Positions 1-64,000 of a stretch of 64,000 nucleotides of DNA are shown piece after piece (position 1 is the first letter of the stretch; each line of letters begins with the position of its first letter). The position numbers and the translations under genes are program-made. This stretch comes from Seison nebaliae (Eukaryota). Location: NCBI GenBank assembly GCA_023231475.1, contig JALJEE010001046.1:1-64000 (forward strand), in the 5' to 3' direction. The notes under the pieces are model-generated. The model worked only from the letters and a program-made list of their open reading frames with translations, was not told where the DNA came from and did not search any database.

Positions 1-252
1 GATATAAAATGGAAGATATAAAATGGAAGATATAAAATGGAAGATATAAAATGGAAGATATAAAATGGAAGATATAAAATGGAAGATATAAAATGGAAGA
101 TATAAAGTGGAAGATATAAAGTGGAAGATATAAAGTGGAAGATATAAAGTGGAAGATATAAAGTGGAAGATACAAAGTGGAAGATATAAAGTGGAAGATA
201 TAAAGTGGAAGATATAAAGTGGAAGATATAAAATGGAAGATATAAAGTGGAA
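1..252. repeat. 14-bp minisatellite (GATATAAA[A/G]TGGAA), 18 copies, runs off the window start
   Basis: Read directly: copies 1-7 and 17 are A-type, 8-16 and 18 are G-type, and copy 13 carries a GATAC variant. Confidence 0.97.
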
Positions 253-467
253 GATACAACAAAAGATAAAGAAAAAAAAATTTAAAAAAAATTAAGAAAT
301 GAAGAATGAAAAGATATCTAGAAAATGGAAGAAATTATAATAATTGAGCTAAGATTTTGAATGAAGAAAATGATCTTGATTCCATTGGAAGTAGTCAATT
401 GTCCACGCTAACAATTTTTTCTCGATGATTAGTACAGTTTTTCTTGAGAAAGTTTATCGAATCCTTA

Positions 468-1060
468 TTAAAGAAATAGGTCCATTATCTTCTCATTGTC
501 CTCTTTGCTGGTAGCGACGATGAATTTCGCAGTTTCATTTTTGAGTATAGTCTCGTCATTCAATTTGTCAATCCGAGATATTTGACGACAGCAAATCCCT
601 CGTGAAGTCAAAAAGTTTTCTATTTTGGACATGTCGGTCGACCTGGACAGGCCACCCAACACTATTCGACGGGTTGCTAGTTCTTTGTTCTTTACTACCA
701 TCGTTAGCTCTTCAGTTAACTGTCCAGTACAAACAAGAGGAGAGTGTCGTTTCTTTGCGACATGTCGAATTGGTTGTTGAATTTTTAGATTTACGAGGTT
801 TTTTCTGGGTCATATTTCGTAATGTACCAGTGTATGATTTCTTACTTTCATTGTTTTTTTCGATAACGGTTTCTACGTTCACGCTGTTTTCGAAATACTT
901 GGAAATTGGCTCCTCAGACGCATCAGACGAGTTATTCAAACCCACTACTGATTTCCTCACCGTCGTATTCTTTATTATACCCATTTCTGCACTTTCATTC
1001 TTAGCAATACGGGGTTTTTCAAGTAATATGACTCGTTCCTTCAACATTACGACTTCTTGT
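468..1060 (-). mobile_element. Decayed non-LTR retrotransposon ORF1-like remnant
   Basis: ORFs 712-1047 and 468-701 join across a frameshift in an A-run near 800. The product is a coiled-coil-like segment, then KKSYTGTL...SPLVCTGQL, then RRIVLGGLSRSTDMSKIENFL...AKFIV, resembling the RRM-type ORF1 of LINEs. Similarity judged by eye. Confidence 0.4.
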
Positions 1061-2293
1061 TGAAGAAGACGGCAAGCTTCTTAAATCTGTCTGAACTCTT
1101 CCCAAGACGGAGAAGCCACAGAAAATTGACAAAACGAACCACAATGGGGCGGAGAGAAGTTCTCTCGTCTCATTATTTGAATTATGATATCTCGAATTTG
1201 CATCATTATTTGGAAGGATTTGAAGTAGTTTTCTCATCTTAAAAAAAATAATAGACTTTTTTTGCATCATACAAAATTAGGAATAGAAAAGTTCTTGGTT
1301 GAGAATGCACATTAATTTTTATTATCAATAATATTTTTTTTTTAATATTTTATTTTAATATCTGATCAATATGTTTTTGAACCTCATTGTCGATTTTCAT
1401 AATTATTAGTCCTATATTAATCGAAATAATCATTAATTAATCACTGGGGCAATATGGGAAATTTCATTTTGAATAATTAAAATTTAGGTAACTTCGTAAG
1501 AATAAACCTAAAATTAATCACTAATATATTATATACTAATTATATATAATTCCGCATAAATCTCAACGTTTAAGATTCATTATCAAAAGTGCAAAAAGTA
1601 TAACACAGCAAAGTACAAAACTGAATAACATAATAAAAGCAAAAAACGAAAGTCCTATTCAAAAATAAAAATTTATCACGAATATGTAGTTAAATATTAT
1701 AATAATTCACATATTAATATAATATATTTTAAATAATATGTAAGAGTGCCAATGAAATAACAATAGAAAAAAAGGCCAGGTGAGGGATCAAATTGGAGAA
1801 TTGAAGCGTAAGTTTAAAAAACCGGCAAGAGAATTTTCAGTAGATTCTTACTTGGAACTTACTACAGAACCTGCATAGACCAGTATAATAATTTCAACCG
1901 CATAATTCCGGATTTTTCCATTATCTTTTTTAAAGTTCGAAGGAGATATTTATCGAGAGCGAGATTTGAATTGTCCCTCTATGCGAATTTACAAATTACT
2001 TTTTTATCTTTCTTTATATATTTTTTCCGATATAGGAGTGGATTTTTCTGGAATTCTGCCCAATCTTGTTCCTTTTTTTCTCTCTTTTCTTCTTTTCCCT
2101 CTTATTTCAAATAAAAAAATAAAATAAATATGAATTTTTAAGTAAATTTTTAGAAAAGTAAATTTATTAATTTTCAATTAATTTATTTCATTTAATGAGC
2201 GAATAGAAAGGTAGAAACATGAAATTGAAAAAGAAATTTAATACAAAATTTACATTATGATGAATGGGCGTTGTGTGTTAAAATTTAGTACAA

Positions 2294-5002
2294 CTAATGT
2301 TGTTCCGATAACGGGTTGTGGAAGCGTGATGTTGCCGGCACATATTCTGCATTTTGATTAGTTTGCCAAGCAGTGTTTTTACCTTCTTTTGTTAGAACAG
2401 CATATTCTCGATTGTCTGCAATTATTGCAAATATTTTCCAAATGCCCAAACCCAATAAACCTAGCAAGACTATGGTTGCTATGACAACAACGATAATACC
2501 CCAAAGTGGTAAGGCAGTAGGACAATCTTTCTTTTTCTTTATGTTAATCAAAATATCATCCATAAAGTCACTGTCAATATTAGTGTAAGCGAAGAAGAAA
2601 TTACATCCATCTGATGGGTCTTTGAATTGACAAATCTGTCCATTCTTCTCATCGTTTTCATTCTCTAGTTTGTCAACAATTACGTAATTCAAATCTTTGC
2701 ATTTCTCTTCACATTTATTTTGATGCATCAAACTTCCCGTTTTGAATATTTTGCACTGAACGCATTCTTTATTTTGTTCACAAGCACCAGGACATGTCTA
2801 AATAATCAATTTTGAATAATAATTATAAAAGGAATAATTACGAACAATACAATGTTGACAGAATGGTCCGGAATATAAGTCGTCACAAACACAACTTCCA
2901 CATTGACAATTTCCCTTATTATTACAAATTTTCTGAAGAAAAAAAAATTAGTAATAAAAAAATATAAAATTAGAATCTTAACTCCAGTTGAATTATCTAG
3001 ACAAGTATCAGTTCGATTATAACAAGAACAATCATCATCAATGTAATCAGGTTGACATTCGCATTTCCTTCCACAGCCACAGACACCTCGTTTTATTCCA
3101 CCACAAATCTTCCCTTCAAATTGTGGACAACTGAAGTTGTCACATTCACAAAACGTTCCGTTGATGAATTCATTTGATTTCTAAAATTAATTTTTATTAT
3201 CGATTAAAATTATTGTGATTATTTAACTTTTCTTTCATCACATATACATTTTCCACATTGACATATCCCACGATCATTACATATGATTCCAGTTTGACTA
3301 GAATTAAAATTTAAAAAAATAATAATTTTTTTGTCAAATTAACAGAAAGAAGGAACTTGTGTCGACACAACTCCATCATTTCCTCATAAGATCGATGGTT
3401 TAATTCGCATTCACAATTGTCACCGGCAAATCCGTTTTCACAATCACAAATTCCACAATTTAATGTTCCACGTCCACTGCAAACGTTTTCTCCTAAAGTT
3501 TCTTTTAAATTCTAAAACATTTAAAAAATTCACAATAATAAATTAATAATAAGAATCGACAACTTCACATGACTGACAATCACATAAAGGCTCAATGTGA
3601 ATTGTTACGTCTTCAGATAATCCCATTGGTTTAATTTTCAATTTCAACGATTTACCTGAATTCGATTTGCAACTTTTTAATGTAATCGAAGTTTCTATTT
3701 GTAATTCATCGCCGATTTTCAAATTAACACATTTCCGACTATTCACTAATTCGCATCGTTTCTCATCAAATTTATAATTTATATCGATTGATGGTGATCT
3801 TCCTTCTTCAAACAATTCTAATCCAGAAGAAATTTTCTAAAGACAAACATAATTTTTTCATCTAAATAAATTCAAACTTTATAATTGTCAACAACTAAAT
3901 CGACGATGTTGGCGGAATCGTTATCCAATTTTCCATAAACGGTTCCATAAAGTAATTGACTGAGATTTGAATATAATTCCAAACGATCTTCAGTCACCGC
4001 AAAAATTAAATTTATATTTTTCTGTTTAATTTTTTGATTTATTTGTCCAATGGACGGATAATCATGTTCGAGTGAATGAGTATATTCATTATCTCTCAAA
4101 TGACAAAGACCATCATTTGGTTTGATAATTCCTGCCAATCTACCTTCACCAGCCATATGAAATTCGGCATCAGTCGATAAAATAATTAATCGTCGACTAT
4201 TCTCTCTCCAACCGATTTCTTTCTCACAAACAATAACTTGAAGTAATGCTTCTAATCCACCTTCAGGTGCATCCAAATTACCAGAAACAGGTGTTGCTTC
4301 AACACTGCGAGAAAAGAGTTGTTCGTCATCAGACAAATTCATACGATGTTTAAATAAATAAGGAGCAGCACATCCTTTGCATGGCGATTGTTTCCTGAGC
4401 GGATGAGTATCGATAAATGGCGAGATAGTTTTGTCAACAAACGATCCGAAACCTAAACGGAAATTTTTCGTAATTTTTTTTAATCGTCGCGCTAATTCTT
4501 CTCCTAATAATGACAGACGTTTCTTGTCGTCTAACATTGAATAACTCATATCCATCAAGAAATAAAGATCGACAGGATAATCTTTTGATTGACGGAAAGT
4601 TATATTAAATTTGGCTTCTTCATTTACTCGTAATTTCAGTTTGATGTTTGATGGAATGATTTGAACAGCGTCCTTCATTTTACCATTCTTCAATTCGATT
4701 GCATCTGACAAATCGTTTTTATTGTCGATTTTTATCGATTGTTTTGGATTAGTAATATCATCAATCGGACAATTATCATTCACCAATTCTTCATATAAAT
4801 TACATCGACTCTTTTTGAAATCTTTCGATAAAGTATGACACCAGGAACATGGTTGACTATTATCATTATTGTCAATATATTGAATGGATGATATACAACT
4901 ATCACACGCTTCTTCTTCATTGCACAAAGAATGGATTAATTGGAATTTTAGAAAAAATATTGCGAATATGAAATTGAGTAGAAAAAAGTGAATTCTTTTC
5001 AT
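2294..5002 (-). CDS. Integrin beta subunit (7 exons, 6 GTT-AG introns)
   Basis: Signal peptide, PSI cysteines, I-like domain with MIDAS DLYFLMDMSYSM, GFGSFVDK and SGNLDAPEGG, Cys-rich EGF repeats rebuilt across introns at ~2800-3560, TM helix and cytoplasmic tail. Confidence 0.95.
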
Positions 5003-5063
5003 TTTTTTTCTTCAAGTTTTGTATTTGGAACGAATGGGATGTGTACTTTTAATAAGAATTTAT

Positions 5064-5281
5064 TGATAAGTAAATTCCAGCACTTATCAGAAAAATTCAC
5101 TTATCAATTATTCTATTAAGCTTAACAGTTCAATTTTTCTTTTATTTATCTTTCTCTCTTTAATATGTTCTACAATTTTCTGGAGAATAGATTGAAACTC
5201 AATCATCTTCATTTGATAGTGTACTTATCAGTTTTTAAAAATCATACATATTCACACGAACCATAAAAGAGAACAGATAAG
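5064..5281. promoter_or_regulatory. Cluster of GATA-factor sites upstream of integrin beta
   Basis: TGATAAGT or its reverse complement at 5064, 5082, 5099 and 5223, plus AGATAAG at 5275. Confidence 0.45.
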
Positions 5282-5515
5282 AAAAACATGATCAGACATC
5301 AACTGCAACGAAATTTTTTTCGGAAATATTAATTCTTTATTTTACAACTATTGTTGTTAGAACTATTTTTTATGATTGAAAATAAATTTAAATATATTCT
5401 GATATTTTTTTTCATTTGAACTTTAAAAAAAAGTTACAATACTCATAAATTTTTACTACACATCAAATATTTCCAATTCGAATATTTAAATGGCAACACT
5501 TTCATAAAATTATAT

Positions 5516-8088
5516 TTATTCCCATTTCTTATAATTGATTTTTGGAATTGAATCACATGAAACCATTTCGTTACCATCATTTGTTGGTAATTCGAGAGCG
5601 TGCGGTTGAATCTTTTCTATTCCGTCAATTGTCATACAAAGTACATAAGCCAGAGAACTTTTCCTTATTTGCCGAAGCTGAGCTTTAGTGAATTGTTGAT
5701 CGTCACCTCCATTTTCATAATAATATCGATCACCAAATTTAGTTCGATAGAAATTTTCCGCTATGAGACATCCAAAAGTTGGACCAGTTGTTCCACCCTT
5801 TGAATGTTTCTCACTCATTGCACCAACAAATAAATCGATATCTTCAATATTTCTATAAAAAGAAATTGATGAATTAAAAATTTAAATAATTTGTAACTCA
5901 TATACTGATTGTAGTTTGACGATGACATCTGGTTCAATAATGTCCAACTCTTTCAAATCCTCCCATGTTTTTGTTGGACATTCAACTTCTTCTTTCTTCC
6001 CATACGTACCAGTTTTTATTTGATCAATATATTGATCGCATAAATGTTTATAATTTATATAACCATCTAAACCAGCGGCACGACCTCGTTGAATATCAAT
6101 TCCAGCCAAATCGTGTGCAAATTTAATTCCTAAAAGTTTTTGGAAAATTGAAATTTTTGGAATATTTTGAAAATATAAAAACTCACTTGAATTTTCATCA
6201 AAATCCGCAAATAATTGAGAATGCATTGATATCGGAAATATCTCATTTCCTTTACCCGCAGCATCATATAATAAACCGTAAAGAAATCCATTTAATCCAT
6301 AAGATTCACTTGAATGATGAATATATTGACGAGAAAAAATAGAAATATTTCTAACTTTTTCAGTTGTTTTGTTGTAAATAAAGTTTGCGACATTGGAACT
6401 GCCTCTTGTTTTTTCGTTCCGTTATTATATAAAATTGACATCGATTCTCGAATTTGTGTATGTCCAAAACGGAAAGCAGCAGCATTCATTTCTAGAGAGA
6501 TTCGTGGATCTATTGTATCATTATAATCCATAAAATATTTACCATTTTCCAATGATAATAAGTGGAAAGTTTCACTTAATTCATCGCCGACGGTTGTTCG
6601 GACATATTCATTATAAGAAATGTGTTGGAAGACACCTGAAGCAATTTTTCGACTTTCTTCAAATAATTCGTCATCTGTCCAATCGTCATGATATTTCCTC
6701 AACTTCTCGGAAATGATATTATGAAATCTGAAAAAGATGACATGTAAAATTGCCAATCCAGTATTTTCACCAGTTCTTTTATCGCCAGTGAGGAAGCAAT
6801 CTTCGTTATCCCGATTCATAATACAATCTCTACCTTTTCTGGGAAAAGTTTTACGATTATTTGTCTTATTTTTATTCCCTCGATTTCCGGTCAATTTACC
6901 AGCAAAATTTAATCTCAAAACATCCGCATCATTTTGGACTGATCCATAAATATGAGATAAATCAATAAATGACGTTGGATCATTAATGGCATTTCTATCA
7001 GGATATTCTAAAGAGAATAATATTGAAAAGTAAAAGAAAAGAAATTTTAAACTCATATCAGCACAACTATCATTAGTCAGTGAGATGGAATTAACATGAG
7101 ATATAGTCTGACAAGTTTTGGTTTCAAAATTTTCGAAAAATTCATCATTTTCTTCAATTGGGAAATTTTGACATAACGTCGAATTACCATTACATGGACA
7201 TCTTCCAGGCATCGAAGAGAAACCATCAAATGCTGAATCGGCTAATGTCATATCGTGAGATAAGAATTGACCGAACGACATATGTAAATGGTTAAGAAAA
7301 TCACTATCCGGTAACGCCGATGTTCCATGAACTTTAAGAGTAATTTCTCTTGGTGTTGGAAGAGTACGATCTTTTACCGTTTAAAAACCAACAAAAGTTT
7401 ATTTGACCTTTCAATTAGATAAATTAAACTTGTTAAATCGATCGGTGATTGTAACCGTTTCATTGGAGTAAATGACTTACCTTTCCACATATGAATTTTA
7501 TTATTACAAGAACCATCGATAGTTCGAAATTTACGAAATGGACAGCCCATCGACATACTTACATTATAATAATTTTCACAAGGTTCGCTACCGCTAAAAG
7601 GAGAAAGTAGTTTAATTTGTATTAATTGATAATCGAATGAGTCCAAATCGACAACTAACGGTGAAATGAACGTAAATATTCGAGGTTGCTATTTCATGAA
7701 TTATAAAAAAGTTAATAATTTTATCCTAAATAGTAAATAAAAACCAGATTAGACACATTCGAGGTACTTCTTGATGTCTGAATGGTGGTAGTATCAATGG
7801 TCGTTTTTGTTGTTGTTGAAGTGAATGTCGATGAAATTATTGAAGTAAGTACAGTAGTGAAATTACTTTCATCGGAATTATTCACGTTACTAATCGCCAA
7901 TGCTAAACCTACAATAATACCAGAAATGACGAGGAAACCGATAAGTAGCGACCCTCTAAGAAATACATAGAACTGAACAAATATTTCAAACATGTCTCTA
8001 ACATCATTATTGGTGTGAGTGCAACTTTTCGAATTTTAGACCTGTTAGACTGATCTTCATTCTTATGACTGATGAAAAACTTAAACAT
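5516..8088 (-). CDS. Animal heme peroxidase (peroxidase-cyclooxygenase superfamily) with N-terminal TM anchor and Ser/Thr stalk, ~9 exons
   Basis: Motifs FRTIDGSCNN, FGQFLSHD (distal Gln/His), TSFIDLSHIYG, GDKRTGE, AFRFGH (proximal His), DIQRGR, IDLFVGAMSE and GDRYYYE. Exons join in frame across short introns, with ATG at 8088. Confidence 0.9.
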
Positions 8089-8588
8089 AATTTATAACTT
8101 AAAAAAATCGAGAATTTTGCTTAAACAACTGTCTTATAATCCTTATATCATATATAGATGTAACGATCCTATTATATATGCATTTTGCTTAGTAGTCATT
8201 GACGATTTGTCATGGGAAAAACATCAGTGACGTCAAGATGTTCCCCATCCTTTCAAGTAAAGTTAGCTTTAAAATTGTGCATATTCAAGGTTCCTTTTAA
8301 ATTTTTTATGAAAATTGATTAACGAAAATAATAAAACAATGGCAACTTTTAACTCTTTAGGACACATAAATGATCGGATTTCCTTGACAATTGACCAAAT
8401 CGAAAATGAAAATGTTTATAAACATTAATTAATTTCTTCATCAAACATATTTTCAATATCAAAAATTCTACTTTCTATTAAATCATGTGTCAATTCATTA
8501 AATTTTATTTTAAATTAATTTGAAAAACAATTCTATTCGTCAATCTACAATAGTTTGAAAATATTCGTCACATTTCCAAATTGACAAT

Positions 8589-10628
8589 TCATTTGAACTC
8601 ATTCAAAAATTCGATATGAAATTTTTTGAAAGTTGCCAAAGCTTCTTTGATCTGTTCTACAGGTGGTAAAATAGTTATACGGAAATGATATGTCCCCGGT
8701 TTCTGTAAAAATCCACTTCCAGGTACGACGCAGATTCCTGTTCGTTCTAATAATTCTTTACAATAATACGAGTCGGGAGTCATCTCCAACGATTTGGCCT
8801 TCTCAATTAATTTGGATGGTAATTCCAATTTGGGGAAACAATACATTGCACCACATACTGGATTACATGATATTCCTGGAATAGAATTGAATAATTCTGT
8901 TATCAATTCTCCTTTTAATTTCAATTCTGATAAGATTTTCTCTTTCTCTTCTAACCATTTATTATATGATGGTCCATCAGATGAGGGTGGTGCAATAGCA
9001 CAACTAACAGCCGCTTGACCAATAGACGACGGACATAATTTCGCTGTCAACATTTTGTACAACATCGCTTCGACTGCTGGATCGAAATTCATCACTTCCA
9101 TATAACCACCTCGAAGACCACATTCTCCGAAATATCCTTTAGATACCGAATGGAACGATACCAATTCCAAATCACTATATGGTTTGCCCATACCTAATAA
9201 AACTTTGCGGAAAGAATGAAAAGCTGCTTCTTTGGCGAAAATGTTATCCTGATAAACTTCATCAGCCAAAATAACTAAATTCTTCTCATAAGCAAATTTG
9301 ATAACTAATTTAATATTTTCTTCAGTCAACACTTGACCTGTGGGATTTCCAGGATTGATGATGACAATCGCTCTAGGTTCCACTTCCACGTCATCTCGTC
9401 GTCTTTTATAAGTTTCTTCTAATTCTTCTAATGTCAACGACCAGCCTTGTTCTTCATTCAAATAATATCCCATATCTGAAAGACCGAATTCCGTAATTGT
9501 TGCTGAATATAATGGATATTGTGGAATGGGAATTAAAATTCCTGATTTCTTCAAATTATTTTGTGTAATAAAAAGTTCTAGAATACTTCGAATTCCTTCA
9601 GATGCACCAGCAGTTATATAAATATTGTTGATATCACATTTCCGATCAGTTCCGTCTCGTTTATTTATATAATTCACAACATCTTCTCGAACTGATGTAA
9701 TACCTTTCGATTCTGTATATGAACCGACTGATTCGCCTTTACATGATCCCAAAATTCTTTTCGCTTTCTCTTTTATGTCACTGGGAACGAAATCCGTTTC
9801 CAATAAATCTTTATTCAATATCGACGACAACGTTTGACGAACATATGTGAGTGGCATTTGACCGAGTGCATGACAATCACCAATATTGCATCGTAAAACG
9901 GAATTGAACGATTTCTTTACTCCCTAGAAATTATAATAAATAGAATAATATAATTATTCTTATTAATTGATTTTAAATTAAAAATTTTTCATGTTTTAGA
10001 TACTTAAAATCCGTTCGTTTTCATCAAATAGAAATAACTTGTTTCAATTCATTCTCAATAACAGCGGCACGTTGCGGAATTGGACCGCGCACCGAATATT
10101 CGAGTTTAATGACTGATGGATTTAATCGTTCTAATGTTAAATTTTTTTTCATTCTAGCATTTTGAAAAATAATTATGAAATTTTTTTCTGATCACAAATA
10201 ATTTTAGTTATCAATTATTTTTCTCGAAAATTAAACGACCAATATTTGACAGCAATAAATTTGAAAAAAAAAACAATTCAATTCAGTTACATTTTTTAAT
10301 CGTGAAAATATTAAAGAATAATAAGAAGATATGTAAGTAAAATTAATATGCATGTGATTTTTTCCAGTTTCTATCTGAATGTATGATCAGAGAGAAAAGT
10401 GTGGAATAAAAATGATTGAAATGAAAAAGTTTAACTTACTCGTTCTAGCTCTAATTCTAATTCGATGGCACGGTTAGGTATCGGTCCACGAACAGCATAT
10501 TGGAGATCGATTACATTTCTATTCATATTGCAAATTTGTAAGTTCTTCTCATTCTTTCTCGCTGATGGAGACGAACAAGCGAGACGTTTAGAAGTTTGAT
10601 TGAGAAGATTTCGACTTACAATTTTCAT
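8589..10628 (-). CDS. GPT: Alanine aminotransferase with two alternative first coding exons (10440-10628 and 10039-10152) spliced to a common exon starting at 9923
   Basis: PLP class I motifs INPGNPTGQ, ADEVYQ, SVSKGYFGECGLRGGY and VPGSGF. Both first exons encode the Y[AS]VRGPIP motif and join in phase 0 to GVKKSFNSVLRCNIGDCH. Confidence 0.93.
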
Positions 10629-11244
10629 AACTAGAAAAATAATTCTCTATAAGAAAGAAAGTGAAAAGAAAATAAATTTTGTTATTCATTTGAATATATA
10701 CATATCATTTCTGACTCCTTATTATGGACTGGAGAATGTATATAAAAATATTTTGTTCATATATATAACGTGTAGAATGTACATTACACATGACCTAATT
10801 ATACATAGTAGCAATTATGAATTTAACATAAATTGAACCATAAAGTAGGAAGATTTTTTTTTAATACGTTTCATTTATTTAATGAATTAAACTGCTTAAT
10901 TATTGTGCTAATATGATAAATAAGCTTCCTCATATTACCATTATCTTACAATTTATTTATTTCATTGTTAAATTTATTTACTTGTTTTGTTTCTACGCTA
11001 TTTTATCGCATTTTATTAACGTTAAAAGAATTGTTCTCTCTTTTTAAGAATTGAAATAAGTTTCCATCATCTAGTTGTAGTTAGAGGTTAGGAGAAGAAT
11101 TGGCTATTTCAATTTTGCATGTTCTTTCGAGTAGTTTCAGTTTAATTATTTTGTAGTATATTCATATTTTCGCTATAAAACGCTTTACCCTATGGGGATT
11201 TGGAGTCTTAATAAAAAAAATTAACTATTGACAAAATAAATTTT

Positions 11245-12495
11245 TTATTTTTTATCTTTTTTATGATACTCGGTGACATACCATTGATGATTACGATGTC
11301 CAGTTTTGTTCATACATTCGATGTATCGTTTATATGCAGGAATATCATTCAATGAATATAAATGTCTTACATCTCTATATGTTTCCCCGAAATAATTGCA
11401 AACATCGGCAATAAATCTCATGATGTTGGTATGATAGAAATTTTGCAATGGCAGATCGAGATCAACGTCAAATAAATAAGTATTTAATCTCTTCAAGGGA
11501 GTAGCGGCGGCTCTCTCGAACAGATATCGACACATCCACGATTTAATAGTTTTTGAAGATCGACTCCTCAAAAAGAGAATTGGACAAACGATAATTCCAA
11601 TTTTAGAACAAGAATTCAACCAATTTTCCGCATGTGCATTATTAATCATTGTTATGATGGGAATATAGCGGAATTTGATTGCCATCACATCCAAATGAGA
11701 AGTAAAAGGATTCTCAACAATAAGAGCTAAAGTTCTCCGAGCATTTTCTGGATGAGATGCAACTTGAATAGCAATAGCAGCTCCGATTCCCCTACCAAAT
11801 AAAATTAACTTATTTCTATCGATATCAGTCCGTTGAAGTAAATATTCGAATGCTGCTTGTGCATCCATATAAACTCCAAATTCCGTCGGTTCTCCTGTAC
11901 TTTGTCCGAATCCTCTATAATCAAGTAATAAAACATTGAACTGACAAACTACATTCAATAATCTTGCTTTAGGTAATCGATCACCAATATTGCCTCCTCG
12001 ATCGTGTAAATAAAGAATGGTAGGTACAACAGAAGTATAATTTGTCATATTTTGAAGGAGAAAATATGCATGCAACAATTCACCATCTCGTGTTTTAATA
12101 TACATCTCCTCGAATTGCATTTGGAAATGTTTGGGTGACATGGTCAACATTCTCGCAGTTTTCGAACTGTTCGGATTAAATGTAAGTCCCATTTCAAACA
12201 TATCGAACATGTGTTTTAAAACCGTTCTTTTTTTCCGTTTGGTTATCGATATTCGATTATTCTTATCAACATATCGATGCCAACGGAAACCACAAGTGAA
12301 CATATAAGTATAAATATCTCGAGTTGTCTTCTCCATCAACTCAACATTCTGGATAAATGGTTCATTGGAATTTTGATTACGAACTGTGAAATTCGATCCA
12401 CGACTTGAACCAGAAACGAACGAGCCTTTCTGACTCTTGTCATCAGGTCTTAAATGACTTTTCCTCGAAACTCCCGCCTCCGACATTTTCGACAT
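11245..12495 (-). CDS. ABHD13-like alpha/beta hydrolase fold protein, intronless, nucleophile Ser replaced by Gly
   Basis: PTILYLH..GGNIGDR, DYRGFGQSTGEPTEFG, DAQAAFEYL and LIVENPFTS match ABHD13/BEM46. The nucleophile elbow reads FGRGIG instead of FGRSLG. First ATG at 12495. Confidence 0.8.
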   Translation of the reverse strand: MSKMSEAGVSRKSHLRPDDKSQKGSFVSGSSRGSNFTVRNQNSNEPFIQNVELMEKTTRDIYTYMFTCGFRWHRYVDKNNRISITKRKKRTVLKHMFDMFEMGLTFNPNSSKTARMLTMSPKHFQMQFEEMYIKTRDGELLHAYFLLQNMTNYTSVVPTILYLHDRGGNIGDRLPKARLLNVVCQFNVLLLDYRGFGQSTGEPTEFGVYMDAQAAFEYLLQRTDIDRNKLILFGRGIGAAIAIQVASHPENARRTLALIVENPFTSHLDVMAIKFRYIPIITMINNAHAENWLNSCSKIGIIVCPILFLRSRSSKTIKSWMCRYLFERAAATPLKRLNTYLFDVDLDLPLQNFYHTNIMRFIADVCNYFGETYRDVRHLYSLNDIPAYKRYIECMNKTGHRNHQWYVTEYHKKDKK

Positions 12496-12600
12496 TGTTG
12501 ACAATTCAACAAAAATAATATTTATTTATTGAAAATTTTTTGTAAAATTCTTATGAAAATGAGAAATTGGAATAAATAGGAAAAATGGTTTCATTTTCAT

Positions 12601-13275
12601 TTATTTAAAGTGAACACTCACTTTCTCGTTAATGTCGATGTGATTAAAAAGTTTCTGAAATTCGATGAAATTTATCGTTTTCGCATATTCCACTTCCTTG
12701 TCTAATTCGCCTAATAAACGATCGACGATATTCTCTAATTGTTCCTCTGAAATATTCGTTCCGACCATCATATGGAGAATGTTGAATAATTCCGTTCGCG
12801 ATATCTTACCATCACGATCTTTATCATAAATCTAATTTATCGATAAAAAATTATCAAGATTAGGAAAAAGAAGAACTTTAAATAAAAATTTCAATTTATT
12901 ATTTTTACAATTCAAATCTTCTTCCATTTCATTCTCTCCATTATCATTCTCATCATCATTTTTTACCTTTTCCTTCGTAGAAACATTTCTGTTTTGTTTT
13001 AGAAAGACGGCCAATACGTCACAGAAATTTTTGAAATTAATTGAATCATCATCCGTTTCGTCAAAGAAACAATCAACTATCCGTTCACCTAATGGATTAA
13101 TTGCTAGATCAGGAATCCTTAAAAGGTCGTCTCTTGTAAGAAATCCGTTCGAATGTTTATCAAGACTAGTGAATCGAGAATAAAGTCGTTTAATTTGAGC
13201 TCCATTAAAACCAGTTTCTTTTTCAAGATTTACAATTTCTTCAGCTCGCAAAGTCAAGGAAGGATTGGAACCCAT
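12601..13275 (-). CDS. CHP1: Calcineurin B homologous protein (EF-hand), 2 exons
   Basis: N-myristoylation MGS, ETGF..QIKRLYSRFTSLDK and LAINPLGERIV. Exon 2 (IYDKDRDGKISRTEL...MMVG) follows a GTT-AG intron at ~12832-12876. Confidence 0.9.
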
Positions 13276-13874
13276 TTCTTCCGTAAAAAAAAATAAAAGA
13301 AAAAAATAGGAATTCCTAATTCTAATATAGAAAAATAAAATAATTAAATTACAATGAATAATAATTAAAAATTATTTCTTAGTGAAAAATCGTTTCTTTT
13401 AATGTTAAGAAGAAATTGTATGGAAGTAAAAGGAGAGAGTGAAACAAATGAGGAGTTAATTGAAAACTCTGACGAATGAAAATTGTGTATGACCAAAAGA
13501 ATGATCATTTTCTGTTAAAATAATCATCAATGGAAAAATAAGAATAATATTGAATATGATTATTGAAATAGAAATTGTAAATAATAAATATCATCATAAT
13601 TTTTATTGTCTTATCATCATTGGAGGAAAGATGACGATGTTGATAATAAATAAAAAGAAGAATAATTTTTTAATATTTTTTATTGGACTATAATTTTCAA
13701 TGAATTTTTATTTGAAAATAATTCTTAAAATTATTGAATGAATGAACGGATGAAATGTTCGAGTTTTGAGCTAACAAATGTTCAACAAAAATATTAAGAA
13801 AGTTAAATTAAACAATAATAAATCGATACGCTAGTTACGTAACATTTTTCTTGTTGATAAATTGAAAAACGAAG

Positions 13875-16800
13875 ATGAAAATGAAAGTTAAACGAATAAT
13901 TTCTGTTAAAACCAGTAAACTTTTCTTTGAATTAGGCATGTAATGCAACCATCCTATTAATGGATGTCACTGCATCGATGGGTGATGCGGTTGATTTAAA
14001 TGGAAATACTCATCTTCAACTTTGTTCTGATATTATTCAATTGATTATAAAGAAGAAATTGTTTGAGGAATCGAATGATTTATTCGCATTACTACTCATG
14101 GGAACAGATGATTCAGATAATCATTTATCCCAAAAATTTTCATCGGAAACAAATGCTTATAACCACATTAGTTTAGTGCGAACTCTTGCACCGATTTCAT
14201 GGACTTTCCTCAATTATATTACTACGGAATTGAAGACATACAATAACGAAGTTGATAGTTCACAATTTTTAAACTTAACATAGAAATTTAAAATTACTTT
14301 CTCAACTGTCTAGTGCTTAATGCCTTAATCGTCGGAGCGGATATAATGCGAGATGCTAAAGAGTTTTAACATCATTTTTCCTCTCAACTTCTCTAATTCT
14401 CCCTATAGAAATTACAATTTGTTACAAAGGAAGATTATCGTATTGTCAGCTTTCCAGTCTCCGAAATTCGAAATGCCAGAAGCAGTTTTGAAAGGAATAC
14501 AGAATGATAAAATATTAATAGACTTTATGTTTAGACTTTCAATAATTTCAAACCAATTTTCATTTAAATTCTTCTTCCAGAACACCTTACACTTTATCTA
14601 ACGATCCAATGCTGTCCCTAAAAAAAGAAGATTATGATGATGATGATGAAAATGATCATGATGGTTCTAAGAGACGAAAAAACGATTATGATAATCGTTA
14701 TAAACCGATGGATGGACTCAAGTATCCGAATGGTGAACTGCTAACTCGATTAGATGTGACTATCTCCTCAATCGCAAGATATGAAGGAGAACTATACTCT
14801 TATTCGTTTTCATTGTCTTTTTATCAAAAACTAATTTATATTTTGTTCTTTTAGTCAATCATTAGATATGTTGTCTACATTAACTCCAAGAATGACATCC
14901 CCAATGGGTCAGAAGTTTGTCTTAGAAATAAGTGATCAAATTACAATTCCTTTACAATTTTATTTAAAGTTATCTTTACATAAGTTGCTGAATGATAGAA
15001 TATGCATTATGTTCTTAGAGTTAAAGAGAATAAACCAGATGTTCTAAAAGGAAAGAAAGTGCTCACGAGAGATCCCAATGAAAAGGTAGTTGTTGAACGA
15101 TCTCGATTCACTAAAGATGATGAAGGAATGGAAGTGGAAGCAAGCGACCTAATTGACGGTTATATGTACGGAAAATCATTTATTCCAATATCGGAAGCAG
15201 ATGCTGTTCATTTGAAATTGGATAATGTAAAATCTTTAAAATTAGTCGTTTTCACAACATCAGATCGAGTTAGTTTCAACTTTTTAAAATTGAGAGTTTT
15301 CTCAATTTTATATCTACGACTACTCTGTAATGATATGGGGAAAAGTTGGATAATATTTTTAATAACTTTATTTCACTTCTAAGATTCGGACGGAATATAT
15401 TCAAAGTGCGGGAGTTTATCAAGTTATGCCACAACTAGGTGATGATAATGCAATGTTATCAGTAACGGCTTTATGTAAAGCGATGATCGAGTCGAATAAT
15501 GTTGCAATTGTACGAAAAGTATTTAGTAAACGAAGTGATCCAGAAATTGGTTATTTGACACCAATTCACGAAAATCAGCAGTATTATTTCATTTATCATA
15601 AATTGCCTTACGCGGAAGATATGAGAAAGTATGATTTCCCATTATTGGCGATTGAAGATAAGGAGATTGAACATTTTTTCCACGACGATCGTAAACTGAA
15701 AGATGAAGAGATTGGGCATATGAATAATTTTATTGATCATTCAATGTTGTTAAACGATATGGATAAATGGAAGAATCTCTTCCAGAAAAAAGAAGACGAA
15801 GATTTAACTATCATGAAATCGAACGATGATGATATAGAAGAAATTGTTGAATCAGATGATAAAATATTGAAATCGATTCAAGAAAACTTCGCTCGAAATT
15901 GTGGAGATGATATATTTAAGAAGGTTTTGAAAAGAATCCAATTAAATTTATTCAATTACAAATCAGACAATCTTTTGGAAATCGATGATTTTGAAGATGA
16001 AATTCTCGCACCGGAAGATACCTACAATCCCCAATGTCAACGTATGATGAATGAAATATGTGAACGAGTTCTAAATAAAGAACATGAATTACCATTAGAG
16101 AAGTTTGATGATATCGCCAAAAATGGAATATATCGAAGCAATTTAACCGATAAATATTATCCTTTAATTTTATGTCAAGAGTTGTTAGGAAGAGAATTAC
16201 AAAGAACATTTGAATTACCAAAAATCTTAATCGATGACATAACAACAACAAATGACACGACCGATTTTAATGAAACTACTGAACAGTCAACTGATTCGAA
16301 TGATGATGTTGAAGAACGATTTCAAAATACGGTTTTCTTCCATTTTCTCTAGAATCTTAATAACTAATCAATCTATATTTTTCATTTAAAAATAGATGAA
16401 TACTTTAAATCCAATTATCGATTTTGAGAATATGATGGTTTCTGGTGAAACTTTTAAGAATGGTTAAATTCAACACTTTACAATGCACTTAATTTTCTCC
16501 AAAATTTTCAGCATTCTTTCAGTTAGCTAAAACTGTCAAAGGTTTCCTCACAAATGTTTTCAATCGCGATTTATTCAATAAATCATTAGAATGTCTCCAA
16601 TTCTTAAGGAAACAATGTATCGAAGTTTGATTTTGGGATAATTATTAACCGGTCAATTGTACATCCAATATTTTTTCAAATAAAAAACGGTGTTTTTGTC
16701 CCTAAAAACACGATCTCCATATCATATATTTCTGAATATTTCGGTGATTTTATCACTCGTTATAGAAAATTTCTATAATTTCTTCAACCGTTTTTTGGAG

Positions 16801-17198
16801 TGATGAAAACAGCATTTTTTATCTGAAAAATATTGAGTGACGAAATGACATGCATTTGGATAATTAACATTTTCTTCAGAAAAAATCCCCAAATTTGTTT
16901 AATGAATTTCTGCGAAGTTTAAAGTCAAATGTTTTCGATCCTCAAACTTATGGAACTGACGATTTTGAAAATTTATTAGTAGAAAGTTCAAATTTATTGT
17001 TCTTTGATTTTGTCCAATTTTCTTTTTATTTTAGATGACGTTCAACTGATTAATGATACCGAAGTGGAGAATGACGGTGTGAAGAAAGAAGAAGCGATCA
17101 TATTTATCAAAAAGGAAATTATTGAAGAAAAGAAAGAAGAAATAAAGAATGATGATGATGGTGATTTAGATGCGGACGATCTATTAGATTTCATGTAA
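13875..17198 (+). CDS. XRCC5: Ku80 (NHEJ DNA end-binding subunit), 12 exons
   Basis: vWA start ILLMDVTASM, LMGTDDSDNHL, GYMYGKSFIP, LPYAEDMRKYDFP, NPQCQR and the C-terminal DNA-PKcs-binding motif DDLLDFM. Eleven GTT-AG introns restore the frame. Confidence 0.9.
16652..16849. mobile_element. Degenerate foldback/MITE-like insert in Ku80 intron 16625-16879
   Basis: The left arm CAATATTTTTTCAAATAAAAAACGGTGTTTT (~16666) is an imperfect inverted repeat of AAAACAGCATTTTTTATCTGAAAAATATTG (~16806-16835). The intron is about five times the local norm. Confidence 0.55.
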
Positions 17199-17339
17199 AT
17201 TAAATTATATTTGAATGAAATAATTTTTGTGTGTAATTTTATTTTTCACTTGTGATTCTCACGTTTTATTTACAATAATTTTCTTTAATTTGTTTAAATA
17301 ATTTCATGGGATTTTTTTTTTCTAAAAATAAATATTAGA

Positions 17340-18248
17340 TCAGTTACCCAAATAATTAGGAGGTCGTTTATCTTTGAACGCTTTCAATCCTTCCATTCGA
17401 TCGTTGGTATTAATAACTTGTTCGTAACAATTCTCTTCTACTTTCAATGCTTCCTTCATCGATAATGAATAACCTTCATCGATGGCTTTTTTCGCCATTC
17501 GTAAAGCGATTGGTCCATGATATCTCCCTAATTGTTCAGCTAACTCCAACGCTTTATTGTAAGCAGCAAAACCTGACACTTCCTTTGTAATACCAACACC
17601 AATATTAGCTAATCCAAGCATAACAGCTTCGGGAGCTTTGACAATTCTTCCACTGAAAATCAATTCTTTCGCTTTCGCTATCGATAATAATCGTGTTAGT
17701 CGTTGCGTACCACCAGCACCAGGAATTATAGCTAATTTAGTCTCTACTAATCCTAAAGAACCTTTTCCACTAATGACACGTAAATCACATGCTAATGCCA
17801 ATTCCATTCCACCACCAACTGCCACTCCATCTATCGCTCCAATGACAGGAACAGGAATTTTAGCTATACATTCAATCATCCTTCTCAATCGCTTTACATG
17901 ACCAGCAACATCTTCTTGCTTCATTTTCAATCTCTCTTTCAAATCGGCACCTGAACAAAATGTTCCATCAACTTTACTTCCAATAATGAGACATCTCATA
18001 TTCTTTGATTTATTACATTCATTAATTGCTTCCTCAATCAATGAGCACATGTCTTTGTTAATTGCATTTCTCGCTTCTGGTCGATTCAATAACAATTCAT
18101 AAACTCCATCAGAAATATCAGATCGATGTTGAAAAATGACAGATGAAGAAGATCGATTCGTAGAAAGGTTAGTTTGGAAGGAAAGAAATTGTTGGAAAAA
18201 GTTCAGAGACTTTTGTGGATTATTTAACAATTTTAAATATTTATACAT
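17340..18248 (-). CDS. AUH: Methylglutaconyl-CoA hydratase (AUH-like crotonase), intronless
   Basis: LNRPEARNAI, FCSGADLKER, GGGMELALACDLR, GLVETKLAIIPGAGGTQRL and DRMEGLKAF. Probable start MYKYLKLL at 18248 (presequence-like). The longer ORF runs into the hsc70 promoter. Confidence 0.88.
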   Translation of the reverse strand: MYKYLKLLNNPQKSLNFFQQFLSFQTNLSTNRSSSSVIFQHRSDISDGVYELLLNRPEARNAINKDMCSLIEEAINECNKSKNMRCLIIGSKVDGTFCSGADLKERLKMKQEDVAGHVKRLRRMIECIAKIPVPVIGAIDGVAVGGGMELALACDLRVISGKGSLGLVETKLAIIPGAGGTQRLTRLLSIAKAKELIFSGRIVKAPEAVMLGLANIGVGITKEVSGFAAYNKALELAEQLGRYHGPIALRMAKKAIDEGYSLSMKEALKVEENCYEQVINTNDRMEGLKAFKDKRPPNYLGN

Positions 18249-18403
18249 GTTAATAAAAAGAAAAACGTGTAATTTCAATAGATAAAATGCTGCTTCGAAA
18301 GAAAAATGTGAATTGCAGAAGAAATTCACACGTTTTTCATTCAAGCCAAAAATTTGAACGAAACAATAGCTAAAAACTCTTAAAAATGAAAGGTTTATGG
18401 GAA

Positions 18404-18500
18404 ATTCTAGAATTTTGTCGAACGTTCTTCGCTCGTGACTCATATGTTCGATAGAGAATGTTCTAGAACATTCTACAACAATTCCCTTCTAGAATATTCT
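18404..18500. promoter_or_regulatory. Heat-shock element array between divergent AUH and hsc70
   Basis: Perfect 4-unit HSE aGAAtgTTCtaGAAcaTTCt at 18455-18474, 3-unit cTTCtaGAAtaTTCt at 18486-18500, further GAA/TTC pairs at 18404-18428, AP-1-like TGACTCA at 18436, and a TATA-like run near 18512. Confidence 0.85.
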
Positions 18501-18636
18501 TTATAATTTACTATATATATCCCATTGATTTTTTTTTTCTTTAGACTCTTTGTATATTTCATTTGTCAATTGTAAGACCTAGTCTTTTTAATTTACTCTC
18601 TATTCGTCGTATCTTCAATTATTCCACATATACACA

Positions 18637-20839
18637 ATGTCTGCAATCGGTATTGATTTGGGAACAACCTATTCATGTGTCGGTGTATTCCAACATGGTA
18701 AATGCGAGATCATTGCTAATGATCAAGGTAATCGAACTACTCCATCATATGTTGCATTTACTGATTCGGAACGATTGATTGGTGATGCCGCAAAGAACCA
18801 AGTGGCAATGAATCCAACAAACACCATTTTTGGTTAGTTATCTAACTAATTCATATATTTTTTTCAAATTCTTTAATGATGAGAACTCTTATGAGACTTC
18901 GCGGTTTCCAATGAGATTCATTTCAAAGATTTTATATTTCCTTGGAAGACTGATAAATATTTTTTAAATAATTTTTAAAAATTTTTGAATATTCTTCAAA
19001 TTGACTAATATTTTTTCTTTTATCTTAGATGCCAAGCGTCTTATTGGTCGTAAGTTTGATGATGAAACGGTTCGACGAGATATGAAACATTGGCCATTCA
19101 AAGTGGTGAATGATTCGACTAAACCGAAAATCCAAGTGGAATTCAAGAATGAAACGAAAACCTTCTATCCGGAAGAAGTTTCCGCTATGGTCCTCACTAA
19201 AATGAAGGAAACGGCTGAATCATATTTGGGAAAGAATGTTTCCAAATCTGTCATTACTGTTCCCGCCTATTTCAATGATGCTCAACGACAAGCAACAAAG
19301 GATGCTGGTACGATTTCTGGAATGAATGTTCTCCGAATCATCAATGAACCAACAGCAGCTGCTATCGCTTATGGTTTGGACAAGAAGATCGGTGGTGAAA
19401 GAAACGTCTTAATTTTCGATTTGGGTGGTGGTACATTCGATGTATCAATTTTGACGATTGAAGAAGGTATCTTCGAAGTGAAATCAACAGCTGGTGATAC
19501 TCATTTGGGAGGAGAAGATTTCGATAGTCGATTGGTCGACTTTTTTGTTGAAGAATTCAAACGAAAGAACAAAAAGGATATGAGAGGAAATAAACGAGCA
19601 GTTAGACGATTGAGAACTGCATGTGAAAGAGCGAAACGAACATTATCATCATCTGCCAATGCCAATATTGAAATCGATTCATTATATGATGGTATCGATT
19701 TCTATTCACCAATTACACGTGCACGTTTCGAAGAATTATGTTCAGATTTGTTTCGAAGTACTTTGGATCCGGTCGAAAAGGCATTAAAAGATTCCAAATT
19801 GGACAAGAGTTCTATTCAAGATATTGTATTGGTTGGTGGTTCTACTCGAATCCCAAAAGTTCAAAAGTTACTTCAAGATTTCTTCAATGGAAAAGAACTG
19901 AATAAGAGCATCAATCCTGATGAAGCTGTTGCATATGGTGCTGCCGTACAAGCTGCAATTCTTTGTGGTGACAAATCGGAACAAGTCCAAGATTTGTTGT
20001 TATTAGATGTTACTCCATTGTCATTGGGAATCGAAACTGCTGGTGGTGTAATGACTTCATTGATTAAACGAAATACGACAATTCCCACAAAAACTAGTCA
20101 AGTATTCACAACATATGCTGACAATCAGCCAGGTGTGTTGATCCAAGTTTATGAAGGAGAACGTGCAATGACGAAAGATAATAATCTTTTGGGTAAATTC
20201 GAATTATCTGGAATTCCTCCAGCTCCACGTGGTGTACCTCAAATCGAAGTAACATTCGATATTGATGCTAATGGTATTTTGAATGTTCATGCTGTTGACA
20301 AGAGTACTGGAAAAGAGAATAAGATTACCATCACTAATGATAAAGGACGATTATCGAAAGAAGAAATTGAACGAATGGTTAATGATGCTGATAAGTACAA
20401 AGCAGATGATGAAGCTCAACGACAAAAAGTCGATGCTCGAAATCAATTGGAAAGTTACGTGTTCAACATGAAATCGACAGTTGATGATGAGAAAGTTAAA
20501 GATAAAATCTCTGATGATGACAAGAAGAAGATTAAGGAGAAATGTGATGAAACAATCAAATGGCTCGATTCGAATACTTTAGCAGAAAAGGAAGAATTCG
20601 AACATAAACGAAAAGAATTAGAAGAAATTTGCAATCCAATCATTTCGAAGATGTATGCAGCTGCTGGCGGTGCAGGTGCTGGAGGTATGCCAGGTGGTAT
20701 GCCTGGAGGTATGCCCGGTGGAATGCCAGGTGGTATGCCCGGAGGTATGCCAGGAGGTATGCCAGGAGGATTCCCAGGAGCTGGAGCTGGTGGAGCAGGA
20801 GGATCCAACAAAGGACCAACCATCGAAGAAGTCGATTAA
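18637..20839 (+). CDS. HSPA8: Cytosolic Hsp70 (hsc70 type), 2 exons, intron 18833-19028
   Basis: [40 protein letters not shown] repeats and terminal GPTIEEVD. Intron-containing. Confidence 0.96.
18872..18957 (+). ncRNA. SNORD14: U14 box C/D snoRNA in the hsc70 intron
   Basis: Box C ATGATGA at 18876-18882, box D CTGA at 18950-18953 and terminal stem TTTA/TAAA. Domain A TTCGCGGTTTCC (18898-18909) and domain B TTCCTTGGAAGA, directly before box D, match the two 18S-antisense elements of U14 (vertebrate TTCGCAGTTTCC and TTCCTTGGATGT). Confidence 0.88.
20681..20776 (+). repeat. Coding tetrapeptide repeat, 7x GGMP plus GGFP, in the hsc70 C-terminus
   Basis: Direct translation. Synonymous variation between the 12-bp units. 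Confidence 0.95.
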
Positions 20840-21321
20840 AGAACAAATTTATTGAGAATGGAATATACAAATAATTTTAAAAAATCTAAGTTTTTTATCG
20901 AATTTTTACGAAAATATTATATTTATTCGTGAATAAAATATTATTAATTACCTTTTCTTTTTGCTTGTTGATTGATACTTTTATAATTATTACAAGATTA
21001 CGATCAAAATATGAGAATTTCATAATTTGCTATTAAAAAGTTTAATAGAATTTAGCTAGATTTAAAATATTTTAATTATTAATGTGATTATTAAATTTAT
21101 CTTGAAATGATTTGACTTTATAATAAATAAATAAAATTAAGAAATTTTCATTTCATTTATTATGTGGAATGAATGAAGTAATAAGTAATTATTATTTAGA
21201 AATGATGTGGAAATTAGGATAATTGTAAGAAGTAATTATTTATTTTAGACTTTATTATCCGATGTCTTAAATTAAAAAAAGGATAAGTTTTAAGCAAAAT
21301 ACTAGCCTCCAATAGGAACAC

Positions 21322-23593
21322 ATGGACGTTTATTTGAATAAATTACAAGTTTTTAAGAATAATGTGATAGGATCAATTTGTGAAGAATCTGGAGAAATAG
21401 ATGGGAAAACTTTAAAGAATCTTTGCCTGAAAAAATGTGAAAATTGGAAAATCGTGTGGAGGAAGATTATTCTCAAGAACCAGAATATCTTATTCGAAGA
21501 TGTCTTAATACGTTTCATTCTTATTCTATACATCGATGATAATCATGTGAAAATTTTCCAAATAGGAAATGGGAAATATATTTTTATTCCAAGAATAAAT
21601 TGGAATAAGTTTGATTGTCATGAGCAAGTTAAAAGAAGAAAATGTTCTTCCATTTATTTGTCATATGAATATTTGAAAGAAATAAGAGAAAAACAATTGG
21701 GAAATTTCGTTTTATTTCCTTATTCATTCCAAATCGAAGAAAGTTTATTCGATATTTTAAATTTTGTAAATTCTTTTTCTTGAAGACCTTTGGAATTTGA
21801 CAGTTTATCATAAACAAATTGATTTAACGAATTCCAATTACTTGAAAGAAAATATATTGTTGAAATTGAATAAAATTCATGTTGCACAATCGAATGAAAA
21901 TAAAGTGGAGAAGGAGAATGAATTGTTGCATTTTCCAACTCATCAATTAATTGATTTATTAGAGTACTTGAAATGGCAAAAATATTTACGAGACCAATTT
22001 TATCAGGAGTTAAAAAAAGTTTATCTTTATATATATTTTTCTTCAAATTTATTATATTAATAATTATTTTCTCATAAATATGATATATGTTTTAAAAACG
22101 ATTCTAAGATATTATTTAAGATTATATTTGTATTAAATTAAAAATTTACAGAATTGGACTGAGAAAACTGATCCGATAAAATATATAACAGAAGATATCA
22201 ATATTGCATCGTATATTTTGGTTTTAATTTAACTTCTTTAATTTTATCTCTCATTGAACTATTTTATGTCTTTGTTCAGTGTTTATTGAAAGAAAATTTG
22301 GAACATCATATTATTTATGATTTGGGTTGTGGAAATGGTTTAGTTGATGGATTTTTAAGTGGTCATGTGAAACGTGTGAGAGGAATAGATGTTCAAAGAC
22401 GGAAAATTTGGTCTACCTTAACAGAAATGTTCTCTAAAATAGAACTTGAAGTTTATTAAGTTATATCTATATTTCTTTCTAATTTAATTGTTATGGAGAG
22501 TAGATTGGAACGATTGAAGCTAATTCGACATTTGAAGATGGAACATTTCTTATAGGAAATCATTGTGATGAATTAACTCCATGGATTCCCTTATTTGCAT
22601 GTCGATCATTGATGAAAAGTAGAAATGATCAAATAAGATTTCTAATAATCCCTTGTTGTTTCTGGGGTTGGAATGGAAAATATGAAAAGCAAAGGAAGAT
22701 CATGGGAAATGGAAATCATTCACTTTATCATTCTTATATTCGATACATTCAAGATATATGTTTGAAATGTGGTATTCGAACATTTATCGATAAATTGAGA
22801 ATTCCATCGACAAAAAATGTTTTTGAATATTGTTTAAAGAAATTAAAATTTTTTTTTCTTATTTTATAGTTTTGTCTTTATGGGATTGTAAAACGATCTG
22901 AAATGCAAATTGATTATGTTGAAAATATATTCTCCAAATATCATTCGATGATGCCAATGCGAAATATTAAGGAATTGAGTAAATGTAGAAATGCTACACA
23001 AATCGATGCAGATCTAAAGGAGAAGTTAATGAGAGAAATTGTGAAACAATTACAAAATTGTGAGAAAAAGAAAATGATATCAATCGAATGGTTTGTAGAT
23101 CGATTGGAGTTCGGAAGAGAATTGAATGAGAAAACGATAATTCTTCCGACGATTAGCCCTCAAAATATTTCAATTTATTTGAAAGAAATTAATTGTGAAA
23201 TAAAAGAATGGAACATTGGAGGACAATTGAAAATTGGTGAAATAATTAAGAAGATTGATAGAGAATTATTGAAAGACACTTTAAAAAATGAGAACGGAGG
23301 TCTCTTAACATTTTTCAAAAATAATTCAAATATTTTTACAAGTTTAATTTTCTCAACCAAATTTTATTTTATTCTTTATGAGTATAGTTGAAAAAGAAGG
23401 TTTTATTTCATTGACAATGCCACGTTCAATTTCTTTTATTGAATGGCAAAATGAGAAAAAGAAAAAAGACATTGAAATAAAAGAACTTGGTCGGAAAAAA
23501 AGAAAAACGAAAAGATGCTTTCATGATTCTAATGAATGGAAGTGTATTTGGTCTGCTCAATTATGCGATTATGTTCATTCGGATGAAAAATAG
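21322..23593 (+). CDS. TRMT44: tRNA (uracil-O(2)-)-methyltransferase Trm44, multi-exon, 5' end uncertain
   Basis: TDPIKYITEDINIASY, YDLGCGNGL, GIDVQRRKIW, LIGNHCDELTPWIP, IIPCCF, LRIPSTKN and a C-terminal CCCH zinc finger (KTKRC...C...CDYVH). Confidence 0.85.
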
Positions 23594-23596
23594 AAA

Positions 23597-23914
23597 TTAG
23601 ACACCAAATGCTGCATTGCCATCACTACCATCCGAATATCGACGAGATGATAATTTCTTCTCAAATTTTGTATCCATTTTCTTCTTTTCCATAAATTCTT
23701 CATATCGTCGATGTTCTTCATTTTTCATCAGTTCATTCAATTCTTCTAATTGACGTTGTTGGTAAGCAATCATTTCTTCATCTGACAGAATTCTGTTGTT
23801 ATTCTTCCAATCGACAATGTTATATATGGGAACGGATGGTTTCGATTCGACATTTTTCGAATCTTTATGTCGTTTGATAGAAAAAGTTGAACTGTTTCTC
23901 TTCTTCGTTTCCAT
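23597..23914 (-). CDS. Hypothetical 105-aa charged, helical protein
   Basis: Uninterrupted ORF, strong start context ACCATGG and coding-like composition. No family recognised. Confidence 0.5.
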   Translation of the reverse strand: METKKRNSSTFSIKRHKDSKNVESKPSVPIYNIVDWKNNNRILSDEEMIAYQQRQLEELNELMKNEEHRRYEEFMEKKKMDTKFEKKLSSRRYSDGSDGNAAFGV

Positions 23915-25242
23915 GGTTACGAAACAAAGAGGAAAGATTAATTCTGTATTAGAATAACTGGCGAATAAGAGAAGTAGGAAAGAAGTAGGTTATTCATATC
24001 CGTAAATTTATAGGAATAAAAATGAGTTTGAATTCAATCGGTTTTTCGATTAAATTCCATATTGTTTATGATGACTGGTTTTCTCTTTTGAAAGGAATAT
24101 TAATCTATCTAATTCGCGAATGATTATATTCCACACGAATTTAGATGATGGGAATAATTACTTAAAATAACATCGTTCCAGCAACTGATAATTAAAAACA
24201 TCAAGATAATGTTGGCCCTTTGTTGCACGTACGATCTGTGTAAGTTATATGAAATTCGAATAGGAAATGTACATTTATACGCAGATAGATAAGAAAGAAA
24301 AGATTAGTTTGAAATGGAATAAATTTGATGAATGATAATGGGAAAATAATTAAGGACAATAGTCTCTGCTGGACTCATCATGTGAATGGTAATTGTATCT
24401 AACAAGTAAGTCGAATGAAAATAAAAGAAAAAGTCGTCATTTGGAGTAGGATGATTAGCATATCGTCTTGGATTATAGTTTCCACATAGAAATAAGAATC
24501 ATGGAAGTGCTCCAATAACAATCAGATGAATAGAGATTTCCCTTGTAACGATGCATATATCTTTTTCTTTCTATCTCAATCAGTCAATGAAAGCGAGTAT
24601 TGATATATGAGTTTCTAGTGTATTATTACCTTTTATGCTTTCACCCAACATCTTATGTAAAGAAGAAAATGATGAATCGATGTAGCAAGAGGAATAATAT
24701 TCAAATAATTTTACGGTTATTCATAGAGGGAATGATGAATTCATTAATCTTCACCAGAAAAAAGTAGTAGGTTTAATCAATTAAATTTTTATTGGAAACA
24801 AATTGGTTAGAAGAAGAAATGAATGAATGGTAATAAATTGTTAGTAATAATCGATACAATCCCACCTCCTTTTCCTAATAGTACCTCAATTACACAAATG
24901 TTAAGCAAATTATCTAATTATGTATTAATGGACCGATTCATTCAGTAGAATGATTAAGCAATTTCCCTAAATTTTCCGCTCATAAATTTATCGCTTGAAA
25001 TATTTTGTAATATGATTAAAAATTATGAGAAGTTTATTAAAAACAGTTTTCATTCCAATTTTGAACTGTTGAAATTTTAATTCGTAATTTTAAATCTTCC
25101 CATTAATTATCTTTCTAGTATCTACCAGCTTAATAGTTGTGATATGAATATTTCAATTAAATAATTTTGAATTTGAAAAATTTAAATTAAATTATTCTGA
25201 AGTTTGAAGCGTGTGGCATTTGTTGATTAAAAATTTTCGTTT

Positions 25243-26136
25243 ATGGATGTGTTGAATAACGAAGTAGAATTGATTGAAGTCAATGAAATAAATTCAAAAA
25301 AAAAGGAAAAATGTTGTGATGAGAATGATGATATTGAGAACGATGAAGACGATGAAGACGAAGAATCGATAATTGAATTAAAAACTGAGATGACATCGTC
25401 GCTCTCTAAGGACTCGGATAAGAATGGAGAAGAAGTTGAAGAAAGAATAATTTCCCAGTTAATCGGACAAGGAGCCGAGAGTCGAGTATATAAAATGACA
25501 AAGGAAAATGGTGACGAATATATTGTTAAAGAAAGAGTTCATAAAGATTATCGGATAACTGAACTCAACTCATGGTTATTATCCCAGCGACATAATGCAG
25601 AGTTGCGAGGATTGAAAAGAGCAAAACAATTGGAATTAAATGTTCCTAAAGTTTTGGGATCTGATTTGAAGAAATTAACAATCGAAATGACACTATTGCC
25701 ATTCGTTTCGTTGAAAGATTCTCTGAGAGAGTTGGAGAATAAATTAACAGATGAAGACGATGATCCAACACTATCAATACTTAAAAATTTGATGGATGCT
25801 GTTGGTGGAGCTATCGGGAAAATGCACAACGGACATCTCATTCATGGAGATCTAACGACATCCAATATTTTAGTAGAAAATAATAACGAAATTTATTTAA
25901 TTGATTTCGGTCTCTGTAATTATTCGACTACATTCGAATGCAAAGCAGTCGATTTAAATGTAATGGATCGATGTATTCGGACCACAAATAGAAATTCTGA
26001 TTTCTTATTCACTCATCTTCTTCAAGGTTATGCAAAAGAACTGGTGAAAGAGAATTCACTAGAACAAATCGAATTCTTTCTAGGGAAATATGAGAAAGTA
26101 AAATCACGGGGGAGAAAACGTGATATGATCGGATAG
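25243..26136 (+). CDS. TP53RK: Bud32/PRPK atypical kinase (KEOPS complex) with acidic N-terminal extension, intronless
   Basis: QGAESRVY, VKER..KDYR, HGDLTTSNIL, IDFGL, KAVDL and the C-terminal RGRKRDMIG. Confidence 0.93.
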   Translation: MDVLNNEVELIEVNEINSKKKEKCCDENDDIENDEDDEDEESIIELKTEMTSSLSKDSDKNGEEVEERIISQLIGQGAESRVYKMTKENGDEYIVKERVHKDYRITELNSWLLSQRHNAELRGLKRAKQLELNVPKVLGSDLKKLTIEMTLLPFVSLKDSLRELENKLTDEDDDPTLSILKNLMDAVGGAIGKMHNGHLIHGDLTTSNILVENNNEIYLIDFGLCNYSTTFECKAVDLNVMDRCIRTTNRNSDFLFTHLLQGYAKELVKENSLEQIEFFLGKYEKVKSRGRKRDMIG

Positions 26137-26544
26137 AAATTTACAATCTCCTTCAATTTACTTCCTTAAATAAATGATGTTTTCATATTTTTTCTTTTTC
26201 ACTTTTTCACAGTTTTTTCCTTTTTATTTTCACGTAATTTTTTTCCCATTTTGTTGAATAAGATTTTCAATGAAAACTATTTTTTGTAAAAAAATATATT
26301 TCAAATTTTTCTTTTACTCTCAAGAAATTTTTTTTGAATAGAAAATTTTTCATCATTCTCTAATTATTGAAATTCTAAAAATTTATTCTTTATAATGTTT
26401 TTCCTCAATAAATTGTTAACTAAAAAATTATTAAATATTTCTTTTGTAATTTCTTCATTTCACAACACTCAACAATTGTTCTCATGATTTCTTCATCAAT
26501 TTTTATTCTCTTATTTTTTCGTTATTGTTAGAGGAATAAGAATC

Positions 26545-27336
26545 TTATTTTTTCTCGATAAATTTACCAGTATCATCTTGTATGCCGCAAACGATATTCG
26601 CTGGTAATGCTTTGTCGATGAATTTTGGATATGGCAAATTGAGATTATTCATAATTTCAATGAACTCCTCTTTACTCTTCGTTAATCGTGCATTATATTT
26701 CAATTCTTCAGCAACCGTTGTGACGGTGAATCCTTTATAGTCATGTGCAGGATATAATAGAGTATTGGGTGATAAAGATAGAATTTTTGATCTGACACCA
26801 TCATATAAGACGGCTGGATTGCCTTGTTGGAAATCGGTACGGCCACAACCTCGAATAAGAAGAGCATCCCCAGTGAATGCACAAAATTCTTGTTTGCTTT
26901 TTGGATTTAATAAAATATACGTAACACAACCATTTGTGTGACCTGGTGTCGTTCGACAAATGAATGTAAATCGACCAACTTTTATTTTCTCATTATCTTT
27001 CACATATTTATCGGCCATTCCACCCGAATCCGAACCCAACACACTTTGACAATCAGCAAATGAACATTCACCTTTTTGCTTCATTTCCTTCAATCGTTTC
27101 TTTATCAATCCAGTTCCGGTTACATGATCTGCATGAACATGTGTATTCATAGCGTAAACCAATTTCAATTTTAGTTCTCTAATCAATTTGAGATCTCGTT
27201 CCACCTCTTCAAATACCGGATCGATAATACATGCTTCTCCCGAATCATTATCGGCGATAATATAAGTGTAAGTCGATGTGACTTTCTCGAACAATTGACG
27301 AAATATTAATTTTTCCATATATATTCTTGATTCCAT
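26545..27336 (-). CDS. ETHE1: Persulfide dioxygenase (metallo-beta-lactamase fold), intronless
   Basis: [56 protein letters not shown] and LNLPYPK.ID.ALPAN..CG. Confidence 0.95.
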
Positions 27337-28595
27337 GATGTAGAAGAAAGAAAGAGAGATTTGTTAATTTTTGAAATAGAAATATTAATGTAAGAAATGG
27401 AATGTCAATAATTTATTGATAAAATCAAATTGAAAATTTTTAGTTCCAATTTTATTCGACTACGAGAATAATATTCTCGTAAATTAATAAATTAAAACAA
27501 TTATTCTCAGAATATGTTAAATTTTAGTTCAAAACAAATTGAAATATATGTCGAACTGGCGAACCATTCAAAATTAGTAATCGGAAAATTATTAATAAAT
27601 GAGAGAATTTTACATCCCGAATGTTTAATAAAATATCATTCTGTAAATATAAACTGATAATTGGAAAAATGTAGGTTACTTTGACACATCCCAAATATCA
27701 ACCTACATTTTATTCAATTTAATAATAATCGTAAAATAATCTAATCAACAAATATTTGATATTGGACGATAATGATGCGACATCTCAACATTCTTATTTT
27801 ACACTTATTCTTCTGAATCACTTCGTCCTTCGAAGAGTGTCTGATTAAATAAACAAATCATTAAGCAAACTTCATTTCTTCTTTTTTGATCTACAACCAT
27901 GGACAATTTGTACCTTCTACTACAACTATATGACAACTATAACATAATTGAACTAAAAATGATTTATTATAGAACATAAAATTTATTGAAGAAATTTTAA
28001 TTAAATATGATAAATTTTGAGGTGTGAGAATTTGAAATTACATGACAACTAAACAACAATATTTTTAAATAATATTACATAATACCATTCCTAAATAGAT
28101 CATTTTTAAACATTATGAAATCTTTCATAAAAGAGCATTAATATAGATTGTAGTAGCAACGGATGTATCCATTTAAATCTTTTATGAATTTTAATTTGAT
28201 TGAAAATAGAATTATGAAAACTATGAAATAGACTATGAAAAACTAATTATAGTTAAATATAACGTTGTTATTAAACTATAACTGAAATATGTGTAGATTC
28301 GGTACAATCTTTGCCAATTATCAAATCACCCTGATGGTTATTAACGAACTATATAGTTTATTTTAACTTCAGACATTATAAAATAAATTATGAAAATTTT
28401 GAGGTAAAAAGTAGAAGATATGTAGACGATAATGTTATGCGAGCGAAAAATTTAATCTTTTGAAAGTTAAGGATTAGGAAATTCAAGACTTATAATTGTT
28501 TATTTAGAATTTGTTAGACGGTTTACCATTTCTCAACATAATGTTAACAATGTTTTAGATATTTATATTCCAGTTCTCATATTCAGAGGAAATAA

Positions 28596-28770
28596 CCCTA
28601 GTGTGAGTATAACTCATTTTTTTATACAAAAAATGAGTCTATAAGATTTAGTCGATATTGACTCAAAACTAACTCATTTTTGTCTCAATTTGAGTCAATA
28701 TCGACTAAATCTTATAGACTCATTTTTTTCATAAAAAAATAGTTAAATTTGAGTTATACTCACACTAGGG
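28596..28770. mobile_element. 175-bp near-perfect foldback (MITE-like)
   Basis: Terminal inverted repeats CCCTAGTGTGAGTATAACTCA / TGAGTTATACTCACACTAGGG, plus an internal perfect pair AAAAAATGAGTCTATAAGATTTAGTCGATATTGACTCAAA and its reverse complement. No clear target-site duplication. Confidence 0.8.
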
Positions 28771-28884
28771 AAATTTAAAAAGAAACGACCAAATGATGAA
28801 CATAAGATTATGAATAATAAAGTCTTTTATTAAAAAGATTTTATTAAAAAAAGAAATTGAAAGCAAAGAATTGTTCGCATTTTC

Positions 28885-29323
28885 TCATCCGATAAAACCA
28901 GGTAAATATTCTGAAACTAAGTTGGTTCCTACTCTAGCCGCCCCAGTTTTGAATTTACCCCGGGCAAAATCATAGGCAGCCATTCGTCGATTAACATTTT
29001 GTTCGACTTGAGTAAGATTCAATTCAAGAGGTGCAGTAGGAGGTGGCACATCTTGGACACTAAACGATTGTTCTGCGTAATAATCATAAGCTGTATTCAC
29101 TAGATCTTTACCTGCACGGAATGGGTATGTATTAACATTACATATCATAAAATTTGTTACATAAATTATTGAAACGAAAGGAAAGGTTTCGATGCGATTG
29201 TTCATGGAATTGCTTAAGAAACAATATTTCCACTAATAAAGTTGAGGAGGAAAGAAAAAGAAAAAAGTAATGGACGAGAGTAGAAAAAGTAGAAGAATTA
29301 GAACTTGAGAATGGAAAGTTCAT
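28885..29323 (-). CDS. Hypothetical small protein, probably spliced
   Basis: Coding-like 3' exon (KDLVNTAYDYYAEQ...YDFARGKFKTG...PGFIG). A model with two GTT-AG introns gives an open frame from ATG 29323. No family recognised. Confidence 0.45.
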
Positions 29324-29539
29324 TTTTGAACATGGAATTTTTTTCCTCTATATTTTCAACAATGAACTCTACATCTTCCCATTTTTGTTAGTAACAGTTA
29401 GACAGTTATTCGACACATGTATTAGATACATGTAAATAAATTAATATATAATCAAATTCGTTTACTTCAAAACGGAAATAAAAAATATCGATGAAATAAA
29501 TAAATTACTTATTAAAATAAGTAATAATCAGAAGAAACA

Positions 29540-29998
29540 ATGACAGTTATCGATTTGCCTCAGGAAAATGGACTCTCCGCTTTGCCAGCATCAAAAATGT
29601 TAAATGTTTTAAAAACTAATTTAGATAAGAATCACGACGGTTACGTGACCGATAGAAAATATCGATTTTTAATGGAAAAATTGAGGCCAAAAAAGGTCAG
29701 CTTTCACAAAAAATTGCATGAACTTATAACTCAAAATCGAATGGTGAAACGAAAAGCATTAAACGAACATAAATCGAGATTATTCCGTCTATATAATAAT
29801 GTCCTCCCTCAAATACAAAGACAAGAGGATCGTCAAGATTTAAAAACTTTATTGAGACTGGTCGAAGAACCTGAATATATGAGAGATACTTCCTTAACTA
29901 ATGACAGTTTGAGACGACATTCTTATTTCGAAAGGAGACCATTTCTATTTCTCTTCATTTTATGTAATCTAATTTCATCGTTAGTTTTCTATCGCTAA
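29540..29998 (+). CDS. Hypothetical 152-aa protein with an EF-hand-like loop
   Basis: Open ORF with DKNHDGYVT resembling an EF-hand loop and a hydrophobic C-terminus. Divergent from the previous gene. Confidence 0.5.
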   Translation: MTVIDLPQENGLSALPASKMLNVLKTNLDKNHDGYVTDRKYRFLMEKLRPKKVSFHKKLHELITQNRMVKRKALNEHKSRLFRLYNNVLPQIQRQEDRQDLKTLLRLVEEPEYMRDTSLTNDSLRRHSYFERRPFLFLFILCNLISSLVFYR

Positions 29999-30639
29999 TT
30001 TAATGGATCTCTAATAAATGATAATGAAACATGTTAAGAAAGTTCCTTTTACAAATAATAAATATAGGAAGTTTTAAAGATTTAAGGTGTATTGAATAAA
30101 TTTCAGAGATTTTTGAATAAACTTTTAGGGAATTTATTTTTAAACAAAATATTTATTTTTTATAATTTAAATTAATAATAACTAATGTAAAAGGAAATAA
30201 TGATAATTCATTGAAGTCATTTGCCTCGATCAGTTCACGACCTCGAGAGATAAATGGAAGTAAATTATTGGAAATGAATTCAGAAATGTTGAAGGAATTT
30301 ATCATTTCCGTCAATGAAGCGTGAGATTGTGGATATTCTAAATCGTAATATTTGCAAAATAATTTACAGAACGTTAGTATGAGAGTTGAACTCTTCACAT
30401 TGATGAAAGGATGGAAATACGAATAGTGAATTATTGATATTGGTAATAAATGTACAAATGGTAATACTTCGACATTAGCAACAGTGGCAAAGGTGGTAAC
30501 TCTAAGATCGTAAACATGAACACTCTATTGAATGGACGTGTACATCCTAATAGAATTCGTATATAATGATTATATGTCCTGTCCAATGATAACATACATT
30601 TTAAGTTAAAAGCAAGAGATAAAAATTTGATTTTATGGT

Positions 30640-31005
30640 TGAAATGAATATATTCATTTGGAAGATCGAAGATAATTCAAATGATCTTATGTTAGAGATT
30701 TCGAACGAATCTTTTCGATAATCGTCTTCTTACGGTTATCCATTTGACAGCCTAGATTCTAGGCCCTAGAAAAATGATCATCCTACAACTTAACTTCCGA
30801 AATTCCAGATATTTTTTGGGAAAATATATATTACATAAAATTTTTGATTTCGTTACATTACATTTAATCCCACAATTATTTCATTGAATGATAATCTCTT
30901 TTTTTAATTCAGTTAGTTGATGTGGATTGTTTATGGCCACAATATCATCCGCATAGGCGTAAACAGCTGGATAAGTGAAGTTTCTTAGAGTAAAGGAGTT
31001 ATCTT
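30640..31005 (-). mobile_element. Decayed non-LTR retrotransposon reverse-transcriptase fragment
   Basis: The minus strand translates to PAVYAYADDIVAI (YADD at 30944-30955), then GLNV / VTKSKIL across a frameshift, then IIEKIRSK. Stops and frameshifts are present. Confidence 0.65.
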
Positions 31006-31048
31006 TATTTATTATTTTCTAATGAGATTTTTTCATAAATTCTCCAAG

Positions 31049-31994
31049 TTAAATTATTTTCTTTTTACCTTCATAAAATTCGGCTGTATTAAAAATTTGT
31101 TTCGGTATAAGAATCTTCTTTGGGATTTCTTTTGACTTCCATTGACTCATATATTTTTGTTTTTCCGCTAATATTACTCGTGCAGGTATTATATCGTTTG
31201 CTAATTTCTGAAAATTTTCAATTTCAAATATTTAAGTTAGATAAATAGCAGTGAAAAAAAGAAAAACTTTAAAATTTGAAGGAATTCTTATTAGAGAAGA
31301 ATGACGTGTTATAAGTAAATATTGCCAACCAACCATTCCGTAATGAGCCAACATCACTCGATAATACTGGAGAAACGTTTCGACCAAAGGGAAAGCAATA
31401 GGTAAATCTTCACCCAAATAAACGTTTCCTCTTAAAATAATCCAAACTCCATTGAGATAATCCAATCTCTTCTCGTTCATCAAGATCAAAACAATTCGAC
31501 CAACTTTCTGATATTGTGAGTCGAGATCCAGAGCAATAATATGATGAATGTCACTTGAAAATTTTAGAGAAGTATTTTGAAAGAAAATAAAAATAACTGT
31601 TTTTGGAAGTTTTGGAGTTTTTGATCATAAAATTTCACATTCGTCAAACGACGATGAATGTTCGATAATTTCTGTAAAGGATTTATATAAATCGAACCAG
31701 TCTCATCAAACGATTTTTCGTCTTTATTATTATTCCAATTCCAAGTATAATGAATTCCATTTCTCCATAAATAAAATTCTTTCAAATCTTTAGGTAAACG
31801 AAATTTTTCATTCTTTTCAAATTTAAAATTGACATAAGTGGGAAATTTAGAACTTGTTCAAATTCTTCAATGTCGTTCAACGTGAGATCTCTGAATGTGT
31901 CATTCTTTTTAATATCAATAATATTAGGTTGCCTCTGAATCTCAGATAAGAATTGATCAAAAAATGGTTCTGAAATAAATTTTACTTCTTCCAT
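31049..31994 (-). CDS. TPGS2: Tubulin polyglutamylase complex subunit 2, 4 exons
   Basis: Spliced product FEQNEKFRLPKDLKEFYLWRNGIHYTW...GSIYINPLQKL...ETFLQYYRVMLAHYGMVGWQY parallels TPGS2 motifs (FYLMTNGFHMTW, GSMAINSISKL, TFTAYYRLLITHLGLPQWQY). Confidence 0.8.
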
Positions 31995-32442
31995 CACTTT
32001 TCTCGATTTTAGTTGTCATGGGAACAGAAAATTATTTCCTAATTTTAGTTTTTCATAGAAACGGAAAGTCTTATTTAAATTTGATTTGATTTTTTAAATT
32101 TTATTATTCATCCGAATTAAAATTTAGAAGTAAGTTCTTAAAATTGTTTTTGAATGTAAAATTATTGAACCCAACTGGAATCTCAATAAGAACAACGAGA
32201 ACTAAATGGTGATTAACAAGTTTTTTATGGGTAATTTAATTTTTTTTGGGAACTGTTAGTGAGAAGGCAGAGAAGAAGGAAAGAATGGCAAATAACACGT
32301 CAGATGGTAAGAGAAATTACAAGCGTCTTACATTCTACATTCATGTAGACTCTACACATAAAAAATTAATTACACGTAGACATGTGACGGTAATAAATAA
32401 AGAAATCAAGCGACATATGACGTATATGATGGAAGGAAAAAT

Positions 32443-32567
32443 TGCCACGTCGGTGTAAGAGATATTAAAGCCAAATATTTAATGTGAAGAAATAAATGAA
32501 TAGATGTGAAATGACATTATGAATGATATATAAGAACTGACGTGGCACGTTGAAGGAATAGACCAAT
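32443..32567. promoter_or_regulatory. UPR element-like sites upstream of BiP
   Basis: TGACGTGGCA at 32538-32547, inverted near-copy TGCCACGTCG at 32443-32452 and CCAAT at 32563. These match XBP1/ATF6-type sites expected at BiP promoters. Confidence 0.65.
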
Positions 32568-32891
32568 CAAATTTGAACAACTCAGACCACCTATTTTCTA
32601 CATAGAAAAGGAAAATATATAAAAAAAACTCAAATTTTCATTTTAGATATTCATTCTCATTCATTCATTTTACTTGTTTCAATTTTTCACATTTTATTCT
32701 ATTGTCGTACAAGACACGTTGTACTTTCTCATTACGCGTACACGCGTACATTTCCAATAGGGAAATCTATTCGTATATCTTATATCTAATATCTTTTTTT
32801 GATTTGTCTCCCTCATTACCTATTCCTTACCAGACTGAACGAACATTTTACTAATTAATATTCTTATTACAAATTCGAGAAAGATTTCGTG

Positions 32892-34931
32892 ATGATGAAG
32901 TTGTTCAATACTTTCCTACTTCTATTCTGTATTGGTACGCTCTCATTCGTCTATGGTGATGATGATAAAGAAGATGTCGGTACTGTCATCGGTATTGATC
33001 TGGGAACAACCTACTCATGTGTTGGTGTGTACAAAAATGGTCGAGTAGAAATCATTGCCAATGATCAAGGTAATCGAATCACTCCATCGTATGTGGCGTT
33101 TACAGATGAAGAACGTCTAGTTGGTGACGCTGCAAAGAATCAGATTGCATCTAATCCAGAAAATACGATTTATGATGTCAAACGATTAATTGGAAGAACA
33201 TTTGATGATAAAGATGTTCAAAAGGATATGTTACATTATTCCTTCAAAGTTGTGGATAAATCAAACAAACCACAAATCAAAGTGAAAACGGCTCAAGGCG
33301 ATAAATTGTTCGCTACGGAAGAAGTGTCAGCTATGGTCCTAAGCAAAATGAAGGAAACAGCAGAAGCTTTCTTAGGAAAGAAGGTCACTCATGCCGTTAT
33401 TACTGTACCTGCATATTTTACTGATGCTCAACGTACTGCCACAAAAGATGCTGGTGCCATTGCCGGATTGAATGTTATGAGAATTATTAACGAACCAACT
33501 GCCGCAGCTATCGCTTATGGATTGGATAAGAAAGGAAAAGAGAAGAATGTCTTCGTTTTCGATTTGGGAGGTGGAACATTCGATGTCTCATTATTGACGA
33601 TTGATGAAGGTGTATTCGAAGTTATCGCAACAAAAGGAGATCCTCATTTGGGAGGAGAAGATTTCGATAATCGAGTTATCGATCATTTTATTAAAGTTTT
33701 CAAAAAGAAAACTGGTAAAGATATTCGACATGATCAGAAGGCAAAACAAAAACTCCGACGTGAAGTGGAGAAGGCGAAACGAACTCTCTCATCTCAACAT
33801 CAAACAAGAATTGAAATCGAATCATTTTATGATGGACTTGACTTCTCCGAAACTTTGACCAGAGCCAAATTCGAAGAACTGAACATGGTTATTATTATAC
33901 TATATATTCAATTTATTAATTATTTTTTATTTGAATATTTTTAGGACTTATTCCGAAAAACTTTAGGCCCAGTACAAAATGTCTTGACTGATGCTGATAT
34001 GAAGAAAGATGAAATTGATGAAATTGTACTAGTTGGTGGATCTACTCGAATTCCGAAGGTTCAGCAATTGGTCAAAGACTTCTTCAATGGCAAAGAACCA
34101 TCACGCGGAATTAATCCTGACGAAGCTGTTGCTTATGGTGCTGCTGCACAAGCAGCTACATTATCCGGTGCCGATAAAACGAACGATATGGTCTTACTCG
34201 ATGTTAATCCATTAACTTTAGGTATTGAAACGGTTGGTGGTGTCATGACAAAATTAATCCCAAGAAATACCGTCATTCCAACAAAGAAATCGCAGATCTT
34301 CTCAACTGCTGCCGATAATCAACCAACAGTCACCATTCAAGTGTTCGAAGGAGAACGACCAATGACGAAAGATAATCATCATTTGGGAAAATTCGATTTA
34401 ACCGGTATTCCACCAGCACCACGAGGTGTCCCTCAAATCGAAGTCACTTTCGAAATTGACACTAATGGTATTTTGAAAGTGAGTGCTGAAGATAAGGGTA
34501 CAGGAAACAAGAACAATATTGTTATTAATAACAAACAAAATCGATTATCAGAAGAAGAAATCGAAAGAATGATCAAACAAGCCGAACAATTTGCAACTGA
34601 AGACAAAGCGTTAAAGGAGAAGGTTGATGCCAAGAACGAATTGGAATCATATGCTTATTCGTTGAAAACTCAATTGAATGATAAAGAGAAACTTGGAGGG
34701 AAATTGTCAGATGAAGAAAAGAAAACGATCGAAGATGCCGCTGATGAACAGATTAAATGGTTGGAGGCAAATGCTCAAGCTGAAGTTGATGAATTGAAAG
34801 AACATAAGAAGAAATTGGAAGAAATCGTTGCTCCAATAATGACGAAATTATATGGACAAGCTGGTGGACAAGCACCACCACCACCACAACAACAACAATC
34901 TGAAGATGACGATGAAAAGGAGGAATTATAA
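32892..34931 (+). CDS. HSPA5: ER Hsp70 BiP/GRP78, 2 exons (intron 33888-33944)
   Basis: Signal peptide, [38 protein letters not shown] and the C-terminal ER retention variant KEEL. Confidence 0.96.
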
Positions 34932-35808
34932 ATAATTATCAAAAAAATCATATGAATTTATTATGAAAATTTTATGATACATATCTCCTTATTAATGTCA
35001 TCACTTTTTATTCACTTCCCTCAGTCATTCAGAGAACGAGCCTTTCTTTTAGTCTCGCTCGTTTGTTGTTGGAATTATCTTCAACATCAAACATCGTTTA
35101 TAAACAACACACATTTCTTTTTCTTGTTATTTGTTTTAAATTCTGTAATTCTTCTCTATCAAGAATCGATTAAAACCGATTTTAATAAAATTTAATATAA
35201 AAATATTCTTCGAAATATTTATGTTTTTAACAATAAAATTATTATAATTTTTTATGTTTCTTTTTATACTCATTTCACACCATCATCAAACGAATCATCA
35301 TAACATACTCATCAATTTCAGAAATGAAAAAAAAACTATTCTGTATCTCACTAAAAAAGAAATGATGAATATTATGGAGGTCGACATAAAAGCATATGAT
35401 GATATGTGATAAATTCTTATCTAATATGAAATTTATGACTAAAATAACTTCCACCATTAAATTTTCCAATTAATGCTATTATGTCATTTTACGATCGTCG
35501 TTAAAGCATAACAATGTTGATAATTTAAGATTAAATCATTTTTATAAGTTATTGTTTAGTTTTAACATTTAGTTTAGAATTATATTTCGATACTATAGTT
35601 TTGAAATTTAATTTAATTCATGTTACTTAAAGGACAAATTCGAAATCGTACTAAAGGACATTTTATTTGAAAAAATTTATTGAAACTCGATTTACTTCAG
35701 TTACGTATTAGTAATACGTTAAGCACTTTTTCTTCAAGTGTATCAATTTCTAATGTGAGACTTAAGCTGAAAGTTGAGAGTTGTTATAAAGTTTAAGCCT
35801 GAAGTATT

Positions 35809-36013
35809 GAACCCAAGTATGAAAGGCATCCTTTTATGGTTTTTTCTTAAAATTGGAAAATTTGTATAAAAAGGCACCCTTTTTTTCTACATATTTTTCT
35901 TATCTATTTCTCTCCTTTTCTCTAAAAGTATGTAGAAAAAAAGAGTGCCTTTTTATATAAATTTTTCAAATTTAAGAAAAAAATATAAAAGGATAACTTT
36001 CATACCGAAAATC
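35809..36013. mobile_element. 205-bp MITE/foldback with 8-bp target-site duplication GAAGTATT
   Basis: About 85-bp imperfect inverted arms (GTATGAAAG..CCTTTTAT..TATAAAAAGGCAC..TTTTTTCTACATA). GAAGTATT lies at 35801-35808 and 36014-36021, equidistant from the arms. Confidence 0.85.
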
Positions 36014-36129
36014 GAAGTATTTCCCTCATTGTTTTTGAAGATAACTTGAAATAGAGATGAGAAAAGGTTAAGTTGGTGAAGGTTGAAACACCAGAGCTGT
36101 AACTTAGGAAATCCATTGATTTTTTAAAT

Positions 36130-36290
36130 AAATTCACGAAAATTAAGTTTGTGTTGGGAGTACCGTGACAGGAAAGTAGTTAGTGTCATTGATTTAATAA
36201 TCGATTTTGAAAGCAATGTAATTTTGCATATTGTTTGATGTGGAAGGTTAGTTGGAAGTTGTCCAATGGAAGTAAATTGGTTGAAAATTA
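36130..36290 (-). mobile_element. Possible highly decayed LINE reverse-transcriptase N-terminal fragment
   Basis: The minus strand gives IFNQFTSIGQLPTNL...KITLLSK, then after a frameshift NDTNYFPVTVLPT. This resembles the LFN...G.FP..WK...I..IPK...NYRPISLL region of LINE RTs. Confidence 0.35.
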
Positions 36291-39200
36291 TTTATTATAT
36301 TTCCAATTATTCTTCCGTTCACTTACACTCTTGTTAAGGGCCCCTTATAATAGGAATAATGTGACAATGGTCTTGACAACAGGTTAACAAAAGGAACATA
36401 GTCAGTTGGGAAGAATCTGAAATATAGTTCAAATTCTTGCTAACTGTCCAGATACTGTTCATGTTTTATGGTTATGTACATGCATTCCTTTCCATATACT
36501 CATATCGATATGAATGTTATCTGTATTTATATATGAATCATATTAGAATTATTCCATTGTGTATCAGTGTAAATATACATTGGTCTTTATAGGCCAACAG
36601 TGTATAGGAGGGGGTAGTGTGTGCAAATTTAATGACCGTTCAAAATTTGAGAATTGGTTTATATAAGATGTGAAGGTCGAAAATGTTCAATAATTATTTC
36701 TATATATAGGCAACATGCTACCAAATCATGTATGAAGTTTATATTATAAAATGTCTATTTATATAACCTGGCAGGCACAAGTGTTGGAGTGTTCAGTAAC
36801 AATTATTCGTATATAAATATAGTTTTGATGTAAGCAAGAATTTTAACGTTAAAATGGAAAGGCGAACAGCGACACTAGGAAACATATTGAAATTTCATCT
36901 TATGTTTCGAACTGTTGTTGGTCCTTCTTATTATTTTAATATTTCCAAATAATCTCTATTGGTTTGGGGGATGAATTAATAAATTTGTTGTGTAATGAAA
37001 ATTTTACATCTCTGAACCTTGTATGCTCCATCATTCATTAATGCAAATGGTGTAGATGAACACATCTTTCAACGAAAGAATCGTTCAATTGATGACCATA
37101 TACATGAATGACCTTCTAGTTGAGATTTATTTATTCTTCTCTTTCATTTGTTATATGTTCCATAGGAATTATTATATAATAATTCACTAATGTTCATCTT
37201 ATATGATGATGTTTAGATGATGTAAAATTATATAAGTTTTGATGGAGGAAAGAAAAGAAAATTCATTTGCACACAAATCGCTTGAATTGTAGAGGTTATC
37301 CATATGAAGATGGTCAGTGTACAAAACTCTATGGTCCAATATCAATGGCATTATAGAACACAGTTCTACAATTCAATATTTTTATTTGAGGAAATTATTA
37401 AATTTTACTTTTATTCATAAAATTATTTGGAGGAAATATTGGAATCCATCATCGTTATCATCATAAAGAGGAAATTATAAAGTGTACAAGACAATATGTA
37501 TGTATCAATCAGTCCAGTGTTCGTATAATTATTAAAGATAATATTAAATTCGGACTATACATATATAGCATGTAGATCTTTTTGTAGAATGTAATGTTTA
37601 AAGGTTTAAATTTATTTTAGTCACTTTTTTTTCTCCATTTGAAAGGCCCTTTTCTCATCGTTCCTCCTTTTTTCCGTATCATCATTTTTTCATTCTCCAA
37701 ATAATTTTATTTATTTCGTTTCCTACATCGCACCATAATTCCTTTCTTTACCTTCGCTTCTCCAATCGAATCTACTGCCTATTCCTAATTCTTCCATTCA
37801 CAATTTTGTCCATAAGAAGACACATGGGCACCTCAACTGATCATCTCGATCTTCCATTAGAATCCATCTTTCCGTCCCTACTCAACAATTAATATTATTT
37901 CCATATTTATTTATTTCTCTTTAGCAACTTAACTCTCACTTTAATTTTCTTTCGTCCGCTTCACCTTCCAGAAGAATACAAGTTATTGGGAAGATGATGA
38001 TGAATATGATGATTAATTCAAATGTGAAATTTTCTCATTGATTGAAAGTTGAGTTTTGAAGTTGTGAAGAAACGCTTTAAGAACTAATTTGCTTCTAGAT
38101 ATTCAACATATATTGACTCGACTCTCACATCAAAATGAAGAAATATCTTCTTAATTTAGTAGGTATAAACGATTGTTCATGGTCATTTATCCTCTTACAT
38201 CACTCGATGTTAAATAACCATCACTTCAAGTCCATTTTTCTTTATTGCAAAAGAAGAAAGAATTAAGATGTTACATAATATTAGGGAAGTTCTCCATACG
38301 ACATTCTCTATTCAAACAAATATTTTCATTACTTCTTTCTCTAATTCATCTTTTTTTTTTCCTCTCTCATGTTCAGTCATTCGTCGCAGAATTTCTTTTT
38401 CTTTGCTGCTTTTTCCACTGATCTTTCAACCAGCTATTTTCTTCAATTAAATGATTTCTCTTTCTCTTCCATTAATAACATCGAAGGAGGAAATTTTCTT
38501 ATTTATTTTCGTTTGAGAGGAATGAAGTAGTGGCAGAATGACCGGTAGACCGCTTCTATGCTGATACATGTCCATTCTAATTATTACTTCTTCTTACACA
38601 ATTCATTTGCATATTTCCTCTTCTATGTAGGAATTGCTACTTCTCTTCCATTTCTACTTGGAGTTAAGGTTGGCATTTTATTTCTTTTCATGTACCTACG
38701 AAATATTCCTTCTCTAGAGTTAGTCTCATTGTGAGAATATGTTACCATAGAAAGATTTTCTATACATTTCAATCCTTCAATTCAAAAAAAAAAATGATAT
38801 ATATTTATTTTTGATTCTTATATATATATATAATATATATATATATAAATATAATTATTTTCATTCACACACTGTTCATTTTCTATTGAATTTTCTTCTC
38901 CTTCAAAAACTTCATTTTCGTCCATTTTCCTATATATTCTTTTCACTTCCACTTTCTCCCAATGTCTCTTATATGAAAATCTTTTAGTTTCTCGTCTATA
39001 TACAAAATCATCCATCACTTCTCCTTCGAAACAAAATAATCATTATGTCATCTTATGCAACAACATTCAATGGACATCGATGGTCATGTGCAGGAAGTAT
39101 TAATTTATATAATTTCTCCCTTTCATCAACAAACAAAAGTAATTTTCATCTCTATCTCCTCGACATTCTCTGTGTGTTACATGTGTATGTCGATAGGAAA

Positions 39201-39473
39201 ATAATGATGAAATAAAATGTGAAGAAATTATATAAATAATATGTAAATATAAAATCTCTTCTTTTCTACCCAATGACATGGTCATCTTATTATTTTTTCT
39301 TTTTTTCTTCCTTTCTTTCCTTCTTTCTTCCTTTCTTCATCCATTTCTCATATTCTCTCCACATTAATAGGCACTGTACAATTACATTTCACCACAAACT
39401 CAATTCTTCTCCTTATTTCCTAATCTTCATCTCATCGTACTTTATCTCGCAGAAAAGATTTCTCCTCAAAATA

Positions 39474-39634
39474 TGGACTTGTCAAATGAGGTAGTTGGTT
39501 GTATAGTTTTGAACATTGGCCGGAATTTAATCTGCCATGATGATTTCCACGTCTCAACTGATGTGTTCTTATCAATACAGGATCTGATATGACTAACTAT
39601 ACAATCATAACTTTACCTCATTCCACATCGTCCA
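39474..39634 (+). ncRNA. let-7: let-7 microRNA hairpin (mature 39487-39508) with an ~86-nt loop
   Basis: TGAGGTAGTTGGTTGTATAGTT differs from canonical let-7a at one base (position 10). The complementary arm AACTATACAATCATAACTTTACCTCATT is at 39595-39622, with a basal stem TGGAC/GTCCA. Confidence 0.9.
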
Positions 39635-40386
39635 CAATTTCATCGAAAATCAATTCAATCTTTTCTAATACAATTCACAATAATTTCATATAAACGATTT
39701 ATCGTCAATATTTAGAAATAAACGAAATGAAAAAAGATTGTCGATCTCTCCTTTAATTCAACCTTGATTAATATTGGATGAAGATCAAAACGAATAAAAC
39801 TAAATATATTCGATTATCTTATTTCGAAACATTTTCAAATGAATAAAACTTTTCTTCCAAAAAAATTTCTTAAATAGTTCTTCTTTCTTCGGTTGTTTAA
39901 TTAATCGCAGATCAATATAAATTGGAAAGAACTCTACTATCTTCTTCAACTTAAAAATATTTCTTCTACAATATTTTATAAATATTTCTTCTAAAATATT
40001 TTTAAAATATTTCTTAAAATTCAACTTCCATAATTATATTGCGGAGAGGAATTATGAACAATTGAAAGTTATTTTCTGATAAGTGATTAAAATTTTAATC
40101 GTTGTGATTAGTGATAAGGGTTAAAGGGTTTCCATAAGAATCCAAACGATGGAATATTTACGAGAGAAAACAAATGTCAATAAATGATATTTAAAATTTG
40201 AAGCTTATTTCTATCGAATCTGTGTAGTGAATATTTATTTGTTTTCTTTTCCCGTTACTTCCTCTTCAATCCTAATCGATATCACTCCGTCAACGATCCA
40301 ATCGAACTATTCCATTTAAAGAGAAAGATAAAAAGTTTCATATAATTCTTTTTCATTTAACTTTTCTTCAATTTTAAAAGAAAAGA

Positions 40387-42359
40387 ATGGATGGAGGATT
40401 TTTCAAAGTTTAAATGATTTTATATGTTGAAACGATTTAATTTAATTCTTCATTAAAAGGGTACGACGACTGAACAAGACAGTCGTTTCACTAACAAGCA
40501 GAATAAATTATTGAAAACATTAAAATTCGATAATATCATATCGAAGAAAATCGATTTTCAACATGTCAATCGGATATCACTCCGTCCCTGGATTACTGAA
40601 CGTATCACCCAATTATTAAATGGAACGAATGATGATATTGTGACGGAGTATGCGATTAATCAATTAGAAGGTGAAGATGTTACTTCTTTTCATTCAGAGC
40701 TCATCAATTTCATTTAATAATTTTTATCAACAATTCAAATAATGAAACTTTTTTTTCTCTTTTTTTCATCGATTCCATCACACACTCATAGAAACCAGAT
40801 GGACGTTTAATGCAAATAAATTTGACAGGATTTCTCGGCAATTCACGTGCTCGATTATTCATATCTGAATTGTGGCAATTATTGATATCGGCACAATCAA
40901 GTCCTGGTGGTGTTCCACCGCTCATTTTAGAAGAGGCTGAAACTCGATTGAAACGACAACAAGTTCTATATAATTTATTTCTATTTCATTTTTAAAATTT
41001 ATTTATTTATTTATTATTTAGGAACGAGAAGAGAGAGTAAAGGCAAGTATTGAACAACAAGAGAAGAAATTGAAAGAAGAGAAATCTGAAGTCTCTCAAA
41101 TGAAAAAGAAGTCGATGTCACGTTGGGATATGAAAACAAAAATTAATCAATCGAAAGAATTGAAAAGTTTCGATTTGAATGAGAAGAAATCGATAAAGAA
41201 TAATAATGGTAATAAGAAATCATTGAAATATTGTAAGAAATCATCATCAAAATATGATAGTGTTCATAAATTACCATCAAATGGTTCATCTGAATCTGAT
41301 GAGGAGAAACATTCGAATCGTCAAGAGCATCATAATACGAGGAAGTATCGTAAGAACGGTCGTCATAGTCCAATTGATTATCGTCATCATAATTATCGAC
41401 ATTCATCTCATGAACGATATTTGTATAAACGTCGTTCGAATTATTCGACTGATGAAGAGATGAAAGAAAAAGATGATGAGAAATATCGGAAGAATTCGGG
41501 AGAATATAAACGGAAAGATCATCATCATCATTCTGATTCATCGAATGATGAGAAGAGAAGATATCGTGAGAAAAGGAAGAAAAAAGAGAAAGTCGATTGT
41601 GAAATGAAGAATGATGAGAAACGTCGATCTCTCTCATATTATTCAGAAGCATCTTCATCCAATTCTGATAATGATCATTCATCATCAACCATCTCCTCAT
41701 CGGATGAGGAATCATTAACAGAAATGTCATCTGATACTCATCAAAATCGACAGCCATTAATTGGCGATAATAAACGACAACAACATCGAAGACAACGTAG
41801 AAATTTAATTGAAATTGAACGAGAGAAAGTTGAAGATGAAATTATTCGAAAACGTCTCGACGGAGTTCAATTGAAGACGACATCAAATGTAAATATAAAA
41901 AAGAAGAATCGTTTACATGATCGAACACCATCAACGGAACGTGATTCGGAAACTTATGAACAATCGAAGTTATATAATATTACTGCTGGTATTAAACGTG
42001 TGAGAAAACGGAATCATTTAAATGATATTTCATCCACTGCCACTGATGATGAACATTCGTCTTCACGTGAAAGTGATACTCAGATGGCTAGAAAACGATT
42101 AGCATCAACTGTCCGAATTGATAATTCCATTTCATCGAAAATTCTCAAGAAACCAAGACGAGCTGTCGATTATGGAAGAATGACAGTTTATGAATCACGT
42201 TCTCGCCGATATCACCAACAATCTACACATTCTTCTCAACAAATGAGAAAAAGAAAATCGAAAGAAAAGATCACACCAGAACATTCACAAGATCGACATC
42301 AATCATCATCATCATCATCTCGTGTAGTTGAATCCACTTCTCAAAGACGATTAATTTAA
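40387..42359 (+). CDS. SRRM1: SRm160/SRRM1-like PWI-domain splicing coactivator, 4 exons
   Basis: Spliced N-terminus MDGGFFKGTTTEQDSRFTNK, LRPWITERIT, QINLTGFL and FISELWQLLISAQ..GGVP, followed by a long charged low-complexity tail. Confidence 0.88.
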
Positions 42360-42475
42360 CAAAAAAATTTCCATGAGAACAATTTTTTTAAATTTTTTTT
42401 CGTAATTAATTTTTAATTTTCAAAAAAACTACTAACGAAATGAGATTGATGAAAACTCTATTTCGTAATATGTGA

Positions 42476-42523
42476 AGAACGTTCAAGAAATTTTCGAGAA
42501 GATCAACTTGAACTTTCTAGAAG
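42476..42523. promoter_or_regulatory. Heat-shock-element-like array between convergent 3' ends
   Basis: aGAAcgTTCaaGAAa at 42476-42490, tTTCgaGAAg at 42492-42501 and tGAActTTCtaGAAg at 42509-42523. Confidence 0.55.
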
Positions 42524-42614
42524 AGAAGAAAGAGAATTGGAAAATGACCATTAAATTTAAATAAAAATGAAAATATTTTAAAATTTTTTAATAAAAATTT
42601 GTTGTCGAACATGT

Positions 42615-43679
42615 TTATAATTGAAATACTTCCACCAATTTCTCATCGATAATAGAAGAGAGAATATGAATACGAGGAATCTTCTGAACAGCTTTCACAT
42701 AATCATCAAAACGATTTTTGTCTTCTATCATCGATTTCAAAATCATTTCCAATTCATTCGCATCCAACATCGATTCCTTTAGGATTTTCTTCAATTTTTT
42801 CATTTTGATTGAACGTAAATAATCTGTCAATGTTTCATCCTCTAAATTTGACCATTGCATTCGGAATTCGGCAAATGATTCAGGTTCATGTCTAACTGTT
42901 GGCGCTTTTTCAAAATTCTTCCTTTCTTTCTTTTTCACAGTCTTAATTATCTCATTTTCGACAACGGTAATTTTAACTTTCGTCAATGTGTCATCGGTTG
43001 ATGGTAATGGTTGTTCTGGAAATGACAATTGACAAGAACGATTAGGATTCTTTTTCAATATTCGATGACTCGTCTGAGAAAGTCTCTTTGATAATTTTTC
43101 ATTAGACTCGATTAATTGCATCAATTCGTCTTTGAGTTTTTTGAAATCCTTATTCTTTTCCTCATTCTTTAATGCCATTTCACAATCGACAAGAGCATTG
43201 GATAATTGATTAAGTTGTCTGAAAGTATTCGCTCGATGATAATAAGCTTTCCAATAATTCTTATTTAGTTCAAGAGCTTTACAAAAATCACGAAGTGCAG
43301 CATTAAATGCATTTGATCGAAATAAACATATTCCACGATTACAATAAAAAATTGCATTATCATCAATTAATTGTATGGCATTCGTATAACAAACAATTGC
43401 TTTATTATAATCCTTATTCTTGAAATGGATATTTCCATTCATCTTTTCAAAATCAGCTTGTTTCTGTAACGTCTCTTTATCGTCTTCCATCTTCTCATCT
43501 GTAATGATCATATTTCGAATTGGCTCCTGTTTCGTTGCTGAATGTTTTGGGACAGAATATTTCATATTCAATTTTTTCATATCTTCTTCCAACGACTCCA
43601 AACCTTCGACATATGAGGCTGTTTCTTGTTGTGAATGTCGCATTCTTTGCTGCATCTCAAACATTTTTTTCTCATCCAT
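42615..43679 (-). CDS. RPAP3: RPAP3/Spaghetti-like TPR co-chaperone (R2TP), intronless
   Basis: N-terminal helix like RPAP3 (EMQQRMRHSQQETASYVEGLESLEEDMK), one TPR clamp (EKMNGNIHFK, YCNRG, KAYYHRA) and an RPAP3_C-like end (PESFAEFRMQW, IPRI). Confidence 0.75.
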   Translation of the reverse strand: MDEKKMFEMQQRMRHSQQETASYVEGLESLEEDMKKLNMKYSVPKHSATKQEPIRNMIITDEKMEDDKETLQKQADFEKMNGNIHFKNKDYNKAIVCYTNAIQLIDDNAIFYCNRGICLFRSNAFNAALRDFCKALELNKNYWKAYYHRANTFRQLNQLSNALVDCEMALKNEEKNKDFKKLKDELMQLIESNEKLSKRLSQTSHRILKKNPNRSCQLSFPEQPLPSTDDTLTKVKITVVENEIIKTVKKKERKNFEKAPTVRHEPESFAEFRMQWSNLEDETLTDYLRSIKMKKLKKILKESMLDANELEMILKSMIEDKNRFDDYVKAVQKIPRIHILSSIIDEKLVEVFQL

Positions 43680-44670
43680 CTTGAGTAATAAGAAAATAAA
43701 AAGCTTAGAATAGAATTACTTACAACAACGAAAATATAATTTGAATAACTGAATTGTATAATAACTAATAAAATTTACCTTGGGAAATTTATAAATATTA
43801 ACGTTGGGAATAATTTGAAATTTTGTTTTTTCATTCACATTGATAGAGTAATTAGTTGATGGGAATGTTGATGTAGTGCATTTTTTGGAAACTAGGTAAC
43901 AATTCTCTTATTTTAAAAAATTACCAAAATAATTCCGTACCGAAATTTATATTTTTCATTTGAATTTTTGTAAAGGTTTGGCACAGGTGGCCACAAAATA
44001 CGATGTCCTTTTGATCGAGTTTTTTAATGAAACTTATCTTCAGAATAACTAATGTGGAAATTTTCTGTATAATTATTATTGACGCACATATTTCATATGA
44101 TGGTACCACATCAAATCATTTCCAATTTAGATAGTTCTTGTCAGGTTCCTGATGATGTACGGCAAAGAGACGATGCTGTAGCCCAATAGCATGGAAATAG
44201 TTTAATAAGGAAAATAGCTAATGTAGAGGAGATGTAAAGTAAAAAATTATAATCATTGATTATCGTTCTTTAATTTACTAATGATTCTTTTCAAGCACTT
44301 GTGCTTTATGTTGCTTGGTCATCTTAACACTTATTTGCAGTGTTAATTGTTTGTGTTCGGTTGGGTGTTTAGGTACTAACAAAGTAAGTTGAGTATGCAG
44401 TATTGAAACCAATACATCTGCAATTTCAAAAATTATATTTTTTAATTGAAACATCCTGTAATTTCCAGTAATTTTCGATATGTTTCCTTTTGGACACAAT
44501 TTTTGAATCAAGTTCTATATAAATGGTGAGATCGTATAAAAGAATTAATTTGAATCCGATTTGAAAAATTTTATTCGTTTTTTTTTGGTTAAAACTGATT
44601 TTTCATATAATTAGAAATTTCCTTACCGTTTTGGTGGCATCGTAAGATCACACAGCTGATCAAACATCAA

Positions 44671-46985
44671 ATGAATGCCTTAAGCCCAACAGCCGTATAT
44701 CCTCAAGAACTACAACAAATTGCTAAAAAAAAAGAAAAAAACGAAAAAGATTATTTATTCGGCTATGGTAATTTTCGACCACCAGCATTACAATTTTTTG
44801 TACGAAACCATTTTTGGGTAGCGTTTTTCCTCTTTTTAGCTGGTTTTCTTCAAGGGTTTTCTGTTAATGGACTAGTTAATTCGTCTTTATCAACCATCGA
44901 AAAACATTTGGGTATATCTTCGAAAGAATCTTCTAAAATTCCTGCTGCTTATGATTTCGGGGCTTTAGTTGCTGGTTTGCCCGTAAGTTATATTGGGAGA
45001 AACGAGAGAACAATATTTTTGGTAGGCTTAGGCTTACTTTGTATAGCAACCGGTACAGTTTCCATTTGTATACCTCATTTTTTAATACCGATATATACGC
45101 CACAATCCTCAATCTTAACATGTCAATTTCTATCAAATTCCACTACTTTGGCTTCTGCTACTTTCGAAGAAACGGCTTCCTATCAAAATTTGAGGTTTAT
45201 TATAACATTTCTCAAACCATAATAATCATAAAAATATTAATAAAGATGGTTTATGGTAGTTGGTCTGTTTCTTTGTGGAATCGGTACGGCACCTTTGTAT
45301 ACTTTAGGCTTTTCATTTTTTGTAGCCGCTTTACCTACCAGAACCGGTAATTATTATAGCAGTTTTCCCAAATTTTGTTTCTAATAATATTCTTAAGTTG
45401 TCTAGCTGGATTATTGTTATGTTCATTGGCATCACCATCGGTTGGTTTTATGGTGGGAGGACTGTCATTACGGTTATGGGTCGATATCGGTCGTGTTAAT
45501 CCAGAATTCTATCAACATTTGAATTATGATAATGATGAATGGCTTGGAGCTTATTGGATTGGATTTGTGGTTACAAGTTAAATTATTTCCAAATTAGGTG
45601 TCTTCTCTTAACTAAACAATTTAAGGCCTTTGTTGCATACTTATTGGTCTGATATTATGTGGCTTTCCTAAAATATTATCTTTTACAGAAGTGGAAGAAA
45701 AGGATAATGAAATACTTCATGGCAAACAGGTCTGAACAAATATTTTATTGTTTGTAACTCAATTTTTAAGACTCAACTAGATAAAAGTACGATAAGTCAT
45801 TTAAAGTTACAAAGAAGTAAGATAAAAGGAGAACGAGATGGTTGGCTGAAAAACATAAAATATTCTTTAAGAATATTTTATCTTCATTGTAAGATTGTTA
45901 TGAGAGTGAGGTCATATTTATTTCTCCTTATTGGTACCACTTGCGACACAGCATTTCTCGGAAGTGTCACACCATTCTTTGCAAAATATCTCGAAGTAGA
46001 ATTTAAATTACCGCCATCAGAAGCTTCTATTAAAACGGGATATATTGCCGTACCTAGTAGTATTATCGGATGTATAACTGCAGGTTTGTTTGTTGACCGG
46101 AAACCGAGGAAAAAGAATCTCTTCCTTTCATTATTCATAGCTAACTTTGCTAGTTGCATAGCTTCATTCGCTTTTTTGGTCCATTGTGAGAATACTCCTT
46201 TTGATGGACTAACCGAAAAGGATTGGTCGGAAAATATAGCGAAGAATACATCGATTTATAAAAAGCAAGGTTGTGGCCAAGTATGTAATTGTGACGAAAC
46301 GGTATTTAAACCAGTATGTAGCGGAGAATTGACCTTTTTTAATCCTTGCTATGCTGGTTGTATGGAGACAAGAAATGATTCATCTTTTGGAGAATGTAAA
46401 TGTACAATTGACAATGAGAAATTATTCAATGATGATACAATTGCAAAAGTTGGCTATTGTAAACCTAAAAAGAATTGTGTTACGCAATTTTTTTTGATAG
46501 CTGCCTTTGTCTCATTTGGCTTAGGATGTTCGTTTTTTGCCTTTCTACCAACTTATGCCGCATCACAAAGTGTAGTACCCAGTGAGGAAAGATCATTATC
46601 ATTAGGTATTCAATGGGTTGTTATCAGAGGCTTTGGGTCAATTCCTGGTCCTATTGTCATTGGAGCATTACTAGAACGTGCTTGTCGTTTTTGGCAGTTA
46701 AGTGGAGAAGAGAAAGGTACATGTCGAGTGTATGATGTAAAAACATTAGGTCTAATGATTGGTTATTTCTGTATATTTCTCAAAGTCGTAGCAAGTCTAT
46801 CATTCTTTCTTGGATGGATATTCGTAAAAAAAGGAGAGGAAGAAACTAAACTAAGACTACCGTTCGGATTACCTAGTAATGTACTTTTATATCCTTCAAC
46901 ATCCAGATATGCCTTTTCTACTGCGAAAACTACCGTTTTTAAAAAATCTAGACGTACCACCAAAAACACGGAAGAACGAATTTAA
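44671..46985 (+). CDS. Organic anion transporting polypeptide (OATP/SLCO), 5 exons
   Basis: SLSTIEKHLG, family signature DDEWLGAYWIGF, Kazal-like CNC....FKPVC...FFNPCYAGC, RGFGSIPGPIVIG and C.FW....GTCRVYD. Confidence 0.92.
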
Positions 46986-47238
46986 TTTTTTAATTAAAAA
47001 AATTTATTAAAATGAAAATAAATGATTAATCCAATTCCCATTCAGTCATCAGTTTAATTATATCATTTTTATTATATTTTATACTTGATAAATGTTATAC
47101 TCATTCCTGTTACTGATTATAATTAAATTAATTACATTCATTTCCATCAATTCCTTCCAAATTCCTTTTACCGTAAATGATAAGCTCTTTGACATAACAT
47201 TGCATTATATTTTCATTTTGGATTGTTCACTTACCAAA

Positions 47239-50200
47239 ATGTCTTTAATTTTCCAAGTTTTTTTCCATTACGTTCAAAAATATTCATTAAATATTTTAGC
47301 GGATTCTTCGACAATCATCTCTTTCGAAAATCTTTATTAGGAGGAATGCCGTTTGTATTTTGTTCTTAAATTAAATTATATTTTTTTCTCAAGACAATAA
47401 ATTACGAATTGGACCGAATTAGGAATATCGGTATTTCAGCACATATCGATAGTGGGAAGACTACTCTAACTGAAAGAATTTTATATTATAGTGGAAGAAT
47501 TAATGAAATGCACGAAGTTTGCACAAAATTTAAAAATTAACTTAATCATCTTCTAAGGTGAAAGGGAAAGATGCCGTTGGAGCGACGATGGATTCAATGG
47601 ATTTGGAACGACAACGTGGAATCACTATTCAAAGTGCTGCAACTTATATCGATTGGAAAGAGCATAACATCAACATTATCGATACTCCAGGTTTTCATTC
47701 AAAAATTTGCTCAAAATTTTTATTTTATATTTCTCCTAAATATAATTTTAAAAAAAACTTTTAGGTCACGTTGATTTTACAATTGAAGTAGAGCGGGCGT
47801 TGCGTGTATTGGATGGTGCAGTTCTTGTGTTATGTGCTGTTGGTGGTGTTCAATCGCAAACATTGACTGTTAATAGACAAATGGAAAGATATAACGTTCC
47901 ATGTATAGCGTTCATCAATAAGTTGGATCGTTTAGGATCGAATCCACAAAAAGTTATTGGTCAAATGAGAAATAAATTGAAACATGAAGCGGCATTCGTT
48001 CAATTTCCAATGGGATTAGAATCGAAATTAAATGGAGTTGTTGACATTATTGATGAACGTGCCATTTATTACGAAGGAGCAACTGGGTTGGAAGTTTCTT
48101 TAAATTATTTCATTTCCAAACATTCTTTTTTAGTGCAACAACTAGAAAAGATAAAGTTCCCGAACAATATGAAAATGATTTGAAGAAATATCGTCAAGAA
48201 TTAATCGGTTTTCCTTCATATTCCCTCCGATTATTTATCTCATAATTTGTCAAAGAACATCTCTCCAATGTTGATGATGAAATAGCAGAAGTGTTTCTTA
48301 GTGAACAAATTCCAACAAAAGCACAAATTAAAGTTTTCTTCCCATAAATTATTTGTTTGATGTGAATGATTATTGGAAATTAGAAAGCTGTTCGACGTCA
48401 ATGTTTAAAGAGAAAATTTACTCCAGTTTTCGTTGGTTCCGCTCTCAAGAATACGGGTGTTCAGAGTTTGTTGGATGGTGTGGTGGAATATTTGCCAAAT
48501 CCTTCCCAAGTCAATAACTTTGCAATAGAAACAACAAAGTTATTTTATTATATTATTTTATGATTATTTAACTTCAAATCATTTTGAAAAGAAATGAAGA
48601 TGAAGAGGAAAAGAAAATTAAATTAAATAACTTTCGGAATTCAAATGATGAATTTGTTGGATTGGCATTCAAACTAGAAGTTATTTTTCTTTTTAAAACT
48701 ATTTCATTTAATAATTGATTAATAATAAGGCAGGTCGTTTTGGACAATTGACATACTTGCGCATTTATCAAGGAACTGTCGACAAAGGCCAATATATTTA
48801 TAATACAAGAACGGGAAGAAGAATCAAAATTCCACGCATGGTACGAATGCATTCGAATCAAATGGAAGTTTATCTATTTTTCTCTCCGTTTCTTATCAAT
48901 TATTTTCAGGATACAAATTCTGTATCATCTGGTGACATTGTCGCATTTTTTGGTGTAGATTGTGCGAGTGGAGACACATTTGTTACAAATAAGAACCTTA
49001 AATTAAGTATGGTTAATGTTATGGTGTAGAGTTTGTTTTCAATTGAAATTTGAAATATTTTAGGAATCGATACATATTCCTGATGCCGTTCTCTCAATGT
49101 CTATTCGACCTGTTGATAAAAATAATTTAGAAAATTTTTCGAAAGGATTGGCAAGGTTAAATTTAATTGTTGAATTATTTCTTTTAATATTAATTTTGTC
49201 CGTTTTCATTTCTTATTATTTCTCTGTAATATTTTCACTATAATTTAATTTTCATTATTAATTTTATTAATATTTTCAGATTCACAAAAGAAGATCCCAC
49301 ATTTCGAATAGCTTACGATAATGAATCGAAAGAAACTTTGGCATCGGGCATGGGTGAATTACATTTGGAGATTTATGCTCAACGTCTCGAAAGGGAATAT
49401 GGAGCGAAATGTGTATTGGGCAAACCGAAAGTAGCTTTTCGAGAAACTTTAATCGAACCTTTCCAGTTATTAATCGAACCTTTACTAATAGTCGTATTAA
49501 TTGTGTTGAATGGAAATTATTGAAATATTTGAAGGTTCGATTATCAGCATAAAAGACAATCAGGAGGTCAAGGTCAATTTGGTCGAGTGATTGGAATTAT
49601 TGATGTTAGACATATCTGCTTTTAATTGGTGAATTTATTGTTGATAATTTCTAGCCACTTGGTTCAGATAAATATACTTTATGTGAATTCCGAAGTGAGA
49701 CGATTGGAACAAATATTCCAACGCAATATATTCCTGGTATTCGTCGTGGTTTCAATGACAGTTTAATTGAAGGTCCATTAAGTGGAGCGATCGTATCTGG
49801 AATACGGATGCGATTACAAGATGGTGTAAGTCATGCTGTTGATTCAAGTGATTACTCTTTCTATCTAGCTAGTAAGGGCGCAATGAAACAAGCGTTCGAT
49901 GAAGGACAATGGCAAATACTTGAACCGATTATGTTAGTTGAAGTAAATGCTCCCAGCGAATTCAAAGGTGCCGTTCTTGGACAATTGAATAAAAGAAGTG
50001 GAATCATTCAATCGACAGACGGTAGCATCGAATGGTCGACAGTATTCGCTGAAGTACCATTGAACAAAATGTTTGGTTATGCAACTGAGTTGCGTTCAGC
50101 CACTCAAGGTAAAGGAGAATTTACTATGGAATTTCATCGATACGCTCCCGCCCAAATAGATACGCAAAACCAAATTATTGACGAATATATTAATTCGAAA

Positions 50201-50239
50201 CTCAAACCAGTATCAGTTCATTCGCGTAAGAAACGATGA
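47239..50239 (+). CDS. GFM1: Mitochondrial elongation factor G1, 15 exons
   Basis: Presequence-like start, [65 protein letters not shown] and [15 protein letters not shown]. Fourteen GTT-AG introns restore the frame. Confidence 0.95.
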
Positions 50240-50925
50240 ATTTTCTCAATTTAACAATTATTATGAAAGAATTGTTTTGGCAGAAGATATAAAATTTTAT
50301 GTATATTTATAAATTTTAATTTTATTCATAAGTAATCGTTATTATTATACAAATGTAATTTAGAAACATAATTGTGATATTAGGAATATGTATTGACATA
50401 CATTATATCACACACATTATAAATTTTATCCACTCTACCACAATATCGATATAGTATAGAGTCTATACTATAGACTCTATAGCAACTTAAAGAATATGAA
50501 ATATATAAGAAATCCTATTGATATTTAATGAAAAATTAGACATTTCGAAAGACGATTAAGTAATAATTCAAGAATGTTAGATGAAAGATTGTTTGTGCAA
50601 AAGAATAATTAATATGAAAATAATTTTGAAGGAGACATTACCATCAAATTAACTCTCTAATCTTATGAATAATTGAGGAATAATGATGATTTCGATACAT
50701 TTACCGTAATTTAAGTTAGTCTACTGAAAAATTTTTCAATGTTTATCATTATTATTGTTATTTAATATATGTGAAAAGTAGAAGAGAATTGCGATCTAAA
50801 TATATAGAATAGATTATCGTGAAACCGAAGAAATTCGGAGTAATTTGAACATAAATATCTACAGATTGTTATTTGATGATTTGGTTAAATATTTAACTTG
50901 TAAGAACTAAATGAAATTGACAAAT

Positions 50926-51620
50926 TTATATTTTGGATAGTTCAATAGAGTTCATTATCGATCTAATCGATTTAATGATCCATTTAGTACTTTCGTTGAA
51001 GAAATGAAGAGACATGATTAGAAAGAGTTTTCTCAGAGTTTTCAGGTCAATTTGATCGCTTCTCCTCCCTAAACTCCATCGCCATTCATCCAATAGAGAA
51101 TAGTGAATCGAAATAGTCATAGATATAATTGATATTCAGGAGATAAATGAACAATCATAACAATGACCATATTGGACTTTCATCTGTTCGCGACTTCCAT
51201 TCTTCTGATTAGTATTCCAGTTGATCGAAGTTATGAATTGTTCAACAGATGACTATCTTGACCAAATATATTTCCACTGAATTTCATTGTTTTCTTATTT
51301 TGTTTTTCTATTCATTCCAAAGAATCGAAGTCTTTTATCTTCTGATTACATTATCATGTTCTTTCAATTAATCGAAAGTTTCCATTCCAATTGCTCTCTT
51401 CATCAATCAAATAATTCACTTTTCCTCTAGTCTATCCGTCTGTTGGAGAAGTAATCATTGACGAGTAAATTGATCGAAATGAAGAAATAGATTTTCCAGC
51501 AATCTTTCAGACAGACCACTTTCATTCCAAACAATATTTGGTGGATATATTTCGTTGCGGTTATATGGAGATATATCAATTGATACGGAACATTATCAGA
51601 GTGTTGACCTATTTTCATTA
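50926..51620 (-). pseudogene. Possible decayed coding sequence of unknown origin
   Basis: Protein-like stretches (EIYPPNIVWNESGLSERLLENLF; VNYLIDEESNWNG; YGHCYDCSF; DEWRWSLG) broken by stops and frameshifts, with no intron-like interruptions. Confidence 0.25.
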
Positions 51621-53326
51621 GAGAGAAAAAGGAAAGAAAAAAGACAACAAAACTTCTTTCTTCCCACCAAAAAAAAATGGAACTGATTGAAAGGGAAAGA
51701 AATTATCACACAATCAAATCGTGATGTGCGAATTAATGTAATTCTTTCAAAGTTGTCATCTGATATTGTTTAGGTTGATTAATTCTTGCAGAATATTCTT
51801 GGAAATATGTTTCTTCAAATTCTTATACTTCATTACCTTCCCACCTGTACCCTCAACTCACCTCAATCAAATGTTACATTAACTTCCCAACTTCTTCCCG
51901 AAACATTTCTTTCCTTCCTTCCTTTCTTCATTCATTCATTCAGTCAGTCAGTCAACTAAATGACTCTTTTGCTGGTGAGACACATTGAATAATTACAATC
52001 ATTCCAACAACAATAATAATTCGATAAGAGAAATATTGATATTGATTGCTATTATTACAATGATTGCACACAAGATTGTTACTTCCTGTTTTTCTCGAAG
52101 AAATTTAATGAAGGAAGTAAACAGTCTCGTCAGTTTGCCTGGTAAAAATTTCCTTTAGTAGAAATCGATTAAATCATCTAAAATTTTATGTTTCTCATCA
52201 GAAAAAGAATTGAAAACCGTCAGAGATTACACATTAATTCTACTGATTTTATTATTCTAAATGAAATGATTATTTTTAATGATTTAAAATATTTTTTTTA
52301 TTCAAATTTCCAGATAATTTATTAGAATCATTTTAAGATTTGTCTTTGTTTTTTTGTTTTAAACTTTTCATTTCAGTTAGTTAACAGATCATCTCTCTGG
52401 GATACTCTTCTTTTCGTTTTTGTGATAATCAAATATTTTTACGGAAATGATTCATCGAAATTAAGATAAGAAAATTTCATGTTAATTACAGAAAGGTGCC
52501 ATTGACAGGAATGTAATCATAAATTGCTTAAATTCCAACTGTGACAAATGAAATTTCTTGGAATTTTTCTATTTTTTCTTATTTTCATTTGCACTCTTAA
52601 TTGACGGTGTAACTTCAGGAAGAAGAAAAAATAACAGAACAATCTTCCTTACGCTCACCTCTATCATCATTTACCAGACAGGAAACATGTTGTCAAATTT
52701 GACAAAAGCAACAATTGTTCGTTTAGTAAAAACTTTCGTCGAATAACAAACAAAATTGTGGAACTGACCTGAATTGTCTCGAATTATCAGAATAATTCTA
52801 AGTTGATGGTATATTTCTAAATTATATTATCGCGTTTACGACAGTAACGATCGTCGTTGAATTTGAAAGAAAATACGGAAGAAAATTTCTTTGTTATTCT
52901 CGCCAACTTTAACTTCATGTTCATCATCAACGTAAGAGTATTGTACGTCTATATGACAATTTTGCGTTATGTGTTCTCCGTTTTTTTTTTCGACAAAAAA
53001 GAATCGACGTCTAATTTTTGTTTATCATTATCATCGCCATCATTCTTCATAAGATTGATATGAAGAAAAGAAGAAAGAACATATTAGGAATCATTAAGAT
53101 GCTATTCCGTTTAATTTCATTTGGCGTTAAGAATGCGAGAAAATACATATAAAAAAAATATATGTAATATTTCCCTCTCCATTTATCGTGTTTTCCATTA
53201 TCTTTCCCCCTCTTTATTTCCCGGTTGTTTATTTTAATCGACACAATGAAGCACACTTTCATAGACGATGGCGCACATATGGATGAATTAGACAGTCATA
53301 TGTTAAGGTTAGTTGTTGGATTCAAT

Positions 53327-53364
53327 GTTATGTTGTTGTTGTTGATGATGATGATGATGATGAT
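53327..53364. repeat. Compound microsatellite (GTT)n(GAT)n
   Basis: Read directly. Confidence 0.85.
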
Positions 53365-56300
53365 TGTACAATCGTTTTCTTCTCGTTAATTATGTGTACA
53401 GCTGTCTTTTAGGTACATTCTAGCGTATGGTTAAAGAATAGTTCCACTACATTTATGACATCAACTTATATAATGTCATTCAAGAAGGAAATTTCTTCTT
53501 TCGGTTCCCTCAAACCACAATTCCTCTCATTCAACAACTAACAGTTCACTCCGTAATTTCTTTTACTCTTAACAATTCTTTTAATTCGAAATAATTGTAA
53601 AAATGTGAATGAAATATATTAAGGAACCTTCAAATTTAAGGATTCACAGAATGAATCACTTAATTATGAAGAGGAGTAGGAGGAAGAACTAGGAAGAATT
53701 GCCTTTTATTTGTTGCTGTCAAATAATTCAATAACGTTTTCGTTTTTCGCTTTAAGTTACTTTAAGAACTATTTATTTTTAATTATCATTACTTGGGAAA
53801 CACTTACAACTTGTTAGTAGAAATCTTTCAAACTCAAGTTTGAAAACATTTTAATTAGTCACCTCTATGTCAAAGTGGTTATACAAAACCATTTTAATTT
53901 AAATTGAAGTTCATAAATTTTTTAATATGTGCAACTGATAAGGTGATTAGTTGAAAAAGAATTGAGTTCAATATATATCGCATCGTACCCAAAAACATCT
54001 TGTAACGAAAGCTAGATTATAAGAAATTTTTAAGACATTCTCACAAAACATTTTTTTTGTTAACTAGAAGACTAGTAAGTTTTGTATGTAGATTCGATCT
54101 GAACCGCATGTAACATAAAAAATAAAAGTTAGAGTTGTAACACGAAAGTCTTTTTGGGTAAGTTGGAAGAACAAACTCATCTTATGTCGAACATTTTTAT
54201 GTACATAATCATACATTCTCTTTGTGTTCCACTATCATGTCATCATCTCAAATAACGTTCTCCTTTACATGTCGAATATGTTAATACAATGCAAATATTT
54301 CCTTTAAATTCAGATTATTAAACAATATTGTCGAATTATGATCAATTTCTAAATGACCGCCGGTCACCATTAATATGATAATTATCAGTCGGATCTGTAT
54401 ACTCCCTTTCATATTCTCATCAGTCTGATGTGAAATTTGTCTTTCATACGTCATGTTATATAATCAATGAACGAAAAGTACTTCGTTTGGTGAAATTGTT
54501 CTAATTTTTCCATAATATTTATTTAGCTAATTTTTAGACACAATCGTTTCCCCTAAACCGATTTCCAGTTAGAATAATTACAAATTGAAATTTGAGTCCT
54601 CTTCTGCACAGATTGCGGTCCAGTTTCACTATAATTCATTCATCAAAAGTATGAAAGAAAGCAAACAATGAATCATTTACCTATTTTATTCCGTCTCTTC
54701 TTCTTCTTTTACCATCTGGTGACAAACAACTTGAACATTATGAAAGGAAATTCCCAAAATGGAGAAGAAAGGAAAAGGATGTAATTATGAAAATCCTCTC
54801 TAAAAGCGGAAGAAGAATATGGTGGTGAGATGAATTTATTTGAACGGCTTCTTTAATTCACCATCCGTCTACCTTTTCTTCTTTCTTTTTTTTGCTTTTT
54901 AAAAACTTCTCCAGTCAATTTGTTGATGAGTTTAAAATAAGTGTTTATTATGTAATATAATTTTATGGACAGATGTCTCGTTATCAAACATATATATTTT
55001 CTTACTCATGAAAAGTTTCCGTTCTTTACTCATCTCTGATTCATTCATTTCTATAATAAAAATAATAAAAGAAATCACCAATTTCTCATTCATATTGAAG
55101 TTGAATTGTTATAAAAACGAAGAAGTGATTCCTCTTCCTCAATTGGAATCTTTTAAGAGAAAACTTAGAAAACTTTCGTCGGGCTATACATCGAATGTCG
55201 CTATCGCAACATTATGTGTAATTAAGAATTGAATTGAATTAAATTTAACTTCATCTTCTTATCATTCTTCCCATGTTTCCCAAGTCTGTTTGATAGTGTA
55301 TTAAGGAGCAATAAGTTTTGTGTAAATAAGGTTTTTGGTAGAAAAAATTATTCAATTTATTTCTAAGGCAATCGGTAAACTTATTTCTTCTTTTGATTTT
55401 CTTGTATTTCTACATCAATTCTTTTCCAACGACAAAACAAATTCTCCGAATGATAAAAACTTATTTGCTACACAATTGAAAGACAATTCATCAATATTAA
55501 TTTCCGTTTCAATCATTTCTAGATTGGTCATTTGGAATATTATTTTATCGAATTGAATGACTTATCGTTTGTCCCAAAAATATTTTACGAGTTTCAATTA
55601 TTGTCGCCAATTCGTTTTTTTTTCATTGTGTATAGTTAAGAGGTAATTCTTAGTCTGAGTTTGGTCGTCTAATAAGTAGATTTATTGAGAAAAGCACATT
55701 TTATGTTAGTGACGAAAGTAAATAAATGGACTTGAACAATATGTCTCCGATTAACATTTTATGTTACGGGGAAAAAAGTAAGAACTTATATTGTGTATGG
55801 TGGAATTGCATTTTGTAATAAGATTTTGTCCAATGTTTCTTTTTTTATGGAAACAATCGTTCTAGATTAATATTTACGAACAAAGCGGTTTTTGTTTATT
55901 ATCAAATCCGGTTTAATTTTCACTAAAAATCATTTGAGTTTTTTTCATTTTAACAGAGGAATTGTCTGATACAACTTCTGCTATGTCAGTAAATAATCAT
56001 CATCTGATATTATTAGATTGATAAACTTACGACATAAATAGTTTAATCAGATGGAAGTTATGTTAATAGAAGTTTCTTGGTTGTCGAGCTAAGCCTATTC
56101 GTTATACCTGCATAATAATGCTCATTTCAACTGTTACATGTATATGTTCCTTTTTGTGTTATGTTCATATACTTCAAATAAAACGAATAGGAAAATTGTT
56201 TTTGAAAAAGAATTCAGAAATATTGTAAATTCCTTAATGATATAGAGCGCAATTGAATTTTTTGGTTGGCATGGCAACCAAGTGACCTTGAATTAGAAAA

Positions 56301-57552
56301 TTCTCCCACCTTCTTATCCCTTGTTGATCGAGAAATTCTCTTTTTTTTGGGGGAAAAGCCATATACAAATACTTGTTCTCCAACCCGACACTAGTTCGTT
56401 CGACACAGAGAGATCATTTGGGAACACTATTCGAAAAGTTGGTTAGAGAAGAAACAGTAAAAAGTTGACACATTTCATTGCAGTTGAATGACGATCATCA
56501 ACTAAAATTGAAATGACATCCTGATATTTGGAAGTAATTTAATGAAATTCTTCTCATTCATTCCGTCGTTTATTATAATTATTTCTCTCAGTCTTCGCCA
56601 TTCTGAGCATGTTCCTTCTTCCTCTCATTTATATCCAAGAAACATTTGTATGTTATTTCCCAATAAACCAAAGTAACCTGATGACGTTGTCCACTGAAGT
56701 GATGATAGTTCAAAAAATCATCTTTCCGAAAAAATTTCTCTTTTATTGCATAGAAAAGGAAAGAATTTAACATAAATTCTCGACAGTATGTAATAACATT
56801 TACTTCAGTTGAAGGAAGGTCAGTTTGATAAATAAGAACTCGTTCGTCATGCGAAACAATTTTAATGTTCCATCATTTCCTTCTCGTTAAAAGTGAGAGG
56901 AGTGGATTGATCTCTCATTCATTCATTTTCTTCTATCAACATGAATCTATATTATTTATTGGGATTGCTTCATTCAATCATCTTTCCACTTCACCATCAT
57001 CAATGTAACATTATCTTTCTCTTTTTCCAATTCACAAAATTATACTGAGAATACTTTTAAAATTTTGATGCACACAATTGCTCGTGCGAATAACAACAGA
57101 TGTAATACCATGACTTAATTTCTTTATGATCATTCTCGTCATTCCTTATCAGATATTAAAAGAATTATTTAAGGAAATTCCTTATTTTTCCTACAAACAA
57201 CATTTGACCAAATGGAATTTTTATGAGAATGTCATTAATTAAACTAATTTCCGTTTTATTATTGCACCAGAATTATTATTTTCCTTCTATTCAATTGTTT
57301 GATTTCTCAAAAATAACAATTCTGATTTCACAGATCTGTGTGAAAATTTTAGTTGGACAAATTAGAAAAATTACAAAAAGAAATATCGTAAACATTTGGG
57401 CATCTTAAGCAAAATGTAGAGAAATAGAGAATTTTTGGAAAGAAAATTTTTGATGTTAATTCTTCAAAAAATTAATTTAGATATCGTGAAATCACAGTTA
57501 AAGAGTTTGAAGAGAAACATTAATTTATTGGGAGAAATATTGTACAAAAATA

Positions 57553-60500
57553 ATGACGTTGAATGATCATCGATCTAATTTGGAAGAGAGTGATGAAGAT
57601 GAGGACAATCATATCAACCTATGTGTTGTCACGACGACATGGAAGAAAATGTTCAAGTTTCCATCTGATCGTCTAATTTGGACAATAAAGAAAGATGTCA
57701 TCGAATCCTGTCCGCCAAATGTTTCCGATCCATATAATATGGGTCTCTATCTCCCACCATCAAATGGACGTGCGGGGAAGTTTTTGGACGAAGCGAGACT
57801 ACTGAATAATTATCCATTACAATCAAATGAAAGTCCATTTGTCATACTCGAATTCAAATATAAAAGAAGAATATATAAAATTTTAAACATCAACGAAACG
57901 AAAATAAAGAGTCTTCACACGGAAAAGAACTTGTGTAAATTTCTTCACAATATCAAAAGTCAAAATGTGAATAAAGTATTAAAATTATTGAATAAAGGAC
58001 TCGATCCTAATTTTCATTCAGTTGACACTAAAGATACGCCTCTAACACTCGCCATTCATCAATGGTCAGAATCGAATAATCAAATTGAAATTCATTCACA
58101 AAATACGAACGAAATTCATAAGATCAACAATAGTTCCACATCGGATTATTCGTCGAATATCAGTCAACTTTCAAGTAATTTTAGCAGTTTCTCCAGCCTA
58201 CCACCAAAAGGACAAAATGAAAAGAAATTTAGTCGAGTCAATTCAGCATTAAATACGACACTTCGTCGAAATAATACGAATTATACGCAACGTGTTAATA
58301 ATAGAGTGGAAGCATTCAAACAAATCGTATTGATGTTAGTTGAACATGGTGCTCATTTAGATTATCGAACAATGACTTCATTAACACCATTGCATGTGGC
58401 TGTCCAACGGAATAATTTGGCTGCTGTTAAAATACTTTTATCGTTAGGTGCATCACCCAATGTATATGATACGAATGATTTGACACCACTCTGGTATTCA
58501 ATGTCATCAGTTGTTTGTTTACCAATCATTCGTCTTCTGCTGCATGATCACGCCATCGTGAATGATTTGAGAGATCCTAGTGGAAATTCTATTGTGCATG
58601 AGGCGGTTATAGCCAATTCGGCTGAGAAACTTGAACAATTAATATTTTATGGGGCTATTCTAGATCAACAGAATCAAATTGGTAATACTCCTTTACATGT
58701 GGCCGTATTACATCGACATGTTTCCTACTTCTTATCCACATCAGTTTATTTGATTAATATTTTGTTCGTGTAGGAAGCATGTGTGCGAATGTTATTGTTT
58801 CGGGGTGCTGATTGCACAATAACGAATGATATGAATCTAACACCCAAACAAATTGCGGAAAAGGAAAAACTAACATCTTTCGTGAAAATGTTCAAGAATT
58901 TCAAGAAGAAAAATGCAGGTTAAATTCATGATTATGACTACCTCCTAGTTAAATTCCGAGAATTATCACTCCTTTGTCGCTTGTGACGAGTGGAAGTATT
59001 AAGGAACTATTCGCGTGAAACTGTTAGTGATACAAACAGTGAACGACATAAATCATATTTAAGTGAAGGAAGAAATCGAAGAATTTTAGAGTGGTGTAGT
59101 AGTTTCAGGAAAGGCAGAGGAAATTTCAGATTTATCTTTCTAATCGTTTCTTTTATTTATACATAAAAATTTGAAATTTCTAAATGATTCCTAAGCAAAA
59201 AAAGAGAGTAAAAGGTTTCTTGTTTACTTAAATGTAAAAAAAAATTGGGGAGACCAACATGAAAAAGCAATGAGACACCAAATAATTTTTTCCTTTTTTA
59301 AAGAAAACTCCATTTTTACTTTTTTAGAAGATAATGAGATGAAATGGAAATCTGAGATGAATTAGATACAATTGAACATAGATCAGATTCATTGACATTT
59401 CCTCAATCCCCATTAAAGCGGATCGATGATTCCTTTTTTATTTATTTATCGTCATTCTCTTTTGGTAAACATTTTTACTAGTTTTTTTTTTCGATGTCTT
59501 TTTTGTCCATTCGATTTCGACAACATCTATAAATAGATTATATTCCCTAGATTAATTTGTAGAGGAAATATCTAGTTAGATAATAATAAGATATAGTATG
59601 TATCATGAAAATTTTGAAAATGTTTAAAGTAAAAATTTCAGAATTGAATAATTTGAAAGACAGTTTTTGGAAGTAATAAAATTTTATCGTTATGAAAATG
59701 TCATTGGAGGATCGTCAAATACGTTTTTAAACAATAATATTAGCGACGAAAGATGATATGTGTTCCGAAGAAAAACGAATTATATTTATGGTTTTTTACG
59801 AGGGAAATATAATTGAAATTTTCACAAGACGAAAAACTTCCGGAATTTCTCATGATTCTCATCTTATCGATGTTAATGACTATTATTATGTTGGTGAGTG
59901 ACAGAGAAGGTTAAAAATTTATTGTTTTTTTTTCGTGGCATTCGATCATGAATGTAGAAATGTTCCGTCTTCGCGTCTTCCCCATAACTTATTTGTCATG
60001 TAACGAGAGGATCAGATGTACATTGGAAAATGTGACGAGGTGATGTTCGATTGATCGAACGATCAATAAATTATGTGATTTCCATTTGAACTACGCAAGA
60101 GAAGGTGAAGAAGAAGGAATAAATCAATTTTTTTGTTGATGTGATAGAAAAGGAAAGAATAGGAAAGAACTGAATTGTGTCTATCGACGAGAATAATTTC
60201 ATGAAAAACATATTTTAGAGAATTATCTCACAAATCGTTAATTGTAATGTATTACATAGAACCGTTCTGTGGTTTACCGGTACTCAACAGCAAAAGAAGA
60301 AGTATATATTTCTCATCAACTTTTCTCAACGACCGAAGTCTCTCCGTTCAAAATAAACAATCGATTTCAATGAATGAAGAAAAATTGGTTTTCGATTCGA
60401 AATATCATCGAAAGAAAATTTTGAGGAATTCCGAACGAGAACGAACTTATTCATCATTAAGTCATTCGTCAGCTAATGCTTATGGTGGTCAATCAACAAA

Positions 60501-62896
60501 TGATTATTCGGAAAACAAAAGAAAATGTAAGAAATTAGTTCGAACTGTTCAATTGGAGAAAAGTGATAACGGTTATGGTTTTGTGTTAAGAGGACCGCGT
60601 ACACTTAACGGAGTTAATATGGAAACTAATCGACCAAGTGCGCAATTTTTAGAACATGTTACGACGAATTCAGTAGCTGATTTGAATAATTTGTATGCGG
60701 GTGATTATGTCCTCAGTATTAATGGTGTTGATGTGAGAGAGGCTACTCATGATACTTGTGTGAAATTGATTCAAAATGGGTCGAATGTTCTCTCGATGAC
60801 CGTTATGTCAACGATGGATAATGAATCGATGACATACGACACAATCCCGAATCATTATAAGACTTATGGATTGACATCAGTCAATATTCCCAACATCAAA
60901 AAAGACGGTTCGTATTGACATTGAATCCTAATTGATTATCGTAGAGATGGATTTACTTTCTTCTTTTTTTGTTGGAAGAAATCTACTACGTATATTCTCA
61001 TTATATCTAAATTCTTCTTTTCTTTCTTCATATCCATTCCATTTTTCTTAATCGCATTAAACGTTGAGGATACAAACGAAGACGCTTTTTTTCATTGGCT
61101 TCTCTCTTTTACTATTTTTTTTAGGTAAATCTTCCAAATCTAATATATACAACACGGATGATATGAACGCCCTCGGTTAGTTCTATTTAAAAACAAAAAT
61201 TTTTCTTATACTTTTTAATAATAATATATATTTTGTTCAGCTAAACTTGATGCGACAATTGCCGAATTTGAATCGACTGTCGAATCATCAAACGAGAATT
61301 CATTATTAAGAAAAAATGCTCAATGTACATCATTATCACCTGGTTCTTCCACTTCTAGTAGTGGACATAGTAGTGGAAGTATGTCAAACAACCAAACATG
61401 TAGCAGTAGTAGTACAAGTGGAAGTAGTCAAGATAGTTCTGCTTTCCACGAACAAACTACTTTAGGAAAACAACAAAAGCAATTAATTTCATGTCAAAAA
61501 CTACAGCAACAACAACAACAACAACAACATCAACACTGTAATAACGATAAGAATAAAATGTTGAATAATGATGTTCAATTAATATCGTCGCAACCTCCAC
61601 CACCACCACTTAGAAAAAATTCTCTTCAACGACGGAAAACTAAACCGGAGAATTTCCGTTATATTCGCAAACAATCGATGGAATCATCTCATTCTATAAC
61701 ATTATCTAATAACGATAAAGTCGATAGTCGAAAACAGTCAGTTGGTGAGGAAAAGGAACCGGAATGGATGAAACACAAAGCAAATTTACGTCCTTTAGGC
61801 TCCGTCGTTTATTCTCGTTCACATCATACTTTCGATCGTTCTAGTCATCGATCATCAATTGATACGACTTCAGATCATTCAGAAAAAGAAAATCCTTCGA
61901 AAGCATCTAATAATGTCTCGTCGTTTGTGGGCGACAAACCTAAGAAAAGTGCACCCAAAATACCACCGGAAGTATCAACAGTTCAACCACTTTCTTTTCC
62001 GCCAAAACCGCCTGAAATTACTGAGGATTTCGTTAATAGTTTAACCCCGAAAAATGTATGGAGAACAGAATTGCGATTAGCTGAGAGGAAATCTGATCGA
62101 TTAAATGGATTAGATACATTGTCGTCAACTGATCTGTCATGTGAATTGAAAACGGCATTGAAAGAAAGGCGATCAAGAATTGGGGAAGGTATAAATATCA
62201 TGAAAGGATATAATGAAATCGAAAAAACAAATCAACGGAAAGATCTAAATTGCATTTCAGATGAACTTCGTAAGAAGATTGAGAAGCGAAAACATCTCAT
62301 CGATTTAGCACTTGATGGAATGAATAATTGTCCGAAAGAAGTGAAACATGAAGCATTCTGTTCTGTAAGTGAACAACATCTCACAAGTGAAAGTGCAAGT
62401 TCATTATCAATAGTGGATGATAATCTCACATATGATAATCCATCAAACAATAACAATAACAATAATAATTCGAATGATATTCAAAATAAGGAATATGGAA
62501 ATCAATCAACGGTTCAAGCAATCAAATCGAATGGAACAGTTTTCGATCCACGAATGGATGGTAATTTCCGAAATTTAATCGCATCCAAAGCAGCTGAAAA
62601 ACAAGCGAAATATCAATTGGAAAGTAATGGAAATTTGAACGATAATTCAACTGATCAAATCTTCCTGACTCGAATGTCAACTAGAACTACGACTTTTTTT
62701 GGTGATCAATCCACTTCAGAAAATGTATCACCGAAATTTCTGAATCGAGCGATTCCTAATAAAATGTGTCGTTAGAACATTTTTTTAAAATTATTTTTTC
62801 TTAATTCCATTTTTAGCATCTATCAATGAAGAAGGATTCACATCTCATGCTACTCATTTATTGGACAGAATAAAGAAGAATACAACAAATGACTAG
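57553..62896 (+). CDS. SHANK: Shank/ProSAP-like scaffold (SPN, ankyrin repeats, PDZ, proline-rich region), 6 exons
   Basis: YNMGLYLPPSNGRAGKFLDEARLL..YP, LEFKYKRRIY, KGLDPNFH, GAHLDYR, LFRGAD, and PDZ GYGFVLRG...QFLEHV. GTT introns at ~58719, 58919, 60908, 61176 and 62771. Confidence 0.92.
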
Positions 62897-63142
62897 AAAA
62901 TGGAATGATATTTATTTCGTCTATTTATTAATAATTTATTTATAAATTTACATTCAAATTAAATAATCGTTTCTTTCTTGTACAACAAAGCAAAATGGTT
63001 TCGTAGGAAATATTTAGACAGATTCCATTATTTTTCAATAACGGAATTTAACATCGGTATCGAAGTTTCTACATATTGTTCTTAAATCTTCCCATATGCT
63101 TCTTCAATTTCTATATAATGGATGACATAAACATTTTTATTT

Positions 63143-63878
63143 CTATAATTCAGTTCGTTCTTCCTCTTCCAATTTGTGTAATGCCTGCATAATCTTCTCT
63201 TGTAATTTATCTGATTCTGTTTCTTCGTCATTCTCTTTTTCATCTAATGGAATGGTTTGAGTTCTTCCATCAGTGTTCAGCCAATTCGAATACTCTTTCA
63301 CTTGTTTAGCAAGAGAACGAAATCTTGCTATTATTCCTAATCTGAGAGAGATTTGAAGAATATTTAGATTTAAAATGAAACCGTTCAGGTGTTTCTGAAT
63401 GATCTTTCAACCATCTTTTATAATCATCCCAATCAGCCACTTTTCCTTTCTCATATTCTTGATAATCGTGAACATGAACACCGGCATGACCCCCATGCAT
63501 TTGATTTTCCAAGTCATTTAAATTTGGACCAATATCATTCACAAGTTCCAATGAATCATTTGACTTCCTATAATTGTCAGACGAATGAATATGATTATTC
63601 TTCTGATTATTATGAAGTACATTCTCCAAAATTTCATCGGCTGATTCATTATTAATTTTAGTCTTTTTCAGATGTTTTCGATTACCTTTAATCAATCCAA
63701 CATGCATCAGCCTTTCCATCGATTCGATTGATGGTTCTGTTAAATCATTTCTTTTATTCGATTTTGATACTTGTTCAATTTCAGTGGAATTATTAAATTT
63801 TGACGCGTTAACGATAATTGATGAAAAAAAAGAGAAGAGAAAAAAATTGAAAAAGATGAAATAAAGTTTCATCCTCAT
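63143..63878 (-). CDS. Uncharacterised signal-peptide protein ending in RTEL, 2 exons
   Basis: Hydrophobic N-terminus MRMKLYFIFFNFFLFSFFSSIIVNA. A GTT-AG intron at ~63342-63381 extends the frame to ...HKLEEEERTEL-stop. Confidence 0.7.
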
Positions 63879-64000
63879 AAATTTTATCGAAAAAATGAAT
63901 AAAACTGATGTTTTCCATGAGGAAAAAAGTTGATTCCATGATTCCACATCATCTTCTTTTACTTTTTATTCTTCTCGTATAACAATTGAAATTAGACAAT

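Follow-up and report, generated by a model that had tools for sequence, protein, structure and literature searches.

Do the introns of Seison nebaliae, a tiny animal related to rotifers and an epizoic member of Syndermata (PMC8351084), carry a start signal that its splicing machinery reads differently from that of its relatives? The question is raised by a stretch of 64,000 nucleotides (the window; about 30% GC), for which a preliminary description counted about 63 of about 66 introns in 14 genes as starting with GTT. Three proteins encoded in the window (GFM1, Ku80, and integrin beta) are 99 to 100% identical to named Seison nebaliae records. Our rebuilt table closely reproduces the earlier count, with GTT at 62 of 65 introns in 15 genes.

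Intron models and their placement

The named GFM1, Ku80, and integrin proteins were mapped on the window by exact translation without a splice motif, which left a single GT-AG register per junction in all three NCBI models. Outside these models, introns were searched as GT-AG only, and genes were built from reading frame, Pfam pieces, and a parser blind to the +3 position. This parser, trained on Ku80, called too many in-frame introns at low penalty, put intron 13 of GFM1 in the wrong place, and moved intron 2 of integrin, and was therefore used as support only. The intron table draws 31 introns from the NCBI models and 32 from frame, parser, or homology, and includes 2 ambiguous N-terminal introns; about six introns were placed by eye, and three small open reading frames near 23600, 28900, and 29500 are left out. 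The gene names CHP1, TRMT44, TPGS2, SRRM1, Shank, and ALT are presumptive, and a Pfam search of the TPGS2-like gene gave no match.

Donors were also ranked by scoring all frame-compatible GT-AG or GC-AG options (≤45 nt) with profiles built from homologues outside Seison (119 GFM1, 110 integrin, and 86 peroxidase sequences), which contain no +3 prior. Four read runs over GFM1 behave as DNA, with spliced joints absent, and all junctions in the window are predicted.

Table 1. Genes, introns, and donor sequences in the window (a slash marks the exon-intron boundary)
Feature	Coordinates	Strand	Introns and donors	Basis
Integrin beta	2294..5002	-	6 introns, all GTT	Exact mapping, homologue ranking, spliced alignment
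Haem peroxidase	5516..7993	-	7 introns: 6 GTT (first two ambiguous), 1 GTGAGT	Pfam PF03098, homologue ranking
Peroxidase, 57-nt intron	6130..6186	-	GTGAGT	Homologue ranking
Peroxidase, exonic decoy	7475..7483	-	AAG/GTAAGT	Homology favours GTT donor
Alanine aminotransferase, intron of distal alternative first exon	9924..10439	-	GTAAGT	Open frame; by eye
EF-hand (CHP1-like) intron	12832..12876	-	GTT	Parser, Pfam
Ku80	13875..17198	+	11 introns, all GTT	Named protein, exact mapping
hsc70 intron	18833..19028	+	GTT	Parser
Methyltransferase (TRMT44-like)	21322..23593	+	6 introns, all GTT	Parser, frame, Pfam PF07757
TPGS2-like gene, three introns	31208..31853	-	All GTT	Parser; third by eye
BiP intron	33888..33944	+	GTT	Parser
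PWI-domain (SRRM1-like) gene	40387..42359	+	3 introns, all GTT	Parser, Pfam PF01480
SLCO, 41-nt intron	45730..45770	+	CAG/GTCTGA	Parser; required for open frame
GFM1 (mitochondrial EF-G)	47239..50239	+	14 introns, 41-124 nt, all GTT	100% protein match, exact mapping
Shank-like gene	57553..62896	+	5 introns, all GTT in model	Parser, frame
Last gene, 40-nt intron	63342..63381	-	GTT	By eye from frame

Near-universal GTT at predicted donors

The near-universal GTT pattern is confirmed in the predicted introns. The three exceptions start with GTG, GTA, and GTC, one each. Five donors are ambiguous: a non-GTT option is about as good at integrin 3563, peroxidase 7744, SLCO 45362, and Shank 62771, and the rival option at GFM1 47351 is GC. 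Counting all five against the pattern leaves 57/65 GTT (88%). T makes up 49% of intron bodies and follows 43% (75/173) of the non-donor GT dinucleotides in introns; against background T, the probability of the GTT excess arising by chance is 6e-16 for the full count and 9e-11 for the worst case. Unused GT dinucleotides were found 38 to 62 nt from the acceptors of 46 short introns (10 GTT, 8 GTA, 6 GTC, and 6 GTG), so other donors were available and were not chosen in the models.

All six donor coordinates singled out in the preliminary description (47257, 47351, 47517, 58919, 18833, and 33888) are GTT donors, and motif-free mapping bears out its statement that every intron of GFM1 (14/14) and Ku80 (11/11) starts in this way. 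Its six GTT introns in integrin stand as well: all seven mapped introns are GTT, and homology rejects the seventh (2460-2416), whose retention scores +43.9 bits against homologues and which was dropped. The five Shank introns are GTT in the model, as described, including one of 1341 nt at 58919; the last donor is ambiguous, with GTC 3 nt upstream.

Homologue ranking placed the GTT donor alone at the top for 13 of the 14 GFM1 introns, the other tying with the GC option in the targeting peptide. GTT came first at 5/6 integrin introns and fell 0.9 bit below a GTC 3 nt downstream at the sixth. For peroxidase, the modelled junction ranked first at 6/7 introns and the seventh keeps the same GTT donor; at the first intron, GTT leads a GTG option by just 0.2 bit. 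A +3-blind spliced aligner guided by a Rotaria integrin returned six integrin introns, all GTT, and no seventh, and the +3-blind parser gave the same 11 introns on Ku80, the gene on which it was trained. A second sequence type, present at low depth and about 15% different, keeps GTTT at one GFM1 intron (48868), the rest of which carries at least 11 substitutions and at least 4 indels among those listed; with one intron, this is only a hint.

The pattern might instead be a gene-prediction artefact, AT-rich drift, or local to the contig. The junctions are predicted and come from one 64-kb window, and the NCBI integrin model includes one false GTT intron, so such models lean to GTT. However, homologue-only scoring chooses the same donors, the pattern recurs in 15 unrelated genes spread over the two strands, the worst-case count remains far from chance, and equally AT-rich relatives yield GTA with the same aligner (see below). 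We consider such an origin quite improbable.

Exceptions and a canonical decoy

The three non-GTT donors read GTGAGT (6186), GTAAGT (10439), and CAG/GTCTGA (45730). All three carry G at +5, compared with 13/62 GTT donors (Fisher p = 0.013). The peroxidase GTGAGT ranks first of 5 options with no GTT alternative, and retention of its intron scores -10.8 bits. The GTAAGT donor was placed by eye, as the alternative first exons of alanine aminotransferase resemble each other; use of the distal exon is putative, and the proximal first exon has a GTT donor at 10038. The remaining three SLCO introns are GTT.

The exonic decoy in peroxidase precedes a GTT donor by 51 nt and would splice in frame to the acceptor of that donor. 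It falls outside the four best options and so at least 15.7 bits under the GTT donor, a choice that the shorter intron may explain as well as sequence does.

Remaining intron signals

The introns have a median length of 51 nt, with 50/65 at or below 60 nt; among those longer than 70 nt, 11/12 are GTT. At the exon end, A occupies -2 in 60% and -1 in 58% of cases (G at -1, 26%). Within the intron, +3 is T in 95% (1.66 bits, versus 1.46 bits in the bdelloid-like introns described below), +4 is A in 38% and T in 45%, +5 is G in 25%, and +6 is unbiased (T, 43%). The preliminary description held that positions +4 to +6 show no AGT consensus. This consensus is indeed absent, with GTRAGT at only 2/65 donors, but the positions are not featureless, since +5G is enriched at GTT donors (13/62 versus 5.9% G in intron bodies; p = 6e-5).

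Acceptors are TAG (38), AAG (16), and CAG (11). A branch-point motif showed no enrichment in Seison introns (33 observed versus 31.1 shuffled). In exons, GTA and GTT are both depleted, and GTRAG occurs 30 times versus 26.0 expected, a count from one species without a control. The donors do not match RTATCCTT, the U12-type consensus (PMC3488318), as +3 is T in 62/65. The introns do not form a new class: the ends are GT-AG, GTRAGT donors persist in the gene models, and a +3U shift has been described in Entamoeba.

Relatives with GTA introns

Searching metagenome contigs with integrins from bdelloids gave 25 loci. Nine loci with 88 to 95% identity to Adineta or Rotaria proteins are termed bdelloid-like; five distinct ones (L007, L008, L016, L017, and L023) were kept, and L009-L012, near-copies of L007, were left out. 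Joins of 431 and 360 nt in model P0136 span fused genes and were removed from the bdelloid count.

Whereas 62/65 Seison introns start with GTT, the bdelloid-like intron copies start with GTA in 58/64 cases, with GTG in 3 and GTT in 3 (23 positions; the copies are not independent). A single bdelloid-like locus, with GTT at 1/22 introns, already differs from Seison (Fisher p = 6e-16; worst case, 1e-12), and in nine other animal loci GTT occurs at 2/24. The bdelloid-like introns resemble those of Seison in length (median 54 nt), AT-richness, a mostly A -1 position, weak +5G, and AAG acceptors (14/64 versus 16/65). They differ at +3, which is A in 91%, and at +4, with A in 73% versus 38%, the +4T of Seison being at background level. 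Compared with locus L007, +4A is reduced in Seison (25/65 versus 15/21; p = 0.012), while +5G does not differ significantly (16/65 versus 8/21; p = 0.27), so a weak +5 is common to both. GTA is thus the usual start in relatives whose introns match those of Seison in size and base composition, which supports the earlier proposal of a lineage-specific change in donor recognition.

In integrin, 5/6 Seison introns coincide in position and phase with introns of the bdelloid-like loci, whose copies at these positions are GTA in 14/15 cases and GTG in 1/15. A mobile family of introns starting with GTT (an introner) could have replaced the old introns, and the uniform start and narrow length range would suit such an origin. 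The shared positions speak against it, and so does a comparison of 52 intron bodies with one another, in which the best score (35) lies within the range reached by shuffled sequences (31 to 43). Shared positions combined with dissimilar intron bodies suggest that the third base of ancestral introns changed in place, which argues against both AT-richness drift and an introner; we regard the latter as most improbable. The comparison supports a switch, mostly from GTA to GTT, at the shared positions.

How the donor may be read

Judged from these sequences, the Seison splicing machinery has likely changed its reading of intron starts. During splicing, the +3 nucleotide faces U1 nucleotide 6 and then U6 G44, and +4 faces U6 A43, the base methylated by METTL16. 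Our main reading, to which we assign a probability of roughly 0.45, is that of an ordinary major spliceosome retuned at +3 by a one-base change at U1 nucleotide 6, probably together with unmethylated U6. The U1 pairing segment is predicted to read ACUAAC or ACAAAC in place of ACUUAC, and a U-to-A change at nucleotide 6 would pair with +3U, which could also wobble-pair with U6 G44. In U6 without m6A at A43, the preference for +4A would be lost. Donors lacking +3U would need +5G to replace the lost pair. The short U-rich introns would be defined across the intron, so that few donor bases would be needed.

The relatives presumably leaned on +3 already, with little reliance on +5; their strong +3A matches standard U1. 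Seison would have kept this layout (-2A, -1A, GT, a strong +3, and a weak +5) while exchanging the base at +3 and giving up +4A. Equal strength at +3 with another base is as expected from one complementary U1 change. Seison donors match canonical U1 at a mean of 4.20 positions out of 9 and the one-base variant at 5.14, compared with 5.84 and 4.98, respectively, for bdelloid-like donors, a comparison that is partly circular as the variant was picked to fit. With only about 5/9 matches to the variant, pairing would not be the whole donor code. The two fully canonical GTRAGT donors count against a U1 change, as do the tens of thousands of introns that would need to shift with U1. An Rfam search of the 64-kb window for snRNAs gave no match at gathering score and four weak miRNA-like matches far below threshold.

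A supplementary BUSCO table (PMC12256650) covers 25 syndermatan genomes and scores METTL16 as missing in none of them but Seison. This fits the lost +4A: when METTL16 is lost, splicing is reported to turn away from +4A, in yeasts as well as in worms and humans (PMC11347140, PMC11732430). In the same table, 356/954 BUSCO genes (37%) are listed as lost in Seison, so the METTL16 score may reflect divergence and is a lead, not proof. SNRNP40 and LSm2 are scored missing, and SNRNP27, PRP8, PRP6, PRP31, and Sm D1/D2/G complete.

Alternatively, U1 may be standard and +3U set at the hand-over to U6, through unmethylated U6, a changed U1C, LUC7, PRP8, or SNRNP27, or a change at U6 G44. With unmethylated U6, the helix would contain U+2:A45, a U+3-G44 wobble, and U+4:A43. 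The METTL16 score is in line with this arrangement too. Furthermore, +3 purines are reported to pair weakly with U6 G44 and snrp-27 mutants to alter +3 use (PMC11732430), and two examples from C. elegans mett-10 mutants move to GUUG sites (PMC11347140). Most lineages with atypical donors keep standard U1, including Thecamonas, Mamiellales, and 69 Saccharomycotina (Roy and Bowser, bioRxiv 10.1101/2022.06.08.495308), which counts against a U1 change in Seison, although these cases concern +4. However, yeasts lacking METTL16 go to +4U, described as GUAUGU, with +3A kept, and in Seison +4U (45%) does not exceed the intron background (49%) and +5G stands at 25%, so pairing with U6 looks weak. We hold this U6- or protein-side account as a tentative possibility.

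A more radical alternative is that U1 is lost or bypassed, with U6, U5, and proteins picking the donor directly. Canonical U1 would match only 4.2/9 positions, and Cyanidioschyzon merolae is cited as a precedent (bioRxiv 10.1101/2022.06.08.495308). Seison is, however, intron-rich in the window, its donors are degenerate, and the core factors listed above are scored complete, although U1-specific proteins were not found in the BUSCO table of PMC12256650 under the terms searched. A bypass is improbable.

Comparison with known systems

A literature search, incomplete for subscription journals, turned up neither an account of Seison donors nor an animal in which GTT donors dominate. In its accessible text, the Seison genome paper (PMC8351084) treats introns only as gene compactness, and two of its supplements lack splicing terms; the accessible portions of a lamin paper (PMC10125929) give no donor pattern, and the main text of PMC12256650 has no match for splicing terms. 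Seison is in the species list of PMC10639083, whose database may contain a Seison donor logo.

What appears to be new is an Entamoeba-like +3U shift in an intron-rich animal, with the rest of the donor degenerate and close relatives in the old state. Uniform atypical donors have been associated with massive intron loss in microbes. A swapped +3 base in old introns of an intron-rich animal would test the joint change of signal and reader over thousands of sites, and the path of change is traceable because close relatives are still GTA. If METTL16 is truly gone, Seison would be a natural animal test of the link between METTL16 and splice sites that yeasts and mutants have revealed. Software for gene prediction or splice-site scoring that was trained on other animals will misjudge the Seison genome. 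We find it doubtful that the fullest version holds, in which Seison would be the first animal with a changed U1 recognition sequence, tens of thousands of ancestral introns would have moved from GTA to GTT, METTL16 and U6 m6A would be lost naturally for the first time in an animal, and the code would consist of three letters plus intron length.

Among known systems, Saccharomycotina show a switch from +4A to +4U upon loss of METTL16/SNRNP27K (PMC10581693; reviewed in PMC11732430). Seison resembles them in its missing METTL16 score and its lost +4A preference. It differs in that these yeasts have few introns, retain +3A, and tend towards loss of SNRNP27K as well, whereas SNRNP27 is scored complete in Seison. 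In Mastigamoeba balamuthi, a proposed U1 change to ACGUAC fits the atypical donor (bioRxiv 10.1101/2022.06.08.495308); its genome is intron-rich like that of Seison, but it is a protist and the change concerns +4, not +3. The precedent for the proposed U1 change is Entamoeba, with GT-AG introns, near-universal +3U in GUUUGU(U) donors, a co-evolved U1 reading ACAAAC, and unchanged U6 (Roy and Bowser, bioRxiv 10.1101/2022.06.08.495308). Entamoeba, however, is a protist with few introns, a fixed branch point, and a donor held strictly to six or seven bases (88 to 90% GUUUGU). In Seison, an intron-rich animal whose genes in the window have up to 14 introns each, GTT alone is fixed and +4 is unbiased.

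Gene models and repeats

The NCBI model of the integrin beta gene contains an extra "intron", which was rejected, as the segment is coding by homology and its retention gains 43.9 bits. Predicted models of the Seison genome may therefore include false GTT introns. A pair of similar first exons belongs to a gene which we take to be alanine aminotransferase. The distal exon has a canonical GTAAGT donor and is predicted to add an N-terminal extension that, from its sequence, looks like a mitochondrial targeting peptide.

Features identified in the window
Feature	Position	Strand	Description
Tandem repeat	1-260		Window start; unit of ~14 nt
ORF pieces	471-1080	-	Two, overlapping, higher GC
Extra integrin "intron"	2416-2460	-	45 nt, in-frame, cut out of transmembrane helix
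First exons, presumed alanine aminotransferase	10027-10646	-	Pair, similar
Inverted repeat	28595-28770
Inverted repeat	35860-35960
SRRM1-like gene	40387-42359	+	Splicing co-activator, PWI domain

Both inverted repeats gave weak miRNA-like Rfam matches, far under threshold, and are possibly miniature transposon remnants. The ORF pieces had no Pfam match and possibly represent a decayed retroelement ORF.

Splicing factors and a second sequence type

The PWI-domain gene was likened to SRRM1, a name we assume. By eye, the tail of its protein seems poor in RS repeats, which bears on Seison splicing if intron definition is protein-driven. The BUSCO table in the PMC12256650 supplement scores ZMAT5 as missing in Seison and both acanthocephalans, and SNRNP40 and LSm2 likewise as missing in Seison.

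Over window positions 47150-50300, DNA runs contain a second sequence type at low depth, ~15% different and with a longer intron 2, providing usable material for checking +3T conservation.

Acceptors and branch motifs

Near the 3' ends of introns from five bdelloid-like integrin loci (L007, L008, L016, L017, and L023), YTRAY/TAAY branch-like motifs are depleted (12 seen versus 27.7 expected from shuffles); the same comparison revealed no such depletion in Seison introns. AAG acceptors are common in both sets (16 of 65 Seison introns in the window; 14 of 64 intron copies at the bdelloid-like loci), and the two thus seem to share relaxation at position -3.
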